NCBI GenBank assembly: GCA_964016885.1
Contig: OZ024743.1
Coordinates: forward strand, 222,704,001-222,768,000
DNA: 64,000 bases
Source: Eledone cirrhosa
Taxonomy: Eukaryota
Direction of reading: 5' to 3'
This document shows, one piece after another, positions 1 to 64,000 of the stretch (positions within the stretch are counted from its first letter, which is position 1; each line of letters begins with the position of its first letter). Below the pieces are notes generated by a model. The model searched no databases. It worked only from the letters and a program-made list of their open reading frames with translations, and had not been told where the DNA came from. Made by a program: the position numbers and the translations under genes.

Positions 1-924
1 AACTGCATGAGACCTTTCCCTTTTTTCTCCACACTTTACGCTACATTAACAACGGACCTAACATATTCACAAGTAATAGAACATATACACCCACCCACAC
101 AACTCCCACTTATACCGAATCATGTCATTTTCACATCATTTTTCCACCTATCTAATAATTGTTTCTACTTTTTTGGCACAAGGCCAGCAATTACCCCAGT
201 ACATTACTGGTACTTTATTTTATCGACACCGTAGCGATAAAAGACAAAGTTAACCTCAGCAGAAGTTGAACTCAACCATAAAGGGCCGTAACTCTATGCT
301 GCAAAGCATGGCGCCTGACTCTCTACCGATACTGCTGCATGCTTATTTTTAATTAATTCTAAAGCTTAACAAGTGTTGTCTCCCTTTGACCATTTAAAAA
401 AAAACAACTAGAAAAACAAAATTTTCTGTTAACGTCCTCTCTTGCCATGGGATCTCATCCCAAAGTTCCCTTCAGACATTTTGATCCTTTTGACCTGAAG
501 AAAGGCAATTACTATTGCATTCTAAGCCTAACTCTTACATACAGATCAGGTCACCCCTACCCTCATATTCATCATCCGTCAAATCATGCTATACATGCAT
601 AACATCATACTTATTTTCTTTTCTCTCCTTGCCCTATCAGAGCAGAGATGGCTCTTCAGCTGGGAGAAAACGTACCTAGTACACCTTCTAATGTGGTTAG
701 CAATAGGAAGAGCACACTACTGTAGAAACCATGTCAGAAGGGGTTGAGATGACCCTTCAGTTGTGCCAATGGCATGACAACCTCCCTAATGTTGGTGACC
801 TACATGATAAATACACCCAGTACATTTTGTTAAGTAGTTGTTTATGAGAAGGGTATCCAGTCATAGACAGCTTGCCAAACAGAGGGTTGGGAGGACTGTT
901 CAGTTGTGTCAAAAATGATGTGTT

Positions 925-1960
925 AAAATTGCCACCAAAAAGTACCATATACTGTGTAATATGTACTTCAAAACTGCCACCAAGTGTAGACTTGAAAAAG
1001 GACCATATACACTACAATATGTACTTCAAAATTTCCACTAAGTTTAGACATGAGAAAGGACCATATACACTACAATATGTACTTTAAAATGTTCACCAAG
1101 TGTAGACAGGAGAAAGTACCACATACTGTGCAATAAGTACTTCAAAATGGCCACCAAGTGTCCACATGAGAAAGAGCCATATACAGTGTAGTAAGTACTT
1201 CAAAATGGCCACCAAGTGTCCACATGAGAAAGAGCGAGCCATATACAGTGTAGTAAGTACTTCAAAATGGCCACCAAGTGTCCACATGAAAAAGAGCCAT
1301 TATCAGTGCAGTAAGTACTTCAAAATGGCCACCAAGTGTCCACATGAGAAAGAGCCATTATCAGTGCAGTAAGTACTTCAAAATGGCCACCAAGTGTCCA
1401 CATGAGAAAGAGCCATATACAGTGTAGTAAGTGCTTCAAAATGGCCACCAAGTGTCCACATGAGAAAGAGCCATATACAGTGTAGTAAGTGCTTCAAAAT
1501 GGCCACCAAGTGTCCACATGAGAAAGAGCCATATACAGTGTAGTAAGTGCTTCAAAATGGCCACCAAGTGTCCACATGAGAAAGAGCCATATACAGTGTA
1601 GTAAGTGCTTCAAAATGGCCACCAAGTGTCCACATGAGAAAGAGCCATTATCAGTGCAGTAAGTACTTCAAAATGGCCACCATGTGTCCACATGAGAAAT
1701 AGCCATATACAGTGTAGTAAGTACTTCAAAATGGCCACCAAATGTCCACATGAGAAAGAGCCATATACAGTGTAGTAAGTGCTTCAAAATGGCCACCAAG
1801 TGTCCACATGAGAAAGAGCCATATACAATGTAGTAAGTGCTTCAAAATGGCCACCAAGTGTCCACATGAGAAAGAGCCATATACAGTGTAGTAAGTGCTT
1901 CAAAATGGCCACCAAGTGTCCACATGAGAAAGAGCCATAGGCAGTTCAGTAAGTACTTCT
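925..1960. repeat. 58-bp minisatellite, about 17 copies
   Basis: Unit TAGTAAGTRCTTCAAAATGGCCACCAAGTGTCCACATGAGAAAGAGCCATATACAGTG; left-edge copies diverged. Confidence 0.95.
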
Positions 1961-2228
1961 GATGATTTATACATCAAAGTAAATGTAACCATGTATCCAA
2001 TTAAATGAAACAAACATGTAAGGTTGTTAAATAAGTAAAAAAAAAAAATGATTATCAACTATAATAATACACCATGTGTGTTTGTATATATATATCTCCA
2101 TCTGTAACTGCTTAAAATGTACATGCACAAACATACATGTACATACTCACAATATGTTTCCTATCAAAAACTAGACAGATACATACATATGAAACACATA
2201 CACACACACTTATGCTGTGATAATGAAT

Positions 2229-2681
2229 AGAGAGAGGAGGGGAGAGAGACGGGAAGAGAGTAGTGAAAGGGGGAGAGGGGGAAAGAAGAAAGAGAAAGAA
2301 GAGATAGAAAGAGAGAAGCGAGAGAAAGAGAAAAGAGAGAGAAAGGTGGAGAGAGAAAGGAGAGAAAGAAAGGAGGAGAGAGAGAGAAAGAAGAGAGAGA
2401 GAGAGAGGAGGAGAGAAAGGGGAGAGAGAGAGAGAAAGAAAAGAAAGAAGAGAGAGAAAAAGAGAAGAGAGAGAAAGAAAGGAGGAGAGAGAGAGAAAGG
2501 AGGAGAGAGAGAAAGAAAGAAGAGAGAGAAAGAAAGAAAGAAGAGGAAGAAAGGAGGAAAGAGCAAAAGAAGAGAGAGAGAGAAAGAAAGAAGAGAAAGA
2601 AAGAAGAGATAGAAAGAGAAAGAAAGAAGAGAAGGAAAGGAGGAGAGAGAGAAAGGGGGAGAGAGAGAGAAAGAAAGAGAG
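2229..2681. repeat. Polypurine GA-rich tract
   Basis: About 450 bp almost exclusively G/A. Confidence 0.95.
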
Positions 2682-2905
2682 ATGATGCTTAAGATCCACT
2701 GTCTTTGTTCTTTGACTCCTCCTCCTCTTTCTCTCTTTATCCATCCCACACACTTTCCCCTTTCTTCTATGCCTCACACTATCCCCTTTCTCTTCTTTGG
2801 ACATTTCTATTCTGTGAATACATCAAAAGATATTTCATTAAATGAAAGTGACAATCAGCATCTATAATGATATGCCTTGTACACACATTTACTTGATGAT
2901 GATGG

Positions 2906-3297
<392 letters not shown>

Positions 3298-3298
<1 letters not shown>

Positions 3299-3685
3299 CA
3301 TCATCATCATCATCATCATCATCAACGTTTAACATCCGTGTTCCACGCTTGCATGGGTTTGGACGGGGGTAGTCCCACTTGAGGCAAGAGTGATTGTCTT
3401 GCTCGCATAGGACTGTCTGGCAGGTTTTCTACAGTTGGATGCCCTTCCTAACACCAACCACATTTACAGTGTGGGTCTGGGAGGTTTTTACCGTGTTGCC
3501 TACACGGCCACATTACAGCGTGGACTGTGTGTTTTTTTGTCGTGACACCTACACGATCTCATTTGTTTCGGCCTGGATGGCGCGGCACCAACATAACTTT
3601 ACATAGAACGGGGTGGTGGCGGGACGGGGTGTATTTTGTTAGAGATGCCTACTGGCAAGGCGGGTCTTCTCTGTTACTGAGTACC

Positions 3686-3689
<4 letters not shown>
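3298..3689 (-). mobile_element. RTE 3' UTR-only insertion
   Basis: Near-identical to the 3' end of the 8.6 kb LINE; (GAT)n tail; in (TA)n. Confidence 0.85.
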
Positions 3690-3727
<38 letters not shown>

Positions 3728-3793
3728 ATATATATATATATATAAATGAAATAACAGGGGGCTGGACTGGTGCAAATCCTTGAAAGGTTTATT

Positions 3794-3851
3794 ATACTAT
3801 GATCATTTCAATGACCGGGTTCCATATGAATCCGGTGATATCATCAGGTAT
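3794..3851 (-). ncRNA. Minimal type I hammerhead ribozyme motif
   Basis: Minus strand: ATAC-CTGATGA-[TATCACCGGATTCATATGGAACCCGGTCATT]-GAAA-TGATCA-TA-GTAT. Stem I ATAC/GTAT, stem II ACCGG/CCGGT, palindromic stem III ATGATCAT, AUA triplet. Confidence 0.7.
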
Positions 3852-5485
3852 TGGAATATAACAAAGGAATATGTAAAAAGCCATGGGTCCAAAAAATCAG
3901 AAACAGAGGGGACGGCTGGACCACTAGCTTCTCAGCCAGCCGCCCTCAAAGTGTTGGCAACCGAAAAACTACCAACGAATATCTGGTGAGGGGGCGAAGG
4001 CTTACAATGCCCTACCACCACTCCGTCAAAGAAGAAGGGGAAGAAAGAAAGAAAGGGAGAAAGAAGTGTAGTGTAAGGGTCAAACTACATTCATGTTATA
4101 AAATGCGGCAAAAAAATGCTACCCAAAGGATCTATAATGTGTGTCTGTATGGTCTAATGTGTGAACCGAAGATTGGAACGTTAAATTTATGTTGCGAGTT
4201 AAAGGATGAAATTAAATTAAATTAAAAATATTAAATTGCAAAATGGTAAATTGAAAAATAGAGGTAGCGAGATTTATTTATTTAATGAAATTACGGAGAG
4301 AGTCTTATATGAAAAAATATTTTTAGATATTAGGATGCGATATAGAGTAAAGATTTCGATTGGGAGTCCCAGCCAGCACACCCACCACCATGAGTCAGCC
4401 AGTCTCGAGTGGTATCGTCCAGCGAAAGAAATGGAAATTAATTTTTCCGAGTACTCTAGGTACATAGCTAACTTTGGCCCCAGGATCGCTAGCGGGAACT
4501 CCACAATTTCGACAGGCCATCGTCTATACCACGAATACTATTAAATCAAACATTAGGGGTTTATTTACGTGTCAGTGGAGGCATGACACAGCTAATAGTC
4601 ATGCCCAAACCTGGAGTTTGTACAAGTATAATGTGGCGGCCAAAACAGGCGGCGCGGTGGGACCGGGGCAAAGCAAGCCGCTCCGAGTAATTTCATTTAC
4701 CGAAAGAGGAGAGATTTATTTTTCCGAGCACTCAAGGAAGGCTGAACTTTCCGAGTGCCCAGCGCGCAGCCAGGAAAGGTCACCACACAAGTCGAAGGTA
4801 ACCCAGTGAAAAGTGCAAATAGGCCAAAATTATTTTAAAGTTCCAGTTAGTCCGGGTTATAGGTAGTGTGGATCTTAGGTGGGTAGGGGGCTATGAAAGG
4901 TGCATAATGACCTGAGTAAGGAAAAGTTATAAAAAAATAAAAAAATATGAAAAAATAATATAAAGATAGAATACATTGATGAAAATACATTAATAAAATA
5001 ATAAAAAATAATAAAATATACATTAATGAGATAGAAACAAATTAATAAAGGTAAATAAGAATCAATATAGATCAAGTTGTAGTAAGATAATACAAGTTGT
5101 ACATATAGAAATAGATATAGAGGATGGAGGAGATGGAATGGCAACAGGTTGTACCTAGTGTAAAGTTCAATGCGAGTCAGAAAAAGTCCTGAGGTATAGA
5201 GTAGAGAATTCAGTCCATACAATACATGTTTTAGTATAATACGTAGAGTTTTGTCGTAATCGGATTCACCCCGACAAGGAAAGTAGTATCAGGTGGCGGT
5301 AGATAAGGTGCAGAGCAGCCAAAATCCGAATGGTAAGTAGATCAGTTAATCCCATGCTGGTAATAGCTGTACACTGAAGTCAGTGCCACTGTTCAATATT
5401 ACATTTTGAAGTTAGGAGCATTATTTCTTTAGATTTGTTGGTTCATCACTGGATAGAACTGGTCATTCCAGTATGTATATATATG

Positions 5486-5546
<61 letters not shown>

Positions 5547-5552
<6 letters not shown>

Positions 5553-6173
5553 GATTTTTAATGCAATGAAATATCTATGATCATCGGCAAATCACTGATG
5601 AGGGACTTATTTTATTACATGTTATCCATGTGCAACCAGCAGTATTCTTCTCCCCATTTTTTCACATATATTTACCTAAACTGCGATTCTGTTTTTCTCT
5701 CTCTCTCTCTCTTACTGCTCCCTCGCTCTCTCTGTTTCTCCTACTTTCTTTCGCTCCCTCTGTCATGTCAGTTAACTCTTCCTCACACTTCCACTCACTC
5801 ACTCACTGTTTCTCCTCTTCTCACTTCACCCCATTCGCGACGAAATCATTTTCTCTCTTTCTCACATTTGAATTCGCTCCTGAAAGGTCTTTTTTCTAAG
5901 CGCTCATATATTCACCTAGCTTATGCTAACAGAATAACTATGAAGCTTGTTCCCTTCCTTCTACGGTTAGCTATCCTCTTTGTTGTTATCTTGTTTCACT
6001 CGCTTTACGCGTTTTAATTGTCCTAATAACTTAATTTAGTTATTATTGCACCGACGTGAGGTATATGATTTTTAATGCAATGAAATATCTATGATCGTCG
6101 GCAAATCACTGATGAGGGACTTATTTTATTACATGTTATCCATGTGCAACCAGCAGTATTCTTCTCCCCATTT

Positions 6174-6180
<7 letters not shown>
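5547..6180 (+). mobile_element. Small element with 120-bp direct terminal repeats (pLTR/retrozyme-like)
   Basis: 5547-5666 and 6061-6180 differ at one base; each contains CTGATGAGGGAC. About 390-bp pyrimidine-rich interior; flanked by (TA)n/(CA)n. Confidence 0.6.
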
Positions 6181-6242
<62 letters not shown>

Positions 6243-6273
6243 TAGAGGCATATATGGATACATATATATATAT

Positions 6274-6610
6274 GGAGGCACATGGCTGAGTGGTTAGAGC
6301 ATTGGCCTTGCAATCGAAAGGTTGTGAGTTCAATTCACAGACCGGGTGATGTGTTGTTTCCTTGAGCAAGACACTTTATTTCACATTGCTCCAGTTTACT
6401 CAGCTGTAGAAATGAGATGATAGGGACTGGGGTCCCTATCATTCCACTGCAAAGTGGTCGTGGAGGTGCCACGGAAAAAAAAGCACCCAGCACTCACTGT
6501 AAATGAGGTTGGTGTTAGGAAGGGCATCCAGCTGTAGAAATCAAGCCAGAATATGTTCCTGTCCCACCCTTGCAAGCAGGGAAAAGCGGATGTAAAATGA
6601 AATGATGAAA
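6274..6610 (+). mobile_element. tRNA-derived SINE family 2 with RTE-type 3' tail
   Basis: TGGCTGAGTGGTT A box, GAGTTCAATTC B box, core CCTTGAGCAAGACACTT, ending in CTTGCAAGCAGGGAAAAGCGGATGTAAAATGA like the RTE terminus. Confidence 0.85.
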
Positions 6611-6727
6611 ATGAAATGATATATATACATATATATATATATATATATTGTGTGTGTGTATATATATATATATAATATATACCTACATACATATATACAT
6701 ATATGTGTGTATATATATTTATACATA

Positions 6728-6759
<32 letters not shown>

Positions 6760-6818
6760 CATATATATATATATACACATATATATATATACACACACAC
6801 ACACATATATATATATAT

Positions 6819-6849
<31 letters not shown>

Positions 6850-6851
6850 AA

Positions 6852-7186
6852 TCATCATCATCATTTTACGTCCACTTTTCCCTGCTTGCAAGGGTGGGAC
6901 GGGAACTGATTCTGGTTTGATTTCTACAGCTGGATGCCCTTCCTAACACCAACCTCATTTACAGTGAGTGCTGGGTGCTTTTTTGCCGTGGCACCTCCAC
7001 GACCACTTTGCAGTGGAATGATAGGGACCCCAGTCCCTATCATCTTATTTCTACAGCTGAGTAAACTGGAGCAATGTGAAATAAAGTGTCTTGCTCAAGG
7101 AAACAACACATCACCTGGTCTGAAAATTGAACTCACAACCTTTCGATTGCAAGGCCAATGCTCTAACCACTAAGCCATATGCCTCC
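6852..7186 (-). mobile_element. SINE family 2, inverted copy
   Basis: Highly similar reverse complement of 6274-6610. Related heads at about 36405(+), 48690(+) and 55120(-). Confidence 0.85.
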
Positions 7187-7252
7187 ATATATATATATAT
7201 ATCATCATCATCATCATTTAATATCATATATATATATATATATATATTTTTT

Positions 7253-7472
7253 TTTTTTATTTTATAGAAGGAGCTTCTACAGGACTGGTACTGTTTCGTT
7301 CAGATGAAATCTTCAGGAAGCTGGGTGTGACACCCAGCTTCCTGAAGATTTCATCTGAATGAAACAGTACTAGTCCTGTAGAAGCTCCTTCTATAAAATA
7401 AAAAATGTTTACTCTGCCATGTATTGAGTACCTTACTTACTGTGGTTATCCCCGACTCAACCCGGGACCTAC

Positions 7473-7473
<1 letters not shown>
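7253..7473. mobile_element. Penelope-like/retrozyme terminal fragment: 153-bp palindrome with a hammerhead motif on each strand plus a unique tail, in (TA)n
   Basis: 76-bp arms around 7329 with 2 mismatches. Plus strand CTGAAGA 7342-7348, GAAA 7361-7364, GTC 7373-7375. Tail GTATTGAGTACCTTACTTACTGTGGTTA is shared with the 35.3 kb and 38.7 kb copies. Confidence 0.65.
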
Positions 7474-7521
<48 letters not shown>

Positions 7522-8596
7522 AAGTAAATGTGCATATATGGTGTATTATTATGTGTGTGTGTGTACATATATATATGATCATCATCATTTATTATCTGTT
7601 TACCCTGTTAGCAAAGGTTGGATGAGTCGTCACAAACCATGTCAATACATAATTGGAGTTACTGATCTCTCCAATGAGCTGGGGGGATTGCATTTTGCTT
7701 ATATACACTCCTGCACTCTCTGTAGAGTGCACTTGGTGTATTTCATCATGGCACCAGCACTAGAGCGGTTATCATGTCTTTAGCACAACTGAAGAGTTTT
7801 CTCGACCCTTTGTTTGACAAGCTTTCTATGGCGGGGTGCCCTTCCTATTCACCTAACCACTTTACAGGGTGTATTTTATCATGTCAACAACACTAGAGAG
7901 TGTGTTGTACCTTTGACATAACTGAAGAATCCTCTTGAACCTTTGTTTGGCATGGTTTCTACAGCTGGATGCCTTACCTATCGCCAATCACCTTACATGG
8001 TGTACTGGGTGCATGTTTTGTAGTACCAGCACTAGAGAGGTTGCCAAGTTATGACTGAATAATTTTCTCAAACTTAATGCTTGGTTTCTATGGCTTCCTA
8101 GCACCAACCACTTTTCAGAGTATACCAAGTACATTTTATCAAGGCATCAGGACAATGAAAGTTGCTGGCCATTGACTCAACTAAAGAGCCCTCCCTACTC
8201 TATGGGGAGGAGTGTTAGGAAGTAGATCATGGGTAAGGAACAATGGGTTCAAGTATAGTATCATGGATGTAGTGTGGTAGAGAAAGAGTGAGAAAGTATG
8301 TCATAATAGATGTGGTGGAATTTTAGAAGGTGGTGTGAGGGGTCAGGTGGACAGTGATGATGAGAGTAGCTACTAAGAAGTTATGACTAGTGATTTAGGA
8401 TTTAAATGTGGTGGGGGTGGTCATGGATAGAGTAGGGTGGGAGGTACAGTTATGGTGGGGATATTTGATATATTATTTTTAGCCCCACTATCACTGCATA
8501 TGTATGCATGTATGCAAAAACTTTATATATATATAGATATATAATCTCATTTAATGTCCATTTTTCCACGCTAGCATGGGTTAAACGAGTTATCTT

Positions 8597-10648
8597 CATC
8601 ATCATCATCATCATCATCATCGTTTAACGTCCATGTTCCACGCTTGCATGGGTTTGGACGGGAGTTTTCCCACTTGAGGCAAGAGTGGTTGTCTTGCTCG
8701 CATAGGACTGTCTGGCAGGTTTTCTACGGCTGGATACCCTTCCTAACACCAACCACATTTACAGTGTGGGACTGGGAGGTTTTTACCGTGTTGCCTACAC
8801 GGCCACATTACAGCGTGGACTGTGTGTTTTTTTGTCGTGACACCTACACGATCTCATTTGTTTCGGCCTGGGTGTTGTGGCACCAACATAACTTTACATT
8901 GAAAGGGGCGGTGTGGATGGGGTGGGGTGGTGGGACGGGGGTGTATTTTGTTAGAGATGCCTACTGACTGTAGTAGGTTTTACTTTGTATTTAGGTAAGG
9001 CGGGTCTTCTCTATTACTGAGTACCGCCAAAGGTCTCGGTCCAGTGACATTGTCTTGGAGAGGTGTAAGTGTGTGAGGTCGGAATTTATCAGCTCGTCCC
9101 AGGTTTTTCTGGGTCTGCCTACTCCGTGGCTACCATCTATCTTTATTGCCCTGCACTTTGTTATACAGCTGTCGTCTTTCATGCGCATCACGTGACCATA
9201 CCAACATAGCCTTCTCTCGAGTAAACAACATCTGATCCCTCTTATTTCTAATTTTTACCTTAGTTCGTTTATGCTTTGCCGTTCACGTATATTACTATTA
9301 CACATCCAGCGGAGCATGCAAGCTTCGTTCCTCTCTAGTCTGCGTATATCCTCTGCACACAATGCCCAGGTCTCACTGCCATGCAACATTGCTGTTCGTA
9401 TGCAGGCATCATACAACCTGCCTTTCATTTTTAGGGAGAACCCTTTAGCGGCTAATAGTGGTATAAGCTCTCTGAACTTTTTCCATCCAGTTCTGACTCT
9501 AGCTACTGTACTTTCAGAGCACCCTCCCCCACTGCTGATTTTGTCACCCAGGTAACGGAAGCTGTCCACTATTTCTATAGAACCCTCTGCGCAATTGAAA
9601 GAGCTAGTATTTTGTGGGCACTTGCTGCTACTTATTGCACCAGATCACCAGCCACATGTAAAATCTGTGTTCTTAGTTAGCTTACCTGTGATCCCACTAC
9701 ATCTTTTATGCACCCATACTTTGCATTTGGGACATAAAATGGAGTTTCTACCTACTCCTTTCCTACACACTGAGCATGGCCATTTCCCGGAAGGGACCAG
9801 CGCCTTATTTTCTTTCCTACAAACTAGAACTTTAGTCTTAGCGAGGTTAATTTTAATGCCTTTTGATTCTAGGCCGTGCTTCCATGTTTGGAATTTCTTC
9901 TCTAGCTCGGCCATTGATTCAGCTATGAGCGTTAGATCATCTGCGTATAGGAGTTCCCATGGGCAGCCGGTCTTGAACTCCTCTGTTATAGCCTGAAGGG
10001 CAATAATAAATAGTAGGGGGCTAAGAACAGAGCCCTGATGGACACCAACTTGTACGCTAAACTCTTCACTATATTCGTTGTTAATTCTAACCTTGCTGAC
10101 TGTTTCTTTATACATGGCTTGTATAGTTCTCACAAGCCATTCGTCAACACCTAGTTTTCTAAGAGCCCACCAGATAATGGAACGGGGGACTCTGTTGAAG
10201 GCTTTCTCCAAGTCGACAAAAGCTAAGTATAGGGGTTTACTTTTAGCTAGGTACTTCTCCTGTAGTTGTCGTACAATGAAAATAGCATCTGTGGTACTTT
10301 TGCCTGACACAAACCCGAACTGCATTTCATCTAGATCAATTCTCTCTCTGATTAGTTGCGCTATTACTTTTTCCGTGACCTTCATGACCTGGTCGATTAA
10401 TTTAATGCCTCTATAGTTACTCCTATCTAGGGCGTCTCCTTTACCCTTGTAACAGTTAACGATGATGCTGCTACGCCAGTCCTTCAGAATAACCCCATTC
10501 TGTATGACTTGGTTTACTATCCGGGTGACCATGGTGTGTCCCACCGTTCCAGAGGCTTTCAGCATCTCAGCAACTATTTCCGAAGGCCCAGCCGCCTTAC
10601 CCGTCTTCATATCTTTGATTGCCTTACTTATTATACTACCTTCGACTA
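8597..10648 (-). mobile_element. RTE-clade LINE, 5'-truncated, frameshifted
   Basis: RT motifs KGKGD..NYRGIKL, QFGF, FVDLEKAF, GVHQGSVLSP, YADD, FRYLG, HGSETW, GRPRKTW; about 400-bp 3' UTR; (GAT)n tail. Confidence 0.95.
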
Positions 10649-11429
10649 ACATCTTGTTGTGTGCAATGCCAGGTCAGGTGACCATGTCTTGCTCATACAA
10701 AACCAATTTTAGCTTGGTTTCTACAACTGGGTGCCCTTCCTAGCACCAACCTCATTTACAGTGTGTACTGAGTGCTTTTTGCTATGACATCTACACAACC
10801 ACTTTACAGTGTGGGCTGTGCATTTTTTGCCATGTTGCCATCATGACCACTTTACAGTGTGGGCTTGAGGCTTCACTGGATGTATGCTTCAGTTTGTCCT
10901 CATGGGAGATATATGGGAGTGAGTGGGGTGGTACATACTGTATATATGCTTCACTCTCGGCCTGGGCCAAAGGAAGTCTGGTCTTCTATAATACTGCGTA
11001 ACGCCAGAGATCTCGGTCCTGTGCCATCGCCTTTGAGAGGTGCAACTGTATAAAGTCAGCTTCTATCACCTCATCTCAAGTCTTCCTGGGTCTCTCCACT
11101 CCACAGCTTCTATCGGTACTTTACCTGGTTTTCTCAGTTATTATTTATAGTGATTGACTATTCTTATAGTCTTTTACATTGGGACAATTACATTTCAAAT
11201 CTGTGTGTGTGTAATGTGTATGTAGTGTATATGTATGTACAACAAAAATAATATCATTTACATTTATACATACATGTAAATGTAGTTGTCTAATTAATAT
11301 ACATATTTCATGAAGCTACTTAATTATATATTTTCTTTTTAAAAAAAATTATACATGATGTTAGATAGGTATTTTGCATATAACCAAGGAAAATTGATAG
11401 ATTTCAGTTTTTAATTTAAGTGTATGTAC

Positions 11430-11461
<32 letters not shown>

Positions 11462-12479
11462 ATGCATGTGTATATTATATTTGTATATATATAGTTATAT
11501 GCAACATACCTAACATCATGGATACTTTTGTTTTTTTTTATTAATATATAAATAAATTATTTTTTATTTCTTAATTAATTCAATTTAACTTCATTATTAT
11601 TCATAAATTCATTTCCTAAATTTGTTCTTAAATTATTTATTATTTTTAGTCTTTATTATTCTTCTTTTGAAAATATTTACTTGTAATCTTTATTTGTAAT
11701 TACACATTTACATGAAAAATTCATAGACCCTCGGTTTCTGTTTATATACATAAGTACTGTAAATGTGGTTGGTGTTAGGAAGGGCATCCAGCTGTAGAAA
11801 TCAAGCCAGACAGTCCTATGTGAGCAATGACAACCACTCTTGCCTCAAGTGGGAAAACTCCCGTCCAAACCCAGGCAAGCGTGGAACATGGACGTTAAAC
11901 GATGATGAAGTAAAATAGAACATGTTTATTATCATTTTATGTCTAACGTTCCAAGTTAGCAGAGGTTGGATGGAGTGTCACAGTCCAACAGACTCATATC
12001 TTCCATATTTGATACAGTTTCTATAGTTGGTTTCCCTTCCTAACATTAACCACCTTACAAGCATTTGCAAATAATTGTTACTGGTACTTTATTTTATTAT
12101 CAGTTATGCACTGGGATTGATTTAGTCGACTGTCCCCTTTCCTTCAAACTGCTGGCCTTGTGCTAAATGTAGAAACAATTATTTGCAAATACTTGTATAT
12201 ATATATATATGCACATATACATACATGCTAGCGTGGAAGATGGACGTTAAACGATGATGATGATGATGACATACATAAAAGTTTATATACATTAGACTAT
12301 AGAACACCACTTCTCTTCATCATCACACTATTACTTTTCTTTAAAAAAAAGAGCTCCTAACCTCAAAATATCATGAAATATAAGGTGCTTTGTTTTGTTT
12401 TTCTTACTTTACTTGTTTTCATTCCTGTATTTCTAACTTGCATTGTATTAGTTTTCTCAAAGCAATCCTAACCACATAT

Positions 12480-13160
12480 CTCATAACGCTTCATGTAAGA
12501 TATACCACATACAACACGTTTTAAGGCCAGTCTCTCTGCTAAAGCAAGTGTTAGCCTTGTGCGCCCTATGAGACGTTTCTCTACTTTGCCCTCTTGTCTC
12601 CCAACCCTTTACCAGTACCCTGGTTTTCATAATCCACACCCATATCTTACTTTGCCTTCCTCTACTTCTGCATTCATTCCCATCACTCCTCTCATCCAAT
12701 CATTTTCATCCTTCCTCAATACATGACCCAACCATCTCATTCCATTTCTCTTCACAACATTCATCACTGGTACTATTCCCATCATCCTCTGTAAATCCTT
12801 GATTCTCTTCCTGTATCTGAGCAATACTCCCTTCATCCACCAGGCCATTCACATTTCTGTTCTTTCCAACTCAGCTGCTTCACATTCATCATGCCATAAA
12901 TCATGGTACTTCTCACACATGCAGTTTCAGCAACACCTCCTCCACATTAGCATGCAACTCAGTTCCTGTAACTTCTTTGTACATCTCACTCTAGATATTG
13001 TCACAGAATCTGATCCACCTTCTCCATTCAAACATATTTCCTACATAACAAAACATCTTCCCACCATTCTCAAGTTCCAGCTCAACATCCTCTCCATCTT
13101 TAGTTCTTCCCAGACACACTTTACACTGAAATGTAGCTGCCACATTATTCAATGACAGAA
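12480..13160 (-). mobile_element. Old RTE-like LINE 3' fragment
   Basis: Decayed MRWLGHVLRKD...RGR motif of the RTE C-terminal region. Confidence 0.6.
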
Positions 13161-14957
13161 TTTAGGCAATGAAGAGCTGCTCTTGATCATCCAGTTCTGC
13201 ACCACACTAGATGTATATCATCATAGTCATCATTTTAATGTCTGTTTTCCCTGTTAGCAAGGGTTGGACAAGTCTACATAGACCAAGAACAATGCCCAGC
13301 AACATAGCAACTAGAAATGTAGAAGTAATATAAGTCAAATATGTGACAGAAAGATCAGAGAATAGTCTGACCTGGATGAAAAATCACATTGTTACTGTTG
13401 GGTGACCAAATTTTGGAATGGTGATCGGTTGTCCAGCAAATGTGGTCAGAACATGTGAAGGAGAGTTGCAACACCATCAAATCAATGGACAACTACCATC
13501 ATCATCATCATCATCATTGTTTAACGTTCATTTTCCATGCTTGCATGGATTAGTTGGGTAGTCACATTATGAGACAAGTCAGGTTCAAAGACCATGCCTT
13601 GTTCATATCTGTATTCTGAGTTGGTTTCTATGGCTGGATACCCTTCCTAATGCTAACCACTTTAGTATAGGCTGGGCACTTTTAGTTGAAACACCTACAT
13701 GATCACTTTCCAGTGTGGTTTAGGTGCGTTTTATGTCACCAACACAACATAAATATAATATTAATTTAATCCTTTCATTACCACATTTCTAATGACATAT
13801 ACTGCATATCATATCGGTAGAGGGTTGGATTATGCTTTCCAGCATAGTTACGTCCCTTTACGATCTGAGTTCAATTCCCGCCGAGGTTAACTTTGCCTTT
13901 CATCCTTACGGGGTCGATAAAATAAAGCACCAGTAATGTATTGGGATAATTGCTGGCCTTGTGCCAAAAAGTAGAAACAATTAATTAATGAAGAATTTGT
14001 ATGTATTTACTAAAATTATTAATTATTTCGTTACTAAGATAGTAACTTAACATGGTTTTATATAAAATTACTGGAAGGTTTTAATTTAAACAGGAACACT
14101 TTAAAATGGGTGGATTTGTGCCATAGGAGCAGGGCTGGCTTAGACTGTATTTGATGAATAGGAGTGAAACAAAATCCTTTAAAAAAAAAAGAAAAATTTT
14201 TTTAATATCAAATCGGTTGTTTTTTTATTTTATTTTATTTCTTTACTTTGAATTTAATAAGTTTCAAGAAAGGTCACTTTCAATGGAAGATAAATAGTTC
14301 AAATAAAATTATATTGAAATTATGTTATAGAAAAATAAATAACATTGGAAAATAAATAAATCCATACATGAGAATATAGTTGCATAAATTAGTCATGAGT
14401 GAGTAAAATGGATAGCTTGGTTTGGAAAGACTTTGATAAGAGAGACAAATGTCAACATGAACCACCAGGAGCTCAATAAAGTTGGTCTTTAGCTCTAAAT
14501 TCAGTAGTATTAACTCTTAACATCCTAGAATGATTTAGTAGAAAATATTTTAAAACAGTTTTGTTAATTCAAATGTTTATAGTAGCTTTACTAGAGGACA
14601 GATCGTTGTAAAATTTTGCAGTATTAAAGACTTGAATTTTTTTTTATGTGACGTTTTTCAATGTCTTGCTAATGTGATTTCATGTGGTTTTGGGAATTGA
14701 AATGTTTATAGCATTTTTGTTGTGAAAATTTGCAATATTAGATGCAGCCATAGTGCTCTTTTGTACATTTCAAGAATGTCTGTTAATGTGGTTTTATGTG
14801 GTACTGGATGTTAAGAGTTGAGTAAATGAGATGAATGCCACCACTTAGGATATGGGGCCAGTCTGTAGCAGTAATAAATCTGGCAGCTAGTTTCTATAAG
14901 TTCGATGATTTCAGATATATAACTTTGATTTTTCTTATTTTGTTCAATTTAATTTAA

Positions 14958-15175
14958 CCCTTTAGCATCTACATTACTCTATATTTACTATTGTATTTTC
15001 ATAGTAAACACTTTACCTCACATAATTATCCCACATAATATTGAATCTACGAGATTCTGATATTTATTTTGAGAACAATATCTTAACATAAGTATGAGTG
15101 GCCAGTTACGGCCAGTTTGAACAGAAAGAGGTGAGAGAATTCTGACCAGATATGGCCGGTTTAAATGCTAATGGG
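14958..15175. mobile_element. TTAA-flanked MITE (piggyBac-like ends)
   Basis: TTAA-CCCTTTAGCAT...ATGCTAATGGG-TTAA; same family at 38172-38374 and 49529-49727. Confidence 0.8.
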
Positions 15176-15621
15176 TTAATGTTTTTAACTAGGGAACCTG
15201 GTATTTGGCTGTTAACGTTGTTTGACTATATCCTGCCAACCCAGTATTCTGGTACTGATGACATTTGACTATATTCCACCGACCTGTTACTAATGTGTGT
15301 TTGACAATATCCTGCCAGTCTAGTATTTTGGTACTCACAATATTTGACTATATCACCCCAATCCAGTAATCTGTTCTGCTATATATATGGAGGAGGGGAT
15401 GTCCATGTCTATGCTCATGACCCGTGATTAATGATTCAACAAAAAGAGATTGGTAACATAAGCATCAGACTTGGAAAAAATAAGTACTGGGGTCGATATG
15501 ATCAACTTCACGGCAGTGCCCCAGCATGGCCACAGTCTAATGACTGAAACCAGTAAAAGAATAATTAAAAGAACTGAAAAAAAAAAAGTAATATATTTGT
15601 CTGGAAGAATTGATTAATTTA

Positions 15622-16115
15622 TTAGGAGATGAGTTTGTAATCAGGATTCCATTCTGTTAGCATGCCAATATAGGAAGAAATCATTCCAAGGAGACCCAGT
15701 ACTCCTGGGGAAAGGTTAACTTGACGTAACATGGCCATTGACAAAGGTAAGTCTGAGGTATTACGTATTAGATCAAATAATATTGGTTTGTTTTTCAGCA
15801 AACTATAAACATACAGTTGTAATCCAGAGCAATTCTTTATAGTTTCTTTGTCAGTCGCACACTGGAGCTGGTAAAGATCCTTTCCAATACCGAACATAAT
15901 ACTTGCCAACCAGAACTGGGCAGCTAACTCAGAAATCCTAGAACGGTTGATCTTTACAACACCAACACGATCCAACCAAATCATATTATCAAACAGCAGA
16001 AACAAAGCGCTATTAATCTTCACCAAAGAAACCAATGTTCTCAAGACTACATCATCAATGTGGAAAGCCTTAAATGTACTGTTTAACACTTCAAAACTCT
16101 TCCCAAAACGAAACA
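15622..16115 (-). CDS. PEX11: PEX11 exon 3 (terminal)
   Basis: ttcag|TG TTT CGT TTT GGG, encodes (M)FRFGKS...LFLLFDNMIWL...FWLASI...DLIRNTSDL...GVLGLLGMISSYIG...KLIS*, the typical PEX11 C-terminal half. Confidence 0.93.
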
Positions 16116-17707
16116 CTGAAAAATATAAGAAAAAATTAAAATTGATGTTATTTCAAAATTTTTTTTTTCTTATTATTTATTTCTCTAGTCATGTATAAAT
16201 TTAAAATACTAGGATTTTTTTCAACACGCTGACACTGTTGCGACACATGGCCATTTAAATCTGGCAGAGCTCATTTATATTCAGTTCTGAACACAGTCAA
16301 TTTCAGAGAGAGAGAAAAAGATATATAGAAGAGGAATTGACCCTAGTTCCAGACTAGGTACTATATTTATTGAAAGGATGAAAGGCAAAGTTAATTTTGG
16401 TGGCATTTGAACTCAAAGTGGAAAGAGCTGGAACAAATATCACAAAACGATCTATCTAATGTGCTAACGACTCTGCCAATTTGCTACCTTAAATCTTTCC
16501 TTGCGATATTTCTGATGAAAGCCACTGCCTATGATTTTCAAACAATCTTGATAATAAACAAGAATTATTAAGTTCATGTTTGGAGTATAGCAAAATAAAA
16601 GTTCTTACATAAAATGATAATGATGGAAGGTTTCAATTAAATATGAACATGACTTAATAAAGCTTCTCACGTAAAATTATGATGGAATGTTTTTAGATAA
16701 ATATGTATGGACCTGTAACTCCCGCGGGAGTCCTAGAGGCATCATATTGATATACAGTATTTCTTAGGGCATTTTGAAATCTGACAGAGCCCATCATCTC
16801 TCCAGGCTTGAATACAGCAGTTTTTTTCTAGAGAAGGATAGAGAGTTAGAGAATGGAAGTGAGAAAGAATCGATCCCAGTACTTGATTGGTACTTTTTTT
16901 ATTGATCTCGAATGGATGAAAGGCAAATCAAACTCGGCGGGATTTGAACTCAGGGAGCAGAGAGCTGAAATGAATACAGCAAAGCATTCTATCCGATGTT
17001 CTAACAACTCTGCCTATTGCACCAATGTAAGCTATATCTGAAACCAAGTATACAAGAAAGAGTTATACGTTCTACTGGGAAGAAGATTTTATCATCGTCA
17101 CTCTTAAAAGCAAAATGTCAGCTTTCAATCAGTAAATAAAGAGTTACGTCCCTTGAAGAGCTCATTTGTCATCTTTGGTAAATAGTAGATTGTTTCAAGG
17201 TGGCGAATTGGCAGAGTCGTTAGAATGTTTTGCAGTGTTCGTTCCAGTTCTATACGCTCTGAATTCAAATCCCGCCGAGGTCAACTTTGTTACTTTTTTT
17301 TATTGACCTTGAAAGGATGAAAGGCAGTGTAGTACTGGGGTCGATTCCTCACTTTCATTCTCTCACTCTGAAAGAAATCTGCTGTATTCAGACCTGAAGA
17401 GAAGTTGGACCCTGCCAGATTTTAAAATGCCCTTGAAACGCCGTATGTCAATACGTCGTCCCTACGACTCCTTCAGAGGTTACAGGACCATGCATGCATA
17501 TTGTTTCAGTGATTTTTGTTAATTTATTGTTCCTGTTATTTTTGGACAGCATTATTCAGGTTGACCTGAGCAGACTAATCCTATGAACAAATTGCTCCTG
17601 CTTCTACGATACAAAGCAATATATTTTAGCCCCTTTATGACCGCATTTGTAATGAAATAAACTATTTTAATTACAAATAAGTATGTTTTGAAACAGCAAG
17701 TGAGTTT

Positions 17708-17911
17708 GAAATTAGAAATGGAAGCTTTCGCTGTATTTTTTTTACTAAAGAAATTTTAGCCTGATAGTGGGGTTTAGAACCCTCTAAGAAATGTAAAAAA
17801 AAGTACATCAATACTCATCGTTTTCCATTTCTTAGAGGATTCTAAACCCCACTATCAGGCTAAAATTTCTTTAGTAAAAAAAATATGGCAAAAGCTTCCA
17901 TTTCTAATTTC
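17708..17911. mobile_element. Foldback MITE-like inverted repeat (86-bp arms) in PEX11 intron 2
   Basis: 17708-17793 is the reverse complement of 17826-17911 with about 4 mismatches; 32-bp spacer. Confidence 0.8.
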
Positions 17912-18555
17912 TATTTTAATTAATTAATTGTTTCTACTTTTGGCACAAGGCTAACAATTATACTAGTACTTTACTGGTACTTTATTTTATCGACCCCCAT
18001 AAGGATGAAAGACGAAGTTAACCTTGGCGGGATTTGAACTCAGATCATAAAGAGCCGTAACTATGCTGCAAAGCATGGTGTACAACTCTCTACCAATACT
18101 GCCAATAATGAAGAAGTATTGAGAGATTTACTAAAATTATTTATTAGTTCATTACTAAGATATGGTTCTTATATCAAATCTGCTGAATCATTTTAATTTA
18201 AATAAGTACCCTTTAAAATGTGTGGTTTTGTTTCATTGAACCAGAGCCAGTTTTGACTAAGTTAATATCAAAAGGATTAAAGTGTTTATATTTATTTGAA
18301 TACCTTCCATATAATTCTGTTAAGTTATGTTTCAAATGCCAGCTTAATAATTAATAACTATTACTAAACTCTTCAAAATTCTTGATTATTTTCAAAATGA
18401 TTTCAAAATTCTAGCTAGTGTCTACCATTAGAAATACTGTAAGAAAATAGTGAAGTTTGGCACCCTACTGATTGTGACCCTTACCCATCTACTCATCACT
18501 GTTTCTCCCTAGTTATAAATTAGTTACAATAAAAATAACAAAAGTAATAACATAC

Positions 18556-18671
18556 TTTTGCGAGACAAGCTGATGGAACTGTCCAGTAATTTTAACTTTT
18601 TCACCAGGGAAGTTTTGTAGTGACTTTTCTGAATGTACCACCAAGCAAATTTACTGCTGTACTGAATCATT
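18556..18671 (-). CDS. PEX11: PEX11 exon 2
   Basis: Not in the ORF track. tttatttctag|A ATG ATT CAG TAC...CGC AAA A|gtatg, 116 nt, encodes (R)MIQYSSKFAWWYIQKSHYKTSLVKKLKLLDSSISLSRK. Phases join exons 1 and 3 in frame; contains the QY and SxxRK motifs of PEX11. Confidence 0.92.
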
Positions 18672-19409
18672 CTAGAAATAAAGACAAACATAATAATATA
18701 CATAAATATATATATAGAAAACCCGCCAGACAGTCCTATGCGAGCAAGACAACCACTCTTGCCTCAAGTGGGAAAACTCCCGTCCAAACCCATGCAAGCG
18801 TGGAACATGGACGTTAAACGATGATGATGATGATACAATATATTAACAAATGGAAACTATATTTATAAAACCATATTTATTTCATTATACATATTTCAAG
18901 GGCCGCCAAGGTAAACTATGGTGCGCTTTCATCAGATAAAATATAATATAGGTTAGTTTTATAAATAAATATTGACATACCCTTAAAAAATGCAACCATT
19001 CTGGTTGGAATCTCCTGGATAGTGGAGTTATTAGATTTATTGTTGGTTTATTATGCAAATTAGTGTCGGAAAGGTTTAAATAACAGTATATTTAAATTAA
19101 GCCGTTGGAATAGGGAAAAAAGAAAGAAAGAGAAAAAAGGGGAAAAAACGAAAGAGAGAATAGCGTAATTTTGAGAGAAGAGGCGAAGAAGTAAAAATAG
19201 CGTGGATGAATACCGTAGCATGAATAAACAATAATAAAGATAAGTTGAAGAATTTTATCTAATGTTTAATTAATACATTTGATTAAATGCTTAATTAATA
19301 ATTTATCAATTCAATCCGTAGTTTAAATGTTTAAATGTGTATGTTAGATTATTAAAGTTGAGACCTATATATTATTAAAGAATATATATTAAAATATATA
19401 TATATATAT

Positions 19410-19548
19410 GGGTCCAGAATTAGCTGTCGAAACGGCTTGAGCTCAGCCGTCGGGGTCTTACTTGTTCCTATTACCCACTCTACTACCCTAAGTATTGAGT
19501 ACTTTGGTGCGTTATGGTCCACCTGGTTCCTTACCACATTTCCTTCGT
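19410..19548 (+). mobile_element. Truncated Penelope-like terminus with the 3' half of a hammerhead
   Basis: GAAACGGCT-TGAGCTC-AGCCGTC (stem III plus GUC, 19429-19451), then AGTATTGAGTACT. The 3' end TGGTCCA..GGTTCCTTACCAC..TTCCTTCG recurs at 2951-2983. Both copies sit in (TA)n. Confidence 0.5.
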
Positions 19549-19575
19549 TATATATATATATATATATATATATTC

Positions 19576-20117
19576 AGTAATAGAGAAGACCCGCTTTACC
19601 TAAAATACAAAGTAAAACCTACTACAGTCAGTAGGCATCTCTATCAAAACACACCCCCGTCCCACCACCCCCACCCCATCCACACCGCCCCTTTCAATGT
19701 AAAGTTATGTTGGTGCCACAACATCCAGGCTGAAACAAATGAGATCGTGTAGGTGTCACGACAAAAAAAACACACAGTCCACGCTGTAAATGTGGCCGTG
19801 TAGGCAACACGGTAAAAACCTCCCAGCCCCACACTGTAAATGTGGTTGGTGTTAGGAAGGGCATCCAGCTGTAGAAAACCCGCCAGACAGTCCACGCTGT
19901 AATGTGGCCGTGTAGGCAACACGGTAAAAACCTCCCAGCCCCACACTGTAAATGTGGTTGGTGTTAGGAAGGGCATCCAGCTGTAGAAAACCCGCCAGAC
20001 AGTCCTATGCGAGCAAGACAACCACTCTTGCCTCAAGTGGGAAAACCCCCGTCCAAACCCATGCAAGCGTGGAACACGGACGTTAAACGTTGATGATGAT
20101 GATGATGATGATGATGA
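19576..20117 (+). mobile_element. RTE 3' UTR-only insertion with an internal ~113-bp tandem duplication
   Basis: Matches the LINE 3' UTR; block from CAGTCCACGCTG to CCCGCCAGA repeated at about 19775 and 19888. Shorter copies at about 11752-11908 and 18714-18833. Confidence 0.85.
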
Positions 20118-21532
20118 TATATACATACTGAGAGAGAGAGAGATAAAGCATGAACTATAAGTCAAGGAAGCAACAAAAAGGGTAGGGTATAAGTCAATTA
20201 ACGAATCTCAGCATTTAACTGGTACATAACAATTCATTATAAGTGGATTGGCAGTATCGGTAGAGGGTCGGACGCCATGCTTTCCAGCATAGTTACGTCC
20301 CTTTACGATCTGAGTTCAAATCCCGCCGAGGTTGACTTTACCTTTCATCCTTACGGGGTCGATAAAATAAAGTACCAGTAATGCACTGGATAATTGCTGG
20401 CCTTGTGCCTAAAAGTAGAAACAATTATAAGTAGTCTCAGCAAAAATGACAAGTAGAAATACAACAAAACCGATTACAGTTATCTCCCTTAAACGTGTTT
20501 TCTGCTTTCTAGTTTTCTCCTCAGTCAATTGGGCTTTACAGGACTGGCTAGAAGATCCACTCCTCTTTGGATTAAAAGGGCTGATCTATGGGTGGTTGCT
20601 GTTGAATCGAAACACCCAATGATCCCAGGTCAAATCACTGATGATGCATCCCAGCTCAAATACGAGGGTGTATCATGCATACGCAGCCACCACAGCCAAG
20701 GCCAGTTGGAACATCTTCAGTCAGTTCATGTGTGTCCAGGACATAACCGCTTCCCATGATAAAGCGCATCCAATGCATTCTGGAAAGTGGTTGATATTAG
20801 GAATGGCATCCAGATAGAGAAACCATGCTTAAAAGGGCTGAGGATTCTTCAGTCTACCTCAAAAGTATTTGGTGCCATGATAAAATGCACCCAGTACATT
20901 CTTTAAAGTGGTCAGAATTAAGAAGGGCATCTAGCAATAGAGACCATGCCAAAAATGGTTGAGAAGACTATCAGTCGTATCTAGGGCATGGCAACCACTC
21001 TAGTGTGTAGTGTCACAATAAAATGTAACTGTAGTTAAGTGGTTGGTATTAGGAAGGGTGTCCAGCTGTAAAAAAAAAACATACCAAACAAAGATTTGCT
21101 AGGACTCTTCAGTTGTCAAGGATATGACAACCTCCATAGCTTTGGTGCCACAATAAATTGCACCCAGCGCTATTTGTAAAGTGAGTGGTGATAGGAAAGA
21201 CATCCATGCCAAAAAGAAGAGAGCTGACTCTTCAGTTGTGTCAAGGACATGATAACCTCCCTAGTGCCTAGTACTATAATAAAATGTACTCAGTATAATA
21301 TGTAAAGTGATTGGTATGACACATACATACAACATACACATATATTCTTAGTAAAAAAAACGATCTAGAATTCGAGGTGAGTGGGCCTCCTCAAAATTGT
21401 AGGTCCACACGAACTGGCCCAAGCCTGATCTGACCTGCTTACATCTGAATAGATTTGTCATTGGTTAAATCAATAGATATACTCTGTAGCACATTGGAAC
21501 AAAATGCTATTAACACACCAACGCACCATTGG

Positions 21533-21588
<56 letters not shown>

Positions 21589-21892
21589 GGGGGGAGAAAG
21601 ACAGAAATAAAATGTAAATAAACAAAGCATATCAATACCATCCCACATGTCAGTCAACAAAGGAAACAACCAATGGTTTCAATGACCGACTAATTATAAA
21701 CAATGAACCAAGTTGTTAGGAAACAATGAAGAATATAGACAACTAATGTGTTTAGGGTTAACTGGTTGTGAGGAAGCCTTCAATGGCATTGAATTCCAGC
21801 TGTGCTTCAAGCTCTTATTGATTAGGGATACATCAAACTTATATACACACTAGTGAATTTGTGTCATCAAAATGACAACAGTTTTATATCCT

Positions 21893-23549
21893 CATCATCA
21901 TCATTGTTTAACGTCCATCTTCCACACTTGCATGGGTTTGGACGGGAATTTTCCCACTTGAGGCAAAATTGGTTGTCTTGCTCGTGGTTGTCTGGCGGGT
22001 TTTCTACGGCTGGATGCCCTTCCTAACACCAACCACGTTTACAGTGTGGACTGGGAGGTTTTTACTGTGTTACCTACATGGCCACATTACAGCGTGGACT
22101 GTGTTTTTTTGTCGTGACACCTACACGACCTCATTCATTTGGTACCAACATAACTTTACATTGAAAGGGGTGGTGTGGATGGGGTGGGGGTAGTGGGACG
22201 GGGGTGTATTTTTATTAGAGGTGCCTACTGACTGTAGGTTTCGCTTTGTACTTAGGCAAGGCGGGTCTTCTGTATTACTGTGTAGCGCCAAAGATGTCGG
22301 TCCAGTGACATTGTCTTGGAAAGGTGTAAGTGTGTGAGGTCGGAATTTATCAAGTCGTCCCAGGTTTTTCTGGGTCTGCCTACTCCGTGGCTACCGTCTA
22401 TTTTTATCGCCCTGCACTTTTTTATACAGCTGTCGTCTTTCATGCGCATCACGTGACCATACCAACGTAGTCTTCTCTCGAGTAAACAACATCTGATCCC
22501 TCTTATTTCTAATTTCTCCCTTAGTTCGTTTATGCTTTGCCGTTCACGTATATTAATATTACACATCCAGCGGAGTATGCAAGCTTCGTTCCTCTCCAGT
22601 CTGCGTATATCCTCTGCACACAATGCCCAGGTCTCACTGCCATGTAACATTGCTGTTCGTATGCAGGCATCATACAGCCTGCCTTTCATTTTTAGAGAGA
22701 ACCCTTTAGCGGCCAATAGTGGTATAAGCTCTCTGAACTTTTTCCATCCCGTTCTGACTCTAGCTACTGTACTTTCAGAGCACCCTCCACCACTGCTGAT
22801 TTTGTCACCCAGGTAACGGAAGGTGTCCACTATTTCTATAGAACCATCTGTGCAATGGAATGAGCTAGTATTCTGTGGGCACTTGCTGCTACTTATTGCA
22901 CCAGAGCACCGGCCACATATAAAATCTATATTCTTAGTTAGCTTACCTGTGATCCCACTACATCTTTTATGCACCCATACTTTGCATTTGGGACATAAAA
23001 TGGAGTTTCTGCCTACTCCTTTCCTACACACTCACCATGGCCATTTCCCAGATGGGACTGGTGCCCTATTTTCCTTCCTACAAACTATAACTTTAATCTT
23101 AGACAGGTTAATTTTAAGGCCTTTTGATTCTAGGCCATGCTTCCATGTTTGGAATTTCTTCTCTAGTTCGGCCATTGATTCAGCTATGAGCGTTAGATCA
23201 TCTGCGTATAGGAGTTCCTATGGGCAGCCGGTCTTGAACTCCTCCTGAAGGGCAATAATAAATAGTAGAGGGCTAAGAACGGAGCCCTGATGAACAACTT
23301 TTACGCTAAACTCTTCACTATATTCGTTGTTAATTCTAACCTTGCTGACTGTTTCTTTATACATGGCTTGTATAGCTCTCACAAGCCATTCATCAACACC
23401 TAGTTTTCTAAGAGCCCACCAGATAATGGAGCGGGGGACTCTGTCAAAGGCTTTCTCCAAGTCAACAAAAGCTAACTATAGGGGTTTACTTTTAGCTAGG
23501 TACTTCTCCTGTAGTTGCCGTACAATGAAAAGAGCGTCTGTGGTACTTT
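21893..23549 (-). mobile_element. RTE-clade LINE, 5'-truncated, in PEX11 intron 1
   Basis: Same family as 8.6-10.6 kb: EKAFDRVPR, HQGSVLSP, PHD-like finger, FRYLGDK, RRLRWYGHVMR, same 3' UTR. Confidence 0.95.
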
Positions 23550-24947
23550 TATATATTGTAGAGAATGTTCTTCAATAGAAACCCATGAAGGTTCTATATG
23601 TCAATGTTTACTGCAACCTCTCTGGTGTTGGTGCCATGATAAAATCACCCACTATGCTCTATATAGGGTAGAGGGGACTCTCTAGTCTTGTTGGGTATGA
23701 CAACCTCTCTAATGATAAAATCACCCACTATACTCTATAATGTGGTTGATGATCATCAGAGAGAATATAAGGTAGAGAGAACACTTTAGTCTGGTTGAGA
23801 ATATGATAACCTCTCTAGTGTTAGTGCCATAATAAAATGCATTCAGTACATCCTGTAAGGTGATTGGTTTTATGTAAACACTGAAATAAGATTCTTGCCA
23901 AACATTGGCCAACTTTCTTATTCAACTTGCAATGAATATTTTTCATTTTTGTGAGAAATCTTATTTTTGTTCTGAATAGTTAACTGAAATATCTATTGTG
24001 TTAATATTTATTATTCTTTTGGCAATGTATAATCCTTTCTAAATGTCAAATTACTGTGGTAATCATCATCATCATCATTTTACGTCTGCTTTCCATACTG
24101 TTATAGGTGGGATAGATTCTCAATATTGGAGAGACTTCATTTTGCTCATATATTCTGTATTTGGCATGGTTTCTACTGCCAGATGCTCTTTCCAATATCA
24201 ACCACTTTACAGAGTGCACCTGGTGCCTTTTATCATAACACCAGCACTATCACAAGAGGAGGAGGAGGTGGAACCCCCATTCCAGCCACTTGTATTCATG
24301 ATCGTAATCTATTAGTCATTACCACAGGTAAGGGTAGGCACAAACACTGAATTGAAGTTAGCGAGTTTGGCTTTTACACCTACTACACTTCTTCAGATGA
24401 CCAAGTGTTGAAGCTACCACATTATTGCACTCGCTCCCCACTTCTATGTCAACCACTTTACAGAGTGTACTGGGTGCATTTATCATGGCACCATCACTAC
24501 CACTTACTATATATACTAAGAGGGTCATGGGGTCATTACATAAAATATAATACAACACAAAACAAAAAAGGGTTGATACAAAATTTCTTTAAAAAGGATT
24601 TTATGATGAGTTTGAAGCTTATCATGGGGCCTGCAATGTTAACTTTAGCAGGGAAAATAGCTTTAAAATGCTTCTGGTTGATTACATTCTATTATAATGC
24701 ATGAAATATAAAAATAGACAAGAGAAATTATTGTAAGTGATTACCTGTTGTGAGTGAAGGTGCTCAGCCTAGTAGTTAGGGTGTTGGGCTTATAGCTGCA
24801 ATGTCATGGGTTCGATTCCTGGACTGGCTGACACAGCGTGTTCTTGAACAAAACACTTCATTTTATGTTGCTCCAGTTCACTAAGCTGAAAATGTGTACC
24901 AGCAACAACTGGGGTTTAACCCAGTGATGGACTGAGAATCTTGTAAT

Positions 24948-26033
24948 CTCAGTTACTTAACACCAATGAAACTGGGAAGAGCTCCAGTCTGATAAACCTC
25001 AGTTACTTAACACCAATGAAACTGGGACGAGCTCCAGTCTAATAAACCTCAGTTACTTAACACCAATGAAACTGGGAAGAGCTCCAGTCTAATAAACTTC
25101 AGTTACTTAACACCAATGAAACTGGAAAGAGCTCCAGTCTGATAAACCTCAGTTACTTAACACCAATGAAACTGGGAAGAGCTCCAGTCTGATAAACCTC
25201 AGTTACTTAACACCAATGAAACTGGGAAGAGCTCTAGTCTGATAAACCTCAGTTACTTAACACCAATGAAACTGGGAAGAGCTCTAGTCTGATAAACCTC
25301 AGTTACTTAACACCAATGAAACTGGGAAGAGCTCCAGTCTGATAAACCTCAGTTACTTAACACCAATGAAACTGGGAAGAGCTCCAGTCTGATAAACCTC
25401 AGTTACTTAACACCAATGAAACTGGGAAGAGCTCTAGTCTGATAAACCTCAGTTACTTAACACCAATGAAACTGGGAAGAGCTCCAGTCTGATAAACCTC
25501 AGTTACTTAACACCAATGAAACTGGGAAGAGCTCCAGTCTGATAAACCTCAGTTACTTAACACCAATGAAACTAGGAAGAGTTCCAGCTTGAACCTCAGT
25601 TACTTAACATCTATGAAACTGGGGAGAGCTCCAGTCTGATGAACCTCAGTTACTTAACACCAATGAAACTAGGAAGAGTTCCAGCTTGAACCTCAGTTAC
25701 TTAACATCTATGAAACTGGGGAGAGCTCCAGTCTGATGAACCTCAGTTACTTAACACCAGTGAATCTGGGAAGAGATCCAGCTTGAACCTCAGTTACTTA
25801 ACACCAGTGAATCTGGGAAGAGATCCGTCTGATGAACCTCAGTTACTTAACACCAGTGAATCTGGGAAGAGCTCCAGTCTGATGAACCTCAGTTACTTAA
25901 CACCAATGAAACTAGGAAGAGCTCCAGCTTGAACGTCAGTTACTTAACATCTATGAATCTGGGAAGAGATCCAGTCTGATGAACCTCAGTTACTTAACAC
26001 CAGTGAATCTGGGAAGAGATCCAGCTTGAACCT
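24948..26033. repeat. 50-bp minisatellite, about 22 copies, inside a SINE
   Basis: Unit CTCAGTTACTTAACACCAATGAAACTGGGAAGAGCTCCAGTCTGATAAAC, with shorter variants in the right third. Confidence 0.95.
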
Positions 26034-27189
26034 CCAGGCTTGGAACAGACTTTAACCTATTTTTAACCTTCTGTGACAAGAAACAGTTGGCAAGAATCTT
26101 ATTGTTTTATTCAGCTAAAATGTTCAGCTGCAGTATTGAAAGTAGAAGAGCAAACATGGCTGCCTTCATTGCAAACAGCTAACTGTCAGCCTTCAAGCAA
26201 AGAATACAATGATGTACCTAGACCAGTAGTAGCGATAATGCTACAGAATTAGTTTTTCTAGTGCATTCTATCCTAACTGCATTCTTGAATAAAATACAAT
26301 TTCACATTACTCCTTCTACCAGGAGTTGCAACCAGCAGATAGTATTGGCAATGGAAAGGCCAATAGGAACATGGTTTCCTTGGTCCAATCTGACGATTGA
26401 CTCCTTTTCTTAATTTTATTGAGGTCCCAATAATAATTATATCTAACAATAGCACAAGACAGTAAATTAAAATATCCTCCGTACCTGTTCAGAATTTCAA
26501 GTACTTTGTTTCACAAAAGCACCTACTTTTTATCATTATTTAGGTGCATTACTGGTACTTATTTTATCGATCCCGTAAGGATGAAAGGCAAAGTTAACCT
26601 CGGCGGGATTTGAACTCAGAATGGCAAGGGCCATAACTCTATACGCCATGCTTTGACACATAGAGTTACGGCCCTTGCCATTCTGAGTTCAAATCCCACC
26701 GAGGTTAACTTTGCCTTTCATCCTTACGGGGTCGATAAAATAAAGTACCAGTAATGCACTGGATAATTGCTGGCCTTGTGCCAAACGTAGAAACTATTAT
26801 TTAGTATAAGATTGTTCCACCAATTGTTAGTGTTAAATCTGTGTGTGGGATCTATATATACCACTCTCTGATCATGGATTAGTCCACCATGTGATCCCAG
26901 CGGATATAGTGTTTAATGTGTGTATATGTGAGAGCTGTATGAGTTTACAGTGTGTGTGGCCTGTATTTACCACTCACTGTTTAAAGGTCAGTCCACCTCA
27001 TGGACAGGATGGAGAAGACATTGCCCCGAAGGATGTGAAGGGAGATGCAGTAGAACAGCCACTCCGCCTCACAGGGCTCACACGTGCAGGTAGTCAACTC
27101 TGCTCCGATACCAGTGAAACATATGCACACACTATTGGCTATCAAGTCTGAATGTTTCTCTCTTTCGAATATTGTATAAGTCTGAAGTA

Positions 27190-27445
27190 TGTCTGGAACC
27201 CGGCAGCTCATCAGGCCGGTGCTGATCTCAGTTTCCATGGCGTTAATTGACTCCCCCCTAGACAGGATGCCAGTCCATTGCAGAGTTAAACCTCCAGCTA
27301 TTGCTGGTACTCATTTTCAGCTCAGTATACAGGAGCAACATGAAATGAAGTGTTTTGCTCAAGAACACAACACATAACCCAGTCCAGGAATCGCAGAATT
27401 ATGATCGTAAATCCAACATCCTTACTACTAAACCATGCACCTCCA
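27190..27445 (-). mobile_element. tRNA-derived SINE family 3
   Basis: tRNA-like head, TTCTTGAGCAAAACACTTC core, CTGCAATGGACTGGCATCCTGTC and GGAAACTGAG...GCCTGATGAGC 3' part; homologous to 24757-26055. Confidence 0.7.
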
Positions 27446-28988
27446 CTACTGTATAAAAGGCAAAAGATTTATACACTTGAGCTGAGGAGAAACCAGATGT
27501 ATGGAGGGGAGTAACTGTGTTAGGGAGTTCATAGAAATATTACTTTAAATAAAAGGGGTTATTGGTAATGAAAAGTTTGAGAAGCACTGCTCTAATACTT
27601 GACATACAGAAGGTTGAATACCACAGTAGAATGATCAAAATAAAACCAGAGCCTTTCAAAGTTGCAATAACCATTTTTAAGAGATGAACAAGATGTCAAA
27701 CAACTGATTATTAACCAGTACTTATCAATCCCAGAAAAATATAAAACAGTAACAATAATAATTGTTTCTACTTTTGGCACAAGGCCAGCAATTTTACCCA
27801 GTACATTACTGGTACTTTATTTTATCGACCCCGTAAGGATGAAAGGCCAAGTTAACCTTGGCGCGATTTGAACTCAGTAACAATAATAATGTTTTCTAGT
27901 TTAGGCACAGGGTCAGTAATTTGAGGGGAAAGGAAAATTCGATTATAAGGATCGCCCAGTAATTTGAGAGGAAAGGAAAAATCGATTATAAGAATCCCCA
28001 GTACTTGACTGGTACTTTAGTTTATTGATCCCAGAAATATGAAAAGCATAGTAGACCTCGGTGGGATTTGAATGTAAACAGATGGAACAAATAATGTAAG
28101 GCATTTTTTCCGATTCTGTAATGATTCTACCAATCAACACAATAATAATAGTTTCTAATTTAGGTACAAAGCCAGCAATTTAGGGAAAAGGGATAAAATA
28201 TGGTAAAGTTTTACAATTATACCCATCTCGCGTTGGTTGTGAAAATTGTTTTTTCTGTGGCTTTTAGTGTGTTTTGGACGAATCTATGCTTGAAAACCGC
28301 CAGAAATAATTGGTTTTTCTTTTTTTTTCTGTTAGTTGGGTTGGAAGGGCACCTCCCGGGATTCTCATGTTTGGAGGTAAATATTACGCCTGTGTTACTA
28401 TGAAGGTAACATTTTTATATTTTTCCGAGTACTTTTGATGTGTTTTAAACGAATATGGCCTTCAAAGCTTCCGGAAATTATTCGTTTTTTTACTTAAATT
28501 TACAGAAAATCGATTACATCGAGTTTGGCACTTGATTGATACTGTATTTTATCACCACCACGTCCAACCCCCAAGGATGAAAAGCAATATTGACACCGGA
28601 ACAAATACCTCGAGATATTTCTAAACAATACAAAACAAACAGAAAAACAAGGAAGCAATCAATGTGTTTATAAGTTATCTACATACTTATTCAGAGCCAG
28701 AAGTTGACCTCAGTGGGATTTGAACACAGAGTGCAGACAGCCAGAAGAAATACCTCGAGGTATTTCTATCTGACAATAATAACAAAACATGGAAAGGGGA
28801 GGAAGGAATTTGTGTCTGTTATATGTTACCTGCATAGTTATTCAGGGCCAAAAGCTGACCTGTGGAATTTGAACACAGAGAAGCAGAGGGCCAAAAGAAA
28901 TACCTCGAGATATTTTTATCTGACAATAAAAACATGACAAAACAAAGAAGGAAGGAAAGAAGAAATCAATGCGTCTATATTAAGTTAC

Positions 28989-29182
28989 CTGCATAGTTTG
29001 TCACGGCCTGCAGTCTTGGAAACAAACTTAATATATTGGTCGGTCACCTCTCTGACGGGGTACATCTGTGCAGGTAAACCGCTGATAAAGTTATTATTGC
29101 TGCTGGTGCTAGTTGGGCGCCGATCAATTACGGCCACTAACTCCACACCACCCATGTATTGATTATTATTAGTGTCTCCCAT
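28989..29182 (-). CDS. PEX11: PEX11 (peroxisomal membrane protein 11 alpha/beta-type) exon 1
   Basis: Translates MGDT...VTDQYIKFVSKTAGRDKLCR, matching the PEX11 N-terminal F...GRDKLxR motif. Ends AG|GTAACT (phase 2). In-frame ATGs at 29182, 29155 and 29065, so the true start is uncertain. Confidence 0.88.
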
Positions 29183-30884
29183 GTCACATATGTGTGTATC
29201 AAACGACCATCACAATCTCCCACTATTTTAAATATTATTTGCTTACTTTACGAACCAACCATGTCAACTAACACAACAAGCCACAGACATTTTACCAATA
29301 TTGCAATTATAAACACACACTGCTCGAAATCTCGTGTTTTCTCGTTTCTTATTTCCTTTTCTTACTCTGCCTCTGCCTCTCTTGTATTTCATACTCTTTC
29401 GTCTTTTTCTTTCAGTCTCCCCTCTCTTTTATTTAATAGTCTCTCTCTATCTCTATCATTCAAAGTGTTTCGTTTCTCTCTTTCTCTCTTTTATTTAATA
29501 ATCTTTCGCTTTCTCAGTCTGTGTACTTTTCTGACAGCCTCCCCCTCACTCCCTCCCTCTCTCTCTCTCATTCTCATACTCTAACTCTCTTCTCCTCACT
29601 ATTTTTCACTTTCACTTTTCCTGCATTATTTTTTTCCTCTCTCCTAATAGAATTATGTTTCTTCCACTAATTCTTTCGCTATCTTTCTATTCTGCTTTAA
29701 GAATTATCATTAGTTGGTAGATTAGGAGTGGCATCTTGACGTTTAGATTCGTTCAAAACACTAAAAACCACAGAAAAACCATTTTCACAACTAACGCGAG
29801 ATGGGTGCAATTGTAAAACTTTACGCGATTTTCTCCCTTGTCCCCAAATTGCTGGCTTTGTACTTTCGGGTCTCGAATAATCGCCCTCCTCCACCACCGC
29901 TTATTAAATTTTGCTAATTTATCTCCGACGAAATTTACAAAGGTGATATCTATCTGTCTTTCACACAGTCTCTCTCACACTCTCTCCCTCTCTTTCTCTC
30001 TCAACATTTCGTATGGGAAAAATAGTTTCGGTTTATGAACATTTCGAGTGACGAACGGCCTTCAGGAACGAATTAAGTTCGTGCACCGACGTTCAATGGT
30101 ATATAATTTCTTGTGGTCATTATTAAATATATTGCTCAACATCTTTGCTTCATAGAAACATTGTAGAATTATCCAACATGGTTTCTGATTTAGGCACAAA
30201 GCCAACAATTTTTTTTGGGGGGGGGGGGGGGGGGGGGTAAATCGATTAAATCGAACCCAGTGTGTGATTTGTGCTTATTTTATCAACCCCGTAAAGATGA
30301 AAGGCAAAGCTAACCTCGGCGGAATTTGAACTCAGAACGTAAAGGGCCGTAATTCTATTCCACCGATTCGCCCAAATGAACTATGTAGTAGAAACTACAG
30401 ACTTATCAATTTTCCCAGTATGGTGAGAGCAAGAAGTGTCAAAAACTAGGTTTGTCAGCTTGCCAAACTGTAAGTTGAAATTTGTGGAGAATGGGACACA
30501 TAACTGGGAGAAAAAGACACACGTTGTAGAACTAGCCTATAGGGGTGCTAAATATCCAGGCACTGGTTCAGCATAGGGGGCCATCTTGTTGCCATTCTAC
30601 TTCCTTGTAGACATCGCTAAGAAATTCACAACTGGTTGCCAATACTAACTTGTGAATGTTGGAGAATCCATTTCAAAAGCAGTAGCATAGCTAGAGGGGA
30701 GCGGTCCGTCTCGGGCGACACTTCTATGGGGGTTACATGTAGGCTATAAGCGTTCTTTTAATGCTACACTATATTATAATTGTACACAGACTAGTTAATA
30801 TATATATATATATAACTTTAAAAGTTATATATATATATAATAATAATTGTTTAAAAGTTATATATATATATATAATAATAATTG

Positions 30885-31196
30885 TTTCCCAGTGAAAAAT
30901 AGTTTAATTAGGAATAAGTATAAATTAGTAATAAGTATTGGTTAGTATTCAGTTTTAGTTTTAAGTTTTTGCCGGTTGCGCATGTTTAATGCTTTTCAAA
31001 AATAATTTTGAGATAGAGCACTCGTGATGTTTGCTCTAATCTTAGAGCAAACATCACGAGTGCTCTATCTCAAAATTATTTTTGAAAAGCATTAAAAATG
31101 CGCAACCGGCAAAAACTTAAAACTAAAACTGAATACTAACCAATACTTATTACTAATTTATACTTATTCCTAATTAAACTATTTTTCACTGGGAAA
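30885..31196. repeat. Near-perfect 312-bp palindrome (155-bp arms, 2-nt loop)
   Basis: Symmetry axis between 31040 and 31041; one mismatch seen (GCATGTTT vs GCATTTTT). Confidence 0.95.
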
Positions 31197-31227
31197 AATT
31201 TGTCAGCATTTTCTTTTCCTTTTCCTA

Positions 31228-31283
<56 letters not shown>

Positions 31284-31285
<2 letters not shown>

Positions 31286-33125
31286 CGATTTAGAGACGTA
31301 TGACATAGATAATAACTGGAATTTCTTACGTGACAACTTGCTGCAGACTACTGATGAAACTTGTGGCTGGAGCAGAGCTCCAACCAGACAGAGAGTGACC
31401 TGGTGGTGGAACAGCACAGTAGATAAGGCCATTAGAGACAAAAGACTAGCATGGAAGGCTTGGAAAAAGGGTGGGAGTAGGGAAGAATATACAGCCGCTA
31501 AGAGAGAAGCTAGACGTCAGGTGTACTTAGCACGCAGGGAGGCTAAGAGTGGGAGGTTTGCCAATGTTCTGCGACGGGAAGATCAGAGGCGTGCGGTGTT
31601 CCACATTGCAAGGCAGTGTGTCAATGCAAATCAGGATGTTGTTGGAGATAAATGTGTCCGGAATGATGCCGGTGTACTTAGTGTCACGAAAGATCAGAAA
31701 AAGGAGGCCTGGAAATGTCATTATGAGAGACTGATGAATGTGGAGAACGAATGGGAGAGAGAGAAATTACCCTTAGTAGATCCGACAGAGGGACCAGCTA
31801 TTGAGATTGACGAATATAGGGTCCAAGAGGCGATTAAGGAAATGAAAAATGGTAAGGCTGGTGGACCATCGGGAATAGTTGCTGAGATGCTGAAGGCATC
31901 AAGGGACGTAGGCACTAAACTGGTTGCAAGCATCATCAATCAGGCTATATATGGTAGTGTCATACCCAAAGACTGGTGCAGCAGTATTCTCATAAATTGC
32001 TACAAAGGTAAAGGGGATGCTCTGGAGAGGAGCAATTATAGGGGTATAAAACTGATGGATCAGGTTATGAAAGTGGCAGAAAGGATATTAGCACAACTAA
32101 TTAGAGAAAGGGTCAAACTAGATGAGATGCAGTTTGGTTTTGTGCCTGAGAAGAGTACAACAGATGCCCTCTTCTTGGTGAGACAATTGTAAGAGAGGTT
32201 CTTAGAGAAAAATAAGCCACAAAACTTACCCTTTGTTGACCTAGAGAAGGCCTTTGATAGGGTACCCCGATCTGTCATCTGGTGGTCCCTAAGGAAACTA
32301 GGTGTTGAGGAATGGCTTGTGAGGACAGTGCAAACTTTGTACAGAGGTACTCCCAGTAAAGTCAGGGTAGGAATGGAGTTTAGTGAGGAATTCCAGATAC
32401 AAGTAGGAGTACATCAAGGTTCGGTCCTCAGCCCGCTCTTGTTCATTATAGTCCTCCAAGCCATAACAGAGGAGTTTAAGACTGGCTGTCCATGGGAACT
32501 TCTCTATGCTGATGATCTGGTTCTTATAGCAGAATCAGTAGAGGAGCTAGAGAATAAATTCTGGCTATGGAAACAGCAGTTGAAAGCAAGAGGACTGAGA
32601 GTGAACCTAGCTAAGACAAAAGTGTTGATGAGTAGAAAAGAGGACAAAACTCTGATTCCGTCAGGGAAATGGCCATATTCGATATGCAGAAAAGGAACTG
32701 GTATGGTAGTGAGACATGGGTAGCAACTGCAGAGGATATGCGATGGCTGGAGAGAAATGAAGCAAGCATGCTCCGTTGGATGTGCAGTGTAAATGTGCGT
32801 GAACGACCCAGCATGAATGTGTTGAGAGAGAAACTGTGTCTGAGAGGGATAGAATGTAGTGTACGGGAGAGGAGACTGGGGTGGTATGGACATGTGATGC
32901 GCATGGAGGGTGACCGATGGGTGAAGAAGTGCCAGTTGAAGGAAGACGTGGTAGAGGTAGACCAAGAAAAAGATGGGCAGAGGTGGTGAGAACAGACCTC
33001 AGATCGTTGAAGCTCACGGTGGAGATGACGAAGGACCGTGACGAGTGGAGAGATGCTGTGCTGAATAAGACCCGTCCCACCCTTGCGAGCAGGGAAGAAC
33101 GGACGTGAAATGATGATGATGATGA
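31284..33125 (+). mobile_element. RTE-clade LINE (second family), 5'-truncated, with stop, frameshifts and an internal deletion
   Basis: TWWWN, NYRGIKLMD, QFGF, GVHQGSVLSP, YADD; deletion near 32698 joins ICRKG to YGSETW; ORF runs into a (GAT)n tail. Confidence 0.95.
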
Positions 33126-33276
33126 TATATATATATATATATAATAATAATACTATTTATAGATATGTATATAGTATAAACAACTATAAACAGGAAGGTC
33201 AGTAATTTCTTAATTACCTTATTACCAGTAAGAGAAATAGCTCAATGTATGAACATCAGTTCTTTTACAGAGCAGT

Positions 33277-33841
33277 TAAATAAATAAATTATACAATTAT
33301 CAAAGTTGTGTTCAAATCATTTAATAGCTGACAATCGTTTCTTCCAAACTCTCGTTTGGAGTCATCGGAGCATTATCAATGTTTGCACATATAGTTACCC
33401 TCCTATTCAACTGAACAATAATATAGATACATATAAATTGATGTTGTGAGCAACAGTTTCGTATTTACAGGGTGGAATGGATGTGACATATATTTTACGA
33501 GAATTGTACAATAATTGTACAAACATTCAAGTTCAAATTCAAATCAAAATTAAAATTAAAATCAAAAGCACGGAGTGGAATACATGCAACAGTTAAAACA
33601 AGGGAATAGTCCAAATATTAAAGAGGCATTGAGGAAGCAGTTTTGAGAATAAAATACGAAACTGTTGCTCACAACATCAATTTATATGTATCTATATTAT
33701 TGTTCAGTTGAATAGGAGGGTAATTATATGTGCAAACATTGATAATGCTCTGATGATTCCAAACGAGAGTTTGGAAGAAACGATTGTCAGCTATTAAATG
33801 ATTTGAACACAACTTTGATAATTGTATAATTTATTTATTTA
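33277..33841. mobile_element. 190-bp inverted repeats (185-bp spacer) with a hammerhead motif in each arm; Penelope-like
   Basis: Arms 33277-33466 and 33652-33841 with about 3 mismatches; abuts (TA)n on the right. Confidence 0.75.
33744..33795 (+). ncRNA. Minimal type I hammerhead ribozyme motif (intact core)
   Basis: AATGCT-CTGATGA-TTCCAAAC GAGA GTTTGGAA-GAAA-CGATT-GTC-AGCTATT. 8-bp stem II with a GNRA loop, GUC triplet at 33786-33788, stem I GCT/AGC. Confidence 0.78.
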
Positions 33842-35142
33842 TATATATATAACTTTTACCGTCTAACCTATGCTAGTTTGAAAGATGGACGTTAAACGAT
33901 GATGATGAAGAGTTTATATATATATATATATATAAAGAGCAATATGTATTTTTTGTGAGGGGCCAGGGGCAGCAAACTAAAGGGTTGCCCCAAGGTGGCA
34001 CACACTCTAGCTACATCACTGTACAAAAGAATAGAAAATAGGTTAGAAACACGGAAAATTTAGTTTGAGTGAAACAGCCAAGACACAGCTACTAAGTAAT
34101 CATAAAATAACAAACTAAAGGTATATTTACAGTATCTTGTACTATTTTAATCAAAAAGGTTAGCAGATATGGTGGAGTAGATAACAACAAAACAGTTCCA
34201 GAATAAAACCATATACTGTTCAGATAACCTACATGGAACAGTAGGTAAACATATGAAACCTATTGCCAACAAGTATTTTTCTTGTATAAAAGGGAGATTA
34301 TCTCTTAATGTTTCTACCTTATAAAACCACATTAGCAAAACATTCTTGAAAAGTATGAAACAACACTATAATTGCATCATATTAAAAATTAAATGTCTTT
34401 ACTCTAATACTGCAAACTTTTACTAGTAAAGACACTATAAATATTTGAATTAACAAACCTGTATTTTCTGCTAAATTATAAGAGGATGTTAAGAGCTGTA
34501 TGAGGCATAATATAATATAATGGTGTATCCCAGTGGGACAGTGACAAATAATCGTTTCTACTTTAGGCACAAGGCCAGCAATTACTCAGTGCATTACTGG
34601 TACTTTATTTTATCGACCCCGTAAGGATGAAAGGCAAAGTCAACCTCGGCGGGATTTGAACTCAGATTGTAAAGGGACATAACTATGCTGGAAAGCATGG
34701 CGTCCGACCCTCTACCGATACTGCCAATCCACTGCCCTGGGACAGTAACAAATAATGAAGAGTATTTGCAGCTATTGGGTAAAAAAAAACATTTTCTGTT
34801 ATATTGATCCTCCTCTTCCTCCTGGTCACCCTCATCACCACCATAATAACAATAATAATCATCCTCATCATCACTGCTTTTCATCTGTTTATCACGTTGG
34901 CATCATCATCATCGTTTAACATCCATCTTCCACGCTAGCAGGGGTAGGACAGGCTGTCCCTTTGTGAAAGATCAGGCTGGGGACCGTGATTTGCTCACAC
35001 ATAACTGATTTTGGCTTTGATCTCTCAATTTGGAGAAGCAGCAGCTCTACCTGGAGTGACACTCTGATCTCTGAGCTACGCACTCTAATGAATAACATTA
35101 CTCCAAATACCCTTTGAATTGAAAACTTTTAATCTGTGCTTA

Positions 35143-35183
<41 letters not shown>

Positions 35184-35260
35184 ATGTGTTACATAATAAA
35201 CAATGCAATATAATCATATTGTGTTGTTTATTATGTAATTAAATAAAATATATATATATA

Positions 35261-35418
35261 TATATTTAATATAGAAATGGCTTCTACAGGACTAGAAGTG
35301 TTTCATTTGGAGGAAATTATCATCTGTAGAAGCCATTTCTATATTAAATATTTATACTCTGCTGTGTATTGAGTACCTTACTTACTGTGGTTACCCCAGA
35401 TTTAACCTGGGATAAACA
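35261..35418 (+). mobile_element. Degenerate copy of the same hammerhead-bearing family
   Basis: About 28-bp inverted arms around a decayed core (minus strand ATGATAA...GAAACACTTCTAGTC), followed by the family tail GTATTGAGTACCTTACTTACTGTGGTTACC; in (TA)n. Confidence 0.55.
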
Positions 35419-35428
35419 TATATATATA

Positions 35429-36288
35429 CAGGGTGCAGACGATATTTGTTCGCAAGATTACTGTCTAGGAAAAAATAACAGTAGTTTTAATTTTTAAGAT
35501 ATATTTATCAAACTTGGGTCAGTTTGTCTTCATGACTTGTTCTTTCGATCTCACTCGATAAACCCGCCATTGGCTTTGATGATGGCCTCAAGGCGGCCTC
35601 GGAACCGGCTACAGGCCTTCGTCACTGTCACCCGACTTAGGCCCCTAAAGGTACCTGTGATCCTGGCCTTCAGATCGTCTTTCGTATTACAGCTAGATCT
35701 GTTGGTATCTTGTTCCACTGCACCCCACACAAAGAAGTCGAGGGGGTTGCAGTCAGGCAAGCTGGAAGGCCAGATGTCAGGTGAAGTGTGGTCAACAAAG
35801 TTCTCTGACAGCCAGGCTTGGGTCTTTCGGCTGGTATGGCAGGGCGCTGAGTCTTGCTGCCACACGTACAGCCTACCTGCTCAATCCAGGGCTTTACTAC
35901 TGCACTCAGAAGGCAGATATAGCCATCGGTGTTCAGCTTGAGGCCCTCAGGGAAGAAGTGAGGGGGCATGACGACACCTAAGACCAATGTTGTCGCTGGA
36001 AACTGTCTGCATGACTCTGGGCACGTCTTTGGATGAGACAGCGAGCCACCTGTTGTTTTGGGAGTTTCTGAAATTTCTTTATTTGTCCTCCCGGCACGGA
36101 TTCCAAGAAGAACTCCATGTCTCTTCCACAAATTTGGAGGTTCAAAATTATTCATAATCAATTATTCTGAAAATAAATAATGGAAATATGGTCCCTGTTT
36201 TTATGAAGACAAGAGTGACAACGGAAGTAAAAAAAATTTGCATAAAATTAACAGTTGAAAATTGCAAACAAATATCGTCCACAACCTG
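35429..36288 (-). mobile_element. Internally deleted Tc1/mariner transposon, DD37D (maT) type
   Basis: TIRs CAGGGTGCAGACGATATTTGTTCGCAA / TTGCAAACAAATATCGTCCACAACCTG with TA flanks. Transposase remnant QQDSAPCH...WPSSLPDCNPLDFFVWG has 37 residues between the last two Asp. Confidence 0.9.
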
Positions 36289-38171
36289 TATACACACACA
36301 CACACACACACTCTATAAGTTGTTCAGACATTTTTTTTATTACTGAAGGTAATTTCTAAACCAGATTTATCTGAAGTACCTTGTCTAATCTCTGTTAAGT
36401 TACATGGCTTAGTGGTTAGGATGCTGGGTTCATGATTGTAAGATTAGGAGATTGATTCTCTGACCAGGTGATGCGTTGTGTCCTTGAGCAAGACACTTTA
36501 TTTCATTTTGCTTCAGTCCACTCAGCTGGAAAAATAATGAATTGCTATGACACTGGTTACAAGCTGTCTTAACTTTTACCTTTCCTATGGACAACATCAC
36601 TGGCATGGAGAAGAGAGTCTGATATGCATGGGTGATGGCTGATATTCCACAAACCACTCTACTCAGGCTTGTGCCTTGGAAAGGCAAACCCATGGTCAGT
36701 ATAGGCTGACGGGGAGCCCTTTCTTTGTCTGATTTCTAATCCAGTTTCATCAGAATTAATTTGTTCATTTTCAAAGCCTGTATTGTCTGAATAACCTAGA
36801 CTATCATTGAACAGATGACAGTCTAATGCATGCTAAAGTTCTACTGTAATTTGGATACTAAAGCTGTAAATACACTGCCTGAAATAAAGACATGATGATA
36901 CCCGTCATCATAGGTTTGCTTGTTCACAAAGCTCACCTGAACAACAACGACAACGACAACGACGACGTGATAGAATGATAAACAAGTAACAAGTAAAAAT
37001 ATGAAGCAGTTTATTGATAATAAAGTGCCAATGGATAAAGATATGCAATATATATATATATATATGCCATGCATTACATATAAATGTAAAATAACAGGCA
37101 TAAAAAAAAGCAAGGGTGAGAGAGGGGGAGACATTTTTCTTGAATGGTCATGAAATAATGGTTTGTAATTTAGGCACAAGGCCAGCAATTTTGGGGGAAA
37201 GAGGAAAGTCTATTATATCACCTCCTTCCCTCAGTATTTAACTGGTACTTTATTTTTAGAGACCCTGGAAGGATGAAAGGCAAAGTCGACCTCTGCAGGG
37301 TTTAAAACTAGAATGTAAAGACTCAGAACAAATATCATGAAGTATCTTGCCCTAGGCTCTACTGATTCTGCCATCTCACCACTCTTTGTGGCCATAAAAT
37401 AGCAAGTAAGCTACTAATAGAAAAAAAAGAAAGACAAAAAACGAAGTATCTTGATCAGATCCAATAATTCAAATCAAGTCCATTTTTGGTATGGTGGTAA
37501 AAGAATTGGTTAAAATATAGCCTTGCTATAGGAACTTCCATCATAGTCAATGTCTTTCAGAGTATTTCAACTTAGTACTGCATGCTAACAATACATTGTT
37601 TAGGTAGGATTAATAATACAGTGCTCACACTTCTTACAGCAGTGAAAGGATTTAACCCTTTTGATATTAACCAGGCTGAAACTTGCCTTGGTTTTATGAT
37701 ACAGAATTGTCCCCATTTTAAAATGTTCACACTTATATTAAATTATAATTTTATATAAAAAATGTTTCATTGAGTAATGTTCCAAACATCAGCTTACTAA
37801 TGAAAAAGTTGGTTATTTTATTAAATTTCTCTAAATTATTTTTATTTTTTTCAAAATTACTTGAAGCACATGTATTTCATTTAAAATTCAATGGCAAAGG
37901 GGTGAACATATTCTGCTTACAGCAAGATGGACACTACCAGAGTGTACAGCATCAAGTAACAGGATAGTAACAATTTAACTCTTTCAATTGTGGTACTTGG
38001 ACATTCTGTGGACATAATTATATTGAATAAGGAAAGATTATTAATAAAAAAAATGTTATCAAAATTCAATGTTTTTGTATAATCATATACAAGAAGACAA
38101 GGTATCTAACACTCACACAGACAGCATTCAGATCATAGTGGCCCACAAATGAGAAAATAACTCCATGTTAA

Positions 38172-38374
38172 CCCTTTAGCATTTAAGCCAGCTGTATCCA
38201 GCTAGAATTCTCTCACCTCTTTCTGTTCAAACTGGCTGTAACCAGCCACTCATACTGATGTTAAGGTATTGTTCTCAATGTCAATATCAAAATCTCAGAT
38301 TCAATATTATGTGAGGTAAAGCCTTTACATTGAAAATATATTAGTAAATATAGAGTTATGTAAATGCTAAAGGG
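38172..38374. mobile_element. TTAA-flanked MITE
   Basis: TTAA-CCCTTTAGCATTTA...TAAATGCTAAAGGG-TTAA. Confidence 0.85.
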
Positions 38375-38646
38375 TTAAAATAGAGTCATATCAAGAGATT
38401 TATACATATTCTTATAATATGGTCACCATGTTATAGCAAAGCAAGTATTTGTTAAGCATTGTCAGAGAAAAAGTGTAGCAAATGCACACACCTTGTTGAA
38501 ACATTGTAGCCATGTTGTAGTTGTAAGAATAAGACAAGATGATGTAAAGAAATGTTGAATATGTCATAACCATAACCCATCATTGTATGTCCTGATTCCT
38601 CTTTCCATGCAATATATGTATACATATATATATATATATATATAAG

Positions 38647-38841
38647 TTTATCCCGGGTTCAATCGGAGGTAACCACAGTAAGTAAGGTACTCAATACAAA
38701 GCAGAGTATAAATATTTAATATAGCAAAGGCTTCTACAAGACTAGAACTGTTTCATTCGGGAGAAATCATCAAGAAGCCCTGATGATTTCTCCCGAATTA
38801 AACAGTTCTAGTCCTGTAGAAGCCTTTTCTATATTAAATAT
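38647..38841 (-). mobile_element. Penelope-like/retrozyme terminal fragment with an inverted hammerhead pair
   Basis: Palindrome 38712-38841 (8-nt spacer). Plus strand CTGATGA 38780-38786...TAAACAGTTCTAGTC; minus strand TTGATGA...GAAACAGTTCTAGTC. Same tail as the 7.3 kb copy; flanked by (TA)n. Confidence 0.65.
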
Positions 38842-39785
38842 ATATGTAGCTGATGGCCAAGTTCTTGTCTGATGACTGTGATAAGCAGGTAAAACTCCAG
38901 AGTAACAAGACTCACTATCTAACCTTAATAATAATAATGTTTCTACTTTTTGGCACAATGCCAGCAATTATCCCAGTGCATTACTGGTACTTTATTTTAT
39001 CGACCCCATAAAGATGAAAGGCAACGCTAACCTTGGCAGGATTTCAACTCAGAATGTAAAGGGTCATAACTATGCTGCTAAGCATGTCTGATGCTCTACC
39101 GTTTCTGTCAATCTGCCACCTTTACAGAACTGTAATAATAACAAATTATAATAAAAACACCAATTGACAATATTGATACTAAGAAAACAAACTTTGTCAG
39201 GTCAAAATCGCCCTCAATATAATATGTGTATGCCAGAAAATGTTGAATTCTGTAAGGTTTGACAAGTGTGGTATCTTGTCACCCGTCTCCTTGACAAAGC
39301 ACTAAAGTTAAAAGACATAACATGTAGATGACGTAATGGTTGCTTCACTGCTGTAAAATGGCAGCACTATAAAACTGATAGTCTCATGTTGGTATGTAGT
39401 GCTGAGTTTAACTCCTTCCCATGCTAATGGCTACTGATGTTCATCTGTAAATCAATAGGTTTAACTCCTCAATTGAGGGATTCTTCTGAACTAGAAGAAT
39501 CTGATGAAAACAGCGCAAATATATATATATATATGGTAGGACAGAAATATATATATATGGTAGGACAGAACAAAATAAAAACCCAGTCACTGAATGTGTG
39601 ATGAAAGAGCTTTGACAATATATAAACAAACATCCAGTTATCAAACCAACCAGCCGGAGGTTCATAATAAATTGAAGTGAAAACCAACAGGTGCATGTGT
39701 TTTTAATGGCAGCATGACCCTCCCAAAGTATAACAATATCTGTTTCAACACACGTTTTCAGATAAGAAATCTTGCAAAATAAATT

Positions 39786-39826
<41 letters not shown>

Positions 39827-39993
39827 CCAAGAGAAAAAAGTATGCAATACTGAAGTAGAGTTTAAATATTCATTTTATTAAGGCTAAATAATGAGTTTTG
39901 TTGTTATTCTAGAGTTTCAACTGCTTTTCACAGGGTTATCTTGTCTGTTGACCCTGTTAGGAGTAATAAGACTCACTATTTAGCCTTAATAAA

Positions 39994-40038
<45 letters not shown>

Positions 40039-40043
40039 TGCAC

Positions 40044-40078
<35 letters not shown>

Positions 40079-42079
40079 TGCACATATATATATATATATA
40101 TACATATAAAACATGTTTGCTATTGTAAATACTGTGTAGATGAGGGATTATAGAAACATTCTGAAAAATGAATCAATCTGACATCAACGTGTATTTGCTA
40201 AAATCATTAGTTTTAATATTCCAGAAGCCACAGAAGCCATAAACAAAAAGTGATGGTTGTTAAATAAAATTTTGTTAAATGATTTAGGTATATGTTTAAT
40301 TTTTCATTGACATTAATGATACATTTTTAGTGACTTGATTAATTTAATCTGCTATTGTGTGTGAGTGGGGGGGGGGGGGCTCCATTGGTCCAGACAAGTG
40401 TTCCAATTGTTTGAGTAATGGAACAACTTGCTCGTGAAATGAATGTGTAAGAGGCTGAGTATTCCACAGACACGGGTCTCCTTAACGTAGTTATCAGTGA
40501 GATTCAGCATGACAGTAACAAGGCTGGTCCATTGAATTACAAGCGCAATTCATTTTTTGGCCAACTGAGTGAATTGAAGCAGTGTTAAATAAAGTGTTTT
40601 GCTCAAAGATTCAACGCACCACCCGGTCCGGGAATCGAACACACAACCTTATGACCATGAGATCACCAGCCTAATCACGCACCTTTTAGTTTAATCCTCT
40701 TGGCCATTAACTGGAAAAAGACGTTCACAAGAAAAGTAGAAAACAGTAAGAAATAGGTTAAAAGGAGTTATTCCCCTTGCTTTTCTCAAAATGTGTGAGT
40801 TATAACTGTGTGGCTTTATACAAGACTGTTGAAACTAAAGCGATTACAAAATGGATTAATCGTCATTTTAACCATTCAAAATACACAAACACTGTTAAAT
40901 TCATTTTACGTTATTTACTCTTGATCATATATTTCTTGGTATTTTACACAGTTGCACTGCACCAAGTCACAAACAGTGTAAACAAAATTTTGGCACCAAG
41001 AAATGGTAAATGTGAAGTTCTGAATGGTTTAAATGTCTTCTTTAATTTCTTTGTTTCCTAAAAATGAAATTGTGTGTTTCTAACTTTTGTTATATTTGTT
41101 AAGTCTGTTAAAAACTTTAAGGTAACCATTATTTTTAAAATCTTAATAGCATCATTAACAGGAATAAGATGGCTAGAATTCTTTACTAATTGATTTTTGC
41201 AATTTGTGTTTCTCTACTTAGTTACTGAGTCCATGGGGCTCAAATTCCTGATGGGGTTATAGGGGCACCATTTATCATTTATTTGTTTCTCAGTGTTGTG
41301 GAACTATTCTTGTGACCCACATCACAAAATGTTAAGTGAATTTAACAGTTTTTAAACCTGGTGTAGTTGATCCCTCCTGATCTGAACATTTTCAATTACT
41401 GAGAGAGACTCAGAACTGGATTGGTACATTAACCTCGAAAATATAAAAGGCAAATTTGACCTCAGCAAGATTTGATCCCAGAGAGCAGAGAGCCAGAACA
41501 AATACCATAACATTCTGACTTTCTAACAGTTTTGGTAATTTGCTATTTTATTTACCCACCTTACTGTATTTTTGAGGGATGCGTACTAAAAAAAAAATAA
41601 AATAAAATAAATAATCCATTTAAAAATAATTAACCATGTATTGTGGCTTAGTGGTTAGTGTATTTAACTCAAGATTGTAAGGTCATCAGTTTGATTTCCA
41701 TTCTGTTCTTAAACAAGACACTTTATTTTATATTGCTCCAGTTCATTCAGATGGAAATAAAACGATTTAAATGGGTAATGCAAATAGAGAGCCTTGCAAA
41801 GGTGTGTGTATTCTTAGTTTGTCTTGGACAATATTTATATTGAAAATGGAGAGTAAAACTAAAATTTCTTTTATGCAATATTCATAGATTTATCAAATAT
41901 TATTTTTTAATAAATGTCTAAGATCAGTTTGTTCAAAACACAATTATAATTTGGGGTGAATATGTTCCTTATCTTTAGAAATGAAATGTAAGTATAAATA
42001 TTTTTTTTAAACCATTTCATTTTTAGGAATGAAGTTTTAATCAGAAAAAAGTATAATTTTATTCTTATATTAGTTTTTA

Positions 42080-42430
42080 ATTTTAGCACAAGGCCAAAGG
42101 AAAAGGGATACATTGATTATGTCAACCCTAGATTTAGCACAAGGCCAACAATTTGAGAGAAAAAGGGATAATTATGTCAACCCCATATTTAACACAAGGC
42201 CAGCAATTTGGGGGAGAAAAGGGATACATTATGTCAACTCCAAATTTAACACAAGGCCAGGAATTTTGGGGGAAAAAAAGGGGGGGATACATTGATTATG
42301 TCGATCCCATATTTAACAAAGCCAGCAATGTTGGGGAGAAACGGAATACATCATGTCGACCCCAAATTTAACACAAGGCCTACAATTTTGAGAAGAAAAG
42401 GGGATACATTGATTATGTCAACCCCAGTTA
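42080..42430 (-). repeat. About 57-bp diverged tandem repeat (6 copies) of a SINE 3' tail
   Basis: Repeated ACACAAGGCCAGCAATTT..GGGATACATTGATTATGTCAACCCC, continuous with a family-1 SINE body at 42430-42575. Confidence 0.75.
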
Positions 42431-43514
42431 TTTAAATGGAACTTGATTTTATCGACTGAAAGCATAAAAGGCAAAGTTGACCAAGGCGGGATTTGAACTC
42501 AGAACATAAAGAACCATAACTAAATGTCTCAAAACATTTTGTCCAACTCTTTAATGTATCTGCCAATCCATGACCCTTTATTCCTTTATAATATATTGAG
42601 AAAAATGTTGCAGCAAAATAGTAACAGTAAGAATTAGGTAAGTGAACACGTGTCAATGTAGAACTGTAAACAAGAAATTTGTCATGACTATTTTCAACCT
42701 TTTTGATACCTCTGGTTCTATGATCCAAAACTGCCCACTTTAAAGTGTTTGTACTTATTTTAAGACCTTCCACCATAATTTTACCTAAGAACCATTTGTT
42801 ATTTATATTCCAAACATCAGCTTACTAATATGTTAGTCATTTTACTAAATTACTCCAAATTTTTATTTTCAAAATTAATTGAAACACATTGGCAGTGTCT
42901 ATTGTTCAAAATATGGTAAAAGGTTAAAGGAGGTAGCTGCCTTTCCTTAAAGAAGCTTGTAAGCTTTTGGTTTATTGCAATTCTTATATTTCCTTACAGG
43001 ACGTCTGAATCTGATTTACATTCATTTTTTCCTGTTACCATGTTGACCCTTTTGACACAAAACTGCCTAAAACACCCTGCTTCTATGATACAAAGGTTTT
43101 TTTGCTTTAATTTATCTAAAAGCTTTCCATCATAGCTTCATGTATGAATCTTTGTTGAATTGTGTTTCAAACACCAGCTTAATAAGAAAATTATATTAAA
43201 TCCCTCCAAATTCTTGATTATATGAAAATAATAGGCAGTGTCTCTCATTAGAAATGTAGTAACATAAGGGTTAAATAGTTTCAGCAAATATAAAAATGTG
43301 TGTATTGCTGAAGTAATTGTTTATACAGCAAATTACTTCTTGGTTATTTTAATAATTAAATCACAAAAGCAGAGTATATTCTTGTTAGAAATATAGCCAT
43401 AATTATATATTTGGTCATAAAGGACATGATAATATTGTTTAATTGTATAAAAATGCAATACCTGGGAAGTTTGGGTATTAAATATTTAACATTTGTTTAA
43501 AATGTCAAATTAAG

Positions 43515-43550
<36 letters not shown>

Positions 43551-44409
43551 CAAAGTTACAGACACTGAAATGTTAAGATAAAGAAAGAATAAAAAAGACA
43601 AATGGAAGAATCTGAAGTTATTTACAGTTCTAGTTTGCTGCAGGTGGCACCGTGTGTATATCCATGACCAAAGATCACCAAATCCAAATTGGATATATTA
43701 AAGTATATTGAAGCATATTAAAAGAATTATAATTTAGCAGAAAATATATAAAAATGGGTTTGCTTATTTAAATGAATATAGTGCATTTACTAGTGAACAG
43801 ATTGTTGTGAATGTTTGCAGTGTTGGAGTAAAGACTAATTTTTCATATGATACAGTCTTTTTTTTTTCTTTTTATATATGTTACATGTACAACATTGTTA
43901 ATTAACTCATAACATTGTTAGCAGAAAATATATAGAACTTGGTATCTTAACTCAAATGTTTGTATCTTTATTAATGGACAGGCTGCTGTGAAAATTTGCA
44001 ATATTAGCATAAAGACTTCAATTTTTAATGTGATGCAGTCACAGTATTGTTTTACTTTTTTCAAAAATATTTTTCTAATAGTATAGGATATTATGAATTA
44101 AATATACAGAGGTATTTAGATAAGTATTGTTTGTTATTTAGTATTAAGTAGAGACATTTTTGTTACATTCTTTCCCATGAGGGATACAGAGAAACAGAAG
44201 AGATGGGAAATGAAATACCAAACCTGCAAGTCTCAATTCTGGTACCTTAACCATTTTGATACCAAATCACCTGAAAAACTGCCCCTGGTTCTAAAATATA
44301 AAAACTAGGTGAAAAAGGTCAGCAGTTAGCTAGTTTGGAAGAGCAAAGGCCATTGTAGTACTGGCAGTGCAAAAGGTAAAAACAGGAAACTATCTATGAA
44401 CCAGTAGTT

Positions 44410-44672
44410 CAGTGGTTTCCAAACTGGGTTCTGTGAAACTTTGGAATTCCTCGAAAGTAATACTGGGGTCCATGAGCTAAGTTCAAACTTTCAAGTACTT
44501 TGTTATAAATATAATATACACATTTTTCTCAGTAAAAAAAAAGTTATCTCCTTTGATTATTATTATCATCATATAATAATCCGAGAGGGGGTAATTGCAG
44601 CAGGAGGGGGTCTGTAGAAAATTTCATTTAAATAAAAGGGATCCTTGGTTGGGCAAAGGTTGGAAACCACAG
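44410..44672. mobile_element. hAT-type MITE
   Basis: TIRs CAGTGGTTTCCAA / TTGGAAACCACAG; 8-bp flanks CAGTAGTT / TGGTAGTT. A related copy interrupted by SINEs lies at about 48557-49444. Confidence 0.65.
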
Positions 44673-45574
44673 TGGTAGTTGAAGCATGTTGGTGAATTTT
44701 TTTTCATACCAGTTAAATTGTTTTTGCTTACAATGCAATCTGCTATGTTAATATGTGCAGCAGCAGTAACAGCACTGGTGCTCCTTATATGGGAGCAATA
44801 CAGCAATGTAGGTTATACTTTAATACTTGAGTTTTTGTAAAAGATCACTAACTTATCAGGACTGAAGTATTTCCTGGCCTTAAAAAAGAATTCTATTCTT
44901 TATGATGTGGTTTTGGTGATTATATATATATAATTGTTTCTAATTTAGGCACAAGGCCAGCAATTATCCAGTACATTACTGGTACTTTATTTTATCGACC
45001 CTGTAAGGATGAAAGGCAAAGTTAATCTCGACGGGATTTGAGCTCAGACCGTAAAGGGGCGTAACTATGCTAGAAAGCATGGCATCCAACCCTCTACTGA
45101 TACTGCCAATTCACCACCCTATATACAAGGTGTGGTGGAAAGAGTTCATTCTTTGTATTTTTTAATTAATAATGATTTCTAATTTAGGCACAAGGCCAAC
45201 AATATGGAGAGGGGAGTCAATTTACACTGACACCAGTATTTGACTGGTACTTTATTTTATTGTATTTTTTTTAATTAATAATAAAATTGAAAATATAAGT
45301 TTAAAATATTTGGATAAAAATAGAAAAAATATTTTTAAAATTTCCATGATATTTATTTATTATTTTTCTTTGAAATTGGACACAAAAAATGTCAGACATA
45401 AGAAGTTACATGAGTAGGAGCAGCAGAAGCACTTTTGTTTTAATACATATCACATTATATACATGAGGTATACCACATGTAGTTTTAAAATACATACAGC
45501 CACTTCTCCCTTAATAATCAACTCATTTAACAACCAGACCACCTCTTAGTGACCAACTCATTTAGTTTAGTGAC

Positions 45575-45648
45575 CAAATAGTTTAGTGACCAAATAGTTT
45601 AGTAACCAAATAGTTTAGTAACCAAATAGTTTAGTAACCAAATAGTTT
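45575..45648. repeat. 16-bp tandem repeat
   Basis: (AGTRACCAAATAGTTT)n, about 5 copies. Confidence 0.85.
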
Positions 45649-47169
45649 TGTGTACACATTTATGTTATGTTCTTTTTGAAATAGTGCAGGTGTTTGACTT
45701 AGTGGTTAGGGTGTTTGGCTCATAAATTTCTCCAGTACACTCAGCTGAAAACAATTTAATTGTACCTGTAATTCAAAGGGCCAGCCTTGCCACATACTGT
45801 GTCATACTAAATCTCCCTGATAATTACGTTATGGGTACAAGTTTCTGTGGAATTCTTAAGCTGCTTGTATATGAATTTAATTAGCAGCCTATTCTCTTAT
45901 TTAAACAACTGGAACACTTGTCATCAGATGAAACCAATAGATGTCCAACACTAATTTCTTTCATGTAAATTTTTAAGTTATATATTTCTGAACGTTCTTT
46001 ATGTAACAAATCCAGTTTTTTAATGTTACAAAATATTTGTACTATATTGTATGGGTTTTGCAAAATAAAACCATTTTACAGTTACAAAGATAGTGTTTCT
46101 TTATTTAGATAACTAGTTTAATATAAAATTGATACTTAGTAATTTTTCATACTCCAAGAGACTTTCAACTATTTGGAGAGAAGTTAAAACCTTAAGATAT
46201 TTTCTAACCAGATCACTAGAACAAACTTGGTCATTAAATGAGACATTTCTTTACTGACTAATTCACTTTATGACCAGTGGAGTGGAACCTGGTCGGTAAG
46301 TGAGGAGTGGCTGTACTTTTAAAGAAAAAATATTTTTTAAAAAATTCAGTTAAATGATAATGAATTCTTTTACGCATGCACAAGATTAATAATTGTCAAA
46401 GAGAACATGTGCAGACAATTTTGAATCGATCAACCCAGTATATATTATTGGTATTTGATCAATCTGCAAGGGATGAAAGGTAAAATAAGATGCCAAAAGT
46501 TGAGTACCACTGAGAAATGAAACTAAATACTGTTATAAGTTTAACAGAGTTCCACTGGTTTGACAACCTTCACCACCCTCTGTATAATAATAATGATAAT
46601 AATAATAATAATAATAATTGTTTCTACTTTTTGGCACAAGGCCAGCAATTACCCAGTACATTACTGGTACTTTATTTTATCGACCCCGTAAGGATGAAAA
46701 GCAAAGTTAACCTCGACGGGATTTAAACTCAGACCGTAAAGGGACGTAACTACGCTGGAAAGCATGGCGTCTGACCCTCTACCGATACTGCCAATTCACC
46801 GCCCGTAATAATAATAATAATAATGGTTCTGATTTAGGCACAAAGCCAGTAATTTTGGAGGAAGGGAAATTCGATTAAATCAACTCAAGTACTTTACTGG
46901 TACTTTATTTTAACCCCAGAAGGATAAAAGGTGAAGTGACTTCAACAGGATTTGAACTCAGAACACTCAAATCCCTAACCATAATAATGTTACTAACACA
47001 GGCACAAGGAAAGAAATACATTTAAGTATGGTAATCAATTAAATTGATCCCAATACTTTACTGGTATTTTGTTTTATCAAACCTAGAAGGATTAAATGCA
47101 AAGTTGGCCTCAGCAGGATTGAAAAACAGTTCACAAAGTGCCAGTACTTTACAGTACAAAACATTTTGT

Positions 47170-47369
47170 NNNNNNNNNNNNNNNNNNNNNNNNNNNNNNN
47201 NNNNNNNNNNNNNNNNNNNNNNNNNNNNNNNNNNNNNNNNNNNNNNNNNNNNNNNNNNNNNNNNNNNNNNNNNNNNNNNNNNNNNNNNNNNNNNNNNNNN
47301 NNNNNNNNNNNNNNNNNNNNNNNNNNNNNNNNNNNNNNNNNNNNNNNNNNNNNNNNNNNNNNNNNNNNN
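47170..47369. other. Assembly gap (200 N)
   Basis: Run of exactly 200 N; the round size suggests a scaffold join of unknown true length. Confidence 0.98.
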
Positions 47370-48232
47370 CGACCACTTTACAGTGTAGGCTAGATGCTTT
47401 TTGTCATGGCACTAGACTATCCAACAAATGCCTGCAACAACTGCTCTGGTGAACCCTCCATCCAGCCTATGCCTCTCTTCAGTTTTCCACTGCTCCTCCC
47501 TCCTCCCACAAACATACACTTTAGGAATCAGATCTAAATATAGGTGCACTGTATCCTTGAGTATTATAAAAGGTGACTAAAAACGTTGATGCTAGGAAGA
47601 GTCTCAAGCCGTAAAACATTGATGCAAGGAAGAGCCTTCAGCTGTAAAACCTCTAGAAAGAGTACCCAACTGTAAAACACTGCCTTAAAAAAGATGCTAT
47701 AATGTATATGAAGCTTTTCATTGTACCCACAAAGGTAACCTTTAATTTTAGCAGGGAAAAAAATTGGCCTTAAAATGCCAGTTGCATTCCTCCCTTACCA
47801 TTTCTTTTTTTTTGACACCTTGCTTTCCAGTGCCCATCCTGAATTCTCAAGCATGGGGTGGTAATACCAACTTTGGGAATCATAGATTTAACCTTTTTGA
47901 TACCCACCCAGTCAAACCAGCAACAGTTCTATGAAACAAAATCCCCCATTAAAATTTTTTTTTTATTTAGATCGATTTTTCACCAACATAATTTTATATA
48001 AGAACCATGTGTTAAGTACTATATTAGTAATGAAATAATTATTTTAGAAAATCAGTCAAAATTCTTCATTAATTAATTGAAATAGAGTGCATTTCATTAA
48101 AAATATGGTCATGAAAAGGTAAATCCCAATCTCCCTCCCTCCCTCCCTCTTCTAGTGCCCTAGGGGTCTGTAGCACCCAGTTTGGAAATCACTGATCAAT
48201 ATAGTAAAAGCGAAAAGAAAACCATTACTTAC

Positions 48233-48435
48233 TTAAACGAATTGTCTGATGATGTATATACTCGCAGTAAGAAACTTCCTTCAATGTCAGGTTTAAACGT
48301 GCATGGGATAATTACGTAACGACCCTTTTTCAGAGTGCCTCTATAGAATATAGAGCGGCTGTTTCGAAAAATGGTACTGTTCAACACTTCTTGGTAATGG
48401 AGATTATGTATACGATACCGTCGGTTCTCTTCGAC
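48233..48435 (-). CDS. CAPN5: Calpain-5-like exon (domain III end)
   Basis: acag|GTC GAA GAG...TTT AA|gtaagt, 203 nt; VEENRRYRIH...RSIFYRGTLKKGRYVIIPCTFKPDIEGSFLLRVYT. Confidence 0.92.
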
Positions 48436-49528
48436 CTGTTTAAGCCAAGGTTTTACACGAAAAAAAAACAAGAAAGAACCCAATGTGATAATGAGACTGG
48501 AATGAAGAGACTTGAATAAAACTAATTCATTTTTTGAAATAGTCTATGGCTTAAATCAGCAGTTCCCAACCTGAGGTCTGTAGACCGTTGGGATTCTACA
48601 TATATAATATTAGGGGCTAAGTTCAAAAGTTCATTTACTTTGTTAAAAACATATGCACACCTTATTAGGGAATGTATAACAAACAAGATGCATGGCTTAG
48701 TGGTTAGCGCATTGGGTATGCAATCAGGAGGTTGTGATTCGATTCTCGGACCTAGTGATGCAAGACACTTTATTCACATTGCTTCAGTTTACTCAGCTGT
48801 AGAAATGAGTTGCGATGTCACTGGTGCCAAGCTGTATCAGCCTTTGCCTTTCCCTTGGACAATATTGGTGGCGTGGGGAAAGGAGATTGGTATGCATGGC
48901 CGACTGCTGGTCTTCCACAAACAACCTTGCCCAGTCGTGTGTCTCAGAGGGTAACTTTCTAGGTGTAAATCCTATGGCCATTTGTGACCGAAGGGGGTCT
49001 TTAAGATGAGAGATAATTGTAGCAGTGTGTCAGTGAGAACATTTATTTAAAAGGGAATGAGAGCTTTTTAGTTGTGTCAAGATCAACAACCTCTCTGGTG
49101 TTGGTGACATTATAAAACACACCCAGTACACTCTAAAGATGTTGGTGATAGGAAGGGCATCCGGCTGTAGAAAACTTGCAAAACAAAGGGTCGAGAGGAC
49201 TTTCCAGTTGTGTTAAAGTCATGACAACCTAGTACTGGTACCAAGATAAAATGTACCCAATACACTCTAGAGTGCAGTAACACATGTAAGTGAAATGCAA
49301 GCCCATCTGAGATGTCAGTAGACTTGGTCTGTAACAACCTGCCAAAACCTTGCTAGTAGGGGAAATAGATATTAGATGATGGTGGCGGTGATGAAGATGA
49401 TGATGAAAAGGGATCCTTGTAAGTGAAAATGTTGAGAATTACTGGTTCAAATAATCACAAGGTTAATAATAAACTAGAAATACAAACAATTCAGAAATAA
49501 TTCATTGTTTTACAAGTTCTACACTTAA

Positions 49529-49727
49529 CCCTTTAGCATTTAAACCATCCAGCCAAAATTCTCTCACTTCTTTCTGTTCAAACTGGCTACTCATATTGAT
49601 GTTAAGGTATTGTTCTCAAAATAAATAATATCAAAATCTCAGATTCACTATTATGCGAGATATGTAAGATAAAGCCTTTACATTGAAAATACAATAGTAA
49701 ATATAGAGTAATGTAAATGCTAAAGGG
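49529..49727. mobile_element. TTAA-flanked MITE
   Basis: TTAA-CCCTTTAGCATTTA...TAAATGCTAAAGGG-TTAA; interior similar to the 38.2 kb copy. Confidence 0.85.
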
Positions 49728-49803
49728 TTAACTCTCCCTAGTCAGCCTATGAACTTTTCAGCCAACCTTCGTACTAGGATAAATATGAAGCACAACAGCT
49801 TAC

Positions 49804-49917
49804 TTTAATTATTGTACATCCGATAGTTTCATTGTCCTCTCCTGCTTTTGTTCGACCTGTTTTCTGCATCAATTGTACCATTACTTCATCCTCATCTTCA
49901 GCTACATCGAACGCAAA
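49804..49917 (-). CDS. CAPN5: Calpain-5-like exon (domain III)
   Basis: Not in the ORF track. tttcag|TTT GCG...ATT AAA|gtaag, 114 nt; FAFDVAEDEDEVMVQLMQKTGRTKAGEDNETIGCTIIK. Confidence 0.9.
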
Positions 49918-51021
49918 CTGAAAGTTTAAAAATAAAAATAATAATTGTTTCTGGTACTTTATTTTATCGACCCCGTAAGGATGAAAGGCAAAGTTAACCT
50001 CGGCGGGATTTGAACTCAGAATGGCAAGGGCTGTAACTATGCGTCAAAGCATAGCGTCCGACCCTCTACCGATACTTTAAAAATAAAAATAATAATAATG
50101 GTGTCTACTATAGGCACAGGCCAACAATTTGGGGAGGGGAAAGTCTATTATATCGACCCCAGTACTTAACTGGTACTTTATTTTATGAATCCTATTAAGA
50201 TGAAAGGCAAAGTTAACCTCTGCGGGATTTGACTTCAGAATGTAAAGGGTCATAACTATGTTGCAAAACATGGTGTCCAATGCTCTACCGATACTGCCAA
50301 TCCACCGCCATATAATAATAATAATGATTAACCTTTTCATTACTGTATTTTTAATGAAACACTACCTATGATTTTCAATTAATTTTGAAAATAATCTAGA
50401 ATTTGGAGAGATTAGTAAAATATTTCACTCTCATTATCAAGGGTCGGGCACCATGCTTTACAACAGAGTTATAGCCGATAAAATAAAGCACCAGTAATGA
50501 ACTGGGATAATTGCTGGCCTTGTGCTAAAAGTAGAAAATTATTAATCTTGTGTTTGGAACAACGATTTTTACAAAATTATGAAGGAATGTCTTTAGATAA
50601 ATATAAATCATTTAAGATAAACAGCTTTTTATCATAGAATACAGTGGCAACTCCTGGCAAAAGGAGGCAGGATTTGAACTCAGAATTCACAAAGCTGGAT
50701 CAGATACTGCAAAGTATCCTATCTGATTTTTTAAAACAATTCTGCTGATCCACCACCCCTGGACATTATCAATCCTGAAAGAATGAAAAGCAAAATTGAC
50801 ATCAGTAGGGTGAAACACTTACTTGAGGGGAGTTTCTTCTCTGAAGACCTTTAGCTCTCCAGAGAGAGTTACTTATCATTGAACTCAAAACACAGAGCCA
50901 GAAGAGGTACCAAGGCATTTAACCCAGTGCTCTAACGGCTCAGACAATTCCCTGCCAACTTCAGAAAAAAAAAAAAAAAAAAAAAAGTGTGGGATGTTCA
51001 AAAAATTTAGTTAATTCACAC

Positions 51022-51202
51022 CTGTGGATTCTTCAGGAAAGATTCTCGGTTGTTAATACAACCACCACAGCTTCCTGGTTTTTTCCATTCACTATTTCCA
51101 ACTCCTTCAGACCAAGTTTTTCTTATTGAGAAAATAGATGTGTTGACAACTCTACAGATGGCAATGTTGACGAAATGTAGACAAAAATCTTCAAAAGTCA
51201 TC
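51022..51202 (-). CDS. CAPN5: Calpain-5-like exon (end of catalytic domain, start of domain III)
   Basis: ttag|G ATG ACT...CCA CAG|gtgtga, 181 nt; MTFEDFCLHF...CRVVNTSIFSIRKTWSE...GGCINNRESFLKNPQ. The NTS.FSI.KTW segment is characteristic of CAPN5/TRA-3. Confidence 0.93.
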
Positions 51203-52027
51203 CTAAAAAAAAGGAAATTGGTGAAACCAAATAAAAATAATGATGATTTCTACTTTAGGCACAAAGTTAACAATTTTGGGGAGGGGAAAGTCGATTAAAT
51301 TGACCCCAGTACATTACTAGTACTTTATTTTATCAACCATATAAGGATGAAAGGCAAAGCTAACCTCGGCAGGATTTAAACTCAGAACATAAAGGGCCAC
51401 AACTATGCTGTAAAGCATAGTATCTAACACCCTACCAATACTGCAAATGCACCACCCTAATAATAATAATTATCATTATTAATATTTCTAATTTGGACAC
51501 AAGGTCAATAATTTTGGAGGGAGGAGAAAATCGATTAAATCAACTCTAGTGTTAGAACTTGATTTTATCAGTCCTAGAAGGATGAAAAGCAATGTTGACC
51601 TCGGTGGATTTGAACTCAGTGTAAAGAATCGTAACTAAATACTGCTAAATAATTTGTCCAATGTACTAGTGATTCTGTTATACCACCACCCTAATAATAA
51701 TTTTAATGTCTGCTTTCTCTGCTAGCATGGGTTGAACGGGTCTACATAGATCAAGTCAGTACTGAAGTGGTGGTTACTGATCTCCCAGACAAGCCAGAGA
51801 TCTGTCTTATGTATGGTCTCATGTTCTACTGGGTGCACAAGGAAAGTTGTCATGTCTTTGACAACTGACAGTCCTCCTATCCCTTTTGTTTGGCAAGATT
51901 CTATGGCTGAATGCCTTTCCTATCACCAACCATTTTACAACAATAATTATAATAATGATAGTTTCGTATTTAAGCACAAGGCACCAATTTGAGAGCAGGG
52001 ATAATCAATTATATTAACACCAGTAGT

Positions 52028-52031
<4 letters not shown>

Positions 52032-52126
<95 letters not shown>

Positions 52127-52577
52127 AGAGAGAGAGAAGGAGAGAGAGAGAAGGAGAGAGAGAGAAGGAGAGAGAGAGAAGGAGAGAGAGAGAAGGAGAG
52201 AGAGAGAAGGAGAGAGAGAGAAGGAGAGAGAGAGAAGGAGAGAGAGAGAAGGAGAGAGAGAAGGAGAGAGAGAAGGAGAGAGAGAAGGAGAGAGAGAAGG
52301 AGAGAGAGAAGGAGAGAGAAAGAGAGAGAAGGAGAGAGAAGGAGAGAGAAAGAGAAGGAGAGAGAGAAAAAGAAGGAGAGAGAGAAAGAGAAGGAGAGAG
52401 AGAAAGAGAAGGAGAGAGAGAAAGAGAAGGAGAGAGAGAAAGAGAAGGAGAGAGAGAAAGAGAAGGAGAGAGAGAGAGAGAAAGAGAGAGAGAGAAAGAG
52501 AAGGAGAGAGAGAAAGAGAAGGAGAGAGAGAGAGAAAGAGAGAGAAAGAGAAGGAGAGAGAGAGAGAGAAAGAGAAG

Positions 52578-52608
<31 letters not shown>

Positions 52609-52628
52609 GGAGAGAGAGAGAGAGAGAA
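52032..52628. repeat. (GA)n / GAAG compound microsatellite
   Basis: About 600 bp pure purine tract in a calpain intron. Confidence 0.97.
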
Positions 52629-53692
52629 CATGAGAACAGTAATTATGAGATATACATTAGTTACACTAAGCATGTTTGATGGATATGAGTAAAAGAGCAA
52701 GTGTAAATATTTATAAGAACCACACAGCTTTTGTTATTTACTAGGACATGTGTTTTGATGCACAGAATCAGTAGTATTACTGTAATTCATTTTGTTCTTG
52801 TTTTTATTCATTTATAAATCACATGGGATTCTGCTACTGATATGGTACTTTGGATCCTAGCTTGAATTTCAAGCCTCTCAAAAGTATTAGTATAGTCAAT
52901 TCCATAAATTTAACATTAAAAATGGTCTTTAAAAATTTGACTTTTACATGTGTATATATGGGATGTATATAATAACATTAAGAAAGATGCTGATGTTACA
53001 TAAGTAATTATTTCAACAGTTATAATTATTTCAACAGTTCCCCTTTGCAATTAACGATGTAATATATGCATTTATAGTTGGTATGGCAATGGTGTCTTCA
53101 GATGAAACTGATTATGTGATATACTGCAGGCAGAAAAACACATCCTTCTTGTGTGCCCGGCAGACATATGAGCTCTTAAAGGGTCCTCCAGCTGTTTTCA
53201 CAATTTGTGGAGCAAAGCATTATCTATGTGTCAAATAGTGATTCTGACTTCCTCCACTGACCACAGATTCAGGGTTGTAAGTTATCAAAAGAATATCTTT
53301 CTCATCTATACATAGATATGAATTCTAGACACCTACTCTATATGTAACCAGTTGCTGAATTTCTTTAGATAGCAGGTGTAATAAAAAGACTTTGAGGGTG
53401 GGCGATATAACTGTGATGACAGCTGCATTCGAGACAACAACAACAACATTGACTACAACATTAACAATCACTACTATAGCAGCTGTGATAAACTTTTAAC
53501 AACATATATGTTATAAGCAGCTACTCAAATCTATAAAACAGAAATAAACATGTAAATTCTGAAAAGTTTTGTTTTTTTCATTACAATAACATTTCTTTTG
53601 ACATTTCTCTTTTAAGATGCCCTTTAAAGTAGGGAGTATTTTAAACAGTGTTAAGTATGAAGGACATCTATTATTAACTTTATATTATATAA

Positions 53693-54095
53693 GGGCGGTG
53701 GATTGGCAGTATCGGTAGAGGGTCAGACGCCATGCTTTGACGCATAGAGTTACGGCCCTTGCCATTCTGAGTTCAAATCCCGCCGAGATTAACTTTGCCT
53801 TTCATCCTTATGGGGTCGATAAAATAAAGTACCAGTAATACACTGGGTAATTGCTGGCCTTGTGCCAAAAGTAGAAACAATTATTAACTTTATATTTGGT
53901 GGCGGTGGATTGGGAGTATCGGTAGAGGGTCGGACGCCATGCTTTTGACGCATAGAGTTACGGCCCTTGCCATTCTGAGTTCAAATCCCACCAAGGTTAA
54001 CTTTGCCTTTCATCTTTACGGGGTCGATAAAATAAAGTACCAGTAATGCACTGGGTAATTGCTGGCCTTGTGCCAAAAGTAGAAACAATTATTAA
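53693..54095 (+). mobile_element. Two tandem copies of tRNA-derived SINE family 1
   Basis: A-box-like TGGCAGTATCGG, B-box GAGTTCAAATCC, core AACTTTGCCTTTCATCCTTACGGGGTCGATAAAATAAAGTACCAG, (ATT)n tail. Over 20 further copies, e.g. 160-340(-), 13812-13982(+), 17925-18105(-), 20243-20428(+), 34548-34738(-), 38935-39122(-), 44932-45120(-), 46615-46805(-), 61430-61635(-). Confidence 0.9.
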
Positions 54096-55581
54096 CTTTA
54101 TATTTAGACAATATGCCCCCACTCCCCCCACCGCAAGATGGTCATGGAGGTGCCACGGCAAAAAAGCACCCAGCCCACACTGTAAAGTGGACGTGTAGGC
54201 GCCACGAAAAAGCACCCAGCACTCACTGTAAATGAGGTTGGTGTTAGGAAGGGCATCCAGCTGTAGAAATCAAGCCAAATCAGTTCCTGTATGAGCAAGG
54301 CATGGTCAGCCGACCAGACACTGCCCACAACAGGACAACCCGTCTAACCCATGCTAGCGTGGAAGAACGGACGTAAAACGGTGATGATGATATTTGATTT
54401 ACCATGGTTTTGGGGGCGGTAAACAATCAGGGCTAGATTTTATATGCTATTCGTGCACCCCACCAGCATTTATAACATAGCCAGGAGAAATATTTAACCC
54501 AATATAAGCTTTTAAAAATTAATCAGTAAAAACAAGGAAAATTTTTCACAGCATAAATGTTTTTACATCTTTTGATACCAACCAACATAAAAATGCCTCT
54601 GGTTCTATGAAATAAAACCATCCATTTTAAAAGGTTCCTATTTATATCAAAATCTTCCAACACAATTTGAGAGTAGAAATTTTATGTTACAAATACCATT
54701 TTAATAATTCTTTTTAACATTGATACAAGGCCAGCAATTTGAAGGAAGGAGAATTCTGATTATACTGACTCCAGTACTTAACTGGTAAGGTAAAGACTCC
54801 CTTCGGTCACGAATGACCATAGGATTTGCACCTAGAAAGTTCACCTCTGAGGCACAAGTCCAGGCAAAGTTGTTTGTGAAAGACCAGCAGTCGCCCATGC
54901 ATACCAGTCTCTCCTCTCCATGCCACCAATGTTGTCCAAGGGAAAGGCAAAAGCCGATACAGCTTGGCACTAGTGACATCGCAACTCATTTCTACAGCTG
55001 AGGGAACTGGAACAACATAAAATAAAGTGTCCTGTGCAAGAACAACTCAAAGCCCGGTTTGAGAATTGAACTCACAACCTCACAATTGTAAACCAGACAA
55101 TCTAATCACTAAGCCATACACCTTCACTTAACTGGTAATTTATTTCAAATTCCACCAGAAGTATAAAAGGTAAAGCAGTTTTGTATCAAAAGATTTAATC
55201 ATTAATAAAAAATTTAGTCTGACCAAGGAAACACTGTTTCCATTGGTATTTCCGCCATTGGTATTTTATGCCAAGTGCAACTCCTGGTAAAAGGAAACAG
55301 GATTTGAATTCAGATCACATTGAGCCTAGAGCATATACAGTCTCTTTAAGAATCCCCCCTCCCTCCATCACTATCCTTGGACATTATAAATTCTAAAAAG
55401 ATGAAAGGGAATTTGCCTGCATTGATATCTGAATTCAGCACAGAGTGCTGGAACACATGCCGAGATGAAAAAAAACCTAATTCTTCTATGACTGCTAGTT
55501 CACCATCAAAGATATAAGTAATTCAGTAAAATACTGACTTTAGTATAAAAAAAATTATTTAAGTAAAAAATAAAATCTTAC

Positions 55582-55659
55582 CAAAATTCGCCATCGTCTT
55601 CAAATGTTAACCCAATTTTACTTCGATCGTTTTTGTCAATTTTTTGCCATTCTGCTGAG
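55582..55659 (-). CDS. CAPN5: Calpain-5-like exon
   Basis: Not in the ORF track. ttcag|C TCA GCA GAA TGG...GAA TTT TG|gtaag, 78 nt; SAEWQKIDKNDRSKIGLTFEDDGEFW. Confidence 0.93.
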
Positions 55660-56494
55660 CTGAATAAAACAAAACAAATGAGGAATGAGGAATAAAATCA
55701 ACGATTCCATCAAAAACAAAACTAAAATATATCAAGAACATTTGTCTAGAACCAGAATTATTCTTTTAGAAAGGATCAATTTGAATATCCTATTTATTTT
55801 TATATCTAGTATTACCAATTCTCTAAATGAAATAGAATGTATTACATAAACATGAAAGATAAAAGCAAAATTAAGAAATGAGAACATGGAGAAGAGGTAA
55901 AGAAAGGTATATCTGGCTGTATGGAAAAGTAGAGGCTAAATTGTGTTTATATGTAGTATTGACAACTCTCTAAATTTAAACTTACCAGATTTTTTCTAAA
56001 TTTTTAACTAAAGGACAAAAATAATGTGGTGGGGAATTATACACAGGTACATGTTTTCAGAAAATTTTACTAAGCTTAAATATCATCCACATTTAACGTT
56101 CATTTTTCCATGCTAGCAAGGGTTAGATGAGTTGTCCTGCTGTGAGACAAGCCAGGTCAGATGACCATGTCTTGCTCATATAGAACTGTTTCTGGCTTGG
56201 TTTCTACAACTGGATACCCTTCCTAATGCCAGCCACATTTACTGTGTGGACTGGGTGCTTTTTATTGTGGCACTAAAACTTTACAGCAGTGTTGACTGGG
56301 TGCCTTTTGCCAGGATATCAAAATGACCACTTTACAGCATGGATTGGATGCCTTTTGTGACATCAACATGACCACTTTACAACGTGGACTGGGTGCCTTT
56401 TATCGTGGCACCAAAACGACCACTTTACAGTAGAGACTGGACGCTTCTTGTCATGCCAAATATATTCATTTCAAATGACAAGATTGCAAATATG

Positions 56495-59400
56495 TCATCA
56501 TCATCATCATCGTTTAACGTCCATCTTCCACGCTAGCATGGGTTTGGCCGGGAATTTTCCCACTTGAGGCAAGATTGGTTGTCTTGCTCATATAGGACTG
56601 TCTGGCGGGTTTTCTACGGCTGGATGCCCTTCCTAACACCGACCACGTTTACAGCGTGGACTGTGTGTTTTTTTGTCGTGACACCTACACGACCTCATTT
56701 ATTTAGGACTGGATGTTGTGGTACCAACATAACTTTACATCGAAAGTGGGTGGTGTGGATGGGTGGGGGTAGTGGGACGGGGTTGTATTTTGGTAAGAGG
56801 TGCCTACTGACTGTAGGTTTCGCTTTGCACTTAGGCAAGGCAGGTCTTCTGTATTACTGCGTAGCGCCAAAGATCTCGATCCAGTGACATTGTCTTGGAG
56901 AGGTGTAAGTGTGTGAGGTCGGAATTTATCAAATCGTCCCAGGTTTTTCTGGGTCTAACTACTCCGTAACTACCATCAATTTTGATCGCCCTGCACTTTT
57001 TTTTATACAGCTGTCGTCTTTCATGCGCATCACGTGACCATACCAACGTAGTCTTCTCTCGAGTAAACAGCATCTGATCCCTCTTATTCCTAATTTCTCA
57101 CTTAGTTCATTTATGCTTTGCCGTTCACATATATTACTATTACACATCCAAGCTTCGTTCCTCTCCAGTCTGCATAGATCCTCTGCACACAATGCCCAAG
57201 TCTCACTGCCATGTAACATTGCTGTTCGTATGCAGGCATTATACAGCCTGCCTTTCATTTTTAGAGAGAAACCTTTAGCTGCCAATAGTGGTATAAGCTC
57301 TGAACTTTTTCCATCCCGTTCTGACTAGCTACTGTACTTTCAGAGCACCCTCCACCACTGCTGATTTTGTCACCCAGGTAACGGAAGGTGTCCACTATTT
57401 CTATAGAACCATCTGTGCAATGGAATGGGCTAGTATTCTGTGGGCACTTGCTACTACTTATTGTTATAGCCTGAAGGGCAATAATAAATAGGAGGGGGCT
57501 AAGGACGGAGCCCTGATGAACACCAACTTTTACGCTAAACTCTTCACTATATTCGTTAATTCTAACCTTGCTGACTGTTTCTTTATACATGGCTTGTATA
57601 GCTCTCACAAGCCATTCATCAACACCTAATTTTCTGAGAGCCCACCAGATAATGAGGCATGGGACTGTCAAAGTCAACAAAAGCTAAGTATAGGGGTTTA
57701 CTTTTAGCTAGGTACTTCTGTAGTTGTCGTACAATGAAAAGAGTGTCTGTGGTACTTTTACCTGACACAAACCCGAACTGCATTTCATCCAGATCAATTC
57801 GCTCTCTGATTAGTTGTGCTATTACTTTTTCTGTGACCTTCATGACCTGGTCAATTAATTTAATGCCTCTATAGTTACTCCTATCTAGGGCATCTCCTTT
57901 ACCCTTGTAGCAGTTAATGATGATGCTGCTACACCAATCCTTCGGTACGACCCCATTCTGTATGACTTGGTTTACCATCCGGGTGACCATAGTGTGTCCC
58001 ACCGTTCTAGATGCTTTCAGCATTTCAGCAACTATTTCCGAAGGCCCAGCCGCCTTGCTCGTCTTCATATCTTTGATTGCCTTACTTATTATACTACCTT
58101 CAACTTGCACTGCTGGTCCCTCTATTGGATCGATGTGGGGGAGACTGTCTTTCTTCCATTTATTCTCCTCATTTAGAAGCCTTTCGTAGTGACACTTCCA
58201 AGCTACCTTCTTAACGTCAGTGAAGGCAAGTACACCATCATCATTAAGGACACACTTCTCCCCGACAATATCACGGTTTTCCTTGACAATTGTCTAGCAA
58301 TCCTGAACACCTCACGTTTTTGGTCCTCGCGTTGTAGAACATGCTTGAACTTTCTTTCCTCTGCTTCCCTTCTTGCAAAGTACACTTGTCTCCTAGCTTG
58401 CCTCATAGCCACTTGATAGTCTTCTCTACTTCCCCCCATCCCGCCATACTTTCCAAGCCTGCTTTTTGGCCTTGATTGACTCCTCCACCTTACTGTTCCA
58501 CCACCACGTTACTCTCCTCCTGCCTATAGGTCTGCTCCAGCCACAGACTTCATCTGTCGCCTTCAGCAGGTTAGCTTTCAGGAATTCCCACTGTTCCTCC
58601 ATATTGTATGACTAATTGCTCTTCCTTACTGTCAAAAGCATCAAGTAATATGCTTTTAAATTTATTACTGGCTGTGGGGTCCTTTAGCTTCCATATTTTT
58701 CTCCTGAGGATAGTCCTCCTCTGTCGTCGAGTACGTCTTGTCCTGACTATGAGGTCGCTAACTGAGTATGTTGGGAGATGCATTCTTCATGGGGGAGGGA
58801 TTTAGTGTTTACAACAGACACTATCACGTCTTCTGGTAAGGATATAATCTATCTGACTGGCGTGTTCCCCTGTTCTATAGGTGATCAAGTGATTGTCTCG
58901 TTTTTTTAAGTTAGTGTTACAAATAGTTAATTTTTTTTTCCGTCACAGAATTCCAGGATTCTGGAGCCTTCCTCATTTCTAGTACCAAACCCATAGCCTC
59001 CATGGATTCCGTCATAGCCGTCACAATGTTGTCTAACATGACCATTTAGGTCGCCAGCAATAATTATGTAGTCACTGTCGGTTATTTGGGAGGTAATGAG
59101 CATTAATGACTCATAGAATCTGTCTTTTATAACGCCAGGTAGTCCGGATTGGGGTGCGTATGCAGATATTATTGTCACAGTAGTTCTATTTAGGACAAGT
59201 CTTATTTTAATTATTCTGTCGTTCACTCTATTTACATCTATTATCTTATCTGCCCATTTTTCTGCTAGCATGATTCCTACTCCACCCAGCCCATTGTCAT
59301 TTCCAACCCAGCCCATTGTCATTTCCCACCCAGAAAAGCTTATAGCATCGTTTTTTACCCACAATGAATCTAGCAGACCCACCCTTCCACCTGGTCTCTT

Positions 59401-59720
59401 GGATACAGCAAACAACCTCCTTACGTTCAAACATTTCTACAACCTTGTTAGAGCGACCTTTTAAGGTGCCTACATTCATGGTACCAACTCTGAAGTTTTG
59501 GATTGCGTTTGGTGGGTGGGAACGGTGGGGTGCAGGGAGGGATGAGGGAGATGGGGTTATGTTGGCCATCCGCGAGCCGAAATAAAGAGGAGGAGCCCTT
59601 GCATTTTCGTCCGGCAGCATGAGGTGAATTTGTCTTTATCTTTGGCATTGTCACTGAGTGTCCAGATTTTTCAGACTCTCCAGAATTCCGAAGTCCATCC
59701 ATCATATCGAAAGGCAACCA
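56495..59720 (-). mobile_element. Near full-length decayed RTE LINE (APE endonuclease + RT) in a calpain intron
   Basis: APE motifs VGTMNVGTL, CIQETRW, SAYAPQ, GDLNGH, RNEEG. RT as in the other copies but with a deletion near 57463 removing YADD. The 5' UTR may extend to about 60100. Confidence 0.93.
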
Positions 59721-60819
59721 GGTCTAAACTTAAGAAGTGATAGCATAGGCCGCTGACTTATGATTGGGCCAAGTAATAATGGTGGTGACTGGGGTCGAGT
59801 GGGAAGAGTATGGGGTAGTTAGCGAGAAGGTTTAAATAAAATCCTCGAATTTTGGGCATATATAACAGTAATAAGAGAAGAATTATGGGATTTTAAAATA
59901 CAAGAAGATTATTTTGAACAATCATACAGAATTATAGAATAGCATTGAAAAAAGGCAAAGATTGGATTCTGGACGATGATACGGATAGATGAATGGACTG
60001 GGGGAAGATGGAGAGAAGAGAAAAAATGACATTGTACGTTACATTTCACAGAGGAGCGAGCGAGCAGCCTAGCCAGTAATAAGGGTGACAAATTCTGAGT
60101 TTTGTACCTCGCAACAGGTTTATTTTATATTTGGAGAGAGAAGGAAGGAAGGGATTGAGAGAGAGAGAACCAGCAGGGTGGATAACAATTGTTTACAAAA
60201 TGTGTGAGATAAAGATGTCAATGGCTAACATTATACAAGTTCAGAAAAGTTAATCTACATAAACATGACTGTACTTCAAGGTATATTACACACAAGGATG
60301 TCATTTATTTTTGAGCTTCAAAAACTGGGGTTATATTATACTCAAGTTATATTATATGCAAAGAAATACATCAGATATGTATTATTCAAAGCTACATAAT
60401 CAGGTTTATTGGAGAGAGGTCAAATGGGACTAATGACTTTCTCAAACTTCAAAGAAATCATTACTAAAATCTCAATTATTATTTTACATCCAGCATGGGT
60501 TGGATCGATTGTTACAATCTGAGACTAGACAGATCAGAAATCACATCTTGTTCATACGTTTAATGCCAACCATTTTACAGACTCTATGAGCATTTTATTG
60601 TGGCAGCAGCATAACCAATCTACAGAGTGCACTTGGTGTATTCTATTGTGACATCAGCACCAAGACTTTATAGAGGGTACTGGGTGTATTTTGTTCTGGC
60701 AAAATGATGTAAAAGAGAAAAAAAATAAGCATTAAGAATTTTGGGAATATGATTTTTATTACTGTTATTTGATTTAATATAGAATTTTCATGAAATTCAA
60801 CAGAAAGGATGTCACTTAC

Positions 60820-61016
60820 CCATCACTGAAGGCTCCTTTCCATTCACACTGACCCCACGGGTTGCGAAGACGAACCATTGGCATTTTCTCTCTTCCAAAC
60901 ATCCCAAACAATCCAGAACCTTCCAGATGAATATTCTTAACACAAGTAATGCCATAAGCATGACCTTTGACCAAACCTGAATCCAGCGTGGCCTCCATTT
61001 CTTCACTAGTAGTTGC
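60820..61016 (-). CDS. CAPN5: Calpain-5-like exon with catalytic His and Asn
   Basis: ttag|GCA ACT...GAT GG|gtaagt, 197 nt; ATTSEEMEATLDSGLVKGHAY...VRLRNPWGQCEWKGAFSDG (GHAY and RNPWG motifs). Confidence 0.95.
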
Positions 61017-61884
61017 CTAAAACAGATACATAATATATTTTAAATGTAGACGTCTTAGTGCAGGTAGAAAAACAGTCAACCAATATAAATAGTTGAAAAA
61101 AATTGAGTAAAGTACCCCTGGAGATGGAAAAAATTGAACACCTTATATCTTGTATGCCAGGTGAGTGCTTTAACCACTACTCTAAGGAGTCTTTTGACCA
61201 TTGATTTATGTCATCCTGCCATTAGACTTTGCTTCAAAAAGAATCCTGTGATGAGTATAAAGCCTGTCATGTGATCTGTAAAGCTAACCCTGCTTTAGCA
61301 GGGAAAATGACCCTGTAAGGATGAAAGGCAAAGCTAACCTCAGCAGAATTTGAACTCAGAACGTAGAGAGCCAGAACAAATACCACAATATATTTGTCTG
61401 ACACTATTAATTCTGCCAATAACAATGGTTTCTGATTTAGGCACAAGGCCAACAATTTTGGAGAAGAGGAAAGTCGATTAAATCTACCCCAGTGTGTTAC
61501 TGGTACTTTATTTTATCAACCCCATAAGGATAAAGGGCAAAGCTAACCTTGGCAGGATTTGAACTTAGAATGTAAAGGGACATAACTATATGCTGCAAAG
61601 CATGCTATTTGACGTGCCATAGATACTGCCAATACATCGCCAATAGTGATAATTGTTATTGACCTTAAGCTACTGTATCTCCAAACCCTTACAGATCCTA
61701 AGCTGCTGTGGACCCTAAACTCCCATGGAACCAAACTACAATGCTAGACAGAAGGTACAATTACCCCAACATGTCACAAATCTGTACTACCATGCTAGAC
61801 AAACTGCTATAAACCCTAAGTACTAAAAGGCCTATACTACAATTATGAACTCTAACTACAACACAGCAACATCAACCAACTTAC

Positions 61885-62077
61885 AGGAATTGAAGCTGCC
61901 ATAAGAGAACGACGATCCATATCCTTTTTCATTCGTTCAAATAATGCAGTTCTTTCTTCTAATTTATTTGCCACATCCAAATCTTTTAAGTTCATGACAT
62001 CAGACACGCCTCCTGTGAAATCTTCCAGAGCTTCAGCAAGTTCTCCACCATCAAGAACTTCATAATTTCCAAACAAC
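61885..62077 (-). CDS. CAPN5: Calpain-5-like exon
   Basis: taag|G TTG TTT...ATT CCT|gtaagt, 193 nt; LFGNYEVLDGGELAEALEDFTGGVS...SLMAASIP. Confidence 0.93.
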
Positions 62078-62289
62078 CTTAAAAATAAATCAAAATAAAA
62101 TTAAATTAAAAAAATAGCATCCAGTCCACATTGTATAGTTGTTGTGTAGGTGTCACAACAAAATATATATTAATGAGGCTGTGTGGTTAAGAAGTGTGTT
62201 TCACAACCACAAGATTTCGGGGTCACCCACACTGTAGCACCTTGGGAAAGTGCCTGCTTCTACAACCTTGGGTTGGCAAATGTCTCGTG

Positions 62290-62550
62290 TCCACTCCAGT
62301 GCAGTCTTCTCCCATTTTATTCTTCTTATACCCAGTTTCTCTCTCAGCTCATTCACGCTTTACTGTGCATGCACATTATATCATAAATCACTCGAAGCAT
62401 GTTCGCTTCCTTTTTCTCTAGCCTTCACATATCCTCTGTCCTTTCACATATCCCCTGTCCCTGTTTCACTTCCATGCCACATCACACTTCATATGCAAAC
62501 ATCATACAGCTGACCTTTCATTTGTAGAAATAAGCCTTTTGTTGTCAACC
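62290..62550 (-). mobile_element. Old RTE fragment
   Basis: Minus strand KGLFLQMKGQLYDVCI*SVMWHGSE resembles KGFSLKMKGRLYDACIRTAMLHGSE. Confidence 0.6.
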
Positions 62551-62938
62551 TTTCATTGTCAAAGACTTGAAAAAAAGAGTACTGTGAGTGATATGATTAA
62601 CTAAATCAAAACAGTGACACTGTATGGCCACAGTCTGATGACTAAAAACAGTAAAAAGAAAATACTGAAAGAGGTGGGATCCACATGAAAACATATCTAA
62701 AGTAAATCAACTAAAAAGTACTTATTCTTTGGGATATGTTCTCTATAAAGTATCTAGTTTAGAATAGGTACAGTTTCCCTGCGTCCTGTAGGAGGCAACT
62801 AAAAGGGTTGATATTATTAAGCTGGCGTTTGGAACATAGAGGTTCTTACATAAAATTATGATAGAAAGTTTTTAGTTAAAATGCCTAGTATCATAAAACA
62901 AGGAATAGTTACAGACAGTTTGATATTAAAAGGTTTAA

Positions 62939-63163
62939 CCCTTTCATGTCTGCGTTTCTAATGAAATATACTATTTTAATTAATGAAGAATTTTGAGGAA
63001 TTTACTAAAATTATTAATTATTTCATTACTAGGTAGTAACTTAATGTAAGGTTCTTATATAAAATTATGTTGGAAGATTTTAATTTAAATTGGAAACTTT
63101 TAAAATGGGCGATTTTATTTCACAAAACCAGAGCCTGTTTTGGTCAGTTTGATATCCAAAGGG
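62939..63163. mobile_element. Second TTAA-flanked MITE family
   Basis: TTAA-CCCTTT...AAAGGG-TTAA; related decayed copies near 37.7, 42.7, 43.0 and 47.9 kb. Confidence 0.55.
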
Positions 63164-63457
63164 TTAAAGAGTGTCACAAGTTGATGATGGAACATACACA
63201 TGTAGACTGCATGCTTTGTTGTGTCACTAACATGGCCACTATACATATATATGCACACACATTTTTACATCCATTTTTCCACACTTGCATGGGTTGGACA
63301 TATACATACACACACACACACATATATATACACACGCACACAAATACATGACTTATGGTTTAGAGAATATACCAAATATTACTTGATTCTGTCCATAAAA
63401 CAATGTATAATAATAATAATGAAATTATTGTGTACAGTGCTCAGGTGCACTACAACT

Positions 63458-63766
63458 CATCAAACTCGCACTATAGTGCGCATCAAACTCGCACTATAGT
63501 GCGCATCAAACTCGCACTATAGTGCGCATCAAACTCGCACTATAGTGCGCATCAAACTCGCACTATAGTGCGCATCAAACTCACACTATAGTGCGCATCA
63601 AACTCGCACTATAGTGCGCATCAAACTCGCACTATAGTGCGCATCAAACTCGCACTATAGTGCGCATCAAACTCGCACTATAGTGCGCATCAAACTTGCA
63701 CTATAGTGCGCATCAAACTTGCACTATAGCGCGCATCAAACTTGCACTATAGCGCGCATCAAACTT
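63458..63766. repeat. 23-bp minisatellite, about 13 copies, with an internal 14-bp palindrome
   Basis: Unit CATCAAACTCGCACTATAGTGCG; CGCACTATAGTGCG is self-complementary. Confidence 0.95.
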
Positions 63767-63824
63767 GTACAAAATTTGGCTGAGTTGAATTAAAAACAAT
63801 TCAGATTATAGCAGAAAAAATTAC

Positions 63825-64000
63825 TTTGCATAAGCTTTTTCAAGAAGAGCACTCCAAAATTCATTTCTTTCCTTGGAATGAATAAAAAGAAGTTGACCAT
63901 TCCGAGTGGGTAGTTGGTCATCAATTACAACGTCAAGCCATTCACCATAACGCCAAAAGCGAAAATGAAAAATTCCAGCGTAATCTTCAGGTTTTTCAGC
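63825..64000 (-). CDS. CAPN5: Calpain-5/TRA-3-like protease exon (partial, runs off window)
   Basis: Not in the ORF track. [59 protein letters not shown], calpain catalytic domain; ends AA|gtaa. Confidence 0.93.

What the first reader, a model, noticed from the sequence alone, without database searches (positions are those of the whole stretch)
3794..38841. Dispersed minimal hammerhead ribozyme motifs in (TA)n-targeted, protein-less elements
Seen: hammerhead cores in the order CUGANGA, hairpin, GAAA, short palindrome, NUH at 3794-3851(-), 7283-7375 (both strands), 33330-33788 (both strands) and 38740-38813 (both strands). Decayed or half motifs occur at 35290-35325, 19429-19451 and 5595/6109. 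All lie in or next to (TA)n tracts, and they fall into at least four sequence families. Known: minimal type I hammerheads with a palindromic stem III that act as dimers mark the pseudo-LTRs of Penelope-like elements and animal retrozymes. Inference: this genome carries several non-autonomous ribozyme-bearing retroelement families; I saw no Penelope RT or GIY-YIG ORF in the window. The class is known, but these families may be unannotated.
Basis: partly seen in the sequence, partly recalled or inferred. Interest (0 to 1): 0.8.

Follow-up and report, generated by a model that had tools for sequence, protein, structure and literature searches.

The report
Ribozyme-tipped jumping-gene ends and leader copies
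The scattered hammerhead ribozyme motifs are real and are mostly short end pieces of a known group of jumping genes (Hydra-type Penelope-like elements), and in two families the pieces stop at a predicted transcription start, which likely means they are DNA copies of just the uncut front of the element's RNA.

Summary
The motifs are real (4 full hits versus 0.07 in shuffles) and belong to at least seven repeat families with hundreds to thousands of copies each. 'Non-autonomous' is mostly wrong: the 7283, 19429 and 33330 families are ends of protein-coding Hydra-clade Penelope-like elements. One has an intact 717-residue telomerase-like RT plus endonuclease ORF. Only the 3794 family (1.84-kb unit) and the 5595 family (515-nt unit, no closable hammerhead) look ORF-less. 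The class, including an octopus member, is published, and the scan noted a Hydra-type hammerhead in another genome before. What is added: (1) The 'half motif' at 19429 is half of a U3-A8 hammerhead whose loop II holds TATA-like and initiator-like sites. (2) Short copies of this and the 38740 family pile up at the predicted start, sometimes with an extra G, and not at the cleavage site. (3) In 143 of 155 inverted pairs only one arm carries the tail, which holds a conserved bulged hairpin. (4) Density extrapolates to about 100,000 intact motifs. The likely mechanism is double priming on uncut RNA near its capped end. No RNA data or cleavage test was possible.

The parts
3746..5475 (-). Family A: nearly whole copy of a 1.84-kb ORF-less unit that occurs in partial tandems elsewhere; ends at the short 3' end in (TA)n
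   Evidence: 4 of 4 long loci show the unit junction; no Hydra protein similarity
3794..3851 (-). Family A minimal hammerhead, palindromic stem III, one mismatch in stem II
   Evidence: sequence; 27 distinct copies
5553..6180 (+). Family E: one 514-nt unit plus a partial second unit; forms arrays of up to about 12 units; only half a hammerhead core at 5595 and 6109
7253..7475 (.). Family C fold-back insertion: short arm (-) 7253-7328, tailed arm (+) 7330-7475; complete hammerheads at 7272-7322(-) and 7336-7386(+)
   Evidence: ORF linkage
18840..19391 (-).
   Evidence: a sister family lies about 1.45 kb behind a Hydra endonuclease in 2 loci
19410..19548 (+). Family F leader-only copy: runs from the predicted transcription start to the tail end; 3' half of a U3-A8 hammerhead at 19429-19455; tail hairpin at 19477-19500
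33125..33851 (.). Family B truncated and inverted 3' end: tailed copy (-) 33125-33649 with U4C-core hammerhead 33327-33371; inverted short arm (+) 33652-33851 with canonical hammerhead 33747-33791
35257..35417 (.). Decayed family G fold-back; the plus arm starts inside stem III
38646..38845 (.). Family G fold-back: tailed arm (-) 38646-38781, short arm (+) 38779-38845; each arm has one core defect; both arms stop at or just inside the predicted start
39556..39790 (+).
2949..2986 (+). Family F tail-end fragment

Best explanation
The motifs are the pseudo-LTR hammerheads of several young Hydra-clade Penelope-like retroelement families that insert into (TA)n, and the shortest copies are likely cDNAs of the uncut 5' leader of the element's RNA. 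Shown: the order in a full element is ribozyme, short end, tail hairpin, tail end, start codon, 717-residue RT-endonuclease ORF, 1.1-kb 3' region, next ribozyme; copies have two fixed 3' ends; inverted pairs carry the tail on one arm only; short copies of families F and G stop at one position. Inferred: a TATA-like box and an initiator-like site in the pseudo-LTR start transcription at the ribozyme (inside loop II in F, at the 5' strand of stem I in G). The protein binds at the bulged hairpin, nicks both strands of (TA)n and primes twice, once on each side of the hairpin. The same site exists at the front and the back of a tandem transcript, so priming at the front yields 60-200-nt copies that run off the capped end, while priming at the back yields long, variably truncated copies. 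Cleavage is inferred not to be part of making these copies. In F the front ribozyme would be incomplete, so only the rear one could cut.
For: Intact ORF in a 3543-bp tandem array with RWR, DKT, YRDD, CxCx5C and CxH motifs; model pLDDT 92.6, best PDB match telomerase TERT, nearest clusters carry HTH_animal and GIY-YIG families. Full F ribozyme with U3-A8 core in 30 of 30 long copies; it is the predicted minimum-energy fold. Tail-anchored copies outside the bait loci: F, 26 of 40 end within 10 nt inside or 4 nt outside the predicted start, 2 go further, 1 ends near the cleavage site; G/C, 10 of 22 end at the start, 2 go further, 0 near the cleavage site. G tail-only search: 27 of 30 stop within about 10 nt of the core, with different junctions. 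The base before +1 is G in 9 of 76 short TA-abutting loci (hand tally of the first 100 rows) and in 0 of 100 long copies, Fisher p=4e-4; an extra G marks capped 5' ends of L1 insertions (PMC11702581, passage). One tail per inverted pair in 143 of 155. Tail hairpin in 9 families with varying but pairing stems, background 3.4%. Compensatory stem I changes in the C/G group. In vitro, an anole element primes at two internal sites, extends both strands and inserts equally well with a dead ribozyme (PMC11167929).
Against: No RNA evidence: the start site is predicted from motifs and copy ends only. The wall lies about the same 80-81 nt from the tail hairpin anchor in both families, which also fits a fixed-reach model. 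Families A, B and D show spread-out 5' ends, and several family C copies end 20-30 nt upstream of the predicted start. 3 of 12 random F copies pass the start and stop about 25 nt upstream. The extra G is in only 12% of loci and I have no control at other truncation points. The hairpin pattern was relaxed after a stricter form found 0 of 22 random hits, and the relaxed form is still absent from family E and from 10 of 13 other ribozyme copies tested. The tail-per-pair count includes bait loci chosen with a tail. Predicted monomer folds of A, B, C and D are not the hammerhead fold. Pfam and PDB sequence searches gave no hit for the ORF, and the endonuclease fold was not matched separately. The studied Drosophila Penelope promoter is TATA-less (PMC2377424, passages).
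Confidence: 0.62

Rival explanations
1. The short copies are ordinary 5'-truncated 3' ends, and the wall is a pause or reach limit of the reverse transcriptase (RNA structure, a bound protein, or a fixed distance from the tail hairpin), not the RNA's start.
For: Same 80-81 nt spacing from the hairpin anchor in F and G; some copies pass the wall; no wall in A, B, D; no RNA data (none could be laid).
Against: The wall falls at an initiator-like site 25-30 nt behind a TATA-like box in both families, in a weakly paired loop in F but in a stem in G; short and tailed arms stop at the same place; untemplated G in 9 of 76 versus 0 of 100.
Confidence: 0.25
2. The short fold-backs are non-autonomous families that propagate as units, cut out of longer RNA by their own ribozymes.
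For: Families A and E are ORF-less tandem units; one G junction recurs among the best matches to the window copy; no ORF was found behind the three long G copies; animal retrozymes derive from Penelope-like elements (10.64898/2026.07.22.740005).
Against: Junctions differ from copy to copy when the search uses the tail only; copies begin upstream of the cleavage site rather than at it; short F copies lack half the catalytic core; B, C and F run into coding elements.
Confidence: 0.1
3. The wall is a 3' splice site or trans-splice site, as in Drosophila Penelope where an intron ends at helix I.
For: A short pyrimidine run and AG lie at the wall in F and G; intron end at helix I in D. virilis (PMC4209133).
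Against: Most copies keep the AG and no common upstream exon or leader precedes the wall.
Confidence: 0.03

Closest known systems
Hydra clade of C-terminal EN+ Penelope-like elements, including Hydra-1_Obim of Octopus bimaculoides (Craig et al. 2021, PMC8557442; section 11 and supplement part 2 read)
   Same: Single RT-endonuclease ORF, RW(K/R), DKT, CxCx5C linker, CxxC and CxH around the conserved E and N, (TA)n targets, type I hammerhead near the 3' end, partial tandems, 5' inversions and an optional tail.
   Different: Units here are 3.5-4.3 kb with 1-2 kb 3' regions (published: mostly under 3 kb); tails of about 75-150 nt (published 30-40); none of the 25 Hydra ribozymes listed has a U3-A8 core or a loop II near 40 nt; the listed octopus ribozyme differs by eye from all families here; no tree was built.
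Minimal hammerheads of metazoan Penelope-like elements (Cervera and de la Pena 2014, PMC4209133; parts 1-2 of 4 read)
   Same: Dispersed single motifs, opposite-strand pairs, palindromic stem III (A, B, D), and the U3-A8 core variant.
   Different: C, G and F have 4-5 bp stems III; the paper ascribes single motifs to truncated elements without a defined 5' end; density here extrapolates to about ten times the 9,000 reported for Xenopus (descriptors differ).
Poseidon element of the green anole in vitro (Frangieh et al. 2024, PMC11167929; parts 1-2 of 4 read)
   Same: Two internal RT start sites that bound the tail, both strands extended, uncut RNA as template, AT-rich target.
   Different: Different clade; there the ORF starts inside the ribozyme, here about 55-95 nt behind the tail end; the one-tail-per-pair rule and a start-bounded copy class were not in the parts read.
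Animal non-LTR retrozymes (PMC7229834, passages; 10.64898/2026.07.22.740005, parts 1-2 of 5)
   Same: ORF-less tandem units related to Penelope pseudo-LTRs (families A and E).
   Different: A's 1.84-kb unit is longer than the 51-972 bp reported and occurs as partial tandems; E has the size and arrays but no closable hammerhead; circular RNA untested.

Membership tests
Type I hammerhead ribozyme | Core boxes in type I order with three closing stems, above chance | tested here: met
   met for A, B, C, D, G and long F, with the variants noted
Type I hammerhead ribozyme | Compensatory changes in stems | tested here: met
   C/G stem I pair 4 C-G 60 versus A-U 10, pair 6 G-C 47 versus A-U 44 of 104 copies; D stem II variants; relatedness not corrected for
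Type I hammerhead ribozyme | Rfam hammerhead model match | tested here: not met
   none among 99 matches at E<=10 in the window
Type I hammerhead ribozyme | Self-cleavage at NUH | not testable with these tools
   needs transcription assay or RNA reads
Hydra-clade Penelope-like element | Telomerase-like RT followed by C-terminal GIY-YIG endonuclease in one ORF | tested here: met
   717-aa ORF; best fold match TERT; GIY-YIG by motif and by cluster labels only
Hydra-clade Penelope-like element | RWK-like, DKT, CxCx5C, CxxC-E and N-CxH motifs | tested here: met
   all in F; in pieces for C and B; RWR instead of RWK
Hydra-clade Penelope-like element | (TA)n insertion, partial tandems, 5' inversion, optional tail | tested here: met
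Hydra-clade Penelope-like element | Length generally under 3 kb | tested here: not met
   units 3543 bp (F) and 4251 bp (one C locus with microsatellites inside); a tendency in the paper, not a diagnostic
Hydra-clade Penelope-like element | Placement in the Hydra clade of an RT tree | not tested
   named reference proteins were not available as inputs
Non-LTR retrozyme (family A) | ORF-less tandem unit with a hammerhead in each unit | tested here: met
   partial tandems only
Non-LTR retrozyme (family A) | Unit under about 1 kb | tested here: not met
   1842-1852 bp
Non-LTR retrozyme (family E) | Hammerhead in each unit | tested here: not met
   only half a core per unit
Non-LTR retrozyme (A, E) | Expressed as linear and circular RNA | not testable with these tools

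The most novel reading that the evidence does not exclude
This genome records the Penelope insertion mechanism at base resolution. Most lone hammerheads are run-off copies of the capped, uncut RNA leader, made by double priming around a conserved bulged hairpin. One family hides its promoter inside ribozyme loop II, so that the mRNA starts in mid-ribozyme and only the downstream ribozyme can cut, which turns the hammerhead into a 3'-end former. This would explain the swarms of lone and opposite-strand hammerheads in animal genomes.
Probability: 0.45. Interest if true: 0.72.

Novelty: new variant of a known kind. Interest (0 to 1): 0.5.

Why it matters
The role of the hammerhead in Penelope-like elements and the origin of their tail and inversions are open questions (PMC8557442, PMC11167929). 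Thousands of young copies here give a predicted start site, two RT start sites, a candidate protein-binding hairpin and an intact natural protein, so the model can be tested directly. If it holds, many animal hammerhead motifs are by-products of leader copying rather than families of their own, and the ribozyme acts on the RNA's 3' end. The bare finding (hammerheads at Hydra-type element ends) is ordinary.

Tried and rejected
Rfam scan: only microsatellite and hairpin look-alikes. Pfam on nine proteins and PDB by sequence: nothing informative for the element ORFs. Pattern search for a canonical C3 core upstream of family F: 12 matches, mostly chimeras and junction fillers; I first read this as a ribozyme-less family and dropped that when long copies showed a U3-A8 core. 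Family G as a fold-back unit that propagates whole: rejected on junction diversity. Cleaved RNA as template: no pile-up at the cleavage site. Family E as type II, type III or long-loop hammerhead: stems do not close by eye; a Naiad 'half core' link was not found by text search of the supplement. Sequencing runs: no RNA holder listed for family F, so no reads were laid. A final listing of exact motif coordinates, of short ORFs in the A unit and of tandem periods was not run; those coordinates were read by eye. No genome-wide protein search was made, so autonomous partners of A, E and the exact D and G subfamilies remain unknown.
Full report
Setting. The window is G000:C4:222704001-222768000 in a 3.0-Gb assembly of 1796 contigs. 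It looks like an octopod genome by its size, (TA)n load and SINE/LINE content; this is recalled likeness, not a test.

Observation. A type I hammerhead descriptor gave 4 complete motifs against a shuffle mean of 0.07 (0 of 100 shuffles reached 4), plus one-change cores at 33327-33371(-) and 38727-38781(-) and one likely chance hit at 56459. The 3794-3851(-) motif has a mismatch in stem II and is kept in 27 distinct copies. Rfam found no hammerhead. Each family is a dispersed repeat: first-look candidates were 2157 (B), 1493 (A), 893 (C), 1065 (D), 3467 (G), 1144 (F) and 987 (E), with the best 40 at 93-100% identity; these are not copy numbers. In 59 evenly spaced 10-kb stretches (590 kb) a slightly wider descriptor gave 27 hits against 0-4 in five shuffles; about 5 look like chance. 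That extrapolates to roughly 1.1-1.3 x 10^5 intact-core motifs, from ten or more families. Published figures are about 9,000 for Xenopus (PMC4209133) and up to 120,000 for axolotl (PMC7229834, section heading); the descriptors differ.

What the families are. Longer loci show B running into RT and endonuclease pieces about 1.4-1.6 kb upstream on the ribozyme's strand, C likewise at 1.7-2.0 kb, and F at 1.1-1.3 kb. A tandem array with 3543-bp period (five copies in the rows) holds open frames of 717 and 719 residues. The 717-residue protein has RWR, DKT, YRDD, CxCx5C, CxxC-E and N-CxH, the diagnostics given for the Hydra clade (PMC8557442 section 11). A family C protein found 588 relatives, nearly all unnamed; 89 of the 120 listed were aligned with the F protein, the model reached pLDDT 92.6, and its best PDB match is telomerase TERT. 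Atlas neighbours carry HTH_animal and GIY-YIG families. Pfam and PDB sequence searches were blank. Sister families of D and G lie behind Hydra endonucleases in 2 loci and 1 locus, but the window's own D and G subfamilies were not linked to an ORF. Family A is a 1842-1852-bp unit in partial tandems in 4 of 4 long loci, and E is a 514-520-nt unit in arrays of up to about 12. Neither matches five Hydra protein pieces by tblastn or a 120-protein profile (positive control E 6e-66). So 'non-autonomous' holds for A and E only, and E has no closable hammerhead. An Octopus bimaculoides Hydra family with its ribozyme is in the supplement of PMC8557442, so neither the clade nor its presence in octopods is new.

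The half motif. All 30 long F copies have a complete ribozyme with the U3-A8 core variant, 4-bp stem I, 5-bp stem III and a loop II of about 37 nt; N7 varies between subfamilies; the hammerhead is the predicted minimum-energy and centroid fold (z only -0.8). Loop II contains a TATA-like box and, 25-29 nt on, an initiator-like site (motif names recalled). The window copy 19410-19548 runs from that site to the tail end, about 95 nt before the start codon. Among 104 F rows outside the long-copy baits (12 random, 37 from short-query loci, 55 bystanders, a few counted twice), only 3, all in the random set, clearly pass the initiator region, and they stop about 25 nt upstream; apparent 3-5 nt overshoots are mostly explained by the inverted arm. 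Genome-wide, 1695 pattern matches (about three quarters distinct) have this end within 4 nt of (TA)n, control 0, and 3251 matches are long copies. Family G behaves alike: with a tail-only query, 27 of 30 copies stop within about 10 nt of the core, with varied junctions, and the three long copies (two are duplicates) show a TATA box about 30 nt upstream. Anchoring on the tail in non-bait loci, 26 of 40 F and 10 of 22 G/C copies end at the predicted start, 2 and 2 go further, and 1 and 0 end near the cleavage site; in G the cDNA therefore crosses an intact ribozyme, so its template was uncut. The base before +1 is G in 9 of 76 distinct short loci (my hand tally of the 100 listed rows) and in 0 of 100 long copies (83 T, 17 C), p=4e-4. 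An extra G is the cap signature in L1 insertions (PMC11702581, one passage). Against this: the G is rare and lacks a control at other ends; the wall is about 80-81 nt from the hairpin anchor in both families; A, B and D show no wall; C is ambiguous.

Ends and tail. Free 3' ends abut (TA)n in 310 of 376 cases against 7.7% at random. In inverted pairs exactly one arm has the tail in 59 of 64 (F), 57 of 62 (C/G), 11 of 13 (B) and 16 of 16 (D) (includes bait loci and possible double counts). The tail opens with a 4-bp plus 3-bp hairpin with a two-base bulge in A, B, C, D, F, G and three further families, with different but pairing letters; background is 3.4% per 200 nt. It is absent from E and from 10 of 13 other ribozyme copies tried (some lack a tail), and the pattern was relaxed after a strict form found 0 of 22.

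Mechanism. Shown: anatomy, two 3' ends, one tail per pair, the 5' wall, read-through of the cleavage site. Inferred: promoter position, cap, hairpin as binding site, double priming. This matches the anole element in vitro, which starts at two internal sites bounding the tail, extends both strands and does not need cleavage (PMC11167929). The inferred consequence for F is an mRNA that begins in mid-ribozyme, keeps its cap and can be cut only at the downstream ribozyme. Family B's majority core carries U4C (33 of 42), which may weaken it; this is untested.

Print. Seven searches of the open library showed no description of start-bounded leader copies, a promoter inside a hammerhead loop or this hairpin. 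Subscription papers, Repbase and Dfam were not searchable; I read four papers in part, four as passages, and one part plus search hits of one 59-part supplement; the supplements of the other papers, which I did not see, may bear on this. A recent O. vulgaris repeat annotation lists Penelope families and has no mention of ribozymes in its main text (PMC13282606). The scan's own notes hold one similar, ordinary Hydra-type hammerhead in another genome.

Verdict. The added value is the mechanistic record in the copy ends, which is likely but unproven without RNA. Interest 0.5.

Noticed in passing
window 15622-16152 (-): Open frame of 176 residues matching Pfam PEX11 (E 7.5e-28); an exon or processed copy of a peroxisomal gene.
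   Followed up: partly
window 9255-10673, 22252-23031, 31140-32998, 56959-59436: Fragments of LINE-type reverse transcriptase ORFs, RTE-like by recall; not linked to the hammerheads.
   Followed up: no
window 30880-31201, 26597-26705, 17750-17869: Near-perfect fold-backs that draw spurious microRNA matches; not examined.
   Followed up: no
L188, L190, L192, L193 (centre of each locus): Chimeras in which the 3' half of the family F ribozyme is joined to sequence of other hammerhead families, suggesting template switching between leaders.
   Followed up: partly
L286:2380 and 2975 (+), L315:3104 (-): A second U3-A8 hammerhead family with a loop II of about 45 nt, in tandem 595 nt apart in L286; possibly another promoter-in-loop case or a retrozyme.
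   Followed up: no
window 5553-6180; L182, L183: Family E behaves like a Penelope-mobilised unit (fixed 3' end in (TA)n, tandems, 5' inversions) but has no closable ribozyme and no tail hairpin; its mobiliser is unknown.
   Followed up: partly
L172:7732-9998 (+), L035:6938-9601 (-): Other Penelope-like ORFs of different clades next to the Hydra copies; clade not tested.
   Followed up: no
window 18840-19548; L100, L135, L149: Different families often sit side by side in one (TA)n tract, as D and F do here.
   Followed up: partly

Follow-up and report, generated by a model that had tools for sequence, protein, structure and literature searches.

Truncated ends of a putative Penelope-like element, carrying a variant hammerhead motif, form an inverted repeat in the genome of Eledone cirrhosa

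The locus and its inverted repeat

The window, by which the whole analysed stretch of 64,000 nt of the Eledone cirrhosa genome is meant, contains an inverted repeat whose arms, as located by a repeat search, measure 190 nt each, are 98% complementary and are separated by a spacer of 185 nt (Table 1). Arm-to-arm comparison revealed exactly three mismatches (33724/33394, 33751/33367 and 33757/33361), two of which fall inside a hammerhead-shaped motif present in both arms. Read in the sense of that motif, the right arm carries T and the left arm C at all three sites. In a plus-strand transcript these mismatches become G.U wobbles, so that the predicted hairpin stays fully paired. RNA folding of the 565 nt returned a single continuous hairpin of -332 kcal/mol, in comparison to -103 +/- 7 for shuffled sequences (z -33.5). 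The initial annotation had described a repeat of about 190 bp with roughly three arm differences, two of them within a ribozyme, and had expected about 190 bp of double-stranded RNA from a read-through transcript; the geometry agrees with this description, and the folding likewise predicts the double-stranded RNA.

On one side, the repeat adjoins a LINE-type retrotransposon. The 3' end of this retrotransposon reads ...GGACGTGAAATGATGATGATGA, continues in TA repeats and borders directly on the first piece of the inverted pair; a second short copy of the same 3' end lies on the other side. Summed contig depth reaches 0.36-1.3 million on the LINE segment 32800-33081 and only 20-35 thousand on the arms, a gap which indicates that the LINE-type repeat is far more abundant than the element forming the inverted pair.

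Table 1. Features of the inverted repeat, its immediate surroundings and the related family found elsewhere in the genome. Positions are those of the window unless a locus is named; PLE, putative Penelope-like element.
Feature	Positions	Strand	Details
Flanking LINE-type retrotransposon; the PLE landed in its 3' end/(TA)n tail	31140-33124	+	RVT_1 E=1.3e-20 on 32193-32723
Left, longer PLE copy, 5'-truncated	33125-33651	-	In (TA)n microsatellite
3' tail of left copy (unit positions 376-527), with outward TA run	33125-33276	-	Similarity reaches 33125 in at least 15 loci
Left arm, PLE 3'UTR segment	33277-33466	-	Carries family-state motif
Left-arm motif, family state CCGAUGAC...GAAAC...GUC	33330-33368	-	Arm comparison
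Left copy, further upstream 3'UTR, 5'-truncated here	33467-33651	-	Other copies run on for at least 2.5 kb
Inverted, shorter partner copy, more severely 5'-truncated	33652-33851	+	Right arm = 33652-33841
CTGATGA box	33750-33756	+	Right arm
Stem II, 8 bp	33757-33764 with 33769-33776	+	Right arm, loop GAGA
GAAAC	33777-33781	+	Right arm
GTC	33786-33788	+	Right arm; predicted cleavage after C33788
TA run, outer 3' end of right copy (short 3'-end type)	33842-33851	+	Copy comparison
Second short copy of LINE 3' end with (TA)n	33880-33949	+	Repeat families D1, D2; depth
Canonical type I hammerhead family	L031-L038, e.g. L032 1501-1545		RF00163, 35-38 bits

Other features are found further away in the window. 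An inverted pair at 6210-6701 and 6761-7247, built from a repeat of about 490 nt which is about 90% identical to positions 2543-3033 of locus L034, is arranged back-to-back like the pair described above and may represent another element inserted by similar machinery. Among the 10 open reading frames scanned, the only ordinary host gene fragment is a 176-aa open frame at 15622-16152 (-) matching PEX11 (PF05648, E=7.5e-28). Retroelement remains are recognisable in the frame at 9645-10673 (-), which encodes an RVT_1 domain and a PHD finger, and in the frame at 22252-23031 (-), which encodes a PHD finger alone. Moreover, the segments 30947-31134 and 26597-26705 form long perfect hairpins scoring 49-77 bits against plant and animal microRNA-precursor models, below the respective thresholds; these, too, are probably transposon scars in inverted-repeat form.

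A putative Penelope-like parent and its insertion

Searches across the genome (3.0 Gb) revealed that the arm is a young, high-copy repeat, with 2174 first-look candidates and, among the 40 which were scored, mostly 97-100% identity. Other copies extend at least 2.5 kb further upstream, into an open reading frame in which the reverse transcriptase (RT) motifs FDI..Y, YRDDALL and FLDATL, read by eye, are followed, in the same reading direction, by a Cys knuckle and then by a GIY-YIG domain. The nuclease was matched by the Pfam profile PF01541 with E=2.1e-4 and 21.9 bits, narrowly below the cut-off of 22.6. In the longest copy, 257 and 562 aa are open, with one stop between them. A search with the 562-aa part at E<=1e-5 yielded 128 unnamed homologues, most of them of 480-800 aa; RVT_1 was present in two among the 120 homologues listed of those 128. 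The RT part itself returned no sequence match in Pfam or PDB. Pfam searches returned nothing on short fragments of the reading frame, and nothing useful on four of the homologues.

Since the RT part is without such a match, the assignment to the Penelope-like elements (PLEs) rests on the motifs read by eye, the domain order, the GIY-YIG match below the cut-off and the architecture of the insertions. The order of RT and then GIY-YIG, the heavy 5' truncation, the microsatellite targets and the inverted partners all fit the PLEs as portrayed in the consulted portions of Craig et al. 2021 (PMC8557442).

The nuclease is itself widespread, a first look at the genome having produced about 46,000 candidates. 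When 20 diverse copies were chosen by their nuclease (75-91% identity), the unit found in the window was located about 1.5 kb downstream of it in 17. No pseudo-LTR, i.e. a partial tandem with the motif at both ends, was found in four long copies, in which the unit occurs only downstream of the open reading frame. The inverted repeat is thus read as the 3' untranslated end of a PLE of the C-terminal-nuclease type, an identification which forms part of an overall explanation that we consider probable.

The layout of the insertion was compared across 28 independent loci (30 were retrieved, two of which duplicate others). The outer ends are constant, one at the equivalent of 33125 and the other at that of 33841-33851, each within a TA run, while the inner ends vary from locus to locus; this combination indicates 5' truncation during reverse transcription. 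Nine of the 28 loci hold a further copy no more than 1.5 kb away; in every case the pair is oriented with the 5' ends inward and the 3' ends outward, and the junction is variable. The same inverted-partner layout is found at the truncation points of long copies. As this layout recurs with variable inner ends, the length of the 190-bp arm is just that of the stretch covered by the shorter partner. The locus is therefore an ordinary PLE insertion scar of a kind already described, not a designed double-stranded RNA or ribozyme device.

The two copies differ at their outer ends. The 152-nt tail at 33125-33276 is present only on the left copy and is lacking on the right one, which ends in the short form; all six copies with this short 3' end whose terminus could be located exactly run directly into a TA-rich microsatellite. 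Both copies likely derive from one insertion event, in which, judging from the layout, the RT and the GIY-YIG nuclease of the element would have primed synthesis from both sides of the cut. The arm difference at the polymorphic site 33757 could instead reflect two template RNAs in place of a single event.

Direct repeats of 78-81% identity which flank the element were considered as a target-site duplication. The idea was dismissed on two grounds: their divergence is too great for a young insertion with arms at 98%, and they match the LINE 3' end, of which they are two copies.

The hammerhead-shaped motif and its family state

In the right arm, the motif spans 33750-33788 (+), and the segment between GAAAC and GTC reads ACGATTGT, which is self-complementary when G.U pairs are counted. 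Stem III comprises 2 bp with the loop GAUU. Across the motif as a whole, stem II measures 7-8 bp and stem III 2 bp, and stem I consists of 3 + 4 bp interrupted by one bulge. The right arm possesses the three stems and each of the 11 strictly conserved core letters. The left copy (33330-33368, -) reads CCGATGAC, and in it a C faces an A at the base of stem II. Inspection of the single elements gave a mixed picture. The GAAA box, the A15.1-U16.1 pair and a residue other than G at position 17 are all present, and are invariant or nearly so in an alignment of 21 rows including older subfamilies (alignment A1), where H17 is either C or A. The CUGANGA box, on the other hand, is present in the right arm, whereas the left arm and most of the family have CCGAUGA. 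The G10.1-C11.1 closing pair of helix II is absent from both arms, being replaced by U-A in the right and by C.A in the left; the corresponding column pair of the alignment (58/77) is unpaired in 18 of the 21 copies. The spaced core pattern (CTGATGA, 6-34 nt, GAAAC) occurs four times in the window against 0.28 expected, and only at the right-arm copy is it accompanied by a stem II.

Exact genomic matches to the motif allowed the state of core position 4 to be followed across the family. CCGATGA was found in 163 of 182 matches and CTGATGA in the remaining 19. Contig depth, taken from four sequencing runs of unspecified kind belonging to one study and yielding family-wide letter shares, assigned C about 86% of the summed depth at position 33751 in three of the runs. 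Furthermore, 19 of the 21 rows of alignment A1 have C at core position 4, and T appears only in the right arm of the window and in the copy at L068. Counting only copies from outside the window, 18 of 19 read C, and the exception, L068, has changed at the same CpG. The majority forms of the motif in the family are CCGAUGAC and CCGAUGAU.

Given this dominance of C among matches, depth and aligned copies, the left arm represents the family state, and the CUGAUGA of the right arm is likely a derived CpG-to-TpG variant. The change of C to T at a CpG is a one-way decay. Of the copies with CTG, 9 have one state of the polymorphic neighbour site 33757 and 10 the other, as predicted by independent CpG decay. 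At that neighbouring site the difference between C and T is a common family polymorphism (T in 19, C in 12 and G in one of 32 copies, in a sample picked by likeness to the right arm). At the third mismatch, 33394, it is the left arm which is derived, with T in all 32 other copies.

The initial annotation had read the anatomy of the right arm accurately, with CUGAUGA, an 8-bp stem II, a GAGA loop, GAAAC, a near-palindrome and GUC at 33786-33788, and the same is true of CCGAUGA in the left arm with a C-A mismatch at the base of stem II. Its polarity, however, is reversed: what it took for an intact right copy and a mutated left copy are the rare and the common state, as the 163 of 182 matches with CCG, the depth share and the 18 of 19 copies from outside the window indicate. 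It had also proposed a comparison with the family consensus and named a consensus without the core as evidence against its own reading; the consensus, with CCGATGA in the majority, does lack the canonical core.

Rfam provided no direct recognition of the motif. No match to its hammerhead models was found in the window at the gathering score (the curated threshold of RF00163 is 34 bits), nor at E<=10 on 1.1 kb or on 101 nt, and neither arm was recognised. In eight long PLE-bearing loci no hammerhead was among the best 150 Rfam matches, which extended down to 25.6 bits. Elsewhere in this genome, RF00163 gave 18 scored matches of 34-38 bits, and the family validated in this way reads CUGAUGA-GUCC-UAAAUA-GGAC-GAAAC-AUUGUC.

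Both the motif and the 3' tail are common to this canonical family and to that of the window. The two families align collinearly over the motif and about 150 nt of tail with a local score of 75, which none of 500 shuffles reached (26.7 +/- 4.5, z=10.7) and which compares with 57 for the best of 264 window segments. In the tail of the left copy the blocks ACATTGAGCTAT and TTACTG are aligned with their counterparts in the canonical family. TA repeats stand at the end of the canonical copies too, and one locus (L031) contains a head-to-head inverted copy. Judged by this alignment, the motif in the window is a true relative of the canonical type I hammerhead and not a chance match. Since the canonical relative has U at core position 4, the simplest history would be a single U-to-C change in the clade's ancestor, after which the CpG reverted from C to T in scattered copies. 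In this reading the motif is the PLE's own descendant of a type I hammerhead, with C in place of U at core position 4 and without the G10.1-C11.1 pair, and the CUGAUGA of the right arm likely arose after insertion through CpG deamination at 33751.

Efficient self-cleavage is not predicted for either arm at this locus, because stem III has only 2 bp, motifs of this kind work as same-strand dimers and the two copies lie on opposite strands; for the latter reason a dimer between the two arms is excluded. In the predicted minimum-energy fold of an 81-nt right-arm RNA, CUGAUGAU pairs with AUUGUCAG, burying both the core and the cleavage site. The consulted portions of earlier work describe short-stem-III hammerheads as requiring a same-strand partner in order to dimerise and as slow even then (PMC4209133, PMC7229834), and PLE hammerheads as having low in vitro activity (PMC4209133). 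As regards the core, the excerpts of PMC3088659 at hand state that most core mutations drastically cut hammerhead activity and that U4C considerably lowers it in vitro, and they also mention a viroid U4C hammerhead whose activity is sufficient, and which is viable, in vivo. For this last reason we infer, and do not assert, that the C4 motif is inactive.

Overall, the locus is best explained, and with good probability, by truncated PLE ends inserted head-to-head in (TA)n, which carry a descendant of the hammerhead with a variant core, likely altered by CpG decay in the right arm and predicted to be inefficient in cleavage.

The alternative which survives best, although we judge it unlikely, is that the whole PLE clade uses a working U4C hammerhead, the C4 motif being under selection and the right arm a mere variant. 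It draws on the retention of C4 in 19 of 21 diverse rows, on the viability of the viroid example (PMC3088659, in the portions consulted) and on the abundance of the C4 family, which outnumbers its canonical relative by 182 to 7 exact 35-nt genomic matches. The pattern of variation also points to constraint on an RNA of the hammerhead type. Position 7, the sole free position of the core, takes U, A and G, and variation is also seen in loop II, in the bulge of stem I and at H17 (C/A); 8 of 11 free sites and 2 of 13 core sites are variable (Fisher p=0.011, a figure which overstates the evidence because the aligned rows are related copies). The stems are paired in 89.4% of cells over the 21 copies, and stem III stays self-complementary as ACGAUUGU or ACAAUUGU. 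Against this, covariation does not rise above shuffles, since a double change occurs in one pair, and equally good pairing was reached by 425 of 500 shuffles. The core is no more conserved than other columns (p=0.20), and the entire 220-nt 3' block is equally conserved (0.85-0.92), the motif being no better than the neighbouring 3'UTR. The G10.1-C11.1 pair is absent despite its high conservation in PLE hammerheads (PMC4209133, as far as consulted), and there is no Rfam match.

The reading of the initial annotation, in which the right arm is an active ribozyme hidden by 190 bp of double-stranded RNA that would feed Dicer or ADAR, appears very unlikely. The right arm does combine the complete set of strictly conserved core letters with three stems, and a hairpin of 190 bp is predicted. 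However, the canonical core is a product of decay carried by a minority of the family, the 10.1-11.1 pair is U-A, the predicted fold described above buries the core and the cleavage site, and the 2-bp stem III has no same-strand dimer partner. In addition, the motif is not matched in Rfam, and the layout is the generic scar seen in nine of 28 loci.

A MITE or foldback DNA transposon with 190-bp terminal inverted repeats, to which the long near-perfect inverted repeats, the size of 565-727 bp, the high copy number and the TA-rich sites might point, is highly improbable, as most copies have a single arm, the arm continues into the 2.5 kb RT/GIY-YIG element in longer copies, the outer ends are unequal with the 152-nt tail on one side only, and their fixed position against inner ends varying by locus is characteristic of reverse transcription with 5' truncation. 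A chance look-alike of a hammerhead in AT-rich repeat DNA deserves equally little credence: loose hammerhead descriptors do match by chance in large genomes and Rfam fails to recognise the motif, but the collinearity with the Rfam-validated family, the best score of only 57 among the window segments, which speaks against an artefact of composition, and the retention of the motif across PLE subfamilies whose nucleases are 75-91% identical all contradict it.

Comparison with known systems

The truncated PLE ends found here resemble several systems already described. In the part of Cervera and de la Pena 2014 (PMC4209133) which was consulted, the minimal hammerheads of metazoan PLEs are likewise of type I, with a helix II of 7-8 bp and a helix III which is very short and has a self-complementary loop, implying action as dimers; their place is the non-coding end of elements with RT and GIY-YIG domains. 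Most of them stand singly within truncated copies or form dual motifs on opposite strands about 100-700 bp apart; the distance in the window is about 390 bp. Two differences concern the core. The descriptor used in that work required CUGANGA, from which the family of the window departs by having C at core position 4, and C.A or U-A stands here in place of the G10.1-C11.1 pair, described there as highly conserved. The strings CCGAUGA, CCGATGA, CCGAAGA and CCGAGGA are absent from two supplementary files of that article.

The PLEs with a C-terminal endonuclease treated in the consulted part of Craig et al. 2021 (PMC8557442), i.e. Penelope/Poseidon, Neptune, Nematis and Hydra, share with the present clade the order of RT and then GIY-YIG, the Cys-rich linker, the heavy 5' truncation, the adjacent inverted 5'-truncated copy and the bias towards microsatellites. 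Such elements are said there to carry canonical hammerheads universally, whereas the core of the clade in the window is non-canonical. The bias towards (TA)n is given for the Naiads, which have an N-terminal nuclease, while the nuclease here is C-terminal.

A further likeness is with the animal non-LTR retrozymes (Cervera and de la Pena 2020, PMC7229834; Li, Clavereau and Pollet 2026, 10.64898/2026.07.22.740005), presented in the consulted portions as hammerhead-bearing, PLE-related non-coding sequences; the canonical-hammerhead family of this genome, with the motif and 3' tail which it has in common with the window, adds to the resemblance. Unlike the retrozymes, the sequence in the window is the truncated end of an element bearing an open reading frame, and the repeat search found no head-to-tail tandem of the unit at the locus. 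Without a direct repeat, no unit lies between two same-strand ribozymes and no circle is predicted.

The viroid U4C hammerhead cited in Perreault et al. 2011 (PMC3088659, seen in part) has the same substitution, tolerated in vivo. There it is a quasispecies variant; in the PLE clade, as far as sequence can tell, it is the fixed state of a genomic retroelement. In the literature searched, which included the consulted text of PMC4209133 and did not extend to Lunse, Weinberg and Breaker 2016/17, no report of a PLE hammerhead with a fixed C4 core was found; for the core variant it yielded PMC3088659 and an unrelated article on an engineered ribozyme. The modest novelty of the present case would be a PLE clade of canonical domain order with a fixed non-canonical hammerhead core, whose canonical form has been regained through CpG decay in roughly one copy in ten.

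It is conceivable, although doubtful, that this clade of C-terminal-nuclease PLEs persists on a fixed U4C core without G10.1-C11.1 either because the variant is active and has been missed by surveys based on descriptors or Rfam, or because self-cleavage is dispensable, with CpG decay scattering canonical cores over roughly one copy in ten. If this were true, 'resurrected' hammerheads such as the one at 33750-33788 would be strewn through the genome by CpG decay. An annotation lesson follows in any case: an 'intact' ribozyme in one copy should be judged against the family majority, as CpG decay is able to create canonical motifs as well as to destroy them.

The consulted portions of PMC8557442 remark that Naiads proliferate unhindered without canonical hammerheads, and the abundance of the C4 family (182 against 7) fits this remark. 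The genome of Eledone cirrhosa thus offers a natural comparison between an abundant U4C family, its canonical relative with seven matches and the roughly 10% of copies which have regained the canonical letter, and these three natural forms bear on the question of whether the spread of PLEs needs self-cleavage.
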